Shown here: positions 1-35,330 of the stretch, in pieces | Layout: every line of letters starts with the position of its first letter | Numbering within the stretch: position 1 is the first letter of the stretch | Assembly (NCBI GenBank): GCA_026396555.1 | Contig: JAPLWO010000061.1 | Span: forward strand, 1 to 35,330 | DNA length: 35,330 bases | DNA from: Candidatus Magasanikiibacteriota bacterium | Lineage (GTDB): Bacteria > Patescibacteriota > Patescibacteriia > Magasanikbacterales > 2-02-FULL-50-9b | Direction of reading: 5' to 3' | Notes under the pieces: generated by a model | The model's database searches: none | What the model was told of the DNA's origin: nothing | What the model saw: the letters and a program-made list of their open reading frames with translations, nothing else | Made by a program: the position numbers and the translations under genes

Positions 1-2
1 CG

Positions 3-344
3 CTGTGGATCGATGGCGGAACAAGCGACACAGTCGGCGCGGCTAAAAACTTTCTTAATGTAAATACATGGGCAAGCAAATGTACGTTTATGAATAATGA
101 TGAAGCGATTTGTGCAGTACCAGATCCAACCACATTAATTCGTGGTATCGGTTTTGCGCCACAACTCGCGACAGACACCAACGACACCATCTATAAAATC
201 AATATTCGAAACGGACTCCAAACAATCGTCGGGAAACCTGAAGGCAATCGCACCATTCAGACAGTGACTGTTTCGAGTGATGGCCAATACGCGTTTCTAC
301 AAGACCAAAACACGCAAGAGATCGTGAAAATGAAATTAAAATAA
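3..344 (+). CDS. C-terminal fragment of a hypothetical protein, truncated by the left window edge
   Basis: Frame 3 is open from nt 3 with no stop; LWIDGGTSDTVGAAKNFLNVNTWASKCTF precedes the tracked Met at 90. Stop TAA at 342-344 lies 1 nt before the next ATG. No family recognised. Confidence 0.5.
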   Translation: MWIDGGTSDTVGAAKNFLNVNTWASKCTFMNNDEAICAVPDPTTLIRGIGFAPQLATDTNDTIYKINIRNGLQTIVGKPEGNRTIQTVTVSSDGQYAFLQDQNTQEIVKMKLK

Positions 345-345
345 T

Positions 346-1056
346 ATGGAAGTCGCCCACCGCTGGCTGGTTAGCGCAGTTATCTTATCGATCATACTTG
401 TGTGTGGTGGAGCACTTTACCAACTACGCGATTTTTTTTCAACATCACCCACATCTCAGAAAACTGCCACCACATCCACTGATACCGGCCCACTCAAAAT
501 ACCAACAATTAAAATTACAGATCCCCAGCGCGGCAACGAACATGCCCCACTTACGATCGTATATTTTGCTGATTTCGGTTGTGAAAGTTGCGCAGGCACG
601 TGGCCAACTATTCAAGCACTTGAAGCAGACCCGCAATTTAAAAATAAGCTGCGTTTTGTTTTTAAAGATTTTCCTGCACATCAAACCATTTTTCCGGAAT
701 CACTTGAATTACATAAAGCCGCTCGATGCGCTGCATCAATGGGAAAATTCTGGGAATTTCAAGCAGCCGCATTTTCACACGTCGAAGACGTGATCATCAA
801 CCAACCGACACTAGAAAAAACAATCACTGAAACAGGACTCGATTCAACAAAAGTTCACGCATGTATAGAGTCGCCCGGTATACAAAGTATGATCGATGAT
901 AATTTTACCGAAGGACAGCGACTTGGAATTGATACAACTCCGCTATTTTTTATTGGAGAAGAACGAATCGACGGAACTACAACCTATCAGATGCTTGCAG
1001 GAAAAATTCGAACGACTCTTGCACACATTGAACAAGGTGCGCAACAAACCCAGTAG
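346..1056 (+). CDS. Membrane-anchored DsbA-like thiol:disulfide oxidoreductase (thioredoxin fold)
   Basis: N-terminal TM helix (WLVSAVILSIILVCGGALY). CxxC active site FADFGCESCAG, with CESC at nt 580-591. DsbA-like length and C-terminal TPLFFIG motif. Confidence 0.85.
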   Translation: MEVAHRWLVSAVILSIILVCGGALYQLRDFFSTSPTSQKTATTSTDTGPLKIPTIKITDPQRGNEHAPLTIVYFADFGCESCAGTWPTIQALEADPQFKNKLRFVFKDFPAHQTIFPESLELHKAARCAASMGKFWEFQAAAFSHVEDVIINQPTLEKTITETGLDSTKVHACIESPGIQSMIDDNFTEGQRLGIDTTPLFFIGEERIDGTTTYQMLAGKIRTTLAHIEQGAQQTQ

Positions 1057-1058
1057 CT

Positions 1059-3194
1059 ATGAAAAAAATTTTCTTTATTACAGCTTTTCTACTCTTATTT
1101 TCTGCAAACACTGCGCACGCATCTTTTTATATTCCATTATTTAACACATGTACAGGACTTGTAACAAGCCCGTGCGACAGTAATCTGAATTGTAGTGAAA
1201 TGGGATTTGGAGGTCTCGGTAGAATTTGTATTCCAAACACAGATTATTCAGCATGCGGAAACTTCGGCGATTGCACAAAAAATACAGGAAGCGGAAATAC
1301 CAAATGTGTCACCGTACAATCGATCAAAACAGGAAGTGAATTAAAATACGACATGACCTGTTTAAACACAGCAACTGCACCACAGGCGTCAAACGCAAAC
1401 TCAGCTGTGTGCGATACTTGTAAAACAAGCGAGCAGTGCGTCAAAGTTTTTGCTGATAAAAATATTGCATATCGCTGCATCGATGTACAGCTCCTCCCCC
1501 CAAAAGTACTCGACATGGGAAATGGAAGTTGTGGACAAAATGCACAATGCGCCGGAGATCAAAGTTGTGTCGAGAATACATTCACCACGAGCGGACTTAC
1601 ATACGTGTGCTACACAAAATCACTAATCGATCTTACCGGTTCATGCAATAACGTTTCGGGTCAATGTGCGTATAAAGGCGGTGGTGCGAATTCCGGAACT
1701 TGCATGAATATTTTGGATAATAACGCAAAAACTCCACATTGTTTAGACTATTCACAATTGCCAAATAGTCCAACTGCACCGACTCAAGTTGTGTGTAAAA
1801 CAAGTGCCGACTGCGCGAAATTTGGAGAAAATCAATATTGTTTACAAAATCCGGCGACCAATAAAGGACAGTGTTTTCCGCAAGCAGCAATTTTTACAGA
1901 CATGAACCAGTTGCCAAAACAACTGTGTGGAACCAACGATTGTACCTGCGGTGCACCAGGCACAACAGGTTGCAACAAAAACATTTCAGACCCTAATGGC
2001 TCAATCTGCCTACCTTATATCGATCAAGCAGGTGTCACCATCTGTGCAAACAACGCAGGAAATGGAGCAATTTTGGGAACTGGTTCAGGAGCTGCATCGG
2101 CAAATTCTACATCAGCTATCACGCCCACCGTTCCAAACCAAACATACACTGCATACGCACCAAAACTTGAAATCAGCATTCCAAATTTAACATTCGTCGA
2201 TAAAATAACTGCCGAAGATTCTTCAGTGGCTGGTTTAAAAAGATTTTCCATCCCATATCTCGCAACGTACATAAATGCAGCGTACAAATATGCAATCGGA
2301 ATGGCGGTGCTCGCCGCCGTTCTCATGATGATGTACGCAGGATTTCGATGGATGAGTTCGTTTGGGAATGAAAAAGCAGTTACGGAAGCAAAGTCACTGC
2401 TTAGTAATGCAGCTCTCGGACTTTTTATGGTTTTCAGCGCCTACACCATTTTATATTTCATTAATCCAAATCTCACTAATCTATCTTCACTGCAAATCTT
2501 GGCACCGAAGCAGGAGGTATTCAACATCGAAGATTTAACGTTCTCAGATGAAGACCATACGAGTCAGGGCACCGAAGAGAATGTGACAGTAACTCCAAGT
2601 GAATATGACAATATGTTTCAGCTGTATGCAACATGTTCAGGCATTAATTGGCAATTAATGAAAGCGGTTGCACAACACGAATCTGGACTTAAAGCAGCGA
2701 TTCACAATCCAAACAGCAGTGCCGTTGGATTGTTCCAAGCAATGGCAGGAAAAGATAACAAGACATGTAAAAATGTTTTAAGAGCTGTCAATCTCGACGC
2801 AAAATGCAACGATCCTGGATTAACTGATCCGACATTAAATACTGCATATGCATCTTTAATTTTCAAAGTATCGGTTGGAAAAATTAATGCGCTTTGTTCT
2901 AGTGCAACGACTGAAGATAAAATTTTTCTCATGTATTTTGCACACAGTAGCGGACCTGGCGCAATGGGTGCAGGTGTGAAACAATACGGATGTAACCCTG
3001 TTTCAAATGGAACTGCATGGCCAGAAAGTGGAACACTCTGGCCTGACGGAACGCCTTATAAACTTTCAGGGAAAAAAGTTTATAACGGTGCATCAAAATC
3101 ATACATCAATAAAATTGTTAAAAAAGCAACCAGCATTGGTGTTACAAATTTTAGCGGACCGAAAAATCCAACCTCCTGTCCATTACACACGTAA
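1059..3194 (+). CDS. Secreted Cys-rich protein with a VirB2/TrbC-like two-TM pilin hairpin and a C-terminal lytic transglycosylase (SLT, VirB1-like) domain
   Basis: Signal peptide MKKIFFITAFLLLFSANTAHA. About 320 aa of Cys-rich sequence. Hydrophobic hairpin YINAAYKYAIGMAVLAAVLMMMYAGFRWMSSFGNEKAVTEAKSLLSNAALGLFMVFSAYTILYFINPNL (about nt 2250-2480). SLT motif AVAQHESGLKAAIHNPNSSAVGLFQ, with the Glu codon at 2679-2681. Starts 2 nt after the dsbA-like stop. Confidence 0.85.
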   Translation: MKKIFFITAFLLLFSANTAHASFYIPLFNTCTGLVTSPCDSNLNCSEMGFGGLGRICIPNTDYSACGNFGDCTKNTGSGNTKCVTVQSIKTGSELKYDMTCLNTATAPQASNANSAVCDTCKTSEQCVKVFADKNIAYRCIDVQLLPPKVLDMGNGSCGQNAQCAGDQSCVENTFTTSGLTYVCYTKSLIDLTGSCNNVSGQCAYKGGGANSGTCMNILDNNAKTPHCLDYSQLPNSPTAPTQVVCKTSADCAKFGENQYCLQNPATNKGQCFPQAAIFTDMNQLPKQLCGTNDCTCGAPGTTGCNKNISDPNGSICLPYIDQAGVTICANNAGNGAILGTGSGAASANSTSAITPTVPNQTYTAYAPKLEISIPNLTFVDKITAEDSSVAGLKRFSIPYLATYINAAYKYAIGMAVLAAVLMMMYAGFRWMSSFGNEKAVTEAKSLLSNAALGLFMVFSAYTILYFINPNLTNLSSLQILAPKQEVFNIEDLTFSDEDHTSQGTEENVTVTPSEYDNMFQLYATCSGINWQLMKAVAQHESGLKAAIHNPNSSAVGLFQAMAGKDNKTCKNVLRAVNLDAKCNDPGLTDPTLNTAYASLIFKVSVGKINALCSSATTEDKIFLMYFAHSSGPGAMGAGVKQYGCNPVSNGTAWPESGTLWPDGTPYKLSGKKVYNGASKSYINKIVKKATSIGVTNFSGPKNPTSCPLHT

Positions 3195-3225
3195 TGGGCG
3201 TCAAATCAAAAAAACTTACGTTCAC

Positions 3226-4770
3226 ATGAAAAAATTTTTTTTCATTTTCGCCGCACTCATTTTCATCCCGACAAACTCAGTGCATGCATCACCTGGAATT
3301 TTAGAGTCCTGTTCAGGTGCGAGCATCTGTGATTCAGGCTTGCACTGTAGCGCAAAAATAACCGGAGCTGATGTCATTAGTTTTGATAAGGGGGTTTTAT
3401 GCTTACCCGAACCTGATTTCGCAGTATGTGGCCAACTTGGTAATTGCAGCAAAAACACAAATGGCGACACGTACTGCGCAACCGTACAAGCACTCAACGA
3501 CATAAGTAAATACGGCATGTCCTGTTTAAACGCGCTTGAAGTGCCACAAGCAAGTAATGCCTCTAATAACTGTACCAGCAATGCCGATTGCAAAATAAAA
3601 GGAACACAGTGTGTAAAAATCGCATCATGGACAACGGACGGCCTCGATCAACTGACCAGCGTCACACGCTGCGTTGACTTAAATAAAATACCACCAGCTG
3701 TCGTAGACCAATCATTAATTCCAGCCGCCACGGCCGGTCAAACTTTTTCACAATTTGCACCACAACTTGAAGTCTCAATTCCCGGTTTAAAATTCGACAA
3801 CCAAATCACAGCCAAAGCAACTTCAGGAACTGAGATGCGAATTTATTCAGTCCCTTATATTGCATCCTACATAAATGCAATTTATAAATATGCAATTGGC
3901 ATGGCGGTGATTATTGCAACCATCATGATTATGTTTGCCGGTTTTCTCTGGATGACATCGTTGGGTAATGCAAAAACTGCAGGCCAATCAAAACATATGA
4001 TTGGAAACGCTGCACTTGGATTAGGGCTCGCATTTGGCGCGTACACAATTTTATATATCGTAAATCCAAATTTAGTAAATTTAAATGCCATTAAAATTTT
4101 AGCACCCAAACAAGAAATTTTTTGGGTCGACCAAAGTGGTTTCGACGATGTGACCGATGGCCAAACAGATACAGCGCCTTCAGTAGCAATAACGCCTGGC
4201 CAAATTCCGCCGTTCAAACAATGTAACCCGATATGGAAAGATGTTCCCTATCTTGACAAAAATGGAAATCAGATTACATGTACAAAATATCCGATCGATA
4301 CAATTTGTACAAGCGGTTGCGGCGTCGTATCACTCGCGTCAGTTCTTGTTTATAATGGATACAGCGAAACTCCGGCGACTATAGCAGCGTGGGCTGCGGG
4401 GCTTGGCGCGCATACCTCTTGTACCGGTGGAACAAACGCACAAATGCTGTGCAACAATATTTCAACGAAATTTCCTGATTTAAAATGTACGTCACTTAAT
4501 GGAAAAGATCCTGCAGCGATTGCTGCAATTGTAAAACAAGGACATCCAGTTGATTTTTCATGTCATGCCTGTAGCGGACAAACCGCACAAAATACTCCAC
4601 GAACCTATAAAGCACACTACATGGTGATCACAGGCGTGAGCGCAGATGGACAGACGTTTGACATTTTGGACGGAGGGAGTAGTAATCCCGCGAAGGCAAT
4701 GGTAAAATTGCCGGCAAGTGAATTTACCGCAGGAAATGTGGTGAACGCGTACGTTGTGCAAAAAAAATAA
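3226..4770 (+). CDS. Paralog of the preceding gene: secreted Cys-rich protein with the same pilin-like two-TM hairpin, but a C-terminal papain-like (Peptidase C39-like) domain
   Basis: The tracked ORF begins at 3007, but an in-frame ATG at 3226 gives the signal peptide MKKFFFIFAALIFIPTNSVHA, parallel to the upstream paralog. Hairpin YINAIYKYAIGMAVIIATIMIMFAGFLWMTSLGNAKTAGQSKHMIGNAALGLGLAFGAYTILYIVNPNL (about nt 3852-4085). The C-terminal domain has the pattern Q..W, CGVVSLASVL (Cys codon 4318-4320), GHPV and HYMVITG (His codon 4615-4617). Confidence 0.8.
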   Translation: MKKFFFIFAALIFIPTNSVHASPGILESCSGASICDSGLHCSAKITGADVISFDKGVLCLPEPDFAVCGQLGNCSKNTNGDTYCATVQALNDISKYGMSCLNALEVPQASNASNNCTSNADCKIKGTQCVKIASWTTDGLDQLTSVTRCVDLNKIPPAVVDQSLIPAATAGQTFSQFAPQLEVSIPGLKFDNQITAKATSGTEMRIYSVPYIASYINAIYKYAIGMAVIIATIMIMFAGFLWMTSLGNAKTAGQSKHMIGNAALGLGLAFGAYTILYIVNPNLVNLNAIKILAPKQEIFWVDQSGFDDVTDGQTDTAPSVAITPGQIPPFKQCNPIWKDVPYLDKNGNQITCTKYPIDTICTSGCGVVSLASVLVYNGYSETPATIAAWAAGLGAHTSCTGGTNAQMLCNNISTKFPDLKCTSLNGKDPAAIAAIVKQGHPVDFSCHACSGQTAQNTPRTYKAHYMVITGVSADGQTFDILDGGSSNPAKAMVKLPASEFTAGNVVNAYVVQKK

Positions 4771-4783
4771 TTGATTTGATCGT

Positions 4784-6127
4784 ATGTTTATCTGTTCTGA
4801 ATGCAAGGCGCGTGCACAAAAATGGTCAGGTAAATGTTTGAGCTGCAGCGCGTGGAGCAGTTTAGTTGAAGCTCCGGACGAACCGAAGAAAAAAAATGGA
4901 CGCATCGGCGGTGGATCAAACGCGGCGACCGAAACAATCGCGCTCAAATCAATTTCTTTGACGGGAGATGGCGGGGTGAAACGATTACACACCGGAATCG
5001 CATCGATCGACGAAGCGCTCGGCGGCGGCATAGTCCCCGGCTCTTTGATTTTACTCGCCGGCGAACCAGGTATCGGAAAATCCACACTTGTCATGCAAAT
5101 TGCAATCGCGGCGGGCGGCGTTTTATATATTTCAGGCGAAGAATCTGCACAGCAAGTTGGGATGCGATTAAAACGACTCGACACAAAAAATACCGGCGAC
5201 GTACAATTTATTGGTACAACAGATTACGAAACTGCGCACAACGCAATTAAATCGAGCCGACCACGCCTCGCGATCGTTGATTCGATTCAGACCATGCGCC
5301 ACCCCGATGTTCCGAGCGAACCGGGCAATGTTGCGCAAATCCGTGCGGTTGCAAATTCATTGATGGAGCTCGCGAACCAATCCGGCGTCCCAATTATTAT
5401 TATTGGCCACGTTACCAAGGATGGATCTGTCGCGGGTCCAAAAACATTAGAACATCTGGTCGACGTCGTGATCGCGATCGAAGGTGAGCGTTCGGATCGT
5501 TTGCGCTTTTTGCGCTGTTTTAAAAATCGTTTCGGCCCGACCGACGAAGTTGCGGTTTTAGAAATGCTTGAAACTGGTTTGCAGCCCGTCGCAGATCCGT
5601 CGGGATTATTACTCGAAGAGCGATCACTCCCTGTTCCTGGTTCTGTGGTTACCTGTTTGATGGATGGAAATCGTCCGATCTTGGTTGAAATTCAAGCGCT
5701 CACCACGCGTACAACATTCGGTTTTCCACAACGTCGCGCACAAGGTGTTGATAACGCGCGATTACAAATTTTACTCGCAGTGTTAGGTCGCCGCATGGGT
5801 TTGCCCGTCGACCAATTCGATGTATTCGTAAATGTAGTAGGCGGTTTATCAGCCGACGAACCAGCTGCGGATTTAGCAATTTGCATGGCAATCGCATCAT
5901 CGCTCGCAGATAAAACAATTCCGCAAACTGTTATTGCGTTTGGTGAAGTTGGTTTGTCGGGTGAAATTCGCCGTGTGAAAAATATGGATAAGCGTTTGAA
6001 AGAAGCAGAGCGCCAAGGATTTAAATTCGCGCTTGTTCCAGCTGCGAAAAATTTTCCAACGACAAAAACAATGAAGCTCGCGCCAATTGGCGATATTAAA
6101 TCTGTGCTTGAAAAAATTGAGAAATAA
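4784..6127 (+). CDS. radA: DNA repair/recombination protein RadA (Sms)
   Basis: N-terminal zinc ribbon CSECKARAQKWSGKCLSCSAW, Walker A GEPGIGKST, the RadA-specific KNRFG motif, and a Lon-protease-like C-terminal domain. Confidence 0.95.
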   Translation: MFICSECKARAQKWSGKCLSCSAWSSLVEAPDEPKKKNGRIGGGSNAATETIALKSISLTGDGGVKRLHTGIASIDEALGGGIVPGSLILLAGEPGIGKSTLVMQIAIAAGGVLYISGEESAQQVGMRLKRLDTKNTGDVQFIGTTDYETAHNAIKSSRPRLAIVDSIQTMRHPDVPSEPGNVAQIRAVANSLMELANQSGVPIIIIGHVTKDGSVAGPKTLEHLVDVVIAIEGERSDRLRFLRCFKNRFGPTDEVAVLEMLETGLQPVADPSGLLLEERSLPVPGSVVTCLMDGNRPILVEIQALTTRTTFGFPQRRAQGVDNARLQILLAVLGRRMGLPVDQFDVFVNVVGGLSADEPAADLAICMAIASSLADKTIPQTVIAFGEVGLSGEIRRVKNMDKRLKEAERQGFKFALVPAAKNFPTTKTMKLAPIGDIKSVLEKIEK

Positions 6128-6148
6128 TTTTCCACAATTTTTCCACAA
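6128..6148. repeat. Two tandem copies of the 10-mer TTTTCCACAA, with a third copy at 6255-6264
   Basis: Read directly: copies at 6128-6137, 6139-6148 and 6255-6264. The tandem pair lies just upstream of the -35 box at 6158. The third copy follows the terminator hairpin. Confidence 0.6.
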
Positions 6149-6157
6149 CACCAATAT

Positions 6158-6186
6158 TTGACACCAGGCATATGATGTTTTATAGT
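6158..6186 (+). promoter_or_regulatory. Sigma-70-like promoter, TTGACA-N17-TATAGT
   Basis: TTGACA at 6158-6163, an exact 17-nt spacer, TATAGT at 6181-6186. It points into the 3' end of the convergent toxin gene. There is no convincing + strand CDS downstream. Confidence 0.4.
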
Positions 6187-6207
6187 TTATTTACACATGG
6201 CAACTGT

Positions 6208-6648
6208 TTATTCAGAATGCCTCCGAGGCCCCAGTGAAAGCTGGGGCCGTTTGTTTTTCCACAAAATATCAGTGACACGCTGTTTAATTATTGCCAGTTG
6301 TGATGGTGGCACAGCGCCGACTTTTCTCCGCAACCGTTTGCAATCAAACATACGAAATTGCATGAGCAAAGCCGTGACTTCCCGCTCTTTTACAACTAAA
6401 GGAAACGAATAAAAACCATTCTTTTGAGAGCTCGTGAGCGGTACACCCCAAAAATAGCCACGTGTTAATCTAAGCATCACCAAAACTGGCCGCTCGAAAT
6501 TATTATTCTTTCCATCTTCTTCTACCCCAACGTTCACCCCAACCGAACAAAACCAAATATCACCATCTTGAACAAAACTTTTCCATTCACGCTTATTAAT
6601 ATCTTGTTTTAAAGTATTCCAAGAATCAAAATCTTTTTCAAAGCTCAT
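6208..6648 (-). CDS. PemK/MazF-family endoribonuclease toxin; no adjacent antitoxin ORF
   Basis: Aligns by eye to E. coli MazF. GDIWFCSVGVNVGVEEDGKNNNFERPVLVM matches GDLIWVDFDPTKGSEQAGHRPAVVLS. GVPLTSSQK matches CVPCTTQSK. VGAVPPSQLAIIKQRV matches GTVAPEELQLIKAKI. It carries extra N-terminal and C-terminal tails of about 17-25 aa. Confidence 0.8.
   Translation of the reverse strand: MSFEKDFDSWNTLKQDINKREWKSFVQDGDIWFCSVGVNVGVEEDGKNNNFERPVLVMLRLTRGYFWGVPLTSSQKNGFYSFPLVVKEREVTALLMQFRMFDCKRLRRKVGAVPPSQLAIIKQRVTDILWKNKRPQLSLGPRRHSE
6227..6258 (+). terminator. Rho-independent terminator, for the radA operon and/or the short transcript from the 6158 promoter
   Basis: GGCCCCAG (6227-6234), a 6-nt loop, CTGGGGCC (6241-6248), then GTTTGTTTTT. 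A U-run is present only on the + strand. It lies inside the 3' end of the minus-strand toxin ORF. Confidence 0.6.
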
Positions 6649-6724
6649 ATTTTTTAATCACCCATTTTACCGTCGCACACAGTTTAAAAAATGTCAACGT
6701 TTTTCGTGTGATTAACATGTGAAT

Positions 6725-6772
6725 AAAAAAATCCGACCATCTGCTCGCACGGTTTGCGAAACAAATGGCCGG
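6725..6772 (-). terminator. Rho-independent terminator of the DapD-like gene
   Basis: On the minus-strand RNA, CCGGCCAUUUG pairs with CAGAUGGUCGG (including G-U pairs) around an inner UCGCA/UGCGA stem, followed by UUUUUUU (+ strand A-run 6725-6731). The G-U pairs form only in the minus orientation. Confidence 0.6.
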
Positions 6773-6806
6773 TGTTAACCCAGAAGCGACAATTTACAAC
6801 AACAAC

Positions 6807-8033
6807 TTAGGCCGGGAGCAGCGGTCTAATAACTCCCTGGTCGCCAAACAAATTGCGCGCAGTGTTCTTACGCGCATCATCCGCGAGCAATTCGATGCGC
6901 TCAAGATTTCGATCAGTCTGCACAACCTCGATGCCGCCACCCATCGAATCAGTGCGGAACGTGACACCGCTCACGCCTGACAGTCGACGCGCAGGAACCC
7001 ACAATCGGAGCCCGGCGTGTTTGACGCACACCTTTGATCCCGCCGTCACCGCACAATTCGCGCCCACAATGCACGCATCGCCGAGCGAAATGCCGAGCAT
7101 CGAGTTGATCTCGAGCAAACCATGATCGCCGACGCGAATCGGATCCTTGTTGCCGCCGGAAATCGTGCCGATGATCGACGCGCCGCCACCGACATGTGTT
7201 CCAACACCGATGAACGCGCTCGAACTGATGCGCCCCTCAACCATATTGTCACCCGCACAACCTGCGTTGAAATTTACACCCGAGGCACCAGGCATAACCG
7301 TCGTGCCTTTGCCGAGATACGCGCCGAGCCGAACTTTCGCCGCATCGATGACTCGAATTCCGTCCTTCGCCGCGTTGATGCGATGAATATAATACGGAAA
7401 TTTGTCGTCGCCGATCGGATTGAACGGTTTGCCGCCGAACGCCGCATCAAACAGACGGTCGTCGACTTGCTCCGGATCAATGGGCGTGCTGCCTTGCCAC
7501 GCAACCGTCGGCAGCACACCGAAAATCCCGTCGAGATTCAGCGTATTCGGCTCGAAATGCCGTCCGCTCAAACCGTACAACCGCAACGTCGCATCTTCAA
7601 CTGTCTGACACGGAACTTGATCGTACAGCGCTGTGAACACCGGCTTTCCCATACTGTTCAACAACGCATGATGCGCTGCCTTGATCGCCAGGATGTTCCC
7701 GTGCCGCTTGCCATCGTTGTTGAACACGCCGAACATGTGCGCTGCAAGATCGATTTGCTCCACAGTCGGTTCCACATTCACCACACCAGACACTTCGTCG
7801 AGCCCGAGAGCGCTGTACAGAATCGCCAGCGCGTTCAGATTTTGACCATGACCGTTGACTTGCGGAAAATGAGCAGACGCGAGAATCGACGTTCGACCCC
7901 CAGTGTGAACTTGCCCACCAAGCCCCCAAAGGAGCGGCAGACGAAAATGCGGCTGATCGCGAATCCGAGTGCCCAGTGCCTCGAATTCCGCAACCGTTGT
8001 TGGAAGTGTTTCTGTCCTGAGATTCACACGCAT
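6807..8033 (-). CDS. Left-handed beta-helix acyltransferase, long-form DapD-like (tetrahydrodipicolinate N-succinyltransferase family)
   Basis: Hexapeptide-repeat core VRLGAYLGKGTTVMPGASGVNFNAGCAGDNMVEGRISSSAFIGVGTHVGGGASIIGTISGG, preceded by LDGIFGVLPTVAW. Both match, from memory, the Pseudomonas-type DapD. SD-like AAGGAG lies upstream of the ATG. The gene is markedly GC-rich relative to its flanks. Confidence 0.7.
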   Translation of the reverse strand: MRVNLRTETLPTTVAEFEALGTRIRDQPHFRLPLLWGLGGQVHTGGRTSILASAHFPQVNGHGQNLNALAILYSALGLDEVSGVVNVEPTVEQIDLAAHMFGVFNNDGKRHGNILAIKAAHHALLNSMGKPVFTALYDQVPCQTVEDATLRLYGLSGRHFEPNTLNLDGIFGVLPTVAWQGSTPIDPEQVDDRLFDAAFGGKPFNPIGDDKFPYYIHRINAAKDGIRVIDAAKVRLGAYLGKGTTVMPGASGVNFNAGCAGDNMVEGRISSSAFIGVGTHVGGGASIIGTISGGNKDPIRVGDHGLLEINSMLGISLGDACIVGANCAVTAGSKVCVKHAGLRLWVPARRLSGVSGVTFRTDSMGGGIEVVQTDRNLERIELLADDARKNTARNLFGDQGVIRPLLPA

Positions 8034-8139
8034 GGCGTGCTCCTTTTTTTGTTATGGACACAAAATCCGATGCCGTCGGACGCGGTTACGGGCAGTTTAT
8101 GGGTTTAGGCTTAAAAAGTCAATCTACGGCTTACGCACA

Positions 8140-8568
8140 TTATTTCAATGTAATCAAAATCGCTCCGCCGACCATGACCGCTGCACCGAGTGCAGTTTTC
8201 CACGTAAATGATTCGCCCAAAAATAAAACCGCCAAAATCACGACGAAAACTAAGCTCATACGATCAATCGCAGAAACTTTAACTGGATCGCCTAATTTTA
8301 ATGCTAAAAAATAGCAGAGCCACGACAGCGCGCCCGCAAGTCCGGCCAAAAATAAAAAGAACCACTCACGTCCAGAAAAGCTTCCCCATTTCACGCCGCG
8401 AAATGTACCAAACATAAATCCTGCGACCAGCAAAACGCCGGACATAATAAATGAGCGGACGGTTGTTGCGAGCGTAGAACTCATGTCTTGAATTCCAATT
8501 TTTCCAAAAATCGCGACCAATGCAGCGAAGATTGCGGAACCAAACGAAAATAATAACCAGGTTGGCAT
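8140..8568 (-). CDS. Small EamA/DMT-superfamily membrane transporter (single EamA domain)
   Basis: Four to five TM helices with an EamA-like C-terminus: DPVKVSAIDRMSLVFVVILAVLFLGESFTWKTALGAAVMVGGAILI. Start set at the internal ATG at 8568 (MPTWLLF...), which sits just downstream of an extended -10-like TGCTATACT. The tracked ORF runs to 8622. Confidence 0.75.
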   Translation of the reverse strand: MPTWLLFSFGSAIFAALVAIFGKIGIQDMSSTLATTVRSFIMSGVLLVAGFMFGTFRGVKWGSFSGREWFFLFLAGLAGALSWLCYFLALKLGDPVKVSAIDRMSLVFVVILAVLFLGESFTWKTALGAAVMVGGAILITLK

Positions 8569-8669
8569 ATGCAAACAGTATAGCATTGAGCCACGAAAAT
8601 AAAAAAACCTCCGCACCGACAACGTTCGTCATCGATTTAGAGGTACCACACCAATCTGCTCGCTTGAAG

Positions 8670-9176
8670 TTACGGCGCGTAGAGACGTTCCTGACTAGCG
8701 ATGCCACCAATGCACAAAGGCAACAAAGCGCTTCCCGAATTCACGTCGCACCCGATCTGTTCGATCGTTTGGTCTTTCGGTTTGTCGACATTGTAAACTT
8801 GTACCGTGCAATCGAAATTACCAACTGGATTGGCGTACCGCACGTCCAAATACGGATTACCCTTCAGCTTCATCACTGCAAACTTGTGGCCGATGGCGTG
8901 TCCAGAGCGTGCCGCATGCTCGTCAATTCCCTTCTTGTACACGTCGCAGGCGTGCTCGTGTCCCTCGATGAGCAGCGTTAGGTGACCGAAACGACCAGGC
9001 CAACCCACATCTTCGGTAGTATCCATTCCAATCCACTGGAGCGGAACGTGCGTCAACTGCGCCGACGCGGCGACCGGAGCGCTTTCATGCGACGAGAACA
9101 AGGCGTACATCCCACCAAGCAAAATCGCACCGAAAAGCACTTTCCTGAACCAGTGCGAGGGGTTTTTGAGCGACAT
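8670..9176 (-). CDS. Hypothetical signal-anchored/secreted protein (His- and Cys-containing)
   Basis: Start set at the ATG at 9176 (MSLKNPSHWF...), which is preceded by AGGAGG. N-terminal hydrophobic segment VLFGAILLGGMYALF. GC-rich like its neighbours. No family recognised. Confidence 0.6.
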   Translation of the reverse strand: MSLKNPSHWFRKVLFGAILLGGMYALFSSHESAPVAASAQLTHVPLQWIGMDTTEDVGWPGRFGHLTLLIEGHEHACDVYKKGIDEHAARSGHAIGHKFAVMKLKGNPYLDVRYANPVGNFDCTVQVYNVDKPKDQTIEQIGCDVNSGSALLPLCIGGIASQERLYAP

Positions 9177-9273
9177 GAGTCCTCCTGTTTGAGGTTCGTT
9201 CGTGTAGATGCGAAACAACTACGCAGTAGTTCGCGTACCAAACAGTACTATTTTTTCAGCGCTTTGTCAACCC

Positions 9274-11340
9274 CTACTCCTGATGTAAAATTTCTTCAAA
9301 TCGCACGAGCCGCGCGCGCAACTCCGGGCTGTGCGCCAACACTTCTGGTTCATCGAACACTTTTTGTGCACAACGCTTTGCGCGCTCCCAAACTTCGACC
9401 GGCACAGCCAACAATTCCTCGTATTCAAAAAATCCTGATTGCAACGTTCCCCACACATCTCCGCTTCCACGCATTTCCAAATCTTTTTCCGCCAAATCAA
9501 ATCCATCCGAAATTTCTTCCATTAATTTCATGCGTTTTTCAGCAGTCGACAAATCATCGATGTTTTTCGAAATAGGTTTTCGTGACAGCAAAAATGCGTA
9601 AGATTGTTTATCGCTACGACCGACGCGTCCACGAAATTGATGCAGCTGTGCCAAACCAAATCGCTCCGCGCCTTCGATCCACATGATCGTCGCGCCCGGA
9701 ATATCAACACCAACTTCGATGACCGCAGTCGCAACTAAAATATCGAGCTCTCCCGCACGAAACGCATCCATCACTGCCGCGCGATCTTTTGGTTTTAATC
9801 GACCATGCACGAGCCCCACGCGCGCGGTCGGAAATGTTTCTTTCGAAATTTTTTCAAAAACTTCTGTCGCCGATACAACGCCGAGCGAATCCGATGGATC
9901 GATAAGTGGTGTCACGACAAAAACTTGTTCGCCGGCTGTAATATGCTGTCTTAAAAATTGCTCTGCCTTCGAACGCGCCCCCGGCCCCACCACGCGTGTG
10001 ATTACGGGTTTGCGACCTGGCGGCATTTGTTTAATTGAACTGACTGACAGCGTTCCACTCGCCAAGAGCGCGAGAGATCGCGGAATCGGCGTTGCGGTCA
10101 TTGATAAAAAATGTGGCGTATAGCCCGCGCCATTTTTTTCTTTTATTTTTTTACGCTGCCCGACGCCAAATCGATGTTGCTCATCAACGACAACCAATCC
10201 AACCTCATCGAACTTAACTGAATCTTGGATCAGCGCATGCGTGCCGATAATAATCGCTGCACCCGCCGGCGGCGCAACGCGTTTCCCCGACCCAACCATG
10301 AGCACAATCGGCCAACCCAAACCCGCAAACAATTTTTCAAATGTTTTCGCGTGCTGCTCGGCGAGCAACTGCGTTGGCGCCATACACAAAACTTTCGCGC
10401 CCGCGGTCAAAATCGGATGCGCTGCAATCGCCGCGACAACTGTTTTTCCCGAACCCACGTCCCCCTGCAACAATCGATTCATCGGCCGCTCTGTGCCGAC
10501 GTCCTGAATAATAGCCCACACCGATTTTTTCTGATCATCCGTTAACACAAACGGCAACGCCGCAACCGCGGATTTTAATTCATCGACGGAAAATGTAAAT
10601 GCGCGCGATAAACTTGCCGCGTGAAAATCAGCGATCAATCCGGCCTGCAATTCTTGCAAGAGCGCGCGCTCAAATTGAAATCGCTGAAGCGCAGCCGCCA
10701 AATCATCAAAATCTTTTGGAAAATGTGCCGCCTTCATCGCCGTCGCATACGGCGCCGCGCCCGCGATTTTTACCAGCTCTTCCGGCAACCATTCCGAAAT
10801 TGCCGAACCATATTTTTCAAACGCCGCCGCGACTAATGTTCGCAATTGTTTGTGCGACAATCCTTCGGTCAGTGAATAGAGTGGCACGATGCGCGCGCTG
10901 TGCAACGCCTCGGGCTTATTTGTTTTTTCATATTGCGGACTCACCATCTGCAACCCAAATCGATCTTGCTTAACCTCGCCAGTCAAAAAAATTTCCTCGC
11001 CAATCGCGAGCGTTTTAACTAAATATGATTGTTGAAACCACACCACACGAACTGTTCCCGAATCATCGCCGACCAGTCCCTCAATAATCGTCATCCCCAC
11101 ACGTCGCCCCGCGCGCCGTGACCGCAGCTGACGCACACGCACGCGCACCGTGGCGCTATCGCCCGCGACCAACTCCGCGACCGGTGTAATCGCCCGATGA
11201 TCCTCGTACCGAAACGGCAAATGCAAAAAAAGATCCTGAACAGTTTTCACGTCCAGTTTTTCCAAATATTTCGCGATTTTTTCCCCGCAGCCCGGAATGG
11301 TCATGACCGGCTGGGTCAATAAAATGGAGGTGTCTGACAT
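9274..11340 (-). CDS. recG: ATP-dependent DNA helicase RecG
   Basis: Wedge/OB N-terminal region, Walker A GDVGSGKT, DEQHRFG box, and helicase C motifs (QLHQFRGRVGR). Confidence 0.95.
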   Translation of the reverse strand: MSDTSILLTQPVMTIPGCGEKIAKYLEKLDVKTVQDLFLHLPFRYEDHRAITPVAELVAGDSATVRVRVRQLRSRRAGRRVGMTIIEGLVGDDSGTVRVVWFQQSYLVKTLAIGEEIFLTGEVKQDRFGLQMVSPQYEKTNKPEALHSARIVPLYSLTEGLSHKQLRTLVAAAFEKYGSAISEWLPEELVKIAGAAPYATAMKAAHFPKDFDDLAAALQRFQFERALLQELQAGLIADFHAASLSRAFTFSVDELKSAVAALPFVLTDDQKKSVWAIIQDVGTERPMNRLLQGDVGSGKTVVAAIAAHPILTAGAKVLCMAPTQLLAEQHAKTFEKLFAGLGWPIVLMVGSGKRVAPPAGAAIIIGTHALIQDSVKFDEVGLVVVDEQHRFGVGQRKKIKEKNGAGYTPHFLSMTATPIPRSLALLASGTLSVSSIKQMPPGRKPVITRVVGPGARSKAEQFLRQHITAGEQVFVVTPLIDPSDSLGVVSATEVFEKISKETFPTARVGLVHGRLKPKDRAAVMDAFRAGELDILVATAVIEVGVDIPGATIMWIEGAERFGLAQLHQFRGRVGRSDKQSYAFLLSRKPISKNIDDLSTAEKRMKLMEEISDGFDLAEKDLEMRGSGDVWGTLQSGFFEYEELLAVPVEVWERAKRCAQKVFDEPEVLAHSPELRARLVRFEEILHQE

Positions 11341-11341
11341 G

Positions 11342-11370
11342 TTGACATTTTACCTCTTTTGTAGTAGTCT
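11342..11370 (+). promoter_or_regulatory. Candidate promoter TTGACA-N17-TAGTCT for the small + strand ORF
   Basis: TTGACA at 11342-11347, a 17-nt spacer, TAGTCT at 11365-11370. It directly abuts the divergent recG start codon. Confidence 0.3.
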
Positions 11371-11409
11371 TCATACACGTGCCACTCGACAGGCATCGAG
11401 GAGACATCT

Positions 11410-11688
11410 TTGAAAACTTTCTATAAAGTAGCATCGGTAGTTCTGTTCATCAATACAGTGATCGCGGCCGTCTTTTTCTTTTGTTCGCTATCTACAGGTG
11501 ATGCAATCCCCAAGGACCATCTGCTCGAACGGATCGCGAACAAGACAGATTCGATCGGATTTGCGCTTGTAGGCATTACCATGCTCTTGGGATCCATGGT
11601 CGCTGACCTCCACCTGCAAATCCTCACTCTCTCGCCTGAACAAAAAGACAAAAAGCGCTCCTGGCCATTCAAACCCGAAGGTCGCTAA
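11410..11688 (+). CDS. Small two-TM membrane protein, hypothetical (TTG start)
   Basis: GAGGAG lies 7 nt upstream of the TTG at 11410. Two hydrophobic helices. A canonical terminator follows at 11727-11764. No family recognised. Confidence 0.5.
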   Translation: MKTFYKVASVVLFINTVIAAVFFFCSLSTGDAIPKDHLLERIANKTDSIGFALVGITMLLGSMVADLHLQILTLSPEQKDKKRSWPFKPEGR

Positions 11689-11726
11689 GACTTCAGGCTC
11701 CACTCGATCCCCGATCCCGTTTCCCG

Positions 11727-11764
11727 CGCAGCCGCCACACCACCATGGCGTCTGCGTTTTTTTT
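11727..11764 (+). terminator. Rho-independent terminator
   Basis: CGCAGcCGCCA, loop CACCACCA, TGGCGtCTGCG, followed by TTTTTTTT (11757-11764). Confidence 0.65.
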
Positions 11765-11784
11765 ATCCAGGTTTTTTCCCCAAA

Positions 11785-11932
11785 TAAAAAATCCAATGCC
11801 TTTTGAAGGATCGTCTCGGAGGCTCGCGAGATTGGTGTTTTGCCAGAGGCAAAACTCGCGAGCCGAGAGATAGCGCGCACCGCCGCTGGAGCGGTGTGAC
11901 GCGTGATCCTGAAAAAGGTATTGGATTTTTTA
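11785..11932. other. 148-nt highly structured element: 20-bp AT-rich closing stem plus two GC-rich inner hairpins. Candidate ncRNA or MITE-like insert.
   Basis: 11785-11804 pairs with 11913-11932 (20 bp, one G-T). 11807-11812 AGGATC pairs with 11905-11910 GATCCT. Inner hairpin GGCTCGCGAG...TTTTGCC-aga-GGCAAAA...CTCGCGAGCC spans 11821-11863. A second hairpin is CACCGC-N7-GCGGTG. The element abuts the CCA end of tRNA-Arg. Confidence 0.4.
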
Positions 11933-12009
11933 TGGTGCACTCGAGAGGACTCGAACCTCTGACCCTCAGCTCCGCAAGCTGATGCTCTATCCATCTGAGC
12001 TACGAGTGC
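11933..12009 (-). tRNA. tRNA-Arg, anticodon GCG, with encoded CCA
   Basis: The reverse complement folds as a cloverleaf: GCACTCG TA GCTC AGATGGATA GAGC A TCAGC TTGCGGA GCTGA GGGTC AGAGG TTCGAGT CCTCT CGAGTGC A CCA (77 nt). The anticodon loop UUGCGGA gives GCG at positions 34-36. Confidence 0.9.
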
Positions 12010-12036
12010 ATGTGGGGATATTCTAGCAGATCTAAT

Positions 12037-12534
12037 TTAAAACTTCAAGACCTTGCCAAAGACATCGGATAAGGGCTCCTCATCCTGGCGAATATCCTCA
12101 AATAAATAGCGTTTAAGCGTGTCCCGGACCTCAGTTGGGTCCTCATCCATGAGCGGAATCGTCAAACGCGGCGTTGTCGCATTTTTGAACACAAAATAGA
12201 TATTTTGGACGCCTGGCTCATATAAAATCCAAAAATTTCGAATTTCGCGGTACGGAAACAAGATGCCATGCCAAATAACTCCTTCATCTGTAATTCCAAA
12301 CTGTGTAATACGCGGCTCACGCATTTCATGAAACACAAAAACAATCGTGATCAATAGCAAAATAAACGCGAACAAATAATTATCGTCGAAAAAAACTGAG
12401 TAGATAATCGTGATAAATAACAATGATCCCGCAATAATATACCACTGTCGCGTGTGTGGATATTTCGTATATTCTGGGATTTCCCAGGCGTGAAAAACAG
12501 TTTGATCAAAATCTGCGGTAACGCGCTGTGGCAT
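12037..12534 (-). CDS. Hypothetical two-TM membrane protein with a soluble C-terminal domain
   Basis: Start set at the ATG at 12534 (MPQRVTADF...), which is preceded by TATAAT about 20 nt upstream. The tracked ORF begins at a GTG at 12678, so the start is uncertain. TM helices WYIIAGSLLFITIIYSVFF and LFAFILLLITIVFVF. Confidence 0.6.
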   Translation of the reverse strand: MPQRVTADFDQTVFHAWEIPEYTKYPHTRQWYIIAGSLLFITIIYSVFFDDNYLFAFILLLITIVFVFHEMREPRITQFGITDEGVIWHGILFPYREIRNFWILYEPGVQNIYFVFKNATTPRLTIPLMDEDPTEVRDTLKRYLFEDIRQDEEPLSDVFGKVLKF

Positions 12535-12785
12535 AAAAAGTGTGTATGAATTATAACAGATTTCATCCAAAACTTCTAAAGTTCGAGATCCATTGACGGG
12601 AGCAGCCAAATTCGTTACAATTGGAACGTTCTTAAAACTGAATGGAGAGGTGGCTTCGAGCGGAGGAAAAACAGACACTGTCTATTTTTCCCGCGAGAAG
12701 GGGTTGAGCACTGCGAAACCCGGGACGAGCTTGCTCGGACACCTCAACATACAAGCACACCACACTTTGTGTGGTGGAATAAATT

Positions 12786-12876
12786 GGAGAGGTGGCCGAG
12801 TTGGTCGAAGGCACCACACTGCTAACGTGGCAGGGGGTAATTCCCCTCCAGGGTTCGAATCCCTGCCTCTCCGCCA
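12786..12876 (+). tRNA. tRNA-Ser, anticodon GCU, long variable arm, with encoded CCA
   Basis: GGAGAGG TG GCC GAGTTGGTCGAA GGC A CCACA CTGCTAA CGTGG, variable arm CAGGGGGTAATTCCCCTC, CAGGG TTCGAAT CCCTG CCTCTCC G CCA (91 nt). Confidence 0.92.
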
Positions 12877-12880
12877 AACT

Positions 12881-12908
12881 AAAAACCTGACTTTATGTCA
12901 GGTTTTTA
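12881..12908. terminator. Symmetric (bidirectional) terminator hairpin after tRNA-Ser
   Basis: AAAAACCTGAC, loop TTTAT, GTCAGGTTTTT. The A-run and T-run flank the stem on both sides. Confidence 0.6.
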
Positions 12909-12947
12909 GTTTGATGTGAGATGTTAGAGAGATTCGAAGGGCACAAA

Positions 12948-13007
12948 GAAATTGTCAGTCGACAATTTCGGCTGCCCCGGCCTCAGGTACATTTTTTGTA
13001 CCTGAGG
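12948..13007 (-). terminator. Two tandem hairpins downstream of the 13055-13741 gene; likely its terminator region
   Basis: CCTCAGGTAC-N7-GTACCTGAGG at 12981-13007 and GAAATTGTC-N4-GACAATTTC at 12948-12969. On the minus strand the second hairpin is followed by UUUGUG. Confidence 0.4.
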
Positions 13008-13054
13008 CGAATCCCGTTGTGCCAAAAGCGAATCCTCACATTACTTATAGCTAT

Positions 13055-13741
13055 TTATTTCGAAAACAACTTCACGAACCACCCAAACAAGCTAAATTTA
13101 TTTTCATGTGTAGTGACAAATGCATTTACTTTTACCTGTGAATCCTCCAGTGATGAAATTTGCTTAGTCAACTCATCTTTATCCACCTTTGTTTTCATTT
13201 TCGATTCCAACTTTTTGAGTTGATCAATATGATTTTGTGTCGTCGTCATTTCACTACGAAGATCCCCCAAGCTTTTAAAATCAGTTCCCAAAATGAATGT
13301 GTGAATTCGACCACGCGATTCAACCTTTGCCATTGCAGCAGTCGAGGTAGCGCTTGAATCATTTTGCTGTTGTGCGATTACACGAACCTCCTCGCCAATA
13401 CCATCTTCACGATCGGCAACTTTGAGCAATGACTGAACAAAATTTGCGACAGAACTTCGATGCTCTTCTGAAGTAAATTGCCCCTTATCACCTTCTTCGG
13501 TGCTGGTAGTATTTTCATTTTTATCAGTGCTTGTAGAATGAACCTCTTCCGAATCTTTTTCTGTACTTGTTGTTTTTTTAAAATCTTCAGTACTACTTGC
13601 TTTAACTCTATCTCCAACCTCAACATTCCCTTCTGCATTCACACGAACTTCTAATTCTTTTGCGTGAACTGTAGCGACGGTGAGCATCGAGGCTGCGAGC
13701 ACGAACATGGTCGAAAGCGTTGATACCAATTTTGGTTTCAT
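13055..13741 (-). CDS. Secreted hypothetical protein, acidic/Ser-Thr-rich then coiled-coil-like
   Basis: Signal peptide MKPKLVSTLSTMFVLAASMLTVATVHA. The remainder is low-complexity and heptad-like. No family recognised. Confidence 0.7.
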   Translation of the reverse strand: MKPKLVSTLSTMFVLAASMLTVATVHAKELEVRVNAEGNVEVGDRVKASSTEDFKKTTSTEKDSEEVHSTSTDKNENTTSTEEGDKGQFTSEEHRSSVANFVQSLLKVADREDGIGEEVRVIAQQQNDSSATSTAAMAKVESRGRIHTFILGTDFKSLGDLRSEMTTTQNHIDQLKKLESKMKTKVDKDELTKQISSLEDSQVKVNAFVTTHENKFSLFGWFVKLFSK

Positions 13742-13800
13742 ATGTTAATTAAAGTGGACGCTCATTAAAAAGCGGCACTCCATATACCATACCACTACGA

Positions 13801-14400
13801 TCATGTTCCCGCAATCGTAATGCCGAGTATTTTTTCAGCCCCTGATGCTCGTAACGCTCGAGCGCAATCTCGAATCGTACTCCCTGTCGTTACCACGTCA
13901 TCAAAAATCATATAGGTCATTTGCGCATCACATCGTCGCCCCGGTGAAACACTAAACGCCTTTTGAATTTGTTTCTGACGTTCTTCTTCGTTTGATTCCG
14001 CCTGAGCGTGTGTATAAACAGTTCGCTGTAATAAACTCGTATCAATTACCATGTTGCTATTCACCGCGGCGCGCGCCAATAATTCCGCCTGATTAAACCC
14101 GCGTTCAGCAAAACGTTCTAGATGAAGTGGTACTGGAATAATTACACACGGTCCAGTAACATCCTTGATTACACGCGCAACAATCGGCTGTACCCACGTT
14201 CCACACAATTCAGCTGCATCGCGCACACGTCCATATTTTACCGCACGTATCGCCGCAGCAACTGGCGTGCAATCGTATGAATGTGCTGCATACACCGGAA
14301 TATTATCAACCCATTTTATAAATTCAAACGACTCTCGCCGCGCGGTCTCACACACAGAGCACCACAATCCCCGTTTACCCCACGCACACCAAAAATACAC
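13801..14400 (-). CDS. comFC: ComF-family competence protein (phosphoribosyltransferase fold, ComFC-like)
   Basis: PRTase signature MIFDDVVTTGSTI, an N-terminal Cys cluster (WCSVCE), and a ComF-like central region (IIPVPLHLERFAERGFNQAELLA). GTG start. It overlaps the upstream ORF by 26 nt. Confidence 0.85.
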   Translation of the reverse strand: MYFWCAWGKRGLWCSVCETARRESFEFIKWVDNIPVYAAHSYDCTPVAAAIRAVKYGRVRDAAELCGTWVQPIVARVIKDVTGPCVIIPVPLHLERFAERGFNQAELLARAAVNSNMVIDTSLLQRTVYTHAQAESNEEERQKQIQKAFSVSPGRRCDAQMTYMIFDDVVTTGSTIRDCARALRASGAEKILGITIAGT

Positions 14401-14815
14401 CCCACACAGCGGAAAAAGCTTGACCCAATTTCGTTGGAGACGAAAGATGTGTCTGTGCCCAAACTTTTAAATCACCTGACATGAGCGGTAAAAGTTGCTG
14501 CAAATTTGCCGACTGTCCATCAGTTGAATATGTCCCAAAACGCGCAACAAAATCAAGTGCCCAGCGTTTTAATTGCGCTTCTTTTGAATCAGTCGGAGGT
14601 GTTGTTTCAGAAACTTTCGTCTGCGTTGTTCCCGTAGAAACTCCAGCCGCCGGTTCAACTGTCCCTTTTTTCGGCGCTGTTACTTCCGTTGTCGCGGGTG
14701 TTTGCGCCGCCGGATGTTTAATGCGCCACCAATACACAATTCCACCAACAATAATTACTGCTCCTGCAGCAATCGCAATTCCAATTTTAATTTTTTGTTT
14801 TACAGATTCGTCCAT
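14375..14815 (-). CDS. Hypothetical N-terminally membrane-anchored protein
   Basis: TM helix IGIAIAAGAVIIVGGIVYWW, a Pro/Thr-rich linker, then a small domain. Starts 5 nt downstream of the virB4-like stop. No family recognised. Confidence 0.6.
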   Translation of the reverse strand: MDESVKQKIKIGIAIAAGAVIIVGGIVYWWRIKHPAAQTPATTEVTAPKKGTVEPAAGVSTGTTQTKVSETTPPTDSKEAQLKRWALDFVARFGTYSTDGQSANLQQLLPLMSGDLKVWAQTHLSSPTKLGQAFSAVWGVFLVCVG

Positions 14816-14820
14816 ATGTT

Positions 14821-16800
14821 TTATTCCGGATTAAATTCGATCGGCACTACGCTTTCAAATGCTTCTTGCGCACCCGTTCCCTCAGCCGCAATATCACCAC
14901 TCAATCGTCCTGCAGCTGCGCTCGCGTCAAGCACATCTTGTTCCTCACGTAATTTTCGTCGCTCTTCTTCAAGTCGTAATAATTGTTGTGGATCAGTGGT
15001 CACAATTTGATCTTCATTATACGACGCGACAATTTTAATCGCCGCGTGTTTTTGTCCCGCAAAGAAAATTCCTTCACCAACCGCACTTTCAAGCAACAAA
15101 TATTTTTCTCCCTCTGTCAGTAAAAACGTTTTCACCAACGTATCAATTGCCGCCGGAGATTGTTTTAACAATAATTGAATTGATGAGTTCGTCACAATCG
15201 CCTGACCGTAGGGCGATCCCAAAAAGTCGTTCACATCTTGTGTAATCGTCGTCACACCAAGAAAATATTTACGCGCACGTTTTACCAACGCAAAAATAAA
15301 TCGCGCCGAATCTTCGTGCTGCATGAGCCACCACGCTTCATCAATCATGAGCGTACGTTTCTTACGACTTGAACGAACCACATTCCAAATGTAATTCACA
15401 ATCGTATAAATTGCAACCGGGCGCAATTCGTCTTCTAAATCACGTACACAGTAAACAACCAGCTGATTCCCCATGTCGACGTTCGTTGGATGATTGAGCA
15501 ACCCCGAAAACGTTCCTTCCGTAAACTTTTTCGTTTTAACCAACATATTTTCCGCGCCCGTCATGCCTTCAAGCACTGATTGAAAATCTCCAATCACCGG
15601 CGCTTCAACTTTCGTTAAATCTGCGTCAGGCGTAATATCTTTTTTCGCAAATGTTTCAAGCAGCGCGCGATCAAGCAGCGAATCCTCCTCGTTCGTGACC
15701 GTACCAAACATAATACGGAACAATCCTTTTAAAGTAATAACCGCGCTACGAATAATATCTTCCGTCGAAATTTGTTCACCAACTGGTCTTGGCAAATCAA
15801 ATGGATTTACTTTTGCTTCTGACGCAAGTGAAATATTAATAAATGTTCCACCCACCGCATCCGATAATTGTTTGTATTCGTATTCAGGATCAATAACAAT
15901 TACGGTCACACCAATCATCATCAAACGTAAAATTTCCAATTTAATTGCATATGATTTACCTGCACCCGATGTTGCAAATACAACTGAATTCGCGTTTTGA
16001 AGCGAAAAACGATCAAATAAAATCAAACTATTATTATGGCGATTGATGCCATACAAAATTCCATTATCACTCGTTAATTCCGCAGACATAAATGGAAATG
16101 ACGCAGCAATCGGCGACGAATTCATGTTCGCCGTAATCATGAGTTCATCATTCCCCACCGGAATCGTTGAATTAAATCCCTGCTCTGCCTGATACAAAAC
16201 TTTTTTTGTATAAATTAATTTTGATCCAAACATTCCTTCGATGTCAGCCGTCGTTTTATCAAGCTCCTCTTTCGTCTTCGAGTAAATCGTTATGTACAGC
16301 GCAAACTGAAAAAACTTTTCAGTTCCTTGGGACAACGCATCACGCAGCGCTTCAATATCACGCAGCGCCGTTTCTGCAATCGGATCACGCGGCGCACCTT
16401 TTTCTGCGGCAGATACAATTTCAGCTTCCATGAAACCCACACGTTCTTTTAATTGTTTTAAAATAATTTCTGAAGGCACCGGATAAAAGAACATGCCGAT
16501 GTCGAGTGTGAGCGGCAAATTAATAATTGGTGCAAACCAACCAACGCTAATATAGCGAGGATACGTAATCACACATAATGATCGCGCAAAAACCTCACCA
16601 ATTAAAATGTGTCCAGACTCAACTTTAAACGCGGCAGGCGCGATAATGTCTCGAATATTAACAACACCAGCGCGATAAATTCGTTCGGATTCGAGCGCTA
16701 GTCGCTCCTCAGCAATTTTTGCTTGCTGCTCGTCCTTTTTTGTCGGACGTTTTTGAGGCGCGTTAGTTGTAGCGGTTGGTGAAATGGGTTGAAATGCCAT
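14821..16800 (-). CDS. virB4: VirB4/TrsE-family type IV secretion ATPase
   Basis: Walker A ATSGAGKSY (about nt 15949-15969). VirB4-typical Walker B LMIDEAWWLM (DEAW). N-terminal VirB4-like domain (VITYPRYISVGWFAPII). Confidence 0.9.
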   Translation of the reverse strand: MAFQPISPTATTNAPQKRPTKKDEQQAKIAEERLALESERIYRAGVVNIRDIIAPAAFKVESGHILIGEVFARSLCVITYPRYISVGWFAPIINLPLTLDIGMFFYPVPSEIILKQLKERVGFMEAEIVSAAEKGAPRDPIAETALRDIEALRDALSQGTEKFFQFALYITIYSKTKEELDKTTADIEGMFGSKLIYTKKVLYQAEQGFNSTIPVGNDELMITANMNSSPIAASFPFMSAELTSDNGILYGINRHNNSLILFDRFSLQNANSVVFATSGAGKSYAIKLEILRLMMIGVTVIVIDPEYEYKQLSDAVGGTFINISLASEAKVNPFDLPRPVGEQISTEDIIRSAVITLKGLFRIMFGTVTNEEDSLLDRALLETFAKKDITPDADLTKVEAPVIGDFQSVLEGMTGAENMLVKTKKFTEGTFSGLLNHPTNVDMGNQLVVYCVRDLEDELRPVAIYTIVNYIWNVVRSSRKKRTLMIDEAWWLMQHEDSARFIFALVKRARKYFLGVTTITQDVNDFLGSPYGQAIVTNSSIQLLLKQSPAAIDTLVKTFLLTEGEKYLLLESAVGEGIFFAGQKHAAIKIVASYNEDQIVTTDPQQLLRLEEERRKLREEQDVLDASAAAGRLSGDIAAEGTGAQEAFESVVPIEFNPE

Positions 16801-16801
16801 A

Positions 16802-17527
16802 CTATTCTTTTTCTACGCGCAATTGATCAGTCGGGACTAATTTTTCTGTGAGGAAAATGTCTGGGTTGTACACGGTGTAATATAGTTCAATGAGCCCTTC
16901 CGTGTCGAGCTGCTGAACCTGCAAACCCATACTCTGCATTCCGCCTAGCACCAAATTCAAACGCAAATCCAAATCTTTTTTCTGATCAAAAAATTTTTCT
17001 TCTTTTGCACGAACCGATTTTGATGGAGATAAAACTTCTGAGAAACGCTGCCAAAAACCTTTTGCTTTATTCGATCCTGGACTAAGTGGCACGACCACAA
17101 AAAAACGCTTGCTCATGATTTGGCCCAGCTCAATTAGTTCTCGGATAAACTGTCGATAATCTGAAATCTGTGTGCGCAATAATTCATTTTTCTGCACACG
17201 TTCAGACTCTTTTAATCGATCAAGATATGAATCAATATTTAATTTACGAGACTGCACCACCACCTGAATTGGAAAATCGAGTGAGTTTAAAAATCCAACA
17301 TACGCCGCAATAATTGCGTTTTGCTCATCTTCCGACTTCAGCGCAAAATTAATCGACGAAACTAAAATCACCGCACGAATCGTTCCATCTTTCATGATAA
17401 CGGTATTGTCACGAATTTCAGCAATATCTAAATATTGCTGTGTTGAAACACTCGGCTTCGGTCCCGCCAGTTTTTTACTGTTCAGTGTTTCTACTTTTGG
17501 ATTTTCTTTTTGCGAAGGAGCAGCCAT
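16802..17527 (-). CDS. Hypothetical T4SS accessory protein resembling a stand-alone VirB4 N-terminal domain
   Basis: The pattern YLDIAEIRDNTVIMKDGTIRAVILVSSINFALKSEDEQNAIIAAYVGFLNSLDFPIQVVVQS resembles N-terminal regions of Gram-positive VirB4 homologs (from memory). No NTPase motifs. Its stop lies 1 nt before the virB4 start. Confidence 0.6.
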   Translation of the reverse strand: MAAPSQKENPKVETLNSKKLAGPKPSVSTQQYLDIAEIRDNTVIMKDGTIRAVILVSSINFALKSEDEQNAIIAAYVGFLNSLDFPIQVVVQSRKLNIDSYLDRLKESERVQKNELLRTQISDYRQFIRELIELGQIMSKRFFVVVPLSPGSNKAKGFWQRFSEVLSPSKSVRAKEEKFFDQKKDLDLRLNLVLGGMQSMGLQVQQLDTEGLIELYYTVYNPDIFLTEKLVPTDQLRVEKE

Positions 17528-17533
17528 ATTTTT

Positions 17534-17977
17534 TTATAAAACGTCTTCTGACTCAGGCTGATACGCGCCACCTGTATTTACGATGAGCGACAATTCATTC
17601 AACCGACTCGCGCCGATGAACCGTTTATGTTCCATGTGCACCGTCGGAACAGCTTGTTCAGGATTCACGAATCGTTGAATATATTCTGTACTCAAATCTT
17701 TTTGCCACACGCGCAATTTTGGTTTGCGCAGAGTTTGAATAATATTCAGTAGAAAAAAATGAAATCCTTGACCATTCACTTTTACAAATGCAACAACGAT
17801 CGTAATGATCCCAACAGGAATCGATGCAATCACAAACCAATTAAACGCAAATAACAATTTAAAAATCGCACAGATCATCACACCAACGAAAACAATGATA
17901 AATTGTCGTGGTGTAATTGGCCCTAATAACTTTGGCTCAACATCAATGAATTGTGGAATAACAAATTGCTCTGGCAT
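17534..17977 (-). CDS. PrgI-family (VirB3-like) small T4SS membrane protein
   Basis: N-terminus MPEQFVIPQFIDVEPKLLGPITPRQF followed by two TM helices, typical of the PrgI family. It sits upstream of virB4, separated from it by one small ORF (16802-17527). Confidence 0.7.
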   Translation of the reverse strand: MPEQFVIPQFIDVEPKLLGPITPRQFIIVFVGVMICAIFKLLFAFNWFVIASIPVGIITIVVAFVKVNGQGFHFFLLNIIQTLRKPKLRVWQKDLSTEYIQRFVNPEQAVPTVHMEHKRFIGASRLNELSLIVNTGGAYQPESEDVL

Positions 17978-17979
17978 AT

Positions 17980-19809
17980 TTAAGTGATATACCGAATGGA
18001 TGCAAGCAAATCACGAAGCGCTGCAATTTCATCTGGCTCGAGTGATGGTTTGCCTAATTTTTTTTCTGACGCCGCGAGTTCGTCGACTGAAGTGCCTGTA
18101 AACAGTCCCCGCTTCAAAAATTCTCGATACAAACGAATCGGCTCACATTGTTCGATCGCATGAACCGCACGAACTTTTTCACTCGGACCTTCTTGTCCGA
18201 TTACTTCTAGTTTACTCCGAATTTTTTGAATACGCACGGAAACATCTTCTGACAAGCGACGAAAATCAACCAGTGTCATGCTTGCGAGTTCATCAATCGG
18301 CCCCATCAAACGATGCCCCACATTTGGATGTGAACTTGGTCGAATATCTGTAATCTTTTTTACCTGTGCAGTCGACTGTATTGTAGAAACAGGCATCGCA
18401 CCCGGCGTCACATTCTTAGGCTTAATTGGAAAAATCGGCTGATCCGCATCAATCAACTGACGCAATTTATCCGGAATTTTTGGAACGTATTTAGGCGTTC
18501 CGCTCGTCGCAGTAATTGGACGAGCTGCAGCTGATGGGATGGTTGCAGGTACTGCCGCTGGGGCGGTCGTAACAGCAGGAATGGATGATAAAATGGGCGC
18601 CATGTGTGATTTTGCTTCTTGCCCTGGATGCGCCGCTTCTGCAGTCTGAATTTCCCGACGCGTTTCCTTTCGAATCGCCTCAACAGCATCCCGGCCAAAC
18701 ATTGATACAAAGCGTTGATTGAGTTCCCGCTGATCTGATGATGTTTTTGCTTCAGGCCCCGCATTTGCCGAACCTGTCGCATTTTTTTGTACGCTCGCGA
18801 TTTTTTCCATCACCGTAAATTCTGCACGTCTGTTTTCAAAACCACCTACTGTTTTTTCCAGTAGCGCTGCGAGTCGATTCACTTCAAACGCGCTCACGCC
18901 CAAACCACCCTGAGCCATCGGCGCACTCAGTGCCGCACGAGTTTGAACCGCATCACGTGCGCCTCCAATACGTGTGACCACAATCGATTTCCAGCGCGCC
19001 TGCATTTCTGGTGAGCGATCTGTCATTGGCTCAATCGCAAGCACCGCATCAACCAACGATTGCTGCTGAGTATTTAAAATTAATTCTTTAACCTCTGCTG
19101 CATTATTTTTTTTATCCGAAATTTCCACATGATCATCTTCGGTCAAGGCTGATTTTGGAATTGTGCTCGGATCAATCGTGCGAGTTGGTACTGCGTTTAC
19201 GGGCGCTTCCGTTTTATTTATTTTATATGCCGCGACATATTCTCGAATTTGTCGCACAACTTTTTTTGCGACATCCTCTCTAAGTCCACAGCCGCCCTCG
19301 GTAAATGCAGCGCGCAATTTTTTCTCTACTTCAGCGCGATCAAATTTTTCTGTTTTTAATACTGCACCCACAACTTCATCTAAACGAGTTGCAGCAGGAC
19401 GCGGAAGGTCGCCGACGATGTCAGAAACTGATTTTACAGCTGCATCAAAAGAAATTTCCGGTTGTATAACCTTAGAAATTTTTGAATTTACGTCGCCAGA
19501 ATATGCGGGAAAAAACCATTTGACCGGTCCGCAAATAGTGCTCAAAATTTCTTTTGCAGCAGCATCAGATTTATCCGCTGAAATTCCAACACGCGAGCTA
19601 AGCGCCCCAGAAACTGCTGTGGCATCAGGAGTAAGCGCGCGAAAAAACAACTCCCCCTCAATTCGAATAATCTCATCAAAATTTTCTTCCGTTAAATTAT
19701 ACGTTTTTACAAACACATCATTAAAATTACCCAGCTCCTCGCTTAACAAAAAGTTAACAAGCACCTTTGGTAATTCCGTAATGGTTGAAAATTGTAAGGA
19801 AGCATTCAT
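17980..19809 (-). CDS. Hypothetical 609-aa protein inside the T4SS-like operon
   Basis: Long ORF with clean coding character and no TM segment. Contains the Pro/Ala-rich linker IPAVTTAPAAVPATIPSAAARP. 9 nt downstream of the VirB6-like gene and 2 nt upstream of the PrgI-like gene. No family recognised. Confidence 0.75.
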   Translation of the reverse strand: MNASLQFSTITELPKVLVNFLLSEELGNFNDVFVKTYNLTEENFDEIIRIEGELFFRALTPDATAVSGALSSRVGISADKSDAAAKEILSTICGPVKWFFPAYSGDVNSKISKVIQPEISFDAAVKSVSDIVGDLPRPAATRLDEVVGAVLKTEKFDRAEVEKKLRAAFTEGGCGLREDVAKKVVRQIREYVAAYKINKTEAPVNAVPTRTIDPSTIPKSALTEDDHVEISDKKNNAAEVKELILNTQQQSLVDAVLAIEPMTDRSPEMQARWKSIVVTRIGGARDAVQTRAALSAPMAQGGLGVSAFEVNRLAALLEKTVGGFENRRAEFTVMEKIASVQKNATGSANAGPEAKTSSDQRELNQRFVSMFGRDAVEAIRKETRREIQTAEAAHPGQEAKSHMAPILSSIPAVTTAPAAVPATIPSAAARPITATSGTPKYVPKIPDKLRQLIDADQPIFPIKPKNVTPGAMPVSTIQSTAQVKKITDIRPSSHPNVGHRLMGPIDELASMTLVDFRRLSEDVSVRIQKIRSKLEVIGQEGPSEKVRAVHAIEQCEPIRLYREFLKRGLFTGTSVDELAASEKKLGKPSLEPDEIAALRDLLASIRYIT

Positions 19810-19818
19810 AGAAGAATG

Positions 19819-22800
19819 TTAGGGTCGCGGACCACTTAACGTAAAAATAACTCGCGCCTCACGACGTAAATTCAAATCCGGGCTGTAATGTTTAAACGCA
19901 TTTCCAACACCTGACATAACTTTTTTCTTCTGCTCTGTATTTTCAATTTTGTCAGCAATTGTGTCTGCCATGGTTTGCATTTGTGCGGATGACATCGCGG
20001 AATTTGCCAACGCTCGCTGCACACCTTCATGCGCCGCCGCTTCTGGCGCAAGATTTGCAACCAATGTTGGATCCGAATTAAACGCAGCTGTAAGATTTGC
20101 AATTTGAATGCCCGAAAATTTATGAGGACCTGTTTCCTTACCATCAACAGTCTCACGTTTTCCACCCAAATCTTCCAAATTGTATTGAACACCCTCTTCT
20201 GTTCCATGATCACGATGTGTCCATTGGCGTTTCAATTCAGTAACAACAACTGCAGGATTAATTGAGGCAAAACCTGTTGAAAGAACGTTCGTCATATCAT
20301 CTACACGACGATCAAGTGCTGGATTTCCTGAACGAGCTGCTGCAGTAACAGAGCTCAAGAAATTTGCACGATCAGCTTCTGGAACCAAACTTGCTGATTG
20401 CGCCAAATGTTCTGAAACCGCAACATCTGATCGGCCAGCCTCCAACGCACGTCGAACTTCCTGACCAATTCCTTGCGCAAGTTTTGCGTTTGCTGCCGCT
20501 AAATCTGCAGGGCTCATCGCAGTATTGTAATCGCCACGATACGCGTTCTGAATCGGTGTAACATTTGCTCGAATCTCTTGATTTTCAACTTTAGCCGCTT
20601 CAGCTGCATTTGCTGTCGCAACACGAGTCGCTTCAGCTGCCGCAGTTGCTTGTTGCCGTGCTGTTCGATCAGCCTCAGCTTGTAAATCAACTGCAGATTT
20701 TCCATCATTTCTTCCCATTACCACGCCGCCAACTACAACATTTTCGTTCAACTTATATTTATCTGTTCGATAATCCTTCAGCATCTGCTCCATTACCGCG
20801 CGTGACTGAGAGCCATCGCCTGCGGCAATTTTCTCGGCCGTAATTGCGTCCTTAACCGCAAGCTCCTGTTCATCAGTCCAGTCAGCCGCATCAGGATCTT
20901 CTTTCTTACGCTCTTTACGACGTCGTTCGAGTTCATCCTTAACACTTTTATCAAATTTAGGATCAACCAATTTAACTGCTGCTGCCAATTCGGTCTCTGT
21001 AATATCACGTTCGCCATTTGCCTTACGCGGCGCATTGAACTTTTTCGTCATCTCATGAATAAGTGCATCTGAACTGTTCAAACCTTGTTGCTTAAACAAA
21101 TCTGTCTGCGCGCTAATTCCATGATCAAGATCATTACGCGCTTTCTGAACATTTGCCTGATAATTTGCTTGCGCTTGTTTGACTGCATCAGTTTGCGCCG
21201 TGCCAATCAGCGAAGCCGCCTTCGTCAACTCATCATGAAACTGATGCACTGCGTGATCTTGATTCGCTTCTGAATGTTCATTCGCGTCACGCACCGCAGT
21301 CATCTTCTTTCCTTGTTCACCAAAACCCAAAACACCTGCAGCATTTTTTAAAGCCTGCACGCGATCTGCTTGTGCGTGGCGACCTGTCGTACCAATATAT
21401 TTTTTACTTGTTTCTGGAAGCCCTTCACCTTTTTGCGCAGTCCAATCAGCAGCTCGTTCAGCAGCACCCTGCAATCTCCGTGGAAGAATTCTACGTGCAG
21501 TTGCGGATCGCGCAAGCCCTGGCAAACGACTCGTAAGCGCCGGCGATTTTTGCGCCAATAAATCCAGCCCACGTGTTGTAAATCCACCCTCACCCTTGAT
21601 TCCTTTTTTCGTTTGGGTCCAAATACCTGCCTTGCCGCTCCATGCTTGTTTTGCAACAAAGCCTGCGCCGCGACGCGCGTAACCACTCAATTTTTTATTT
21701 GCGAAACCCGTGATTTGTTTTGCATAGCTACCAGAAATTCCAACCGCCCATTTTGCGCCTAAAATAAAAATGACAATCGGCGTAAAAAATAACGCGAGAT
21801 TTTCCCACTGAGAAATTTTTGTACCCGCGATGTCAGACGGCGCGACTTGTGATCCGGTTGCATTAACTTCCGCGAACGCCGGCGCACTAATCACAGAAAA
21901 AGCCTGGTCGCTCACCGCAATACTTGCGAGCGAAATCCACACCACAAACGCAACCACAGGACCAACCATCAATTGCGCGTTAAATGCGTGCCACCACGTG
22001 CTTTGAAATCCTTTGGTGACCGGCAACACTTTTGCAACAAACGCGAGCGGGGACGCGACAATCAAAAACCAGAGCGTCACAATACGCACCACCAATATAA
22101 TATCGAGTGAAAGCACTGCGAGAATTCCGATAAATGAAATAATCGTTGTAAATGTATTTGCCGTAATTGTTGAAAACACATTCGCCGCAAAAGCAGCACC
22201 CTTCGCAACATATTCCGCGGTAAACGCTGTTCCACCGCTTGCGGCAGATAATTGATTCCCCGCCGTTCCCAGCGCGAGTTGCACCCAGTTATCAACTTTA
22301 AAAAGTCTGATAAAATTTCCACCTGCTGTTTCCGCGAACCCACTTACAAACGTCATCATCACAACTTGTGACGCGTCGATGAGCAAACCACAAATCATTT
22401 TACTAAAATTCACGAGCAACGCCGCGGCCAAGAAATTTTTCATGAGCGCACTTGCCTGATATCCGTTAAAATCCAAAATCGTTGCAAACGCAATAACCAA
22501 CAATGCGACCACGAGAAACATGTTCGCAATATCACGCGTTACACTCCATCCAATTGTCACGATCGTCGATCCCAAAAAAGTATTGTACTGACTGATGCCA
22601 ATCAAAAAGTTGATGAGAAACAAAAAAATACCGGCAAAAATCGATACCAGCATTTTTGTTAAGAAATACAGGACAACAATCCACGTAACCAACGCACCCG
22701 CACCATCGGTCAGCGACATGACGCCTTGAATAAGCGACACAAAAACCCCATCAGCCGCATGTGCCTGTTTTGGAATCAAAAGTGCGATCACGGGGATCGA

Positions 22801-22893
22801 AAGCACGAGCGATCGAATCGCTAATTTATATTTTGAAACCAGCTCTTCCGCGCTGCGTCGTGCGATTTTAATTTTTTCTAAAAAACCTCGCAT
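19819..22893 (-). CDS. Polytopic VirB6/TrbL-like membrane protein with a C-terminal hydrophilic extension of about 630 aa
   Basis: Start set at the ATG at 22893 (MRGFLEKIK...); the tracked ORF starts at 22956. Signal-like segment ending QAHA, then at least 7 hydrophobic helices to about nt 21740, then an Ala/Lys/Glu/Asp/Gln-rich tail. The VirB6 call is inferred from topology and operon position. Confidence 0.65.
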   Translation of the reverse strand: MRGFLEKIKIARRSAEELVSKYKLAIRSLVLSIPVIALLIPKQAHAADGVFVSLIQGVMSLTDGAGALVTWIVVLYFLTKMLVSIFAGIFLFLINFLIGISQYNTFLGSTIVTIGWSVTRDIANMFLVVALLVIAFATILDFNGYQASALMKNFLAAALLVNFSKMICGLLIDASQVVMMTFVSGFAETAGGNFIRLFKVDNWVQLALGTAGNQLSAASGGTAFTAEYVAKGAAFAANVFSTITANTFTTIISFIGILAVLSLDIILVVRIVTLWFLIVASPLAFVAKVLPVTKGFQSTWWHAFNAQLMVGPVVAFVVWISLASIAVSDQAFSVISAPAFAEVNATGSQVAPSDIAGTKISQWENLALFFTPIVIFILGAKWAVGISGSYAKQITGFANKKLSGYARRGAGFVAKQAWSGKAGIWTQTKKGIKGEGGFTTRGLDLLAQKSPALTSRLPGLARSATARRILPRRLQGAAERAADWTAQKGEGLPETSKKYIGTTGRHAQADRVQALKNAAGVLGFGEQGKKMTAVRDANEHSEANQDHAVHQFHDELTKAASLIGTAQTDAVKQAQANYQANVQKARNDLDHGISAQTDLFKQQGLNSSDALIHEMTKKFNAPRKANGERDITETELAAAVKLVDPKFDKSVKDELERRRKERKKEDPDAADWTDEQELAVKDAITAEKIAAGDGSQSRAVMEQMLKDYRTDKYKLNENVVVGGVVMGRNDGKSAVDLQAEADRTARQQATAAAEATRVATANAAEAAKVENQEIRANVTPIQNAYRGDYNTAMSPADLAAANAKLAQGIGQEVRRALEAGRSDVAVSEHLAQSASLVPEADRANFLSSVTAAARSGNPALDRRVDDMTNVLSTGFASINPAVVVTELKRQWTHRDHGTEEGVQYNLEDLGGKRETVDGKETGPHKFSGIQIANLTAAFNSDPTLVANLAPEAAAHEGVQRALANSAMSSAQMQTMADTIADKIENTEQKKKVMSGVGNAFKHYSPDLNLRREARVIFTLSGPRP

Positions 22894-22958
22894 GTATGGT
22901 GAGAAAAATTGAAACTTCGTTGACAGTATAACACATTCGTGCGAAAGTACGTACAACT

Positions 22959-23987
22959 ATGACGCCCCAAAAAGCACTTATCCACTACCCACTCGGCCGC
23001 GTTTCGGCCATCACTCCAATTTCAGTCGGACTCATTCACGAAACGTATCACGTCGAAGCGATCGACCCGTCGACTGGTAAAATTGCACCGTTTATTTTAC
23101 AACGATTGCATACCGCACTTGCATCACCGAGCGTGACGGAAGATTATTTTGCTATCACTGAGCATTTGGCAGCAGCAGGAGTTACAACGCAGAGAGTTTT
23201 ACGAACTAAGACAGGCGAAATTACGTTAACCGATGATGTTGCAGGGCGCCGCTGGCGATTGATGGTGTTTGTGCCGGGCCAGGTTTTTTCTGTGGTTGAT
23301 TCTGCAGCGCGTGCGCGAGCGGTTGGGGCTAGTGTTGGAGTGTTTCATGGGGCACTGGCTAATTTAAAATATAAATTCAAGTCTAAATTAGCGCTTCATC
23401 CGTATGACACGTCTAAATTTTACAAGGATTTTGTGCGCGTAACGAAAAAGTTTGCGAAAGATCTTCTTATGACGCCGGATATTCGTCGCGACGTCGATTT
23501 TTTGTTGGCCGAGATTCCGAAGTTGGCGCTGCCCGCAGGATTGTCGACGCGAATCGTACATGGCGATTTAAAAATTACGAATTTCGTGTTTGATGAGACG
23601 GGAAAAAATGTTCGTGCAATTATTGATTTGGATACGTGCGCGCGATTCCCTGTGTTGTTGGAGCTTGGCGATGCGTTACGTTCTTGGTGTGGACATGTGG
23701 AAGACGATCCACGGAATAAGTTCGATGGTGCGAAATACCGAGCTGCAGTTGAAGGTTACATAGGTGCGGCGCCACGCGGATTTTTGAGTGCTCATGAGCG
23801 AAAATTATTGCCTCGTGCAGTGAAATTGATTATCTTAAATCTGGCATCGCGTTTTTTGAAAGATTATTTTGAGGACAGTTATTTTGGTTTTGATACGAAA
23901 AAGTACTCGACTCGTCGCGCGGCGAATTTGGCTCGTGCTCGTGGACAAATCGCATTGTATCGAGACGCAGTGAAAAAATTGGCTTAA
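22959..23987 (+). CDS. APH/choline-kinase-like phosphotransferase family protein
   Basis: Catalytic loop IVHGDLKITNFVF (HxDxxxxN) and metal-binding IIDLDT. Length is about 340 aa. Divergent from the T4SS-like operon. Confidence 0.8.
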   Translation: MTPQKALIHYPLGRVSAITPISVGLIHETYHVEAIDPSTGKIAPFILQRLHTALASPSVTEDYFAITEHLAAAGVTTQRVLRTKTGEITLTDDVAGRRWRLMVFVPGQVFSVVDSAARARAVGASVGVFHGALANLKYKFKSKLALHPYDTSKFYKDFVRVTKKFAKDLLMTPDIRRDVDFLLAEIPKLALPAGLSTRIVHGDLKITNFVFDETGKNVRAIIDLDTCARFPVLLELGDALRSWCGHVEDDPRNKFDGAKYRAAVEGYIGAAPRGFLSAHERKLLPRAVKLIILNLASRFLKDYFEDSYFGFDTKKYSTRRAANLARARGQIALYRDAVKKLA

Positions 23988-24012
23988 TTTGGGCTTAAAA
24001 GCGGCTTTCCTA

Positions 24013-24041
24013 TTGACAAAAAGGCTTTTTCGTGCTACTCT
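24013..24041 (+). promoter_or_regulatory. Candidate promoter TTGACA-N17-TACTCT, overlapped by the palindrome CTCTTAA-T-TTAAGAG (24038-24052)
   Basis: TTGACA at 24013-18, a 17-nt spacer, TACTCT at 24036-41. A 15-nt perfect palindrome spans the -10 box and start site. It lies about 85 nt upstream of the lipoprotein ATG. Confidence 0.35.
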
Positions 24042-24127
24042 TAATTTAAGAGTGAAGCACCTAAACTGGTGTAGAAACTCGGCATTCAGCCACAGATCCA
24101 CAGCATCCAAGCTGTGAGGAGGTCATC

Positions 24128-24982
24128 ATGAAGACGACAACGACGATGGCTGCCCTCGTGGCAGTTGCGATGGTTCTGGCTCTCGGCGCGTGCAGCGGTT
24201 GCAGCGCGGTTGCGGGGGGCGGCGATGCGACCAACGACACGATCGGTACGGGCGACGCAGGTTCGGACGACTCCACAGGCGACGCGACCCTCTACGGCGA
24301 CATCGCCGGTCAGGGCGACGCGGTCCACAACGACACGGTCGGTGGGGATGACGGAACGAATTCAGACGCGACGGACGCGGCTACGACGATCAAGATCGGC
24401 GATCCATGCGTTTACGGTGCGCCGAATACGTGCGCTCTGGACGGCAAGTACCTCGTGATCGCTCAATGTAACTCCATTGATGAAACATGGGGTATCAAGG
24501 CGTTCTGCACCGAGTTTGACTCCTGCAAAAACGGCGCGTGCGTCCACAATCCCGCCACTTGTCCGCTTGCAGGCTACCCGGAAACGACGGAGACGCTCGT
24601 GGTCGATGGCATCGAGTACTGCGTTCCGCCGGGCAACAGCATGATCAAGCGCGCGCTCCTGACGATCAGTCAGAGTATGGGTATTCCGCCCAACGGGTCG
24701 TGCAGCGGTCCATTTAACTCTGATCCTGGTAAGTGCACCATCAACTTTGAACTCATGGGTATCGGAAAAACAGGGCTCTTCGTGTTCGAATACACGTTTC
24801 CAAATAAACCCAACGTAGCTTCGCGTATCGTAATCACGGCATGTGATGAAAAAAAACAGCGCTGTGTTGGTCAGCATTACCCAGATGACAATGGCTCGCC
24901 GGGAACTGTGGTCATCGACCTCAATACAAGCACGATTGATTTAGGAGATCTGGGTTTTCTCTATCAGCTGCTCCTCAAGTAG
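24128..24982 (+). CDS. Lipoprotein with an acidic Gly/Asp/Thr-rich linker and a Cys-rich C-terminal domain
   Basis: Strong SD GAGGAGG at 24115-24121. Signal peptide with lipobox LALGAC. Reiterated GDA/GDD units (24220-24385). Ten or more Cys in the C-terminal half. Confidence 0.75.
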   Translation: MKTTTTMAALVAVAMVLALGACSGCSAVAGGGDATNDTIGTGDAGSDDSTGDATLYGDIAGQGDAVHNDTVGGDDGTNSDATDAATTIKIGDPCVYGAPNTCALDGKYLVIAQCNSIDETWGIKAFCTEFDSCKNGACVHNPATCPLAGYPETTETLVVDGIEYCVPPGNSMIKRALLTISQSMGIPPNGSCSGPFNSDPGKCTINFELMGIGKTGLFVFEYTFPNKPNVASRIVITACDEKKQRCVGQHYPDDNGSPGTVVIDLNTSTIDLGDLGFLYQLLLK

Positions 24983-25002
24983 TTTGACGTTCACGCCACT
25001 GC

Positions 25003-25058
25003 ACCGCAGACATATCTTTCTGAGATAACAACTCAAAGATCTGTATGCGGTCTTTTTT
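25003..25058 (+). terminator. Long-stem rho-independent terminator between convergent genes
   Basis: ACCGCAGACA...TGTATGCGGT with an inner ATCTTTcTGAG/CTCAAAGAT stem, followed by CTTTTTT. The T-run overlaps the TAA stop (25057-25059) of the giant minus-strand gene. Confidence 0.55.
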
Positions 25059-28000
25059 ATTCTTTTACAATAATATAGCCCTGGAATGGAGAGGCAGCAT
25101 TTCCATTTTTAGTAAGGTCACATTTTGTGCTATCAGCTGAAGAATCAGCCCAATACCCCACCGCATTTCCATTCGCATCAACACCATTACAAATCCCCCA
25201 ATTATCCATCAGCTGAACTTTTGGTTTAAATGCACAGAATTTCTCGCCAATATTCACAATATTTTGAAGATGAAACTGACTGATTAAAGGCCCTGTTGCT
25301 TCAACAGCGACGCCCGTTGAACTTGCTAAACTTTTTCCACCACAATCAGACGTGTATCTATATGCATGTGCAAATTGAAAGTAACCTTGTTCACACGCAC
25401 CTGCATCATTAATGCCATCTCCGCCCCATGAACCAAACGACCACTTTTTTGCATTAGGTGTTGGAGCACAGCTTCCTGTAACAACACCTGCGGAATTAAC
25501 GCAGTCTTTGTCTGTTGCACAAGTTGTATTGTAATCAACCACGCCCGCAAACGTACACGCAGTCGCCGGTTCCGTTGGAGTCGAACAAATAGGTTTATGG
25601 TTTCTAAATAATCCCTGTTTGGAAACCGCTGCACCCCCCGCATCGCCCCAATCAATTGTCACTCTTTGAATCGGCAAGTGATTGCGATCTGCTGATCCAT
25701 AGAATTTGAGTGTTGCACCCACAGATCCTTGACCTGCCACCACAGCGGTATCACCATTTTTTCCATTAATGGTCATGTCATTTTTTCGTGCAACGCGGCA
25801 AGTTCCACTTTGTACGCCCGTGCAAGAATCAGCATCAAGCGCATACACTGTTGGAGGCGCTGATATACCTGTTGCAGTTGTGTCCATAGTTAACCCTGGT
25901 GTATTTTCAGCCGATCCACTATACGCATAAAACCTAGCAAATAATTGATGGAGCGCACTTACGCCTGTAGTAAACGAGATTTTCGCTGCAGCATTTCCAT
26001 TCTCAGCACCCAAACAAAGTCCTGGACCATATTCGCAACTGTAAGCTCGTGCACCAACTGATGGAATATCAACCCTTTCTTTCCCAACATAAACAAGATC
26101 AAAAGGCGTTTGCTGCGCCGTAATAACAGATCCAAAATATTGTGATGCAAACGGAATAAATGCGTCAGATCCTTGAGCTGGCAATATAATTCCATTTTCA
26201 TTAAGCGCCAATCCCATTTCGTGATTTGTATTTTTATTCGGTGCTTGCCACAAATTATTTGTCTGCGCAGCATTTTGACCGTTTAAATCCGTTTGAACAG
26301 CCTCTGTACAACGATCAGTTAAATTAATCTTGAATTTCCAGCCAGCTTTTATCGGATTTGTTCCACCAAAAATAGCAGTTCCATCGCAAGACCCTGCAAC
26401 GAGCTCTGGAGCACTAACCAAACCACTCTTTATAATCAAATTAAGTTCGTAAACACGCTCATTGCCTCTAAATGCCATGCCCGCAGACCCAGCGCCCAAA
26501 TCAGTACAATCACCACCAGACGGACCCATTGATTTTTGAATAAAGTCAGTTCCGTTTAGACCTACAAAATCATGTATTAACATTCCATTATAGAACAGCG
26601 CAGACTGGAATGGACTATTTTGATAATTATGATTAACGATTCTCAAAAACCACACCTGATTTGCATATGGCGGGGCTTGCGGATTTCCGCCCATATCAAA
26701 ATTCGACAACAAAGTTTCAATTTCATCGTTATCAACAATTTCAGTGTGCTTTATAACCCCTGTCACTGCTTGTGCCGCAGGTTCATCAATACCATTTAAG
26801 CTCGCCGCTTGCGCAGTATTTTGCTCGCCACGAGAGCAAGAAAAATATTTCTTAACATCCACATCACCATTTCCTCCAAAATAATTATTACCTACACGCA
26901 CTGCTTTACTCAACGTCTTAAGTACATCAGATTGAATGCCAGACAATGCTGACGGATCAAGAAAATCAAAATATTGGTTTGATCCAGCATCTTTTGGTTC
27001 ACGAACCAAGCAATCACCCGTAACGCTTCCCGCAAGTGGCTCTGTTTTTTTTGTTTCATCTACCCAACCGCCATTAACATAAGATCGGATAACACCGTCA
27101 TCCTTAATAATCATCTTATATCCTTGTGGAAAAAATGAATTTTCTGCCGTCGCTTCAATTTCAATTGAATCAATATCAGAGCTATGGGTATCTACAGGTA
27201 ATTGAGCCGCTCCCAACTCTGTCGAGTAATTCACCGGAGCATCAGCAAGAACACTGTACTTTAATTCAGGAAGTGCGTATGAAAATGAAAGTTTACCCGC
27301 AGCATCCGCTTTACCCTTTCCACTGGTTGCCAAACAATACATACGGCCCTGGCCGAGCGGACCAACACTAAATCCTGCACTCGAATACTGATTATATAAA
27401 TCTGTGCTTCCCACATCAATCGGCAGCCACGTCTGACATGCACGTTCATTATTGTTACCATTTAAATGCGTTCGAAAATCTTGCTCAAGACAATATCCTT
27501 CCCAACCCATCACCTTCGTCTCCTTGGTTTTGAACTGACACGTTCCATCTTCTGGCGAATAATGATAGCTCGCATCGCTGCCAACAGCCGTCGCGTCTGT
27601 CGTTGCGCCCGCCGTAATATCCTTAATCTTTAATACACGCTCATCAATACAATCAAAATTACTTGAACATGAAAGCCCTTTCTTAGAAACTGCCAAATTA
27701 GGTTTTGCCACCTGCCCCTCTTTATCGCCGGCAACATACCAACCGCCATCACACACACCAGGTTTAATTGGTGAATTTGCCGTGTCATAATAATGAGTCG
27801 TGTTTCCTTGACCATATACAACTTTCGTATAACTACACTCACAAGAACCATTTGGAACACTCGCAGGATCAAGATCGCTAAAGCCCTGAATCTTTAAAAA
27901 ATCACTAAACGAAGTCCATGTATTCTTACCCGAAGTTGAACCGCCCGTATATTTCAACACCACGGAACGATAGGGCGCACAAATATTAACGCGTTCAAAT

Positions 28001-31000
28001 CCAGGCACAGTGGATTCAGGCGCACCAAACGAAAGTTTGCCTGAACGAATTCCCACTTCTTGTGGAAATGGCGAATCCTGTTCTGGATATCCCCGACAGC
28101 TTGATTCCACAAAACCCGTTGACGTTAGCGCATTTGCAGCAATATCTGTTCTAAATCCATCGAGTGGATACCAACATTTTGATTTTTGACAAATACCACC
28201 TGACCCGATTCCACTTCCGAAACTTGACACGATCATGTCGCCTGCTTCTTTTGAATTAAAGACATCGGCGATACAGAATTTGCCATCATGAGATAGCTGC
28301 GTGCAACCAGCGAAACTCGTTTGTGAATACCATTTATACTTTGTCGCAACAAATCCAGCACCCACCACTAATTTTCCCTGCGTTCCATCCGGGCTAAACC
28401 ACCCAATCGCATCAGGCTGAAATTTATTCCACAATGAATATCCGCTATACTCATTTCCATACCAACCAATGTTTCGGTCCACGTAATTATTCGTGCTCAG
28501 CGGCATCGCATTCGTAATGTCTTCAGTTGTCGGAACTGTATGACTCTTCGTCACCCAGTTCGCACACTGACCAATCGTGTTTGCATCTGTAGACGATTTA
28601 TCACACACACCCAAATCCGTACAAACCTGTTTGTACTTTTGCGTTGCTGGATCAAATTCAGAAATCGAGCTTTGACATGCAAGCCACTGATCACACGTGC
28701 GATCAGGCTGAACTTTTACAATCGTATTTGCATCCGCAAAACCTGAACAAATCTTCTTTAAATTATTGAAATTCGTTGCAAGTTGCGTCTGAACTGAATT
28801 GCTTAAACAATTCCCCGCAATCGGCCCACACCAGCCGCTTCCTGAATTCTGACATGCTGCATTATATTTTGTTAATTGTGTATCACAATCAGTCGCGGTA
28901 AATAATCCGATTGAATTTGCTTCCTTACAAACACCGTAATAATCCGTAGCCGGGAGCGCAGTTGTGTCTGCAACTGGAGTCACCAAACCACCATCTGTTC
29001 GAATGTCAGCAGCTGCGACTTGTGCATAGCTGAGCATCGCTGGACAGTCAGGATCAATCGTCGGATCTGATTTACAATATGACAACATGGTCGCCTTATC
29101 GCGCGCAGACTTCGATGTATCATCAAGTGCAACGCAGCCTGCTTTTAACCCGACCTGTCCACCACAAGATGTTGTATCAAGACGACTATTCTTCAAGAAA
29201 TAATATGAGCGTCCGCCTTTAACACCTTCAAGCTTATCCGCATGATCAATAAATTCAGTACACTGATCATACGTTGGAGTACACAAACCAACCACGCCTG
29301 TATACGCAGCATCCTGATTTTTATAAATTCCATAATAATTTCCACCAGAAACAAAACTCGCATAACACGGTTGATCTGTTCCCGACTTAAACCAACCAGA
29401 ATACGTCACACCTGATTTATCTACCCCGTCGCGATATTCGCATTGTTTATCTGCGGCTGGATATTTAAAGAAGCGCTGCTGTTGATCACTCGTCGTAAAT
29501 GTCTGGCACCATTCTTCTTCCTGTTTACATGATGTCGCAGAATAATTGTCAGGATTATTTATTCTAAACGTTGTTTCTAACGCACCTTTTGTAACAATGC
29601 CAAGTGCACTACATCCTTTTTTATCCGCAGGACATGATGCTGCGCTATTTGCAACAACATACACGAATTTATCAGCAGGAACAATTTTACTTACCGCACC
29701 AAACGAAACAGTAAGCGGCGTGACCTGCGCAGTGTTTTGAGTGTTAACAAACTGTTTACAACCTGCGACTTCAGCACGACATAGCCCCGTAAACCCAGTC
29801 AAATATACTTCTGTTGCACCAGAAGTAGACTGTGGTGTGTACTGATGACAATTTAATGCAGGGCCTGGAATGCTGTCATTTGGCGTTGGATCACATGTCA
29901 GTGGCGTTTTCCATGAGTTTTTTACCACGTACACAACGTCCGCTTGTTCTTTTACGACGATGTTATCGATAAAAATATTTGGTGCATTTCCAACAGGTTG
30001 AAAAATTAAGTTTGCCGCACCATCGCTCCACGGATTTACTGCAGTACTCACTTCAAAACGACGCCATTCTGGACTTACGGTCACTGCATCGGCATTTAAT
30101 TGAACTGTGTTTGGTGTTTGTGATGAGCTAAAAAATGAAACATTAACGCCTCCGGTTCCTTTTGCCCAAAATACAATATCATAAGTTTTACCTTTCAAAA
30201 CCGAAACCGAATGGTGCGCATTTGCATCGACAATTTTCAACACAGTATCACCCACTGTGATACCTTCATTTGAAATCGTGCCACCCAACCACCCATCAAT
30301 ACCAACAAACGATTCGTTCATGACAATTTTTGGACTGAGCGCTGCTGCGCCATTAAACGCGCGACAACCAGAATCTGCCTTCTTACAGCTCTGAGAACCG
30401 CTTGGTAAAATTCCATATTCACATGCACCCGTTGTCGCATCAAACGTTCCATGGCTCGCAACACAATTATTCTGATCTGACGCTAATTTACGGAATTGCG
30501 TACAGCTTGCAGATGCGATGATTGTTTTTGATAACAAACGATAACTTGCAATACCATTTTTATCAAACAATTCACGGCAATCCGAATTAAATGCTGGATT
30601 TGGCTGTCCGTTCAAAATACGGCCTTCATAAATTGTTTTGCTGCACGCAGCATTAAACGAAGCGAGCTCAGTCGAATCTACATAATCATAATGCGGCGTT
30701 GTATCTGCATCAACCTGCAAATCATGTTGGTGTAATTGATAGCCTGTTTTATCAGAACCTTCCCATGAGTAAAACAAGCCGTGATTATTTCCATCGTTGG
30801 TAATACATTTTTGAATATTTGCAAAATATTTTGTATCCCCACCACCTTTTTCTGTTGAATCAATATTTGTATATGTATCGCAGCCCACAACATCTTGAGA
30901 ACATTGTTGTGATGACGCTGGAATAAACGCTGCTGACGAAGATTGAAGCGGCTCTGTTTGTGTGGGCGCTTGATAATACGAAGCGTATCCCACACACTCG

Positions 31001-33153
31001 CTTGCACACTCATCATTCCACGCAACAACACCACCACTCGTATCTCGCGTCGCAAATGTTGCGATTCCCGGAACAGATGCATCAGAAGAACCAGTTGGCT
31101 GGTACACTTCACAACCCACTTCATCAACGGTACACGCTTTTGCATAATTACCGCACTCAGTTGGGTCGGTTGATAGGCCCTTACAACCAAGACCTGCCGG
31201 CGGCAATCTCAAATAATTCTGAACGCCTGTGTCAGAATTTTGTACTTCCGTACAACCTGCATATTGCGCTTCACACGATATCGCTTTGTCAGTTAAGTAA
31301 ACTTTAGATTGAGTTGTATCAAACGCACCTTGTTGATTGTAATCAGAATAAAATCCAAGACAGCCTGAATTTTTTGCACTGCACGAACTTGGATCAAGCG
31401 TGGATTCAATCAAACTTACATCTCCATATTGTCCATTTGCAAAAGTGCGACAGCCCGCAAATTGCGCTGGACATTGATCAATGTTAAATCGAAACGTGTT
31501 TCGCTCCCGCAAACAATAGCCATATTGACCCGTACACTGACCAGACTCATCTTCCTGCAGACAAGATGCTTCATCCGCACAAATTTGCTGACGATTTACA
31601 CTAATACTTGATTCTGGTTGCGGCCCATATACTTGCGCACGACAAATTTCTGCTGGAATTTTTAAAATCCAATTTGGATCAATCAAATGACAATAAGGAT
31701 GATCTGCATCTAGACCTCCCTGATCATTACATTTATAAAAACCGGCAACTACGTCTTTTAAGAGCACGTGATTCGCTGTCCCCGCAGTTGCTGCAGCAAT
31801 TTCCCATCCCACTGAAATAATGCGCGCTTTGCGAAGCTTTGTTAAATTGCTATAGCAATAGGCAGATTTATAACAAAACGAATCTTCATTGTGTGCGGTA
31901 TCAGTCGGTGGAATCATTTGCCAATCACCATGCAACTTTCCTTGATCAAGCGCTTCTTGTACGGAAATTGGTTTACCCGCATCTGCAACACGAACTGCAG
32001 CCGCAAAATCTCCATCCAACACGCAATTTTCTGGCGATGTAAATTTATCAGGACATGACGTAAAATTACTCAATAAATCCAAATCACCCTCAGAAATATT
32101 AATCACCTTGGTATCCGCATAAATCGCGCCGCCCGCCCCACTTGCAGTTGTTTTTCCACCATTTCCAGAACCGAAAATATTCGCTAAATTAAACTCTTTA
32201 CTTTCAGGGAGCGTCCCTTTTCCTTGCTTTAGGCGATCAATTAATTTTTTCGATAAACTATTCAACAAAGTTGTTGCAAAAATTGCAGGAATTGATTCTG
32301 CGCCAGACGCAAGAATACCTGATAACGTCTGACTTTCTTGTTGTTGCTGAAAACTCGCCGTATTCACTTTTGAATCCGCCTCAACACTTGAAGCTGGCTC
32401 AACAACCACCTTTGAAATAGGGGTCGTCATATCCATGTGCGATTTTGTTGCCAAACGTTCATTTTGTGCACGTTGCTGTTCCGCAATAATTGAAGTCATT
32501 GCGTTCATTTGCGATTTAATAACACCATCAAACTCTGTACTTCCTGATGTAAGTGCTGTTGTAAATTTTCCTAAGAGCTGCTCTGATGATAATTCATTTG
32601 TTAAGCTTTTATAACTAATCGCGATTGATCCGGCATCACAGGAGCTCCCCAATGTTTCCGTCGCAGCGCCCGTAACGGGTGCGTTAAACGGTGCTTTGTG
32701 TGCTGATTTATTCAACGCATCATAAATACCAACCACAACACCGAGACCCGCGAGCGGGTTTGGTACACACAACAAATTAGCATTCGCCAAATCTTTTGAC
32801 ATCTGATCCAGCGTAGAACTTAATGCTGCCTTTCCCTGATCAACAATATAATCACCTGGTGATTTCATGTATGCGAGCGGATTTTTTCCCTGACCACCGC
32901 TTGCAACCCAGGTCGCAATCGATTCTGCTGCTTGACGCGCAACTGTCTGACTTACATTAATCGCACCCGCAACAACAACATTTTTAAATAAAACTTTTAA
33001 TGTGCTTGAAATATATCCGGCAACCGTCTGTGCGAGTAACGCAGGATCAGTCGTCACAAGCTGCGCGCTTGCAACATTTGGCATCAACATCGAAAAAATC
33101 AACATTCCTGCGATGATCTGTCGATGAAATTTTGAAACGAGATTTCGCATCAT
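25057..33153 (-). CDS. Giant (2698 aa) secreted Cys-rich surface protein with a CBM4_9-like jelly-roll module
   Basis: Uninterrupted 8.1-kb ORF. Signal peptide MMRNLVSKFHRQIIAGMLIFSMLMPNVASA. Reiterated C-x6-C units. CBM-like segment NESFVGIDGW...NIFIDNIVVKE (about nt 29940-30340). Confidence 0.9.
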   Translation of the reverse strand: MMRNLVSKFHRQIIAGMLIFSMLMPNVASAQLVTTDPALLAQTVAGYISSTLKVLFKNVVVAGAINVSQTVARQAAESIATWVASGGQGKNPLAYMKSPGDYIVDQGKAALSSTLDQMSKDLANANLLCVPNPLAGLGVVVGIYDALNKSAHKAPFNAPVTGAATETLGSSCDAGSIAISYKSLTNELSSEQLLGKFTTALTSGSTEFDGVIKSQMNAMTSIIAEQQRAQNERLATKSHMDMTTPISKVVVEPASSVEADSKVNTASFQQQQESQTLSGILASGAESIPAIFATTLLNSLSKKLIDRLKQGKGTLPESKEFNLANIFGSGNGGKTTASGAGGAIYADTKVINISEGDLDLLSNFTSCPDKFTSPENCVLDGDFAAAVRVADAGKPISVQEALDQGKLHGDWQMIPPTDTAHNEDSFCYKSAYCYSNLTKLRKARIISVGWEIAAATAGTANHVLLKDVVAGFYKCNDQGGLDADHPYCHLIDPNWILKIPAEICRAQVYGPQPESSISVNRQQICADEASCLQEDESGQCTGQYGYCLRERNTFRFNIDQCPAQFAGCRTFANGQYGDVSLIESTLDPSSCSAKNSGCLGFYSDYNQQGAFDTTQSKVYLTDKAISCEAQYAGCTEVQNSDTGVQNYLRLPPAGLGCKGLSTDPTECGNYAKACTVDEVGCEVYQPTGSSDASVPGIATFATRDTSGGVVAWNDECASECVGYASYYQAPTQTEPLQSSSAAFIPASSQQCSQDVVGCDTYTNIDSTEKGGGDTKYFANIQKCITNDGNNHGLFYSWEGSDKTGYQLHQHDLQVDADTTPHYDYVDSTELASFNAACSKTIYEGRILNGQPNPAFNSDCRELFDKNGIASYRLLSKTIIASASCTQFRKLASDQNNCVASHGTFDATTGACEYGILPSGSQSCKKADSGCRAFNGAAALSPKIVMNESFVGIDGWLGGTISNEGITVGDTVLKIVDANAHHSVSVLKGKTYDIVFWAKGTGGVNVSFFSSSQTPNTVQLNADAVTVSPEWRRFEVSTAVNPWSDGAANLIFQPVGNAPNIFIDNIVVKEQADVVYVVKNSWKTPLTCDPTPNDSIPGPALNCHQYTPQSTSGATEVYLTGFTGLCRAEVAGCKQFVNTQNTAQVTPLTVSFGAVSKIVPADKFVYVVANSAASCPADKKGCSALGIVTKGALETTFRINNPDNYSATSCKQEEEWCQTFTTSDQQQRFFKYPAADKQCEYRDGVDKSGVTYSGWFKSGTDQPCYASFVSGGNYYGIYKNQDAAYTGVVGLCTPTYDQCTEFIDHADKLEGVKGGRSYYFLKNSRLDTTSCGGQVGLKAGCVALDDTSKSARDKATMLSYCKSDPTIDPDCPAMLSYAQVAAADIRTDGGLVTPVADTTALPATDYYGVCKEANSIGLFTATDCDTQLTKYNAACQNSGSGWCGPIAGNCLSNSVQTQLATNFNNLKKICSGFADANTIVKVQPDRTCDQWLACQSSISEFDPATQKYKQVCTDLGVCDKSSTDANTIGQCANWVTKSHTVPTTEDITNAMPLSTNNYVDRNIGWYGNEYSGYSLWNKFQPDAIGWFSPDGTQGKLVVGAGFVATKYKWYSQTSFAGCTQLSHDGKFCIADVFNSKEAGDMIVSSFGSGIGSGGICQKSKCWYPLDGFRTDIAANALTSTGFVESSCRGYPEQDSPFPQEVGIRSGKLSFGAPESTVPGFERVNICAPYRSVVLKYTGGSTSGKNTWTSFSDFLKIQGFSDLDPASVPNGSCECSYTKVVYGQGNTTHYYDTANSPIKPGVCDGGWYVAGDKEGQVAKPNLAVSKKGLSCSSNFDCIDERVLKIKDITAGATTDATAVGSDASYHYSPEDGTCQFKTKETKVMGWEGYCLEQDFRTHLNGNNNERACQTWLPIDVGSTDLYNQYSSAGFSVGPLGQGRMYCLATSGKGKADAAGKLSFSYALPELKYSVLADAPVNYSTELGAAQLPVDTHSSDIDSIEIEATAENSFFPQGYKMIIKDDGVIRSYVNGGWVDETKKTEPLAGSVTGDCLVREPKDAGSNQYFDFLDPSALSGIQSDVLKTLSKAVRVGNNYFGGNGDVDVKKYFSCSRGEQNTAQAASLNGIDEPAAQAVTGVIKHTEIVDNDEIETLLSNFDMGGNPQAPPYANQVWFLRIVNHNYQNSPFQSALFYNGMLIHDFVGLNGTDFIQKSMGPSGGDCTDLGAGSAGMAFRGNERVYELNLIIKSGLVSAPELVAGSCDGTAIFGGTNPIKAGWKFKINLTDRCTEAVQTDLNGQNAAQTNNLWQAPNKNTNHEMGLALNENGIILPAQGSDAFIPFASQYFGSVITAQQTPFDLVYVGKERVDIPSVGARAYSCEYGPGLCLGAENGNAAAKISFTTGVSALHQLFARFYAYSGSAENTPGLTMDTTATGISAPPTVYALDADSCTGVQSGTCRVARKNDMTINGKNGDTAVVAGQGSVGATLKFYGSADRNHLPIQRVTIDWGDAGGAAVSKQGLFRNHKPICSTPTEPATACTFAGVVDYNTTCATDKDCVNSAGVVTGSCAPTPNAKKWSFGSWGGDGINDAGACEQGYFQFAHAYRYTSDCGGKSLASSTGVAVEATGPLISQFHLQNIVNIGEKFCAFKPKVQLMDNWGICNGVDANGNAVGYWADSSADSTKCDLTKNGNAASPFQGYIIVKE

Positions 33154-33158
33154 ACTGA

Positions 33159-33857
33159 TTATTGTGCGGGTTGAGCAGCAGCCTGATCTGTCTGAGCTTG
33201 TTTCAATAACGCAATCAACTCGTCATCCGTCATCGCGGTCACCTGTTCTTTCGACATGCCATTTGCAATTAACGCATCTCGAATTTGTTGCGGCGTAATT
33301 GAGTTTGCTGCGTTAAATACAGCTTGCGCGTTTGCGTCCACACCTGCGGCTGGCGCCGTTGACGTTGTATTCGCGATATTTTGCAATGTTTGAACTCCTT
33401 GAACTTGTGTGATCGTCTGCTCTCCTTGTTTTGATCCGCCGGGAGCTGACGATGACGCCGCTTGCGCGGTCAATGTATCAAAAAAACAATCTTTTCCTTC
33501 TGGACATGTCGGACTCGTGCCACGACGAACTTCTTCGCCATCTGGAATTCCGTCTGAATCTGTATCGCGCATGTATGGACTGCTGTGATAGACGTACAGT
33601 TCGTCATAGTCAGATAAACCGTCGCCGTCTATGTCCTTTTTTTTCAACGCATCCATTTCATTTTGCGCCTGCTGTTCTGGACTAAGCGCCGCATCCGCTG
33701 CGAGCTTTGCTTTTACACCGTAAGAAAAAATATTTGATCTGAACTGAACACCACTCACAACAATAAGTAGCAGCGTCACTAAAACAAGTAAGCCCAGCCC
33801 GATGCGCTGACCTTTATCGAGCGTTGTTGGTTGTTCAAATTCCTGATTTTCCATCAC
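33159..33857 (-). CDS. N-terminally anchored protein with thrombospondin type-3-like calcium-binding repeats
   Basis: TM helix IGLGLLVLVTLLLIVVSGV. DIDGDGLSDYDELYVY and DTDSDGIPDGEE (DxDxDGxxDxxE) at about nt 33530-33645. Its stop lies 5 nt before the giant-gene start. Confidence 0.75.
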   Translation of the reverse strand: MMENQEFEQPTTLDKGQRIGLGLLVLVTLLLIVVSGVQFRSNIFSYGVKAKLAADAALSPEQQAQNEMDALKKKDIDGDGLSDYDELYVYHSSPYMRDTDSDGIPDGEEVRRGTSPTCPEGKDCFFDTLTAQAASSSAPGGSKQGEQTITQVQGVQTLQNIANTTSTAPAAGVDANAQAVFNAANSITPQQIRDALIANGMSKEQVTAMTDDELIALLKQAQTDQAAAQPAQ

Positions 33858-33905
33858 GTTCTTGAGGGTAAGAAGTCGTGATGTAGTATACAGGGTCGCG
33901 CGGTA

Positions 33906-34712
33906 TTACGACAAGCGTTTTAGCAACGTTATCCACTCCTCAATCGACAAAGTTTCGGCGCGACGCGTCGGGTCGACCGGCGATTCATCTTTTTTTAATC
34001 CAAGATTGTTTGCAAGCTGTTTTCGCGGACTTGAAAATCCGCGTTTGATGAGTGAAAAAAGTTTTTTCTGATCAACGTCAGCGAGTTGTGGCGCGGGCCG
34101 CGGCGTTAACCGAATAATCGCTGAATCAACAGCTGGTGCGGGCTCAAAATTCTTGCGCGTGACTGTTGTGATGTAATCAACATCGGCCGACCATTGCGTA
34201 AACAGCGCGAGCTGGCTCATGTCAGGCGGCACCGCGGCGATTCGCTCCGCAACTTCTTTTTGAATGAGCAAACAAATCACGGTTGGCGGATATTTTGATT
34301 CAATAAACTTGCGGATAATGTCGCTCGTGATGTGATACGGAATATTCGCGATAATTTTGTACGGCCCGAGCTCTGCCAAAAATTCTTCGCGTGCGATTTC
34401 AAGAATATCACCCTGAATAATCGTAAACGGAAATTTTTCTGGAATTGATTTTTTGAGATTGAGTGCAAGTTTTGGATCAAATTCAACTGCAGTCACACGC
34501 GCACCACGATCAAGGAGTGATTCAGTGAGCGCGCCGAGTCCAGGACCAATTTCAAGCACATAGTCCCCGGGCTTTACATCTCCAGCTTCGATAATTCTCG
34601 TCAGCGGCTCTGGATTAATTAAAAAATTCTGACCATTACCGCGCGATGGTTTCAGCCCGAGTTTTTTCACGCGCGCGATGACCCAATCCTTGTTGTAAAT
34701 TTGTGTATTCAT
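33906..34712 (-). CDS. rsmA: 16S rRNA (adenine1518/1519-N6)-dimethyltransferase RsmA/KsgA
   Basis: GQNFL motif (NGQNFLINP) and SAM-binding LEIGPGLGALT. Start set at the ATG at 34712, forming an ATGA overlap with the tsaC stop. The tracked ORF starts at 34745. Confidence 0.9.
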   Translation of the reverse strand: MNTQIYNKDWVIARVKKLGLKPSRGNGQNFLINPEPLTRIIEAGDVKPGDYVLEIGPGLGALTESLLDRGARVTAVEFDPKLALNLKKSIPEKFPFTIIQGDILEIAREEFLAELGPYKIIANIPYHITSDIIRKFIESKYPPTVICLLIQKEVAERIAAVPPDMSQLALFTQWSADVDYITTVTRKNFEPAPAVDSAIIRLTPRPAPQLADVDQKKLFSLIKRGFSSPRKQLANNLGLKKDESPVDPTRRAETLSIEEWITLLKRLS

Positions 34713-35287
34713 ATTTTTATTGAGCCTGCGCGAATTATGTTCCACGTTTTGCCGGTGAACTCTGCGATTGTCGACGGCTTTCGTTTCGGAAGCGTGCCTT
34801 CATCAATTATGAGATCTGGCTGTATTTTATTATTTTTAAATGCGCGCCGTACTGCTGCTGCTGAATAACACGCCGACTTCCCCGCTTTATTTGCTGAAGT
34901 TGCGACGATTGGTGCTTGCAGTTGCTGACTGATTTCGCGCGCGAGTTGATTATCTGGAACTCGAATTGCAATTGTACCATTTTTAGAAATAATCTGTGGC
35001 GCTAAATTTTTTCGCGCATATGCGTTTGCCGGAAGCACGAGCGTGAGCGGTCCCGGCCACAGCTCACGCATAACTTCCGCGACTTCTGGAATTCGAAGCG
35101 TTCGCGCGTCAACAAATTTTTTAACCATGTTAAAATCTGCCGCGATCAACGTCATTTTTTTCGAGGCGACACGGCCTTTGATTTTAAAAATTTTTGCGAC
35201 CGCAATTTTGTCGCGCGCGTCACATCCAATTCCGTATGATGTTTCGGTTGGATAGACGAAGACAGCGCCTTTTATTACACGATTCAT
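34709..35287 (-). CDS. tsaC: L-threonylcarbamoyladenylate synthase (TsaC/YrdC/Sua5 family)
   Basis: YrdC-domain motifs VFVYPTETSYGIGCDA, GPLTLVLP and ATSANKAGK. Length is about 190 aa. Confidence 0.9.
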   Translation of the reverse strand: MNRVIKGAVFVYPTETSYGIGCDARDKIAVAKIFKIKGRVASKKMTLIAADFNMVKKFVDARTLRIPEVAEVMRELWPGPLTLVLPANAYARKNLAPQIISKNGTIAIRVPDNQLAREISQQLQAPIVATSANKAGKSACYSAAAVRRAFKNNKIQPDLIIDEGTLPKRKPSTIAEFTGKTWNIIRAGSIKI

Positions 35288-35330
35288 ACTGTTTTTTCTT
35301 TAGCCGGTAAAAAAATCGCGACTCCGGCAG

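What the first reader, a model, noticed from the sequence alone, without database searches (positions are those of the whole stretch)
1059..4770. Tandem paralogs fuse a Cys-rich ectodomain, a VirB2/TrbC-like pilin hairpin and swapped cell-wall hydrolase domains
Seen in the sequence: the two proteins share four parts.
- A signal peptide.
- A homologous Cys-rich N-terminal module (CGNFGDCTKNTGSGNTKCVTVQ versus CGQLGNCSKNTNGDTYCATVQ; PQASNANSAVC versus PQASNASNNC).
- A conserved pre-hairpin segment (YAPKLEISIPNLTF versus FAPQLEVSIPGLKF).
- A near-identical two-helix hydrophobic hairpin (YINA.YKYAIGMAV...AGF.WM.S.GN......K....NAALGL...F.AYTILY..NPNL).

The hairpin pattern is what I associate with TrbC/VirB2-type T4SS pilins, including the small T4SS pilin family common in CPR genomes. 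Those are normally free-standing proteins of about 100 aa.

Here the C-termini differ. One carries an SLT lytic transglycosylase (ES...GLFQ). The other carries a papain-like C39-type Cys/His domain.

With a VirB2-like topology, both the Cys-rich head and the hydrolase would be extracellular. This would be a VirB1 activity physically built onto a VirB2-like anchor, duplicated with glycosidase and peptidase specificities. I do not know of a characterised example of this architecture.
Basis: partly seen in the sequence, partly recalled or inferred. Interest (0 to 1): 0.78.

Follow-up and report, generated by a model that had tools for sequence, protein, structure and literature searches.

The report
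Pilin-anchored, swappable cell-wall hydrolase pair
Two neighbouring genes of an ultrasmall (Patescibacteria) bacterium each join a secretion-system pilin-like membrane hairpin to an outward-facing cysteine-rich domain and a cell-wall-cutting enzyme. The enzyme part is exchanged like a cassette between relatives, a common but apparently undescribed design that may explain how these bacteria get their type IV secretion apparatus through a cell wall.

Summary
Genes A (1059-3194, 711 aa) and B (3226-4770, 514 aa) are paralogs. Each has:
- a signal peptide;
- a disulfide-type Cys-rich N-domain (30 and 12 Cys);
- a conserved pre-hairpin motif;
- a two-helix hairpin that Pfam places in T4SS_pilin PF18895 (A above the curated cut-off);
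- a conserved ILAPKQE junction;
- unrelated C-termini: SLT lytic transglycosylase in A (Glu541) and a papain-like C39_2 peptidase in B (Cys365/His464).

New findings:
1. The block propeller-like gene, dsbA, fusion, fusion, radA recurs in four independent Magasanikbacteria loci. It lies next to recG, comF, virB4, trsD and prgI.
2. These two genes are the only pilin-like genes in the neighbourhood.
3. The C-terminal enzyme is a swappable cassette. Loci collinear at 83-90% DNA identity lose all similarity exactly after the junction motif. Nine or more cassette classes were seen, and nearly all the recognisable ones are peptidoglycan hydrolases.
4. The hairpin-plus-cargo design is widespread in metagenomes, so it is not unique. 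I found no paper describing it.

Best reading: pilin-anchored VirB1-equivalents of the Patescibacterial T4SS. They are a Rosetta-stone fusion of components that are separate, essential genes in Southlakia epibionticum. Whether they act on the cell's own wall or the host's, and whether they enter a pilus, is open. The link to canonical VirB2 is weak.

The parts
3..344 (+). 3' end (last 113 codons) of a conserved ~418-aa PD40/beta-propeller-like gene that always precedes dsbA in related loci. It is cut by the contig end.
   Evidence: 65% identity to L001 8082-9338. Weak PD40/beta-propeller Pfam hits. Same position in L001, L002, L003, L007, L008 and L009.
346..1056 (+). DsbA-like thioredoxin-fold oxidoreductase with an N-terminal membrane anchor. 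Its stop codon lies 2 nt before gene A. It is the presumed oxidant for the Cys-rich ectodomains.
   Evidence: Thioredoxin_4 76.9 bits and DSBA 39.1 bits. Conserved immediately upstream of the fusion genes in every related locus.
1059..3194 (+). Gene A (711 aa): signal peptide, Cys-rich ectodomain, pilin-like hairpin, SLT lytic transglycosylase.
1059..1121 (+). A signal peptide (aa 1-21, MKK...TAHA|S).
   Evidence: Read from the sequence: n-region KK, hydrophobic core, A-x-A at positions -3/-1. AF2 helix 2-14. A heuristic call, not SignalP.
1122..2153 (+). A Cys-rich N-terminal ectodomain (aa 22-365): 30 Cys in repeated ~4-Cys beta-hairpin modules, followed by a low-complexity linker.
   Evidence: Cys map. 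Cys columns nearly invariant in 20 homologs. AF2 shows beta-hairpins at pLDDT 70-84 for aa 170-340. No PDB analogue found.
2154..2195 (+). A pre-hairpin motif YAPKLEISIPNLTF (aa 366-379), family consensus P.LQI.IP.L.F.
   Evidence: P368, P375, L377 and F379 are invariant and conserved in 34 diverse relatives. The motif is mostly absent from free-standing small pilins.
2253..2462 (+). A pilin-like two-helix transmembrane hairpin (aa 399-468) with no Cys. The inter-helix loop carries the nearly invariant Lys445.
   Evidence: PF18895 at aa 402-468, 33.6 bits against cut-off 26.6. AF2 helices 399-433 and 438-468 at pLDDT 75-82. Hydropathy peaks at 407-431 and 447-469.
2460..2522 (+). A post-hairpin junction INPNL...LQILAPKQEVF (aa 468-488). 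Cassette exchange happens directly after it.
   Evidence: Conserved in 20 of 21 family members. The DNA similarity breakpoint falls at codon ~511 of the homologs, directly after this motif.
2616..2981 (+). A SLT lytic transglycosylase domain (aa 520-641). Catalytic Glu541 (HES) is at nt 2679-2681 and GLFQ is at aa 557-560.
   Evidence: PF01464, 34.7 bits against cut-off 21.3. ES and GLxQ are conserved in 8 SLT-bearing relatives. The AF2 model is poor here (pLDDT below 50).
3226..4770 (+). Gene B (514 aa): signal peptide, shorter Cys-rich ectodomain (12 Cys), pilin-like hairpin, papain-like C39_2 peptidase.
3226..3288 (+). B signal peptide (aa 1-21, MKK...SVHA|S).
   Evidence: Read from the sequence. 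AF2 helix 2-13.
3289..3753 (+). B Cys-rich N-terminal ectodomain (aa 22-176): three 4-Cys modules homologous to the first modules of A.
   Evidence: 40% identity to A aa 1-152. Cys map. AF2 beta-hairpins at pLDDT ~80 for aa 80-160.
3754..3795 (+). B pre-hairpin motif FAPQLEVSIPGLKF (aa 177-190).
   Evidence: P179 and F190 are invariant; P186 and L188 are nearly invariant (at least 90%).
3853..4062 (+). B pilin-like two-helix hairpin (aa 210-279).
   Evidence: AF2 helices 210-243 and 249-279 at pLDDT 74-82. 53% identity to the A hairpin. PF18895 18.1 bits and TrbC 16.4 bits, both below cut-off.
4060..4122 (+). B post-hairpin junction VNPNL...IKILAPKQEIF (aa 279-299).
4240..4665 (+). B Peptidase_C39_2 papain-like domain (aa 339-480). 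Cys365 (SGCG) is at nt 4318-4320, His464 (AHYMV) at nt 4615-4617, and Asp481 follows.
   Evidence: PF13529, 45.6 bits against cut-off 24. Cys, His and Asp are conserved in 9 relatives. Foldseek top hit is 3ERV, a C39-like peptidase, at E 1.9e-4, followed by cathepsins and staphopain.
4784..6127 (+). radA, 13 nt downstream of B. It is the last gene of the apparent operon.
   Evidence: Pfam AAA_25, Zn_ribbon, ChlI and Lon_C. Same position in related loci.
6227..6248 (+). Terminator-like GC-rich hairpin plus T-run, the first strong one after dsbA, A, B and radA.
   Evidence: 9-bp stem with 7 GC pairs and tail GTTTGTTTTT. This is a consensus match only.
9274..11340 (-). recG, part of the conserved neighbourhood.
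   Evidence: RecG_wedge 106 bits plus DEAD/Helicase_C. Synteny. ABY1 T4SS loci are reported to include recG, radA and comF (PMC12102498).
13801..14400 (-). comF-like phosphoribosyltransferase.
   Evidence: TIGR00201 comF at E 6.8e-19, below its curated cut-off.
14821..16800 (-). VirB4-type T4SS ATPase.
   Evidence: NF045971 conju_CD1110, 342.8 bits against cut-off 325. P-loop_TraG 91.6 bits.
16802..17527 (-). TrsD-like protein, equivalent to the N-terminal part of VirB4 but encoded as a separate gene.
   Evidence: Matches the N-terminal regions of VirB4 models and TrsD (E 3e-10 and 5e-6, below cut-offs). The L002 ortholog is marked TraC-like.
17534..17977 (-). PrgI (VirB3-like) membrane protein.
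   Evidence: PF12666, 31.7 bits against cut-off 27.
19819..22956 (-). 1045-aa polytopic membrane protein with a long hydrophilic tail. It is a candidate extended VirB6, not verified.
   Evidence: Position and hydrophobic N-half read from the translation. No Pfam or NCBIfam hit.

Best explanation
A and B are a conserved tandem pair of Sec-exported membrane proteins. In each, a VirB2-like (PF18895) pilin hairpin carries two extracellular loads:
- an N-terminal disulfide-stapled stalk or head, oxidised by the DsbA encoded 2 nt upstream;
- a C-terminal peptidoglycan hydrolase. A cuts the glycan strand (SLT, Glu541). B cuts peptide or amide bonds (papain-like Cys365/His464).

They belong to the ABY1-type Patescibacterial T4SS neighbourhood: propeller-like gene, dsbA, A, B, radA, recG, comF, virB4, trsD, prgI.

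Proposed mechanism:
1. The hairpin inserts in the membrane and docks at the T4SS as ordinary VirB2-like pilins do.
2. That places a glycosidase plus peptidase pair exactly where the apparatus or pilus must cross a wall.
3. The pair therefore supplies the VirB1 function that surveys report as mostly missing next to Patescibacterial virB2 and virB4.
4. Because the enzyme cassette is replaced by recombination right after the ILAPKQE junction while everything else stays collinear, the substrate is probably variable. The partner or host wall is a more likely target than the cell's own wall.

Shown: the architecture, homology, catalytic residues, synteny and cassette exchange. Inferred: outside topology, T4SS docking and the VirB1 role. 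Speculative: host wall as the target and incorporation into a pilus.
For: Architecture and paralogy.

Outside topology:
- AxA signal peptides, two hydrophobic helices, zero Cys in the hairpin against 30 and 12 Cys in the N-domains.
- AF2 helices 399-433/438-468 in A and 210-243/249-279 in B.
- dsbA directly upstream in all loci.

Active enzymes: catalytic residues are conserved in relatives, and B has a papain-like fold.

T4SS link:
- VirB4 and PrgI score above curated cut-offs in the window.
- The gene order is identical in L001-L003.
- A and B are the only hairpin-bearing ORFs in the window and in the fetched parts of the related loci, about 11-22 kb each.
- ABY1 T4SS loci are reported to contain radA, recG and comF, and most VirB2-bearing genomes are reported to lack VirB1 (PMC12102498).

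Rosetta-stone logic:
- In S. epibionticum the T4SS cluster holds separate genes: multi-domain lysozyme/Cys-protease and M15-like genes (the latter reported as essential by PMC12102498) plus small PF18895 pilins that are marked essential (Wang 2023 supplement).
- In classical MPF_T operons virB1 (a lytic transglycosylase) and virB2 are adjacent genes.

A glycosidase plus peptidase pairing mirrors the two-domain hydrolases of Gram-positive T4SSs (established knowledge; cited in PMC12102498).

Cassette exchange:
- P0011 and P0014 are 90% identical over 508 aa of the N-part with unrelated C-parts. P0003 and P0004 are 92% identical over 512 aa with unrelated C-parts.
- DNA of L001 and L007 is collinear at 83-90% except nt 11535-12371, starting at codon ~511.
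- Cassettes seen: SLT, Amidase_2, VanY/M15, M15_4, C39_2, NlpC/P60, glucosaminidase, M23 and 3D.
Against: - The genes lie about 10 kb from virB4, with radA, a MazF-like gene, a dapD-like gene, an EamA transporter gene, recG and tRNAs in between. The link rests on conserved synteny, not on a shared operon.
- Nobody has shown that PF18895 proteins form a pilus or touch a T4SS.
- Similarity to bona fide VirB2 is not significant, and Foldseek gave no pilin match.
- Both AF2 models have low overall confidence (mean pLDDT 61.7 and 54.7), and the SLT region is unmodelled.
- C39_2 enzymes are not proven peptidoglycan peptidases.
- Topology was not run through a dedicated predictor.
- A roughly 60-kDa load on both termini is hard to reconcile with packing into a VirB2-type filament.
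- Cassette turnover could also reflect changes in the cell's own wall chemistry.
Confidence: 0.6

Rival explanations
1. These are housekeeping autolysins. The proteins remodel the bacterium's own wall for growth and division, and the pilin-like hairpin is only a convenient two-helix membrane anchor with no T4SS connection.
For: Every walled bacterium needs such enzymes. The genes are about 10 kb from virB4 with unrelated genes in between. Only about 58% of Patescibacterial assemblies with VirB2-like genes have one near virB4 (1135 of 1948; PMC12102498).
Against: The anchor is specifically the PF18895 fold, not a generic transmembrane helix. The whole block from dsbA to virB4 is syntenic across loci. 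No other pilin-like gene accompanies the T4SS here. Housekeeping enzymes are not expected to have their catalytic domain replaced between genomes that are otherwise 83-90% identical.
Confidence: 0.15
2. This is a polymorphic effector system. The Cys-rich head plus pilin module is a conserved delivery vehicle. The C-terminal enzyme is a warhead released or presented to degrade the wall of a host or competitor, by analogy with CdiA, Rhs or LXG toxins and with evolved VgrG spikes carrying lysozyme domains.
For: There is a sharp recombination junction after a conserved motif, with at least 9 cassette classes among 21 close relatives. Occasional cargo is not a wall hydrolase: Metallophos, Exo_endo_phos, GDSL lipase, FGE-sulfatase and Big_5. 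The epibiotic lifestyle needs access through a host wall. A ~9 nm tube or 'lance' with a barbed tip has been seen between a Patescibacterium and its host (PMC11880426).
Against: No immunity-gene-sized ORF follows either cassette: the gaps are 31 nt and 13 nt. No orphan cassettes were seen. Nearly all recognisable cargo is a peptidoglycan hydrolase. There is no evidence of cleavage or release. The lance was seen in a different class (Saccharimonadia relatives), and its composition is unknown.
Confidence: 0.2
3. This is a pilin polyprotein precursor. The similar APK(L/Q)E(I/V) motifs on both sides of the hairpin are processing sites. Cleavage there would release a normal ~110-aa pilin plus free soluble Cys-rich and hydrolase proteins.
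For: The motif recurs before the hairpin (APKLEI in A, APQLEV in B) and after it (APKQEV in A, APKQEI in B). Canonical TrbC/VirB2 propilins are trimmed at both ends (established knowledge, not tested here).
Against: AF2 predicts both motifs as beta-strands next to the hairpin, which fits a structural clasp as well as a cleavage site. In the wider family only P.LQI.IP.L.F and INP.L are conserved, not APKQE. No protease gene is associated with the pair.
Confidence: 0.05

Closest known systems
PF18895 T4SS_pilin: small VirB2-like pilins of Patescibacteria (for example the essential pilin array SEML1_0014-0019 of Southlakia epibionticum)
   Same: Homologous signal peptide plus two-helix hairpin. 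A scores above the Pfam cut-off. A profile of the module retrieves about 90 free-standing 100-240-aa PF18895 proteins. Both are encoded in T4SS neighbourhoods.
   Different: The small pilins are about 100-240 aa and match the module profile only from about position 40 onward, so they lack the pre-hairpin motif. A and B add a 150-350-aa Cys-rich ectodomain, the pre-hairpin and junction motifs, and a ~220-aa enzyme.
TrbC/VirB2 pilins of Gram-negative T4SSs (PF04956; Agrobacterium VirB2)
   Same: Signal peptide, helix-loop-helix membrane hairpin with a basic loop, and a gene adjacent to virB1 in classical operons. hhalign aligns TM1 to TM1 and TM2 to TM2.
   Different: Sequence similarity is not significant: 16.4 bits against cut-off 27.9, and hhalign probability 5%. 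VirB2 is about 100-120 aa before processing and carries no enzyme.
VirB1-type cell-wall hydrolases of Gram-positive T4SSs (TraG of pIP501, PrgK of pCF10, CwlT of ICEBs1)
   Same: Membrane-anchored and extracytoplasmic. They combine a glycan-cleaving domain (SLT or muramidase) with a Cys-His peptidase, and they are linked to a VirB4-type system of the MPF-FATA kind (PMC12102498).
   Different: Those proteins carry both activities in one polypeptide behind a simple N-terminal anchor. Here the two activities are split over two paralogs, each built on a pilin hairpin with a Cys-rich head. The peptidase is C39_2-type rather than CHAP or NlpC, and the catalytic domains are exchanged between strains.
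Polymorphic toxin systems and 'evolved' secretion-apparatus components (CdiA, Rhs, LXG; VgrG or PAAR with C-terminal lysozyme or peptidase domains)
   Same: A conserved N-terminal structural or delivery part, a conserved junction motif, and recombinational replacement of the C-terminal catalytic domain. A structural protein of a secretion machine is fused to a wall-degrading enzyme.
   Different: No immunity genes are present. The cargo is almost exclusively peptidoglycan hydrolases. The carrier is a T4SS pilin-like hairpin, which to my knowledge has not been reported as a carrier.
S. epibionticum T4SS-cluster hydrolases SEML1_0006 (glucosaminidase + phage-tail lysozyme + Cys proteinase) and SEML1_0007 (M15B-like)
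   Same: Peptidoglycan hydrolases encoded beside virB4 and PF18895 pilins in a Patescibacterial T4SS cluster whose hydrolases and pilins are reported as essential. The enzyme classes match the cassettes seen here.
   Different: They are separate genes with no pilin domain listed in the published annotation table. In the present lineage the pilin and the hydrolase are one polypeptide.

Membership tests
PF18895 T4SS_pilin (Patescibacterial VirB2-like pilins) | Profile match at or above Pfam's gathering score | tested here: met
   A scores 33.6 bits against cut-off 26.6, aa 402-468 covering profile positions 6-71 of 71. B alone scores 18.1 bits (not met) but is 49-53% identical to A over the hairpin, E 6e-52. 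149 of 161 relatives hit PF18895.
PF18895 T4SS_pilin (Patescibacterial VirB2-like pilins) | Signal peptide followed by two long hydrophobic helices joined by a short loop | tested here: met
   Hydropathy and AxA sites. AF2 helices of 31-35 residues with loops of 4-5 residues at pLDDT 75-82. No dedicated topology predictor was available.
PF18895 T4SS_pilin (Patescibacterial VirB2-like pilins) | Small free-standing protein (~100-200 aa) | tested here: not met
   A is 711 aa and B is 514 aa. Free-standing relatives have a median length of 155 aa.
PF18895 T4SS_pilin (Patescibacterial VirB2-like pilins) | Encoded near virB4 | tested here: inconclusive
   The genes lie about 10 kb, roughly 10 genes, from virB4. 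That is inside the +/-20-CDS window used by PMC12102498, and the arrangement is syntenic in L002. Unrelated genes intervene.
PF18895 T4SS_pilin (Patescibacterial VirB2-like pilins) | Polymerises into a T4SS pilus | not testable with these tools
   No experimental data exist for any family member. The role of the T4SS in Saccharibacteria (the cultivated Patescibacteria) is described as completely unknown (PMC11665869).
TrbC/VirB2 (PF04956) | Profile match at or above the gathering score | tested here: not met
   B scores 16.4 bits against cut-off 27.9. A has no hit.
TrbC/VirB2 (PF04956) | Profile-profile or structural similarity to bona fide VirB2 | tested here: inconclusive
   hhalign of the module profile A5 against three annotated VirB2/TrbC proteins gave E 0.0075 and probability 5%, with a sensible register. 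A PDB sequence search gave no hit. Foldseek returned only generic helical hits.
SLT lytic transglycosylase (PF01464) | Profile match above cut-off, with the catalytic Glu-Ser and GLxQ motifs | tested here: met
   34.7 bits against cut-off 21.3. HES (Glu541) and GLFQ (aa 557-560) are conserved in 8 relatives. The fold was not confirmed (pLDDT below 50).
Peptidase_C39_2 (PF13529, papain-like) | Profile match above cut-off, a Cys/His(/Asp) triad, and a papain-like fold | tested here: met
   45.6 bits against cut-off 24. Cys365, His464 and Asp481 are conserved in 9 relatives. Foldseek: 3ERV at E 1.9e-4, then cathepsins and staphopain, at moderate model confidence.
VirB1-type T4SS cell-wall hydrolases of monoderms (TraG/PrgK/CwlT) | Extracytoplasmic glycosidase plus Cys-His peptidase activities, membrane-anchored | tested here: met
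   SLT in A and a papain-like peptidase in B, both behind a membrane hairpin. The two activities sit on two polypeptides rather than one.
VirB1-type T4SS cell-wall hydrolases of monoderms (TraG/PrgK/CwlT) | Sequence membership in the TrsG/CD419/VirB1 profiles used to define the family | not tested
VirB1-type T4SS cell-wall hydrolases of monoderms (TraG/PrgK/CwlT) | Required for T4SS function | not testable with these tools
   This needs genetics in a cultivable relative.
Polymorphic toxin systems | Conserved N-terminal part, a conserved junction, and unrelated C-terminal domains in close relatives | tested here: met
   N-parts are 90-92% identical with unrelated C-parts. The DNA similarity breakpoint falls at codon ~511, right after ILAP(K/E)QE.
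Polymorphic toxin systems | Cognate immunity gene immediately downstream | tested here: not met
   There are 31 nt between A and B and 13 nt between B and radA. The same tight spacing holds in L001-L003, L007 and L008.

The most novel reading that the evidence does not exclude
These are 'armed pilins'. The hairpin is incorporated at the tip, at the base, or sparsely along a VirB2-type T4SS tube. The filament then carries its own glycosidase and peptidase (and a Cys-rich adhesive head) and drills through the partner cell's wall. The enzyme cassette is swapped to match the partner's peptidoglycan chemistry. This would give a molecular identity to the barbed ~9-nm 'lance' or conduit seen by cryo-ET between a Patescibacterium and its host. 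Together with the co-transcribed radA and the nearby recG and comF, it would point to DNA or nutrient acquisition through that conduit.
Probability: 0.15. Interest if true: 0.9.

Novelty: new variant of a known kind. Interest (0 to 1): 0.68.

Why it matters
Reviews describe the T4SS of Patescibacteria as essential for epibiotic growth in the one genetically tractable species, yet its function is 'completely unknown' (PMC11665869; PMC12857230). A phylum-wide survey noted abundant VirB2-like pilins but few VirB1 hydrolases near virB4 (PMC12102498).

A large family in which the pilin module and the wall hydrolase are one polypeptide has three consequences.
1. It explains part of the 'missing VirB1'.
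2. It gives Rosetta-stone evidence that pilin and hydrolase act together.
3. It offers a polymorphic, easily typed marker (the cassette) that may track partner or host wall chemistry.

The hypotheses are directly testable with recombinant domains, and the case adds a T4SS example to the general theme of envelope-piercing machines that carry their own lysins.

Tried and rejected
- PDB sequence searches with the two C-terminal domains and with the module profile gave no hits, even at E up to 10 for the profile.
- Foldseek with the model of A found nothing significant. The N-domain has no PDB analogue and the hairpin drew only generic helical matches, so the VirB2 fold test was uninformative.
- hhalign of the module against three genuine VirB2/TrbC proteins was inconclusive.
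- tblastn of a small CPR pilin that hits both PF18895 and PF04956 against plasmids found no match.
- The RP4 record was not in the plasmid collection.
- The search for related loci with the diverse module alignment failed for lack of a conserved stretch.
- The search for related loci with the close family found only three loci in species-representative genomes. No phylum-wide context census was therefore possible.
- The third protein search returned only proteins of 240 aa or fewer, which was useful for free-standing pilins but not for a fusion census.
- I looked for a consistent gene-1 versus gene-2 orthology across loci. The hairpin identities do not separate the two positions.
- I looked for a third paralog. 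The 771-773-aa genes after recG in L001 and L003 have no hairpin.
- I looked for an immunity ORF and found none.
- Literature searches for any description of pilin-hydrolase fusions found nothing. The library excludes most subscription-journal papers, so absence there is not proof.

Full report
**1. What is in the sequence**

The window is a whole 35,330-nt contig of a Candidatus Magasanikbacteria MAG, which belongs to the Patescibacteria/Parcubacteria group.

On the + strand, five genes lie 2-31 nt apart:
- the 3' end of a conserved PD40/beta-propeller-like gene (3-344);
- a DsbA-like oxidoreductase (346-1056);
- gene A (1059-3194, 711 aa);
- gene B (3226-4770, 514 aa);
- radA (4784-6127).

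The first strong terminator-like hairpin follows radA at 6227-6248. Gene B is listed as an ORF from 3007. Its signal peptide begins at the ATG at 3226, and the public protein is 514 aa.

**2. Check of the observation**

A and B are 49% identical over 164 aa spanning the pre-hairpin, hairpin and junction (E 6e-52). They are 40% identical over the N-terminal ~160 aa (E 1e-20). After the motif ILAPKQE they show no similarity.

Pfam gives the following:
- A: T4SS_pilin PF18895 at 33.6 bits (cut-off 26.6) and SLT at 34.7 bits (cut-off 21.3).
- B: Peptidase_C39_2 at 45.6 bits (cut-off 24). T4SS_pilin scores 18.1 bits and TrbC/VirB2 16.4 bits, both below cut-off.

Other features support the description:
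- Both proteins start with MKK, a hydrophobic core and (A/V)HA|S.
- The mature N-domains carry 30 Cys (A) and 12 Cys (B) in repeating ~4-Cys modules. The hairpins carry none.
- AF2 predicts two long antiparallel helices in each: 399-433/438-468 in A and 210-243/249-279 in B, at pLDDT 75-82. Short beta-strands at the pre- and post-hairpin motifs flank the helices, and the N-domain is built of beta-hairpins. Overall confidence is low, with mean pLDDT 54.7 and 61.7.
- The catalytic residues are present and conserved in relatives: Glu541 in HES plus GLFQ in A, and Cys365 (SGCG), His464 (AHYMV) and Asp481 in B.
- The C-terminal domain of B finds a C39-like peptidase (3ERV, E 1.9e-4) and then papain-family proteases in the PDB.

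**3. Context**

On the - strand, about 10 kb downstream, lies a monoderm-type T4SS set:
- comF-like (13801-14400);
- VirB4 (14821-16800; NF045971, 342.8 bits against cut-off 325);
- a TrsD-like gene equivalent to the N-terminal part of VirB4 (16802-17527);
- PrgI/VirB3-like (17534-17977; 31.7 bits against cut-off 27);
- an unknown 609-aa gene;
- a 1045-aa polytopic protein that may be an extended VirB6 (unverified).

recG lies between this set and radA.

A six-frame search finds no other pilin-like hairpin on the contig.

Loci fetched for the homologs P0011, P0005 and P0017 show the same order: propeller-like gene, dsbA, fusion, fusion, radA, recG. In L002 the order continues with comF, virB4, a TraC/TrsD-like gene and prgI. 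Each has exactly two hairpin genes. A published survey states that ABY1-class T4SS loci commonly include comF, recG and radA (PMC12102498). The pair is therefore part of a conserved T4SS-associated neighbourhood, although it is not in the virB4 operon itself.

**4. The family**

Close homologs (36-48% identity, 730-790 aa) share the N-domain, hairpin and junction but carry different C-termini. These include Peptidase_M15_4, C39_2, Amidase_2 and VanY, a weak NlpC/P60-like hit, and three classes without a Pfam match. Some of the unmatched classes show Cys...His motifs.

An exhaustive search with the 143-aa module found 19,597 cluster representatives at E<=1e-3 and 2,121 at E<=1e-10.

I then examined the 166 proteins collected so far, which are mostly the best-scoring of those representatives.
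- 146 carry a single hairpin. Of these, 135 have a C-terminal extension of at least 150 aa (median 231 aa).
- The recognisable domains are overwhelmingly wall hydrolases: SLT 14, VanY 13, C39_2 13, Amidase_2 12, Peptidase_M15 11, M15_4 9, NlpC/P60 4, glucosaminidase 4, 3D 4 and M23 3.
- There are single cases of Metallophos, Exo_endo_phos, GDSL lipase and Big_5.

Free-standing PF18895 pilins (median 155 aa) match only the hairpin part of the module profile. They mostly lack the pre-hairpin motif P.LQI.IP.L.F. The fusions therefore form a recognisable subfamily of the pilin family.

**5. Cassette exchange**

P0011 and P0014 are 90% identical over the first 508 aa and unrelated afterwards. P0003 and P0004 are 92% identical over 512 aa and then unrelated.

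At the DNA level, L001 and L007 are collinear at 82.8% identity from clpB to nt 11534. That position is codon ~511 of the first fusion gene, directly after ILAPEQE. The two loci then share nothing for about 840 nt. Similarity resumes at 90% identity through the second fusion gene and radA. L008 and L009 break at the same codon.

This is in-situ replacement of the catalytic domain at a conserved junction. No ORF of immunity-gene size follows any cassette.

**6. How it most likely works**

*Shown:* the modular architecture, the conservation of catalytic residues, the conserved operon with dsbA, the synteny with the T4SS, and cassette exchange.

*Inferred:*
- After Sec export and signal-peptide cleavage, the N-domain is outside and is oxidised by the adjacent DsbA.
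- Helix 1 crosses inward, the short Lys-bearing loop is cytoplasmic, and helix 2 crosses outward.
- This places the hydrolase outside, next to its substrate.
- Because the anchor is the pilin fold of this T4SS type, and no other pilin gene is nearby, the proteins plausibly dock where pilins dock.
- They would then provide a local glycan-plus-peptide cutting activity, which is the VirB1 function.

Three comparisons support this reading:
- Classical operons place virB1 and virB2 side by side.
- S. epibionticum has separate hydrolase genes and small pilins in its T4SS cluster, reported as essential.
- The Patescibacteria survey found that most VirB2-bearing genomes lack a detectable VirB1.

The fusion is a Rosetta stone for that partnership.

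*Speculative:* rapid cassette turnover suggests a variable substrate, such as a partner's wall. The co-transcribed radA, together with recG and comF, hints at DNA traffic.

I put the pilin-anchored, T4SS-linked hydrolase reading at about 0.6. The architecture and extracytoplasmic enzyme assignments stand at about 0.85 or higher, and host targeting at about 0.35.

**7. Rivals**

- Housekeeping autolysins with a borrowed anchor (0.15).
- A polymorphic effector system (0.2). This overlaps with the best explanation and differs in whether the enzyme is a delivered warhead.
- A pilin polyprotein cleaved at the repeated APK(L/Q)E motifs (0.05).

Evidence for and against each is given in the structured fields.

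**8. Comparison with known systems and novelty**

Tested membership:
- PF18895: the profile test is met for A. The 'small free-standing protein' feature is not met.
- PF04956 TrbC/VirB2: not met by profile. Inconclusive by hhalign (E 0.0075, probability 5%, sensible register) and by Foldseek.
- SLT and C39_2: met.
- Polymorphic toxins: the junction and cassette feature is met; the immunity-gene feature is not.
- VirB1-type hydrolases of monoderms: a functional analogy only. Their defining profiles were not available.

I found no description of pilin-hydrolase fusions in the searchable literature. The checks included the dedicated Patescibacteria T4SS survey, a 2025 T4SS review and the Southlakia genetics paper. 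That library omits most subscription-journal papers.

The proteins are publicly deposited and auto-named 'transglycosylase SLT domain-containing protein' and 'C39 family peptidase'. I therefore rate this a new variant of known kinds (T4SS pilins and T4SS wall hydrolases). It is common rather than unique, and apparently unrecognised.

**9. Limits**

- No dedicated topology or signal-peptide predictor was available.
- The AF2 models are of low to moderate confidence, built from alignments of 20-23 sequences.
- The SLT fold was not modelled.
- The census is restricted to the top ~150 representatives and to four independent syntenic loci.
- No experimental evidence exists that any PF18895 protein forms a pilus.

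Noticed in passing
Proteins P0031, P0034, P0041-P0043, P0049, P0080, P0098, P0110 and others: Some relatives contain 2-8 tandem copies of the pilin hairpin in one polypeptide (for example P0041, 820 aa, 8 copies). These appear to be pilin arrays fused into single genes. They account for the strong TrbC/VirB2 Pfam hits (E down to 1e-28) seen.
   Followed up: partly
P0164 (580 aa), P0020 (664 aa), and single hits in alignments A1/A2: The same hairpin module occasionally carries cargo that is not a wall hydrolase: FGE-sulfatase (PF03781), a Big_5 Ig-like domain, Metallophos, Exo_endo_phos and GDSL lipase.
   Followed up: no
window 25057-33153 (-), 33159-33857 (-) and 24128-24982 (+): A 2,698-aa secreted protein with many Cys and no Pfam match is followed by a TSP3-repeat protein. 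Nearby lies a 284-aa signal-peptide protein with several Cys. These may be further disulfide-dependent surface proteins of the same cell.
   Followed up: no
window 6208-6648 (-) and 6000-12000: A PemK/MazF-like toxin gene has no obvious partner ORF. GC content rises from about 0.42 to about 0.50 across 6-12 kb, a stretch that holds the dapD-like gene, the EamA transporter gene and recG.
   Followed up: no
window 16802-17527 (-): The region equivalent to the N-terminus of VirB4 is encoded as a separate TrsD-like gene directly upstream of the ATPase gene. VirB4 is therefore split here.
   Followed up: partly
L009 4094-7574: One related locus has a single fusion gene, followed by a YibE_F membrane protein gene instead of a second fusion gene and radA. 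The tandem pair is therefore common but not universal.
   Followed up: no
L006 (CAZUSU010000006.1): A contig carrying a member of this family is labelled 'uncultured Gammaproteobacteria bacterium'. This looks like a mis-binned Patescibacterial contig.
   Followed up: no
L001 18155-20470 (-) and L003 17992-20313 (-): A 771-773-aa gene with no Pfam match and no hairpin sits after recG in two related loci. It is absent at that position in the window.
   Followed up: partly
window 11488-11994 (-): A 168-aa mechanical ORF overlaps tRNA-Arg (11933-12009) and is probably not a gene.
   Followed up: no

Follow-up and report, generated by a model that had tools for sequence, protein, structure and literature searches.

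The window, a 35,330-bp MAG contig from Candidatus Magasanikbacteria, carries a type IV secretion system (T4SS) operon together with genes for two pilin–hydrolase fusions, a DsbA-like thioredoxin, the helicases RadA and RecG, and a giant Cys-rich protein with its small partner (Table 1). We take this lineage to belong to the GTDB class ABY1; the nearest VirB4 relatives come from Magasanik-, Falkow- and Uhrbacteria MAGs of ABY1. Every gene class listed in a first-pass annotation of this DNA was recovered through Pfam and NCBIfam matches and topology. Among the 26 ORFs of the window (all scanned against Pfam, most against NCBIfam), no relaxase or type IV coupling protein (T4CP) was found, in agreement with that annotation, and profile scans of the window found no integrase or att-like context. 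The window also contains a gene for a PemK toxin and genes of atypical GC content.

Table 1. Genes and domains of the window, with the evidence for each assignment.
Feature	Position (nt)	Strand	Evidence
DsbA-like thioredoxin, membrane-anchored	346..1056	+	PF13462 E 3e-21, PF01323 E 9e-10; CxxC = CESC
Pilin–SLT fusion, 711 aa	1059..3194	+	PF18895 33.6 bits (GA 26.6), PF01464 E 1.4e-8
VirB2-like hairpin of pilin–SLT (aa 402–468)	2262–2462		two TM segments
Conserved junction of pilin–SLT (to aa 487)	to 2519		LQILAPKQEVF
SLT lytic transglycosylase domain, predicted (aa 520–641)	2616–2981		HES motif
Pilin–peptidase fusion, 514 aa	3226..4770	+	PF13529 E 1.3e-11
Hairpin of pilin–peptidase (aa 215–278)	3868–4059		PF18895 18 bits, below GA
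Peptidase_C39_2 papain-like domain, predicted (aa 339–480)	4240–4665		GCG motif
RadA/Sms recombination helicase	4784..6127	+	TIGR00416 488 bits, above cut-off 403
RecG helicase	9274..11340	-	RecG_wedge E 2e-30; NF008168 716.6 bits against cut-off 718
213-aa membrane protein, unknown function	12037..12678	-	conserved; weak DUF5673 match alone
ComF-family protein (ComFC/GntX), 5'-truncated	13801..14400	-	TIGR00201, GntX
TM protein with NTF2-like domain, 146 aa, 3'-truncated; probably VirB8/PrgL-like	14375..14815	-	family in 78/78 loci
VirB4 ATPase, without N-terminal domain of classical VirB4	14821..16800	-	NF045971
TrsD/TraC-like protein, 241 aa	16802..17527	-	equivalent of separately encoded VirB4 N-terminal domain
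PrgI/VirB3-like protein, 2 TM segments	17534..17977	-	PF12666 31.7 bits, above GA 27
609-aa soluble protein, unknown function	17980..19809	-	conserved; only core protein left as an orphan
Extended VirB6-like polytopic protein, 1045 aa	19819..22956	-	topology, position
Giant secreted Cys-rich protein, 2698 aa	25057..33153	-	signal peptide, helical N-terminus, conserved C-terminus
Hypervariable segment of giant (aa ~1950–2400)	25954–27306		
CBM4/9/16/22-like jelly-roll of giant (aa ~945–1075)	29929–30321		CBM_4_9 21.2 bits, below GA 25.9
Small TM-anchored TSP3-repeat protein	33159..33857	-	PF18884 34.6 bits, above GA 25; TM aa 19–37

The core is a tight seven-gene operon of a monoderm-type (MPF_FATA-derived) inner-membrane T4SS, encoding in order the VirB6-like protein, the 609-aa protein, PrgI/VirB3, TrsD, VirB4, the VirB8/PrgL-like protein and ComFC. 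Its genes are conserved in 53–79 of 59–79 ABY1 loci, where each count, here and below, gives the ABY1 loci having the gene over the ABY1 loci with enough flanking sequence. VirB4 passes the CD1110-family model (342.8 bits, cut-off 325), covering profile positions 172–730, and matches P-loop_TraG (E 6e-26); with the CedB model it scores weakly, at 45.8 bits (cut-off 700). The 241-aa protein, which adjoins virB4 in 79/79 ABY1 loci and is named 'TraC family protein' by NCBI, matches positions 2–106 of the same CD1110 profile, as well as the VirB4 N-region model NF045975 (E 3e-10, positions 99–220) and TrsD NF041427 (E 5e-6), the last two below their curated cut-offs. Of the two proteins first described as orphans, this one is therefore TrsD/VirB4-N-like, and only the 609-aa protein holds as such: present in 67/67 loci, it has 19 homologues, none of them named, and no match in Pfam, NCBIfam or PDB. 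PrgI is present in 77/77 loci. The VirB6-like protein (53/59 loci) has about eight TM segments within aa 40–405, followed by a hydrophilic tail of ~640 aa, and probably starts at Met22, near nt 22893; because it has no Pfam or NCBIfam match, we infer its identity from topology and position. The VirB8 identity is likewise drawn from topology and position, together with an insignificant match to PrgL (7aed, E 0.37), the top PDB profile match of the 146-aa ORF.

ComFC follows the T4SS genes in 60/68 ABY1 loci (88%), always on the same strand and at a median of 624 nt after VirB4. The first-pass annotation described it as the last gene of the operon; in this contig it is 5'-truncated and a non-conserved 228-aa ORF lies 59 nt 3' of it on the same strand. 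The matches to TIGR00201 (E 7e-19, 68 bits, cut-off 233) and GntX (E 6e-19) are both below cut-off. The C-terminal phosphoribosyltransferase-fold domain is retained: the PRT motif MIFDDVVTTGST is present, and the PRPP-type motif reads FDDVVTTGST. Relatives of 216–246 aa carry a four-Cys zinc finger, C.GC...WC..CE, of which the ORF from GTG 14400 retains only WCSVCE; the native start codon and the first half of the finger are lost, and the upstream frame stays open without a start codon. This is because a deletion of ~270 nt, with its junction at 14412/14411, cuts the VirB8-like ORF short and removes the ComFC start. An intact, 202-aa allele of the VirB8-like gene exists in the same population, in a sequence (L087) that shows 100% identity to the contig across the 1811 nt leading to the junction.

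On the plus strand, DsbA opens a string that continues with the two pilin–hydrolase fusions and RadA. The oxidative-folding enzyme ends just outside the region beginning at nt 1059 in which the first-pass annotation placed it; a single TM segment (aa 7–25) anchors it. Each fusion begins with a signal peptide and a Cys-rich ectodomain (36 Cys in pilin–SLT; shorter, with 21 Cys, in pilin–peptidase), passes into a VirB2-like two-helix hairpin and ends in a predicted enzyme, SLT (ES motif) or C39_2 (GCG motif), located C-terminal to the second TM segment. In the AF2 model of pilin–SLT the hairpin helices span residues 399–432 and 438–468 (pLDDT 70–80), and conservation falls sharply past aa 487, a sharp module boundary. 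The hairpins of pilin–peptidase and pilin–SLT share 54% identity (E 3e-42). PF18895 was found in 96 of 102 representative relatives of the fusions and TrbC/VirB2 (PF04956) in seven, and among relatives the hairpin is fused to at least eight peptidoglycan-hydrolase families, the swapped C-terminal domains including SLT, C39-like, VanY/M15, Amidase_2, NlpC/P60, 3D and glucosaminidase. The pilin–hydrolase architecture is thus real, widespread and modular, as relatives and domain swaps attest, and the VirB2-like hairpin proteins appear to form a modular family, seemingly new, in which ectodomain and hairpin are conserved and the hydrolase is swappable. All 30 hairpin ORFs found in ABY1 loci lie inside the T4SS neighbourhood, 15/40 loci have a fusion no more than 10 kb from virB4, and no stand-alone pilin was found near ABY1 virB4 genes. 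As predicted extracytoplasmic SLT and peptidase enzymes encoded with a T4SS, the fusions resemble VirB1-type hydrolases; with a conserved N-terminal module and variable C-terminal enzymes, they also resemble polymorphic toxins. Cognate immunity genes are absent directly 3' of them: the paralogue follows the first fusion after 31 nt, and RadA the second after 13 nt.

The giant protein belongs to a family of 83 homologues (1833–3673 aa, most ~2,200–3,700) that seems new, with invariant cysteines (96 Cys in this member), a CBM jelly-roll and a hypervariable segment. The glycan-binding module proposed from the sequence scores below threshold here; ~40% of homologues carry PF02018, with above-GA matches of 27–33 bits at the same position, and an AF2 model of the region matches CBM16/CBM22 by Foldseek (TM 0.65, E ~1e-6). 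Homologues and predicted fold together confirm the module, for which carbohydrate binding is predicted. The TSP3 protein lies directly upstream of the giant, with a gap of 5 nt; a small partner ORF preceded the giant in 6/6 other contexts examined, with (faint) TSP3 repeats in three.

Relatives show how these pieces fit together. One run reads TSP3 protein, giant, VirB6-like, 609-aa protein, PrgI, TrsD, VirB4, VirB8-like and ComFC; after ComFC come the 213-aa TM protein and RecG, then, convergently, RadA, the pilin-hydrolases and DsbA. Loci that had been described as dispersed, yet as belonging together, are thus one contiguous, conserved neighbourhood in relatives, and the apparent dispersal here results from lineage-specific insertions, one of which parts the giant/TSP3 pair from the T4SS operon downstream of it on the same strand. 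In Kerfeldbacteria and other lineages the giant, TSP3 and T4SS genes all share one strand; across deep lineages the giant–partner pair adjoins the VirB6-like gene in the same orientation. As a rule the giant is found immediately ahead of the T4SS genes, and in 20/54 ABY1 loci it lies within 10 kb upstream of them. The DsbA–pilin–pilin–RadA adjacency recurs in two further loci (L081 and L082), and on independent contigs the string is convergent with RecG. Within 10 kb, RadA is found in 17/40 and RecG in 18/40 ABY1 loci, and the 213-aa protein, usually between ComFC and RecG, in 19/40 full-flank loci; RadA neighbours the pilin fusions in relatives as well. Co-location of T4SS, comF, recG, radA, pilin-fusion and giant genes in ABY1 loci exceeds chance. 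However, KsgA lies near the T4SS cluster, and in related loci KsgA and Sua5, which are clearly unrelated, are just as syntenic as RadA and RecG. Synteny alone therefore does not tie RadA and RecG to the machine, and their proximity may be frozen gene order.

The closest known systems are the Patescibacterial T4SSs derived from MPF_FATA (PMC12102498, Quinonero-Coronel et al. 2025; for Southlakia, PMC10633639, Wang et al. 2023), which have neither relaxase nor coupling protein, share VirB4, TrsD, PrgI/VirB3, VirB2-like (PF18895) and putatively VirB6-like components, and are chromosomal, in ABY1 beside comF, recG and radA with KsgA nearby. They differ in that the sole VirB2-like genes here are long hydrolase fusions rather than arrays of short pilins, and in that the cluster here counts the CBM-bearing giant and the TSP3 protein among its conserved members. 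Gram-positive conjugative T4SSs (pCF10 Prg/Pcf, pIP501, ICEBs1 and the C. difficile CTn CD1110 family) have in common with the window a VirB4 of the CD1110 type and a set of PrgI and putative PrgL-like and VirB6-like proteins; they have membrane-anchored glycosidase and peptidase wall hydrolases (PrgK, TraG, CwlT), to which the fusions may be likened, and large surface adhesins (PrgB), to which the giant is unrelated. Unlike in those systems, the window has no relaxase, coupling protein or mobile element, VirB4 is split, and glycosidase and peptidase sit on two proteins with pilin-like hairpin anchors instead of a single TM. The Helicobacter pylori ComB system, which works with ComEC and ComFC, is a precedent for import: this T4SS lacks both relaxase and VirD4 and is tied to a ComF-family protein and to recombination; it is, however, a diderm MPF_T-type system with VirB7–10 and of other ancestry than the monoderm one here, where the ComFC link comes from gene order alone. 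Bordetella Ptl, a T4CP-less T4SS working on Sec-exported substrates, and crenarchaeal Ced, whose VirB4/HerA-like ATPase CedB imports DNA, are alike in principle, but no Ptl- or Ced-specific components were found. Polymorphic toxin systems share the conserved N-terminal region that runs to a sharp junction before unrelated, swapped enzyme domains; here, by contrast, the variable domains are all cell-wall enzymes, immunity genes are not adjacent, and a T4SS pilin hairpin takes the place of the delivery module.

We favour, with modest confidence, reading the window as a chromosomal T4SS supercluster typical of class-ABY1 Patescibacteria that works as follows, the confidence applying to locus and mechanism jointly. 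DsbA would form the disulfides of the exported proteins, which have many invariant cysteines; the giant, together with its Ca-binding partner, would attach to a glycan on the host surface, with specificity for the host set by its hypervariable segment. By the positive-inside rule, the N- and C-terminal domains of the VirB2-like hairpin proteins would both lie outside the cell, and the VirB4/VirB3/VirB6 engine would treat these proteins like pilins, either holding them at the channel or pushing them out to form a short, decorated fibre, so that the swappable hydrolases would act as VirB1 equivalents, cutting the cell's own and/or the host's wall at the contact site. The channel would then move macromolecules. 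Since there is no relaxase or coupling protein and ComFC lies in the operon, the cargo we favour, speculatively, is host DNA, which would enter single-stranded and either undergo recombination (RadA, RecG) or serve as a source of nucleotides. Large domains at both pilin ends may be incompatible with polymerisation, and the truncated VirB8-like and ComFC genes of this contig count against the explanation. We regard as doubtful its boldest form, an 'armed' T4SS fibre or contact organelle in which VirB4/VirB6 extrude pilin subunits bearing interchangeable peptidoglycan-hydrolase (sometimes lipase-like) domains that, guided by the hypervariable giant, drill the host wall while a ComFC-coupled channel imports host DNA as a nucleotide supply.

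A possible but less probable explanation is that the T4SS serves export or the assembly of surface structures rather than import and, like the coupling-protein-less Ptl, handles Sec-exported substrates. The pilin-hydrolases, perhaps with the giant, would be polymorphic effectors lysing or perforating the host wall for nutrients, and ComFC, RadA and RecG would be syntenic bystanders working with ComEC elsewhere in the genome. The signal peptides on the fusions and the giant, the effector-like variation of the hydrolase C-termini, the equal synteny of the housekeeping genes KsgA and Sua5 and the likeness to the ptx/ptl locus remarked upon previously (PMC7427843) all speak for export. So does Southlakia (Saccharimonadia), the only genetic model, where the T4SS is essential and ComEC, ComF and DprA are dispensable (PMC10633639), so that the core role of the machine does not need ComF; of the original proposal, the conserved neighbourhood stands, and both the cargo and the direction of transport are speculative. 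Yet in 88% of ABY1 loci ComFC lies directly 3' of the T4SS genes and reads in the same direction, and the TM7x T4SS region also includes a ComF-family gene, GntX (PMC7427843), a pattern that accident would hardly account for in two classes; nor do immunity-like genes follow the hydrolase genes.

We consider it quite unlikely that there is no single machine here, that is, that two-TM-anchored enzymes remodelling the cell's own wall, a coat or adhesin protein at the surface, DNA repair and a separate T4SS are independent modules that stay linked because gene order is stable in reduced genomes. Unrelated housekeeping genes do share the synteny, no T4SS lies within 9 kb of one giant homologue, only ~40–45% of loci have RadA, RecG and the pilin fusions inside 10 kb, and lineage-specific insertions are tolerated. 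The anchor, however, is not generic but homologous to T4SS pilins (PF18895 above GA; TrbC/VirB2 in relatives), the hairpin ORFs found in ABY1 loci all lie in this neighbourhood, and the giant and its partner adjoin the VirB6-like gene across deep lineages. Very improbable is a decaying integrative conjugative element instead of a domesticated chromosomal system: although VirB4 is of a conjugative family (CD1110), PemK and GC-atypical genes are present and two T4SS-operon genes are truncated, scans of the window gave no sign of a relaxase, T4CP, integrase or att-like context, many ABY1 genera have the cluster in the same chromosomal setting beside housekeeping genes, an intact allele persists in the population, and PMC12102498 also concludes against it.

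The combination had been thought undescribed, which holds in part. The linkage of the T4SS with comF, recG and radA in ABY1 and the import of host DNA or macromolecules were proposed in PMC12102498, and nucleotide import was already speculated upon in PMC11665869; the predicted wall enzymes on pilin hairpins and the conserved giant, putatively sugar-binding surface protein have no description in the literature searched and seem new. The T4SS is the leading candidate for the means by which Patescibacteria draw building blocks from their hosts, and PMC12102498 detected no adhesins and found VirB1 absent from most VirB2-bearing genomes. Our analysis addresses both gaps, as in ABY1 the VirB2-like genes would themselves encode modular wall hydrolases. 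For a class without a cultured member, where what we propose about cargo is read from genes, the hydrolase domains of the fusions offer concrete, expressible candidates, and the giant with its hypervariable segment is a candidate determinant of host specificity.

Family scans (Pfam and NCBIfam) over an ORF map of the window place a T4SS core between two pilin–hydrolase fusions and a giant Cys-rich protein with its small partner. Neither a relaxase nor a coupling protein turned up among the window ORFs in these scans, and an Rfam scan of the window returned two tRNAs and nothing else. Promoter-like sites match the shuffled expectation and are of no use for placing operon ends; terminator-like sites lie about 2 sd above it and do not define those ends either. 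Two long ORFs, one antisense to the DapD-like gene (7122-8108, +) and one overlapping tRNA-Arg (11488-11994, -), are probably spurious. The VirB6-like ORF is listed with a TTG start just 2 nt away from where the divergent APH gene begins (22893-22956); Met22 (about nt 22893), right before the first TM segment, is the more plausible start. In a genomic search, the nearest relatives of VirB4 came from Magasanik-, Falkow- and Uhrbacteria MAGs, lineages that we take together to be GTDB class ABY1.

Features of the window with their supporting matches
Feature	Position	Strand	Evidence
DsbA-like thioredoxin	346-1056	+	PF13462 E 3e-21
Pilin-SLT fusion, 711 aa	1059-3194	+	PF18895 33.6 bits (GA 26.6); SLT
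Pilin-C39-like fusion, 514 aa	3226-4770	+	PF13529 E 1.3e-11
RadA	4784-6127	+	TIGR00416 above cut-off
PemK, GC-rich DapD-like, EamA, 182-aa unknown	6208-9218	-	family scan
RecG	9274-11340	-	RecG_wedge E 2e-30
tRNA Arg-GCG	about 11933-12009		confirmed by Rfam
213-aa TM protein	12037-12678	-	weak DUF5673 match
tRNA Ser-GCT	about 12786-12876		confirmed by Rfam
228-aa secreted protein, non-conserved	13055-13741	-	no family
ComF family	13801-14400	-	TIGR00201 E 7e-19, below cut-off
146-aa TM protein	14375-14815	-	no family
VirB4	14821-16800	-	NF045971 above cut-off
241-aa protein	16802-17527	-	TrsD + VirB4-N matches
PrgI/VirB3	17534-17977	-	PF12666 above GA
609-aa protein	17980-19809	-	no family
1045-aa polytopic protein (VirB6-like)	19819-22956	-	about 8 TM segments
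APH-type kinase + Cys/Asp-rich lipoprotein	22959-24982	+	PF01636
2698-aa giant	25057-33153	-	no Pfam family above threshold
TSP3-repeat protein	33159-33857	-	PF18884 34.6 bits
KsgA + Sua5	33906-35287	-	PF00398, PF01300

The neighbourhood of this core is conserved. We searched the ORFs around 80 VirB4 relatives (10-kb flanks each) iteratively with all window proteins, counting for each gene the loci with enough flank to hold it. The TrsD-like gene stands beside virB4 in 79/79 loci, and PrgI (77/77), the 146-aa family (78/78), the 609-aa protein (67/67), the VirB6-like gene (53/59) and ComFC (60/68) accompany it. ComFC lies on the T4SS strand in every case, a median of 624 nt after VirB4, and so comes next after the 146-aa gene; the giant likewise always shares the strand of the T4SS genes and was found within 10 kb upstream in 20 of 54 loci. 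Among 40 loci each, RecG (18), RadA (17) and a hairpin fusion (15) occur within 10 kb of virB4. Two gene orders recur on independent contigs: the string DsbA, fusion, fusion, RadA, convergent with RecG, and the one-strand order Sua5, KsgA, small TM/TSP3 protein, giant, VirB6-like, X, PrgI, TraC-like, VirB4, the latter being found in Kerfeldbacteria too and in a 931-kb contig. One giant and partner pair had no T4SS within 9 kb. An inverted arrangement (VirB4, 146-aa gene, DsbA, RadA) was dropped as independent evidence of linkage, since one inversion of an adjacent block suffices to produce it. Sua5 and KsgA adjoin the TSP3 and giant genes on their upstream side even in distant ABY1 lineages (loci L083, L084 and L085); as these two are unrelated to secretion yet as syntenic as RadA and RecG, they provide a useful control and call for caution over synteny.

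The first-pass annotation described the loci as dispersed. They are indeed spread out in the window, but the scatter stems from lineage-specific insertions, and the relatives are contiguous. One insertion, from PemK to the 182-aa ORF, separates RadA from RecG and is missing from L001, the closest relative. It encodes a PemK/MazF toxin, a DapD-like acyltransferase, an EamA transporter and the 182-aa unknown, with no counterparts in related loci save EamA in L004 and L068, and may be a horizontal acquisition. The acyltransferase gene stands out by its GC content of 57%; 41-47% is typical of the rest of the window. The other insertion separates the giant from the VirB6-like gene and consists of APH and lipoprotein genes on the opposite strand. 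The APH-type kinase is found also in L001 and the related locus L005; the putative lipoprotein, Cys/Asp/Gly-rich with 14 Cys, is encoded where GC reaches 55%, and none of the loci has a homologue. In Kerfeldbacteria, the giant directly abuts the VirB6-like gene.

Within the core, VirB4 (659 aa) matches the CD1110-family model at positions 172-730 only, and the 241-aa ORF matches TrsD and the N-terminal region of VirB4 models, so that VirB4 is split in the window (14821-17527). The 241-aa protein, previously called an orphan, thus has an identity; the 609-aa protein is still a true orphan, with no family and only low-complexity matches in a PDB profile search. The 146-aa ORF is a member of a universal family whose proteins, about 200 aa long, combine a TM segment with a domain of some 120 aa. 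The top PDB profile match of the family is PrgL (E 0.37), which in pCF10 is the VirB8-like protein. This match is only suggestive of a PrgL/VirB8-like family, an assignment that agrees with the literature, where VirB8 homologues are almost exclusive to ABY1 (PMC12102498). The window copy is truncated (site 14375-14470, junction 14412/14411). An independent assembly, L087 (SRR20698640), matches the window at 100% identity through 1811 nt, as far as position 14412, and then runs on into an intact 3' gene end (a 202-aa allele); at this point, marked by a CTTTTTC microhomology, the window sequence passes straight into comFC. About 270 nt are deleted, and the ComFC start codon and half its zinc finger are lost with them; this may be genuine variation between strains or an error of assembly.

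Both fusions consist of a signal peptide, a Cys-rich ectodomain and a two-helix hairpin with a basic loop, followed by the enzyme domain; by the positive-inside rule, both protein ends would lie outside the cell. Their hydrolases are modular: homologues are 36-48% identical in ectodomain and hairpin and differ at the C-terminus (M15_4, C39_2, Amidase_2, VanY/M15 or SLT), with column conservation of 0.4-0.85 up to LQILAPKQEVF (aa 487) and about 0.2 beyond. A search of 1.84 billion representatives gave 19,643 hairpin relatives at E ≤ 1e-3 and 2,123 at E ≤ 1e-10. Among its 102 top representatives, 96 carry PF18895 and 7 TrbC/VirB2; the fused families are VanY (11), M15 (9), M15_4 (3), C39_2 (10), SLT (9), Amidase_2 (6), NlpC/P60 (3), 3D (3) and glucosaminidase (2). 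Further architectures on the same hairpin (L036 19086-20867; P0124, P0125, P0186) include one relative with an N-terminal GDSL lipase-like domain, hairpin and SLT, and proteins in which one chain carries as many as 8 hairpin domains in tandem. The hairpin ORFs of the window and all ABY1 loci are long (179-796 aa, the shortest being cut by locus ends or frame breaks), and no stand-alone pilin is among them. Two of ten fusion clusters have named taxonomy, both ABY1. The AF2 model of the pilin-SLT protein is poor (pLDDT 51, from an alignment without SLT homologues), and Foldseek found nothing significant for it (best E 0.17, the EGF-like protein Pvs25). Weak NCBIfam matches of both hairpins (E about 0.01-0.04) are to the Mbov_0395 pilin-like family and Mbov_0396 TM protein of a Mycoplasma ICE, a hint that VirB2-like hairpins may be present in other monoderm MPF_FATA systems. 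We found no description of the pilin–hydrolase architecture in the searchable literature.

The giant is disulfide-rich and CBM-bearing, with 96 cysteines, dozens of them invariant (26-53 homologues). Its 83 homologues span 1833-3673 aa, most 2,200-3,700 aa, and about 40% have a CBM_4_9 match; the sub-threshold CBM of the window giant (21.2 bits) aligns with matches in homologues that exceed the threshold. An AF2 model, at pLDDT 70-93 for aa 560-1130, resembles structures of CBM16, CBM4 and CBM22 (TM about 0.65); pLDDT is below 50 over the N-terminal 358 aa, too low to judge a VirB5-like helical docking domain. Most homologues have residues 1-1950 and 2400-2698 in common, and the segment between (aa ~1950-2400, window 25954-27306) is hypervariable, aligning in 8-13 of 82 only. 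One homologue, P0068, has an extra F5/8-type-C lectin domain (aa 1775-1897) upstream of the expected place of this segment. A search of the literature for giant Cys-rich Patescibacterial proteins found nothing relevant. In all seven contexts examined (7/7), a small TM protein, with TSP3 repeats where detectable, precedes the giant.

A Patescibacteria-specific, MPF_FATA-derived T4SS with TrsD, PrgI, VirB6 and PF18895 pilins and without relaxases has been described, with ABY1 loci that "commonly include" comF, recG and radA, "suggesting a functional coordination", and with import of DNA or other macromolecules proposed (PMC12102498). GntX, of the ComF family, occurs in the TM7x T4SS region (PMC7427843), and the T4SS has been named as a candidate nucleotide importer (PMC11665869). 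The core of the first-pass synthesis, in which the loci form one contact-dependent machine acquiring DNA or nucleotides, is therefore already published speculation. Its gene classes and shared neighbourhood are borne out here, but the genetics of Southlakia, the only ones available, speak against a need for ComF in the essential role of the T4SS: that organism depends on the T4SS together with its pilin array and the hydrolases next to it, whereas ComEC, ComF and DprA are dispensable (PMC10633639).

We envision that DsbA would fold the exported Cys-rich proteins and that the giant and its partner would bind host glycan. The VirB4/VirB3/VirB6 engine would treat the hairpin proteins as pilins, whereby their hydrolase domains would take the part of VirB1 at the contact site, and the channel would move macromolecules. 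Some evidence favours DNA import, as ComFC lies in the operon and neither relaxase nor coupling protein is among the window ORFs, a reading against which the dispensable ComF of Southlakia counts. That same dispensability, together with a Ptl-like logic of Sec-dependent substrates, lends some favour to export or assembly of surface structures. The reading as a decaying ICE remnant is rejected as very unlikely, given the conserved chromosomal context and the lack of relaxase and integrase among the window ORFs. Most genomes with VirB2 are without VirB1 (PMC12102498); with the hydrolase carried on the hairpin itself, the pilin–hydrolase fusion could explain this missing component.

Follow-up and report, generated by a model that had tools for sequence, protein, structure and literature searches.

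The seven tightly packed genes at 13801-22956 form a real cluster: a chromosomal T4SS of the Patescibacteria clade, monoderm and derived from the MPF-FATA type, and not a mobile element. The window, i.e., the whole stretch of DNA that was analysed, is a single 35-kb contig (35,330 nucleotides) from a Candidatus Magasanikbacteria MAG, class ABY1, and a homologue search paired its VirB4 (14821-16800), at 100% identity, with a protein from a Candidatus Magasanikbacteria MAG. What had stood out to the earlier note was the direct fusion of the cluster to comFC, with radA and recG nearby. That linkage, however, is already on record for ABY1, where according to the main text of Quinonero-Coronel et al. 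(2025, PMC12102498) comF, recG, and radA are commonly part of T4SS loci. Since both the ABY1 T4SS and the linkage have been published, the cluster is a good example of a known pattern rather than a discovery. The genes of the core operon are as follows.

19819-22956, minus strand, VirB6-like protein (open reading frame of 1045 aa)
17980-19809, minus strand, 609-aa protein of an uncharacterised family
17534-17977, minus strand, PrgI/VirB3-like small membrane protein (147 aa; PF12666, E 2.4e-7)
16802-17527, minus strand, TrsD-like protein, the VirB4 N-terminal domain as a separate gene (241 aa)
14821-16800, minus strand, VirB4 ATPase of the CD1110/MPF-FATA type (659 aa; NF045971)
14375-14815, minus strand, PrgL/VirB8-like membrane-anchored protein, truncated (146 aa)
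13801-14400, minus strand, ComF-family protein with putative zinc finger and PRT-like domain (199 aa)

The listing of open reading frames agrees exactly with the packing first described: seven minus-strand genes with gaps of 9, 2, 6, 1, and 5 nt, then a 26-nt overlap at the last junction. We infer that they are co-transcribed; scans for promoters and terminators gave results at chance level. The motifs GAGKS, DEAW, and DDVVTTGST are all present in the translations, the first two as Walker A and Walker B of VirB4, and profile searches support the names PrgI, TrsD, and VirB4, with ComF/GntX as the best match for the last gene. VirB4 exceeds the cut-off of the CD1110 family (NF045971, E 4e-102, 342.8 bits against 325) and has more than 8000 homologues, 70-87% identical among the 120 matches listed. 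The 241-aa protein matches TrsD/TraD (NF041427, E 5e-6) and also positions 99-220 of the VirB4 model NF045975 (E 3e-10), that is, the N-terminal part of VirB4 models; its gene adjoins virB4 in all 80 ABY1 loci. PrgI scores 31.7 bits against a Pfam cut-off of 27 and is present in 77 of the 80.

The VirB6-like protein is a polytopic membrane protein with a long, poorly conserved hydrophilic C-terminal extension, conservation being confined to the N-terminal 35% or so. Its gene probably starts at M22 (22893), for a product of 1024 aa, the length given in the NCBI record too. The 1045-aa translation had no direct Pfam match in profile searches. The label nevertheless holds, because 10 of 31 homologues match TrbL/VirB6 (PF04610), with PF19590 present in some homologues, and because an AF2 model of the N-terminal 448 aa (pLDDT 74, pTM 0.60) has as its top five PDB matches R388 TrwI/VirB6 chains (probability 0.80-1.00, four of them at least 0.99).

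The 609-aa protein had been called an orphan. It belongs instead to a large uncharacterised family, whose cluster representatives number 2239 at E ≤ 1e-3 and still 1590 at E ≤ 1e-10, and a gene of this family lies directly upstream of prgI in all 70 informative ABY1 loci. The protein is predicted to be all-helical, three folded modules with Pro/Ala-rich linkers between them and good local pLDDT. It gave no Foldseek, PDB, Pfam, or PHROG match, and inspection of the translation by eye revealed neither an N-terminal signal sequence nor a long hydrophobic segment. Family members run from about 400 to 600 aa. The main text of PMC12102498 makes no mention of this constant family upstream of prgI.

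The sixth gene also requires correction. It had been read as a 146-aa anchored protein in a system lacking VirB8. The protein is indeed membrane-anchored, but its family profile matches PrgL (7aed, E 0.0084) over the C-terminal domain, so it is probably a truncated PrgL/VirB8-like component. Proteins of this type are bitopic with an NTF2-like domain. Relatives have 191-220 aa, and in this copy the C-terminal beta-sheet half of the domain is absent. The 26-nt overlap with comF is likewise peculiar to this contig, because a shortening of about 250 nt has clipped both the PrgL-like gene and the 5' end of comF; the main text of PMC12102498 does not mention such a clipped junction. The other five core genes are uninterrupted and about as long as in relatives.

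Translated from its GTG start, ComF is without the LDxLFP segment found at the N-terminus of relatives. Of the four conserved cysteines of the N-terminal zinc finger it has three, the first being absent, where relatives have all four. The fourth lies upstream in frame, with no canonical start codon before it. The C-terminal PRT-like domain retains its acidic-hydrophobic-TTG loop. ComF/GntX models are the best matches (E 6e-19) but below curated cut-offs: the protein scores 68.5 bits against 233.55 for TIGR00201, and its best relative (E 7e-34) also falls short of that cut-off. The best NCBIfam matches are TIGR00201 comF and GntX in all 21 family members, and these proteins are divergent members of the ComF family.

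The description of the system as a minimal one of seven genes did not survive inspection of the rest of the contig. About 8 kb from the core operon lies a second one (346-6127), comprising a DsbA-like gene, VirB2-like pilins fused to wall hydrolases, and then radA. With VirB2-like pilin and VirB1-like SLT domains present at 1059-4770, the system extends beyond seven genes and cannot be called minimal. The further features are these.

346-1056, plus strand, DsbA-like thioredoxin, first gene of the pilin operon (PF13462, E 3e-21)
1059-3194, plus strand, secreted Cys-rich VirB2-like T4SS_pilin fused to an SLT lytic transglycosylase (VirB1-like)
3226-4770, plus strand, second Cys-rich pilin-like protein fused to a C39-like peptidase domain
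4784-6127, plus strand, RadA/Sms recombination helicase, terminal gene of the pilin operon, after a 13-nt gap
9274-11340, minus strand, RecG helicase, between the two T4SS operons
25057-33153, minus strand, 2698-aa Cys-rich giant protein with an N-terminal signal peptide apparent by eye

The first pilin fusion matches PF18895 (33.6 bits, cut-off 26.6) and PF01464 SLT (E 1.4e-8). The second matches PF13529 (E 1.7e-11) and, weakly and under the cut-off, PF18895 (17.8 bits); its open reading frame extends mechanically from 3007, and the signal-peptide-like start at 3226 was confirmed on checking. The giant protein matches no family. In 20 of 58 loci its gene precedes the VirB6-like gene on the same strand, and the protein may be a T4SS-associated surface protein.

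Across 80 ABY1 species representatives, 70 of them informative for the positions of comF and of the family upstream of prgI, the order is giant protein, VirB6, 609-aa family, PrgI, TrsD, VirB4, PrgL-like protein, comF. Surveyed in this class, comF as the end gene of virB4 operons is a lasting feature: in 65 of the 70 informative loci (93%) it follows virB4 and one gene of about 200 aa, on the same strand and within 2.5 kb, and about 80% of the gaps between the PrgL-like gene and comF are 50 nt or less. Directly beyond comF, synteny decays: the h213 gene recurs in 14 of 44 loci, and 16 of 44 have recG at a distance of up to 10 kb from virB4. The neighbour of virB4 in all loci is the PrgL-like gene, including the five rearranged species examined, four with inversions and one with an insertion. 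In these it is comF that changes place, having moved away in four of the 70 species, and the PrgL-like gene keeps its position beside virB4, so comF is separable from the T4SS core. In the second operon, 10 of 12 informative loci have a co-directional pilin-like gene immediately before radA, usually within 20 nt, as also in metagenome relatives; dsbA-like genes are syntenic with pilin genes in relatives, and radA stays beside pilin genes through at least three different arrangements. The main text of PMC12102498 does not mention that comF and radA each end one of the two operons. One locus combines everything in a single co-directional array: pilin, radA, VirB6 through VirB4, PrgL, comF. Such an array would also be consistent with a direct physical part in moving DNA.

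The closest known systems are the other T4SSs of the clade, as described in the main text of PMC12102498 and for Southlakia epibionticum ML1 (SEML1_0006-0019; Wang et al. 2023, PMC10633639). They share VirB4 with adjacent TrsD, PrgI/VirB3, VirB6, VirB2-like pilins, the chromosomal location, and the absence of a nearby relaxase; nothing categorical differs. With conjugative MPF-FATA systems (pCF10 Prg/Pcf, C. difficile CTn2 CD1110, pGO1 Trs) the present one has in common a VirB4 above the CD1110 equivalog cut-off, TrsD, PrgI, a probable PrgL-like protein, and the lack of an outer-membrane core; no VirB7, VirB9, or VirB10 domain was found in any open reading frame of the contig, an architecture that is monoderm. 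The present system differs from them in that it is fixed in the chromosome, has no relaxase, T4CP, or PrgB-type adhesin nearby, and has VirB2-like pilins, which are absent from the Gram-positive systems.

What might such a machine do? Gene identities, gene order, and the conservation of that order are shown, whereas substrate and direction of transport are inferred; on balance we lean towards a host-contact T4SS with comF and radA co-expressed at the 3' ends of its operons, ComF being no structural subunit. VirB4 and TrsD would supply the energy to build a channel in the membrane (VirB6, VirB3, VirB8-like) together with a pilus of the VirB2 type. The hydrolase domains fused to the pilins would open the cell wall, and DsbA would oxidise the Cys-rich pilin ectodomains. 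The machine would serve contact with the host cell, as in S. epibionticum, the only genetically tested Patescibacterium, which cannot do without its T4SS and pilins, grows without ComEC, ComF, or DprA, and needs comEC for transformation (PMC10633639, PMC12857230). With comF and radA as the last genes of their operons, functions in DNA uptake and recombination would be expressed together with the host-contact machine, and ComF would act in its usual way with ComEC encoded elsewhere. S. epibionticum belongs to a different class, Saccharimonadia, for which comF has not been reported beside the T4SS. A direct physical part in DNA transport would also account for the tight and repeated pairing of two DNA-handling genes with two separate T4SS operons.

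The earlier note went further and saw a machine for acquiring DNA. Taken from gene adjacency alone and in the face of contrary evidence, that inference was unsupported or at least overstated, even if DNA import is a plausible possibility. In its physically coupled form, which we consider unlikely, the pilus and T4SS would capture DNA of the host or the environment and bring it through the wall and the one membrane. On the cytoplasmic side the single strand would pass to ComF, and RadA and RecG would then prepare it either for recombination or for the salvage of nucleotides. In favour of this are comF as the terminal gene of the core operon in 93% of ABY1 species loci, radA ending the pilin operon in 10 of 12 loci, recG between the operons, and the absence of a relaxase or T4CP from the window. 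There are also precedents. T4SS-like machines without VirD4, ComB and Ced, can import DNA. Helicobacter pylori ComB, like the window, has neither VirD4 nor VirB11, but it is diderm, has VirB7, VirB9, and VirB10, and delivers to ComEC in two steps; here the link to the ComF pathway is by adjacency only, and comFC is not known to belong to the H. pylori comB operons. Ced of the Sulfolobales (CedA, CedA1, CedA2, CedB) resembles the present system in its VirB6-like membrane protein, VirB4/HerA-like ATPase, single membrane, and lack of a relaxase. The window, however, has no equivalents of CedA1 or CedA2, its ATPase is of a different VirB4-family lineage, and the weak match of VirB4 to CedB (E 3e-12) is far under the cut-off (45.8 against 700 bits). 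Against coupling, too, is the one tested Patescibacterium, which needs its T4SS but not ComEC, ComF, or DprA, and which depends on ComEC for transformation. Moreover, comF was separated from the operon in four of 70 species, and it is ComF and the PrgL-like protein that are clipped here while the other five genes are uninterrupted and of about the usual length. Finally, the main text of PMC12102498 reports the comF linkage for class ABY1 only, whereas the T4SS clade, monophyletic and without relaxases, spans the phylum.

Perhaps, instead, the association is accidental. The genes comF, radA, and recG occur in nearly all bacteria, non-competent ones included, and an ancestral T4SS may have become fixed beside such housekeeping genes, which in the compact genomes of Patescibacteria would share its transcripts without functional coordination. 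Dense packing of genes all along the contig, the damaged ComF/PrgL-like junction, and species in which the block is rearranged with the T4SS gene set still present are all consistent with neutral synteny. Even so we find it quite improbable, because adjacency of comF at 93% far outlasts the synteny beyond it, about 30-36%, and because radA has stayed with pilin genes through at least three arrangements.

A conjugative element (ICE) or its decaying remnant is extremely improbable, despite a VirB4 of the conjugative CD1110/MPF-FATA type and two tRNA genes near the locus, since profile searches found no relaxase, VirD4/T4CP, VirB11, or integrase domain in any sizeable open reading frame of the 35-kb contig, 80 species representatives have the virB4 locus in the same chromosomal setting, and, by the main text of PMC12102498, no more than 103 Patescibacteria genomes contain a relaxase, in just 15 of which its gene is close to virB4. 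The original reading of the T4SS as chromosomal and not conjugative thus agrees with ours. Its statement that the system lacks a coupling protein is correct for the 35 kb of the genome that the window covers; according to the same main text, the genes for T4CP homologues in Patescibacteria usually lie a long way from virB4.

Beyond the host-contact reading that we favour lies a bolder idea, to which we give little credence: the ABY1 T4SS could itself be a Ced/ComB-like importer that draws host DNA through the wall and the one membrane. ComF, and perhaps the 609-aa family, would handle the substrate in the cytoplasm in place of a coupling protein and relaxase, RadA and RecG would process the strand, and the route would be independent of ComEC. 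If this were true, ComEC-independent acquisition of DNA or nucleotides would explain why the T4SS is indispensable in the phylum.

The locus is securely a chromosomal T4SS of Patescibacteria in the layout of class ABY1, not an ICE. Its core is the run of seven minus-strand genes at 13801-22956 described in the earlier note, whose annotation was largely correct: the ORF listing returns exactly the same coordinates and spacing (gaps of 9, 2, 6, 1, and 5 nt and a 26-nt overlap at the last junction), the motifs quoted there are present in the translations, and profile matches mostly bear out the names PrgI, VirB4, and ComF. The genes are as follows.

19819-22956, minus strand: VirB6-like protein, 1045 aa (Pfam matches of homologues and an AlphaFold model)
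17980-19809, minus strand: h609 protein, 609 aa (conserved family directly upstream of prgI)
17534-17977, minus strand: PrgI (above the Pfam cut-off)
16802-17527, minus strand: TrsD-like protein, 241 aa (profile matches to TrsD and, for the N-terminal part, to VirB4 models)
14821-16800, minus strand: VirB4, 659 aa (covers the rest of the VirB4 models; scores above the CD1110 VirB4 equivalog cut-off)
14375-14815, minus strand: PrgL-like protein, 146 aa (family profile against PrgL)
13801-14400, minus strand: ComF, 199 aa (ComF and GntX are the best profile matches)

Profile searches gave the 1045-aa protein no direct family match, and its VirB6-like label is backed instead by its homologues, 10 of 31 of which match Pfam TrbL/VirB6, and by an AlphaFold model of the first 448 residues, whose five best PDB matches are TrwI/VirB6 chains of the R388 T4SS. 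A profile search of the PDB with the VirB6-family alignment yielded nothing but coiled-coil, low-complexity hits, dynactin and TolA among them, and these were discarded. The 241-aa and 659-aa genes together are, judging from the parts of the models they match, a split VirB4. As a single sequence, ComF had no match in the PDB; its family profile retrieved generic PRTases and matched H. pylori ComF over the PRT loop only. Scans of 12600-25200 for promoter and terminator consensus sequences gave the counts expected from shuffling and were uninformative on the limits of the operon.

The 609-aa protein, taken for an orphan in the earlier note, belongs to a large family. A profile of 19 close homologues, searched among 1.84 billion, matched 2239 cluster representatives (1590 at E<=1e-10), and a family member lies directly upstream of prgI in 70 of 70 informative ABY1 loci. 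The protein is all-helical and has no match in profile searches of Pfam, NCBIfam, PHROGs, or the PDB; a Foldseek search of its model against the PDB, as had been proposed, likewise gave none (best E 1.0). It is best described as a conserved, uncharacterized T4SS component. Many ABY1 species carry two or three genes of 330-480 aa between VirB6 and PrgI, compared with the one 609-aa gene of the window; such sets of genes occur in loci L010, L021, L055, and L059 (at about 5950-8800) and also in L004, L017, and L023. Four loci have two adjacent genes matching the h609 profile, one its N-terminal and the other its C-terminal part, which points to a split or fused gene or to tandem paralogues.

The gene between virB4 and comF, previously labeled simply an anchored protein, appears to be a clipped member of the PrgL/VirB8-like family, an assignment resting on a borderline E-value (0.0084) for the match of the family profile to the C-terminal domain of PrgL, the VirB8-like protein of pCF10. 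The gene encodes 191-220 aa in 66 related species as against 146 aa in the window, where the copy ends after the helical part, without the beta-sheet half that makes up the C-terminal half of the domain. Missing from the window's ComF (199 aa) are the LDxLFP segment at the N terminus and, of the four conserved zinc-finger cysteines, the first. In L081, the closest relative found (VirB4 87% identical), the two are separate genes of 196 aa and 217 aa, 17 nt apart, and DNA alignment places the window about 250 nt shorter than L081 across the junction, at 14300-14560. This shortening, relative to L081 and to 66 other species, takes out the C-terminal half of the PrgL-like domain along with the normal start of comF, and it may be either a true deletion or a fault of assembly. 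The 26-nt overlap therefore results from a deletion or assembly fault specific to this contig and, by this comparison, is not an ancestral fusion. Even so, in relatives the two genes are usually separated by small gaps or overlap slightly.

The system is not the minimal one of seven genes that had been supposed, since a second T4SS operon, tightly packed on the plus strand at 346-6127, carries pilin and SLT domains and so supplies VirB2- and VirB1-like functions.

346-1056, plus strand: DsbA
1059-3194, plus strand: Cys-rich protein, T4SS_pilin fused to an SLT transglycosylase (domain matches)
3226-4770, plus strand: second pilin-like protein, fused to a C39-like peptidase
4784-6127, plus strand: RadA, 13 nt after the pilin-C39 gene

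Both pilin-like proteins (1059-4770) consist of a long Cys-rich N-terminal ectodomain, a two-helix pilin domain, and then a wall-hydrolase domain, which would make them an unusual VirB2-VirB1 fusion architecture. Their pairing with DsbA suggests that the ectodomains may be disulfide-bonded. In 10 of 12 informative loci, radA has a pilin-like gene as its immediate upstream neighbor on its own strand, usually no more than 20 nt away, and the pairing is kept across three arrangements (in L025, pilin, radA, VirB6 ... VirB4, PrgL, and comF all lie on one strand). It recurs in three close metagenome relatives; a RadA-based metagenome scan yielded 8 loci, in four of which, distant and short sequences of unknown taxon, no pilin genes were detectable. 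The radA gene thus closes the pilin operon as comF closes the core operon.

The conservation of the layout was gauged from the 80 closest species-representative loci found by VirB4 alignment (VirB4 identity about 68-83%), all from class ABY1 and mostly labeled Magasanik-, Uhr-, and Falkowbacteria, with which all window proteins were compared by tblastn. Magasanikbacteria lie within GTDB class ABY1. The conserved order is giant protein, VirB6, h609 family, PrgI, TrsD, VirB4, PrgL-like protein, and comF. The survey of comF as end gene of virB4 operons, proposed in the earlier note and run here in ABY1, found it no more than 2.5 kb downstream and on the virB4 strand in 65 of the 70 loci with enough downstream sequence, and at most 50 nt from the PrgL-like gene in about four fifths of cases. 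Beyond comF, synteny falls sharply: within 10 kb, h213 (a window gene used as a synteny marker), recG, and radA are found in 14, 16, and 12 of 44 loci, respectively. The five exceptions comprise one insertion of about 8.7 kb and four reversed arrangements. In L003 (12588-21110), comF is parted from the PrgL-like gene by six inserted genes that share one direction, among them genes of 1274 aa and 819 aa. In the other four, the PrgL-like gene is followed immediately by pilin, dsbA, radA, and recG in inverted order and orientation, and the 10 kb of retrieved sequence contains no comF, a pattern that fits inversion of the whole block from comF to dsbA. In all five, the PrgL-like gene remains with virB4 and comF does not, so the break parts comF precisely from the last of the T4SS genes.

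Two further features of the window deserve mention.

6128-9273: four-gene block between radA and recG (MazF/PemK-like toxin, DapD-like acyltransferase, EamA transporter, hypothetical gene)
25057-33153: giant Cys-rich protein, 2698 aa, with an apparent N-terminal signal peptide (by eye)

None of the four genes of the block is detectable in the 80 related loci. The DapD-like gene best matches an actinobacterial DapD model and has 57% GC, as against about 43% for the contig; in L084, just 6 nt separate radA from recG. The block resembles an insertion particular to this lineage, possibly of foreign origin. The giant protein has no family match. At least 20 related species encode a homologue immediately upstream of the VirB6-like gene and on its strand. 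The protein is a candidate for a surface protein or substrate associated with the T4SS. Between the giant and VirB6-like genes, on the other strand (22959-24982), are an APH-family kinase gene, common only to the closest relatives L001 and L081, and a 284-aa hypothetical gene found in no related locus. The ORFs at 11488-11994, overlapping tRNA-Arg (11933-12009), and at 7122-8108, antisense to the DapD-like gene, are probably not genes.

Much of this setting is known. According to Quinonero-Coronel et al. 2025 (PMC12102498), who surveyed T4SS genes across Patescibacteria, the VirB4 proteins form a monophyletic clade related to MPF-FATA; TrsD, PrgI, VirB6, and VirB2-like pilins are found near virB4; VirB8/PrgL homologues are almost confined to ABY1; relaxases occur in very few genomes; and T4CP homologues are frequent, usually distant from virB4. 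The same paper describes comF, recG, and radA as common in ABY1 T4SS loci and suggestive of functional coordination. The linkage of comF, with radA and recG nearby, that headed the earlier note is conserved but not new. Epibiotic growth of Southlakia epibionticum requires the T4SS and its pilins but not ComEC, ComF, or DprA, and natural transformation requires comEC (Wang et al. 2023, PMC10633639); a 2025 review adds that T4SS essentiality cannot come from interaction with ComEC (PMC12857230). These papers mention no cultivated ABY1 organism.

We lean toward reading the system as a VirB4-powered, pilus-forming envelope machine used for host contact. The comF and radA genes would be co-transcribed at the ends of its operons (assumed from spacing alone), DNA-uptake and recombination functions would thereby be expressed alongside the T4SS, and ComF would partner ComEC in the usual way. 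This is preferred because the T4SS clade extends across the phylum and a link to comF is reported for ABY1 only, because the genetics of S. epibionticum separates T4SS essentiality from the Com genes, and because natural rearrangements split exactly at the PrgL-like/comF boundary. The coupled DNA-import machine proposed in the earlier note has precedent in ComB and Ced, and two DNA-handling genes each ending a T4SS operon amount to more than casual adjacency; it seems possible but less likely. Purely neutral synteny of comF and radA with the T4SS is less probable still, and the far quicker loss of gene order just past comF counts against it. An ICE origin of the present locus is effectively excluded: profile searches found no relaxase, VirD4 or other T4CP, VirB11, or integrase domain in any sizeable ORF of the full 35-kb contig, as the earlier note had judged by inspection, and the chromosomal context is conserved.

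The Patescibacteria T4SS is essential in the one species tested. Among genomic clues, the ABY1 layout, in which comF ends the core operon and radA the pilin operon, points most strongly to a tie with DNA handling. To this clue, which is already in print, the survey of ABY1 loci brings only sharper terms: 93% adjacency of comF, a separable PrgL-like/comF boundary, and a link between radA and the pilins.

Follow-up and report, generated by a model that had tools for sequence, protein, structure and literature searches.

The 8.1-kb gene studied here belongs to a large family, not described before, that encodes giant proteins of the ultra-small Patescibacteria, predicted to be secreted and rich in disulfides. 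The protein, referred to here as the giant protein, contains 2698 amino acids and carries the locus tag NT003_02850 in the NCBI MAG of "Ca. Magasanikbacteria". It may act as a contact protein of the Gram-positive-type T4SS of the Patescibacteria, secreted, stapled by disulfides, able to bind glycans, and held by a calcium-binding partner, a reading that we judge to have about an even chance of being correct. Because the giant protein is paired with a calcium-binding membrane protein and is usually located beside the T4SS, the pair is probably the missing host-contact arm of that system.

Gene integrity and the protein family

The gene is located in the window, by which we mean the whole stretch of 35,330 nucleotides that was analysed. 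The ORF begins with an ATG codon and continues for 2698 codons on the minus strand with zero internal stops, and by arithmetic from the base composition, the chance of an open frame of this length at about 43% GC is about 1e-70. The sequence P0001 is a 100% match to the protein. The contig is metagenome-assembled, and two related loci (L010 and L063) carry the gene split into ORFs of roughly 1500 amino acids, but the gene is uninterrupted and collinear from end to end with genes in independent assemblies (with 100% coverage of the protein by both P0005 and P0011), it has 63 complete homologues with a median length of 2781 amino acids, and its cysteine columns are conserved along the full length, which leaves practically no room for an assembly chimera or a decaying pseudogene. 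The gene is thus intact and not chimeric, as implied by the single uninterrupted ORF of the original prediction.

The giant protein is also not an oddity of a single genome, since the family contains at least 1,320 clusters at 50% identity, with relatives in at least 321 species-representative genomes. The 83 homologues identified at E<1e-65 are all giant, and every one with a named source comes from the Patescibacteria. Among the matches listed, the relatives are about 2.2-3.9 thousand amino acids long, and the named ones are all annotated as "hypothetical proteins" from Patescibacteria. The closest relative of the window protein is only about 55-60% identical to it.

The protein contains 96 cysteines, corresponding to 3.56% of the residues, as compared to 0-0.7% in the cytoplasmic and membrane proteins of the T4SS in the same window. 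The cysteines were thought to occur throughout the protein, which is true for most of its length, where they are dense, but they are few at amino acids 1-360 and about 1950-2430. Since 77 of the 96 cysteines are kept in at least 80% of the family, many of them in a recurring C-x5-G-C hairpin motif, the pattern represents a conserved structural scaffold and is more than a compositional bias. A Kyte-Doolittle scan identified a single borderline stretch at amino acids 125-143 and no TM-grade segment past the N-terminus, in line with the predicted lack of further TM segments.

Domain architecture of the giant protein

The gene and the segments of its product are as follows.

25057..33153 (minus strand): gene for the giant secreted Cys-rich protein, 2698 amino acids (ORF and translation)
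33064..33153 (minus strand): Sec-type signal peptide, amino acids 1-30, read from the sequence and ending PNVASA/Q at the presumed cleavage site
32083..33063 (minus strand): N-terminal Cys-poor domain, amino acids 31-357, predicted all-helical (AF2 model, alignment A6)
31654..32082 (minus strand): mixed alpha/beta domain, amino acids 358-500, the block with the highest conservation in the family (pLDDT about 80, alignment A7)
30334..31653 (minus strand): Cys-rich beta region I, amino acids 501-940, mostly beta (pLDDT about 80 from amino acid 620)
29899..30333 (minus strand): CBM4/9/16/22-like beta jelly roll, amino acids 941-1085, with limits deduced from the Pfam match and the beta block of the model
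29104..29898 (minus strand): Cys-rich beta region II, amino acids 1086-1350, with the same hairpin motif as region I
28714..29103 (minus strand): poorly conserved stretch of variable length, amino acids 1351-1480 (conservation map)
27304..28713 (minus strand): Cys-containing region III, amino acids 1481-1950, moderately conserved (conservation and motifs)
25870..27303 (minus strand): variable module between conserved parts, amino acids 1951-2428
25060..25869 (minus strand): conserved C-terminal beta domain, amino acids 2429-2698 (pLDDT about 85, alignment A8)

The first residues are arranged in the n-h-c order of a Sec signal peptide, and the PxxAxA/Q junction is kept across the family, with a glutamine at position +1 in 134 of 255 N-termini, which suggests cleavage after PNVASA and agrees with the cleavable-looking signal peptide of the original prediction. 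The domain that follows contains a conserved ASGGxGQxPL motif and the cysteine pair C129/C172, and is predicted to be helical in an AF2 model with pLDDT values mostly below 50. The mixed alpha/beta domain is characterized by the motifs CP..NNCV.D, YCYSNL.KLRKARI.P.GWEIAA, and HPYCHLIDPNWVLK, and had no match in a profile search against PDB. In beta region I, where nearly all cysteines are invariant in the family, the recurring disulfide-hairpin motif has the form C-x5-G-C-x2-[FY], and a fold search of this region against PDB gave no match apart from the CBM.

The CBM_4_9 model of Pfam matched amino acids 983-1039 with a sub-threshold E-value of 0.014 in the window protein, but in three homologues (P0048, P0034, and P0022), the match at this position passed the cut-off of Pfam. 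A Foldseek search with the model of the giant protein confirmed the module structurally by identifying 2zex_A (E 2.6e-7, TM(target) 0.67), a result that carries no query coordinates. The homologue P0048 contains an extra F5/8 type C (discoidin) domain at amino acids 1775-1897 according to Pfam, which by its inferred position is probably located in or near the counterpart of amino acids 1351-1480. Region III contains the motifs DR.C.EWL.C, CRGYPE.DSPFP, GW.GYCLE.D, and ACLTWLP.D. The variable module is only 20-30% identical even in the closest homologues, and its length between the conserved anchors is typically 239-1166 amino acids across the family, with a median of 561 and one outlier of 6 amino acids. 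The C-terminal domain contains the motifs AD.N.MPI..V.VDWGDG and P.VQV.DNWGWCNG and had no match in PDB, BFVD, or Pfam, and in one locus (L007), it is also part of a separate protein of 438 amino acids (paralogue, E 9e-19).

Most of the AF2 models had only low or moderate confidence, with mean pLDDT values of 60-64. Searches against Pfam, NCBIfam, and PDB by sequence and profile, and with Foldseek against PDB and BFVD, revealed no confident homology to a characterized family, and no homology was found to the S-layer, RHS, and PrgB families. These results bear out the original statement that no domain but a CBM-like module can be recognized.

The calcium-binding partner and the T4SS neighbourhood

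The giant gene is flanked by the following features in the window.

33885..33914 (minus strand): promoter-like site (TTGTCG-18-TATACT) shortly before the partner gene, a consensus match in a region where the number of such sites is not above that in shuffled sequences
33159..33857 (minus strand): partner gene, encoding an N-terminal TM helix, two TSP3-type calcium-binding repeats, a CPEGKxC loop, and a helical tail (TM scan, Pfam)
19819..22956 (minus strand): TrbL/VirB6-like protein of 1045 amino acids with 8 TM segments, first gene of the T4SS block (TM scan)
14821..19809 (minus strand): T4SS core (Pfam and NCBIfam)
17980-19809 (minus strand): protein of 609 amino acids in the T4SS core
17534-17977 (minus strand): PrgI/VirB3-like protein
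16802-17527 (minus strand): TrsD-like protein
14821-16800 (minus strand): VirB4-like ATPase
346..1056 (plus strand): membrane-anchored DsbA-like oxidoreductase with a CESC active site (Pfam Thioredoxin_4, E 2.8e-21; DSBA, E 8.6e-10)

The partner contains 232 amino acids, with TSP3_bac repeats (PF18884) identified at E 1.7e-8 and 34.6 bits as compared to a cut-off of 25 bits, and is conserved in six of six aligned loci. Its stop codon is placed 5 nt before the ATG of the giant gene, exactly the spacing originally noted, and the arrangement recurs across the family: the partner is located immediately upstream in 83 of the 84 loci with upstream DNA, and the gap has a median of 9 nt and is at most 30 nt in 64 of 81 loci. 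The two genes thus represent a tight, conserved two-gene unit and may be co-transcribed.

Of the 53 loci that have 4 kb or more of DNA downstream, 35 have the VirB6-like gene as the same-strand downstream neighbour of the giant gene, in several cases within 120-420 nt, while it was not seen in the 4-6 kb available in the other 18. PF04610 was identified in 10 of the 35 homologues (best E 3.6e-5), and the protein in the window is comparable to the essential SEML1_0013 of S. epibionticum (1088 amino acids). The order giant, VirB6-like, a protein of about 600-750 amino acids, PrgI, TrsD, and VirB4 is present in a locus from Kerfeldbacteria (L005) and in L001, and the neighbourhood is conserved across orders. 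In a rearranged locus (L042), from which KsgA, TSP3, and VirB4 are absent, the giant gene is still located next to the VirB6-like gene. The presence of a DsbA-like enzyme and a T4SS-like machine in the region was confirmed with Pfam and NCBIfam; however, two opposite-strand genes are placed between the giant gene and the T4SS block in the window, so that these do not form one operon here. Furthermore, synteny in these lineages extends over the whole region and takes in the housekeeping genes Sua5, KsgA, RF-1, and GroEL, so that the giant gene may be next to the T4SS in part because gene order is conserved, and not for a functional reason. The exported proteins in the window are Cys-rich, and the DsbA-like protein is a plausible catalyst of the disulfides in the giant protein. 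Lytic enzymes (SLT and C39-like) are also encoded in the window.

Gram-positive T4SSs normally depend on surface adhesins (PMC12857230). A published survey of the T4SSs in Patescibacteria found no adhesin such as PrgB and did not mention the giant family (PMC12102498). The homologous T4SS core is essential for the epibiotic growth of S. epibionticum (PMC10633639). We suggest that the giant protein is exported by the Sec system, cleaved at its signal peptide, and present outside the cell as a protein of about 290 kDa. Amino acids 360-1950, approximately, the long and conserved N-terminal two-thirds, would form a rigid scaffold, as judged from cysteine conservation rather than from a structure. 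About 40 conserved disulfides would hold this scaffold together, many of them in beta-hairpins of the C-x5-G-C type, and it would bear the CBM-like jelly roll as a putative glycan-binding site. The variable module (amino acids 1950-2430, approximately) would be placed distal to the scaffold, and the conserved beta domain would end the protein. The small bitopic partner, with two TSP3-type repeats in its extracellular part that would bind Ca2+, would be produced together with the cleaved giant protein and hold it at the cell surface. The pair would then serve as an adhesin or contact arm of the adjoining ABY1-type, Gram-positive-like T4SS, in which the CBM-like and variable modules recognize the host envelope so that the channel can engage the host. 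The CBM-like module, the discoidin domain in P0048, and the variable module would all fit such a role. Against it, the giant protein lacks a sortase motif and a C-terminal anchor, and it contains none of the known adhesin domains. The regional synteny with housekeeping genes, the intervening opposite-strand genes, the 18 of 53 loci, and the low AF2 confidence also speak against it, as do the Saccharibacteria, the lineage of the only T4SS tested genetically, which have no giant gene at the corresponding place.

Alternatively, with perhaps half the probability of the contact-protein reading, the giant protein is a general envelope protein (coat, fibril, or S-layer-like) of monoderm ultra-small cells that acts independently of the T4SS, and its neighbourhood merely reflects chromosomal order. 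Production with the calcium-binding membrane partner is retained in this alternative. The family is very large, its proteins are constant in length and strongly conserved in their scaffold, and it resembles a component of a core gene set. Upstream, housekeeping genes follow one another in a conserved order, and opposite-strand genes also separate the giant gene from the T4SS block in other loci. However, the link to the VirB6-like gene in L042 outlives the rearrangement that breaks the link to KsgA, the giant gene directly abuts a same-strand VirB6-like gene in several loci, and a module that varies in both length and sequence, combined with lectin-like modules, is more typical of recognition than of a lattice protein. 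Also, no SLH or S-layer family was matched in Pfam or NCBIfam.

Alternative functions and comparison with known systems

A more specific version of the contact-protein explanation, which we consider unlikely, is that amino acids 31-357 represent a divergent minor-pilin domain of the VirB5/TraI (DUF4141) type that docks on a VirB6-like pentamer. In that case, the VirB5 that is missing from the Patescibacteria T4SS would be the giant protein itself, acting as a subunit of the stalk or pilus tip and bearing an enormous adhesin. The predicted mature N-terminus, QLVTTDPALLAQT..., of which the first residues are QLVTTDPALL (QLVVSDPITG..., QLPVTD..., and GIPVVD... in homologues), resembles the N-terminal motif of VirB5/DUF4141 proteins, such as VirB5 in A. 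tumefaciens (ARA/QFVVSDPATEAETL), and the position of the giant gene ahead of the VirB6-like gene matches the order of virB5 and virB6. The window also encodes VirB2-like pilin genes. PF13605 (DUF4141), a model also recorded on bona fide VirB5 minor pilins, is the sole recurrent Pfam match on the N-termini (5 of 56 members, best E 3.3e-4; in the window protein, E 0.0025 for the N-terminal segment and E 0.0085 for the whole protein). However, all of these matches are below the Pfam cut-off and are placed partly over the signal peptide. An HMM of the VirB5 N-terminus ranked one of the giant proteins at the top among 1,961 background ORFs (E 6.9e-4), but the window protein itself reached only E 0.38. 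With hhalign, the profile of 56 giant N-termini aligned over 15-16 columns only, with a probability of 1.6-5.4%, to one VirB5 or to an alignment of 55 VirB5 sequences, and neither PF07996 nor a PDB profile search gave a match on the N-termini. Furthermore, 20-60 residues precede the motif in some family members, the AF2 model of the domain is of low confidence, and the giant protein is 12 times the size of VirB5. The VirB5-like motif is thus suggestive, but fails in the profile tests.

TraJ is the counterpart of VirB6, and VirB5 has a role as an adhesin. [quoted passage not shown]

It is highly improbable that the giant protein is a secreted polymorphic toxin or a lytic or predatory enzyme (RHS/YD-like or glycan-degrading) that harms or digests host cells, as might be thought from its size, secretion, variable module, and CBM-like module and from the SLT and C39-like enzymes encoded in the window, since searches with Pfam, NCBIfam, PDB profiles, and Foldseek did not detect a family of RHS/YD proteins, toxins, glycoside hydrolases, or proteases. 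The layout is also the reverse of that in polymorphic toxins, with the variable module inside the protein and a conserved C-terminus, and the downstream DNA has no conserved small gene of the immunity type.

The VirB5/TrbJ/TraC/CagL minor pilins (DUF4141, PF07996) share with the giant protein a Sec signal, a similar short N-terminal motif followed by a helical domain, and a gene that adjoins a VirB6-type gene. However, the VirB5 proteins contain about 220 amino acids, whereas the giant protein has some 2300 amino acids of unrelated Cys-rich modules that are predicted to be extracellular, and the similarity is below significance in the profile-profile and Pfam tests. The predicted jelly roll at amino acids 941-1085, approximately, superposes on structures of CBM16 and CBM4 with the TM score given above, but differs from the modules of the CBM families 4/9/16/22 (PF02018) in that it is placed inside a non-enzymatic giant protein and is sub-threshold in the window copy. 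For the partner only, the best NCBIfam matches are MtsD (cell-cell cohesion) and CglD (a gliding motility lipoprotein) of Myxococcus, which also contain thrombospondin type-3 Ca2+-binding repeats. These matches cover the repeat stretch only and are far below the cut-off (25 bits as compared to curated cut-offs of 400-800), and the partner is a small bitopic protein with two repeats only.

In pCF10, the prgA-C genes are located upstream of the channel genes. The PrgB/aggregation-substance adhesins of the MPF_FATA T4SSs, such as that of pCF10, are large, secreted, and located at the surface, where a lectin-like module binds polymers of the envelope, features that the giant protein would share, and PrgB mediates cell-cell contact in a system without a diderm outer-membrane complex (PMC12857230), as proposed for the giant protein. 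However, the two have no sequence or domain homology, and the giant protein contains neither a polymer adhesin domain nor an LPxTG sortase signal. It is about twice as large, Cys-rich, and predicted to be disulfide-stapled, it has a dedicated TM and TSP3 partner, and its gene is chromosomal and conserved across a bacterial class, whereas PrgB is plasmid-borne.

The CPR genomes of the Peribacteria encode large Cys-rich extracellular proteins of about 1,655 amino acids on average, with signal peptides and a proposed role in attachment (PMC4736985). These belong to the same general class as the giant protein, encoded by host-dependent bacteria with small genomes and a disulfide-bond protein (PMC4736985). 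Their descriptions set them apart, as they form multi-copy, strain-variable clusters with 7% cysteine and weak similarity to FG-GAP or Myxococcus repeats (PMC4736985), whereas the giant protein appears to be encoded by a single conserved gene in the loci examined, with a fixed architecture, a fixed partner gene, and a fixed position beside the T4SS.

The giant gene and its protein family

The giant gene (25057-33153, - strand) is an uninterrupted ORF that starts with ATG and encodes 2698 amino acids, and by our own arithmetic the chance of an open frame of this length at approximately 43% GC is about 1e-70. The protein contains 96 cysteines (3.56%); the content is 0-0.7% in the cytoplasmic and membrane proteins of the window and 3.6-5.1% in its other exported proteins. 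The N-terminus has the typical layout of a Sec signal, ending in PNVASA/Q, and a hydrophobicity scan found no TM-grade segment beyond it. The start codon is located 5 nt after the stop codon of the partner gene (33159-33857, - strand), which encodes a TM helix and two TSP3_bac repeats (PF18884, 34.6 bits versus a cut-off of 25 bits). The open frame, the cysteine-richness, the cleavable-looking signal peptide with no further TM segment, and the 5-nt distance to the TSP3-repeat gene had all been described in the original prediction, and all of its descriptive claims were confirmed.

An identical “hypothetical protein” is deposited at NCBI for a “Ca. Magasanikbacteria” MAG, and the window is the contig of that MAG that encodes it. 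We identified 83 homologs at E<1e-65, each 1.8-3.7 k aa long, and those with a taxonomic name are solely from Patescibacteria (Magasanik-, Uhr-, Kerfeld-, and Parcubacteria). With residues 1-1200 as the query, an exhaustive HMMER scan yielded at least 1,320 clusters at 50% identity, 1,102 of which had E<=1e-30, and most of the listed clusters were 2.5-3.9 k aa in length. A search with one conserved peptide pattern identified 321 relatives among species-representative genomes, and the 63 giant genes that are complete in the retrieved loci encode a median of 2781 aa. The closest relative is just ~55-60% identical, and the alignments of two homologs (P0005 and P0011) span the entire protein (100%). 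The large family, the 63 complete genes, and these end-to-end alignments argue that the gene, as judged from its sequence, is neither a chimera nor a pseudogene, either of which the original prediction had considered fatal to its claim. In two other loci (L010 and L063), the gene is split into ORFs of ~1500-1600 aa, which could stem from a frameshift or faulty assembly or mark a pseudogene. No match to the conserved core was obtained with TBLASTN in collections of phages and plasmids, and an origin from mobile elements is therefore not supported. Many species-representative MAG records with this typical Patescibacteria locus (L011, L013-L016, and others) carry the title “uncultured Gammaproteobacteria bacterium”, which is clearly a labeling error in the database entries.

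In the alignment of the 83 sequences, 77 of the 96 cysteines are conserved across 80% or more of the members, and most conserved cysteines of residues 504-1340 are invariant. About a dozen of the conserved cysteines form a repeated C-x5-G-C-x2-[FY] motif with flanks that are β-strand-like. Segments were drawn from the conservation map.

Segments of the giant protein
aa 1-30: signal peptide
aa 31-357: cysteine-poor helical domain
aa 358-500: best-conserved block, with motifs YCYSNL.KLRKARI.P.GWEIAA and HPYCHLIDPNWVLK
aa 501-940 and 1086-1350: Cys-hairpin β-regions on either side of the jelly roll
aa ~941-1085: jelly roll
aa 1351-1480: stretch of variable length
aa 1481-1950: Cys region of moderate conservation
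aa 1951-2428: variable module
aa 2429-2698: conserved C-terminal β-domain

The variable module is only 20-30% identical even in relatives that are ~60% identical elsewhere, and the distance between the conserved anchors around it is mostly 239-1166 aa across the family. Two AlphaFold2 models, both resting on only 26 sequences, have a mean pLDDT of 63.8 for residues 1-1200, with values of ~80 in residues 360-500 and 620-1200, and of 60.4 for residues 1500-2698, with ~85 in the C-terminal domain. The N-terminal domain is modeled as helical, with a pLDDT mostly below 50.

The whole protein has no match in NCBIfam or, by sequence, in the PDB, and profiles of the N-terminal domain, the conserved α/β block, and the C-terminal domain retrieved nothing significant from the PDB. 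The α/β block matched only a designed repeat protein (E 0.014) and, at E 0.56, a sigma factor, and we attribute both matches to chance. Foldseek searches with the model of residues 1500-2698 gave no match below E 0.1 in the PDB or BFVD. The only Pfam matches of 45 C-terminal domains, Dickkopf_N, Nodulin_late, and DUF7107, were rejected as scattered noise of the Cys-knot type. The C-terminal motifs (WGDG ... V.V.DNWG) may be PKD-like; the Pfam PKD models had no match to any of the 45 domains scanned. A copy of the C-terminal domain (E 9e-19), which keeps the motifs WGDG ... DNWGWCNG, is present in a separate 438-aa protein encoded downstream of the giant gene in another locus (L007:19077-20393), and the domain is therefore an autonomous module. 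The giant protein defines several domains without sequence or structural relatives in Pfam, NCBIfam, the PDB, or BFVD.

The model of residues 1-1200 matches the PDB only via the jelly roll, where the local pLDDT is ~80-90. The best Foldseek match was 2zex_A (E 2.6e-7, TM(target) 0.67, rmsd 3.8 Å, 149 columns), followed by many CBM4/16/22 structures, so that the one CBM-like module of the original prediction superposes on solved CBMs. The Pfam model CBM_4_9 (PF02018) is below threshold in the window protein (16.2 bits versus a cut-off of 25.9 bits) and exceeds it at the equivalent position in three homologs (P0048, P0034, and P0022, with 33.4, 30.9, and 26.8 bits, respectively). Foldseek matches of the same model to Cry and Vip toxins had a TM score of just 0.15 on both sides and were discarded; they probably reflect the same β-sandwich. 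One homolog, P0048, carries a further domain of the F5/8 type C (discoidin, galactose-binding) at residues 1775-1897. Its position probably corresponds to the poorly conserved residues ~1351-1480 of the window protein or their vicinity, and a second lectin module would then have been gained in this lineage specifically.

The partner gene and the T4SS neighborhood

A homolog of the partner gene is located immediately upstream of the giant gene in 83 of the 84 loci that have upstream DNA, with a median gap of 9 nt and a gap of at most 30 nt in 64/81 loci. The alignment of six partner orthologs reveals the TM helix, two DxDxDGxxDxxE motifs, and a CPEGKxC loop, and the acidic residues of these predicted calcium-binding motifs are invariant in the 6 loci. 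That the two genes form a conserved unit is thus well supported. A promoter-like site, which is a consensus match only, precedes the partner gene, and we infer that the pair is co-transcribed and that the partner anchors the giant protein.

Other features of the window
346-1056 (+): DsbA-like oxidoreductase, membrane-anchored, active site CESC; the next gene downstream is the pilin-SLT gene
1059-3194 (+): large exported protein with a Cys-rich N-terminus (36 Cys), a T4SS_pilin domain (VirB2-like, PF18895), and an SLT lytic transglycosylase domain
3007-4770 (+): large exported protein with a weak pilin match and a Peptidase_C39_2 domain
4784-6127 (+): RadA/Sms, flanking the T4SS block
6208-6648 (-): MazF/PemK-like toxin gene
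6807-8033 (-): THDPS-like acyltransferase ORF; a 328-aa ORF on the opposite strand overlaps it
9274-11340 (-): RecG, flanking the T4SS block
13801-14400 (-): ComF-like phosphoribosyltransferase gene, flanking the T4SS block
downstream of the giant gene, same strand: PrgI/VirB3-like, TrsD-like, and VirB4-like genes
17980-19809 (-): 609-aa protein with no TM segment and no Pfam or NCBIfam match, between the VirB6-like and PrgI genes
19819-22956 (same strand as the giant gene, downstream): 8-TM protein, 1045 aa
22959-23987 (+): APH-family kinase gene, between the giant and VirB6-like genes
24128-24982 (+): 284-aa Cys-rich (4.9%) lipoprotein-like gene, between the giant and VirB6-like genes, in a stretch of raised GC (0.55)

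The T4SS block was recognized by matches to P-loop_TraG (E 5.6e-26), PrgI (E 2.4e-7), and, below threshold, TrsD (E 5.4e-6). The 8-TM family is TrbL/VirB6-like, with PF04610 detected in 10 of 35 homologs (best E 3.6e-5). The block of VirB4, PrgI/VirB3, TrsD, and VirB6-like genes together with RadA, RecG, and ComF identifies the region as an MPF_FATA-like T4SS locus of the Patescibacteria. T4SS loci in the class ABY1 are known to co-localize with competence and recombination genes (PMC12102498), and the three flanking genes agree with this description. The 609-aa protein, which has counterparts of 570-750 aa in other loci, is an uncharacterized conserved component of the T4SS locus.

The gene order KsgA, TSP3 gene, giant gene, 0-4 variable genes, VirB6-like gene, ~600-aa protein gene, PrgI, TrsD, and VirB4 recurs in loci of different taxonomic orders. 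Among the 53 loci whose downstream DNA extends for 4 kb or more, 35 have a VirB6-like gene on the same strand after the giant gene, and in several loci only 120-420 nt separate the two. One rearranged locus (L042:5252-18049) contains, in this order, a VirB6-like gene (1054 aa, E 2e-59 to the copy in the window), a gene for a 300-aa protein, a 23S-rRNA-IVP-family gene, and a giant gene (2753 aa). The giant gene is still beside a VirB6-like gene in this locus, where tRNA synthetase genes lie downstream; KsgA, VirB4, and the TSP3 partner are all missing within 10 kb. In the window, two genes on the opposite strand, for the APH-type kinase and the Cys-rich lipoprotein-like protein, part the giant gene from the T4SS block. 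Other loci contain different genes in this slot, such as toxin-antitoxin pairs and Peptidase_M23, HD, and PEGA genes. The housekeeping genes upstream of the giant gene are as syntenic as the T4SS side.

The DsbA-like gene and the cysteine content of 3.6-5.1% in the exported proteins, versus 0-0.7% in the cytoplasmic and membrane proteins of the T4SS, suggest an extracytoplasmic set of disulfide-bonded proteins. The fusions of pilin and hydrolase domains look unusual; since the two ORFs (1059-3194 and 3007-4770) overlap by 188 nt, the second probably starts later. The GC content spikes to 0.57 at 7001-8000, over the THDPS-like ORF, and the segment 6208-8108 may be foreign DNA.

Candidate roles of the giant protein

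We favor, at about even chances, the explanation that the giant is an extracellular protein held by its partner as a host-contact arm of the adjacent T4SS. It would be exported by Sec and stapled by disulfides, the calcium-binding bitopic partner would hold it at the cell surface, and it would act as a contact arm toward the host, with the CBM-like and variable modules recognizing the envelope. The T4SSs of Gram-positive bacteria normally need surface adhesins (PMC12857230), and a published survey of the T4SS in Patescibacteria found none (PMC12102498). The connection to the T4SS is a candidate one, drawn solely from the gene neighborhood. Pfam and NCBIfam contain no adhesin domain that matches the giant protein, and an adhesin of the PrgB or Antigen I/II type was rejected, as the C-terminus (...PFQGYIIVKE) has no LPxTG motif and no hydrophobic tail.

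The synteny of the upstream housekeeping genes would also suit an envelope or surface-coat protein that is independent of the T4SS, which we consider rather unlikely. An S-layer protein in particular was not supported, with no SLH or S-layer match in Pfam, NCBIfam, or the PDB sequences and a lone, insignificant Foldseek match (8cka_B, E 0.18).

It is more doubtful that the giant is a VirB5-like tip adhesin and thereby the VirB5 counterpart that the Patescibacteria T4SS has so far lacked. In this reading, oligomers of the helical N-terminal domain would attach to the VirB6-like channel protein or to the end of the VirB2-like pilus. Some 2,300 residues, which comprise the disulfide-stapled scaffold, the lectin modules, and the host-specific variable module, would extend from there. 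The mature N-terminus, QLVTTDPALL, resembles that of VirB5 in A. tumefaciens, QFVVSDPATE, and the corresponding sequences in relatives are QLVVSDPITG, QLPVTD, and GIPVVD; many but not all members have a motif of the type Q-[FLI]-[PV]-V-x-D-P after the signal. The sole recurrent Pfam match, DUF4141 (PF13605), was found in 5 of 56 N-termini at E<=1 (best E 3.3e-4), and this model has been assigned to true VirB5 minor pilins and to a protein encoded beside TraJ in conjugative transposons of Bacteroides (PMC10434189). [quoted passage not shown] The window encodes VirB2-like pilin domains, and the survey reported no VirB5 for the native T4SS of the Patescibacteria clade (PMC12102498). Like genes of the VirB5 group, the giant gene is adjacent to a virB6-type gene, in 35/53 loci and with two genes intervening in the window. 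However, every family match is below threshold: PF13605 reaches 15.9 bits with the whole window protein and 17.6 bits with its N-terminal segment, versus a cut-off of 30 bits, and PF07996 gave no match to the 56 N-termini. Alignment of the N-terminal profile with hhalign covered just 15-16 columns, with a probability of 1.6% against one VirB5 and 5.4% against an alignment of 55 VirB5 sequences. A VirB5 N-terminal HMM ranked one giant protein first (E 6.9e-4) with a weak enrichment among background ORFs, and the window protein obtained just E 0.38. Membership in the VirB5 family is therefore not established. If this is true, the protein would exceed every known tip adhesin in size by an order of magnitude, and it would decide which host cell the secretion system of the epibiont engages.

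A secreted toxin or enzyme is highly improbable: the searches detected neither catalytic nor RHS signals, and the variable module lies inside the protein. An RHS/YD polymorphic toxin was likewise rejected, with no YD or RHS match in Pfam or NCBIfam and a conserved C-terminal stretch of 270 aa, and the homology to S-layer or RHS/toxin families that would have removed the novelty of the original prediction is absent from both databases. An assembly artifact, set against full-length relatives in other genomes, has a negligible probability.

Significance and comparison with known systems

Patescibacteria represent a large share of bacterial diversity and apparently live attached to host cells; we know of no cultured representative of these lineages. 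The Gram-positive-type T4SS of Patescibacteria is essential for epibiotic growth in the sole lineage tested (PMC10633639), and large Cys-rich exported proteins have already been noted in general terms in the CPR (PMC4736985). Neither the family of the giant protein nor its conserved Cys scaffold, obligatory TSP3 partner, and VirB6-like adjacency were found in the literature searched, Pfam, or NCBIfam. As a host-contact arm, the giant protein is a concrete candidate for the missing host-contact element of the Patescibacteria T4SS: it is predicted to be a conserved, lectin-bearing, extracellular protein with a host-variable module, encoded along with its own Ca-binding partner beside a VirB6-like gene in hundreds of species. 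The variable module offers a handle for predicting host range and the CBM-like module one for ligand discovery.

The best NCBIfam matches of the partner, although far below cut-off, are the TSP3 stretches of MtsD and CglD in Myxococcus, which function in cell-cell cohesion and as a gliding motility lipoprotein, respectively, and the likeness lies in these stretches. The 8-TM protein of the window parallels the essential 1088-aa protein SEML1_0013 of S. epibionticum, which is there followed by PrgI and VirB4.
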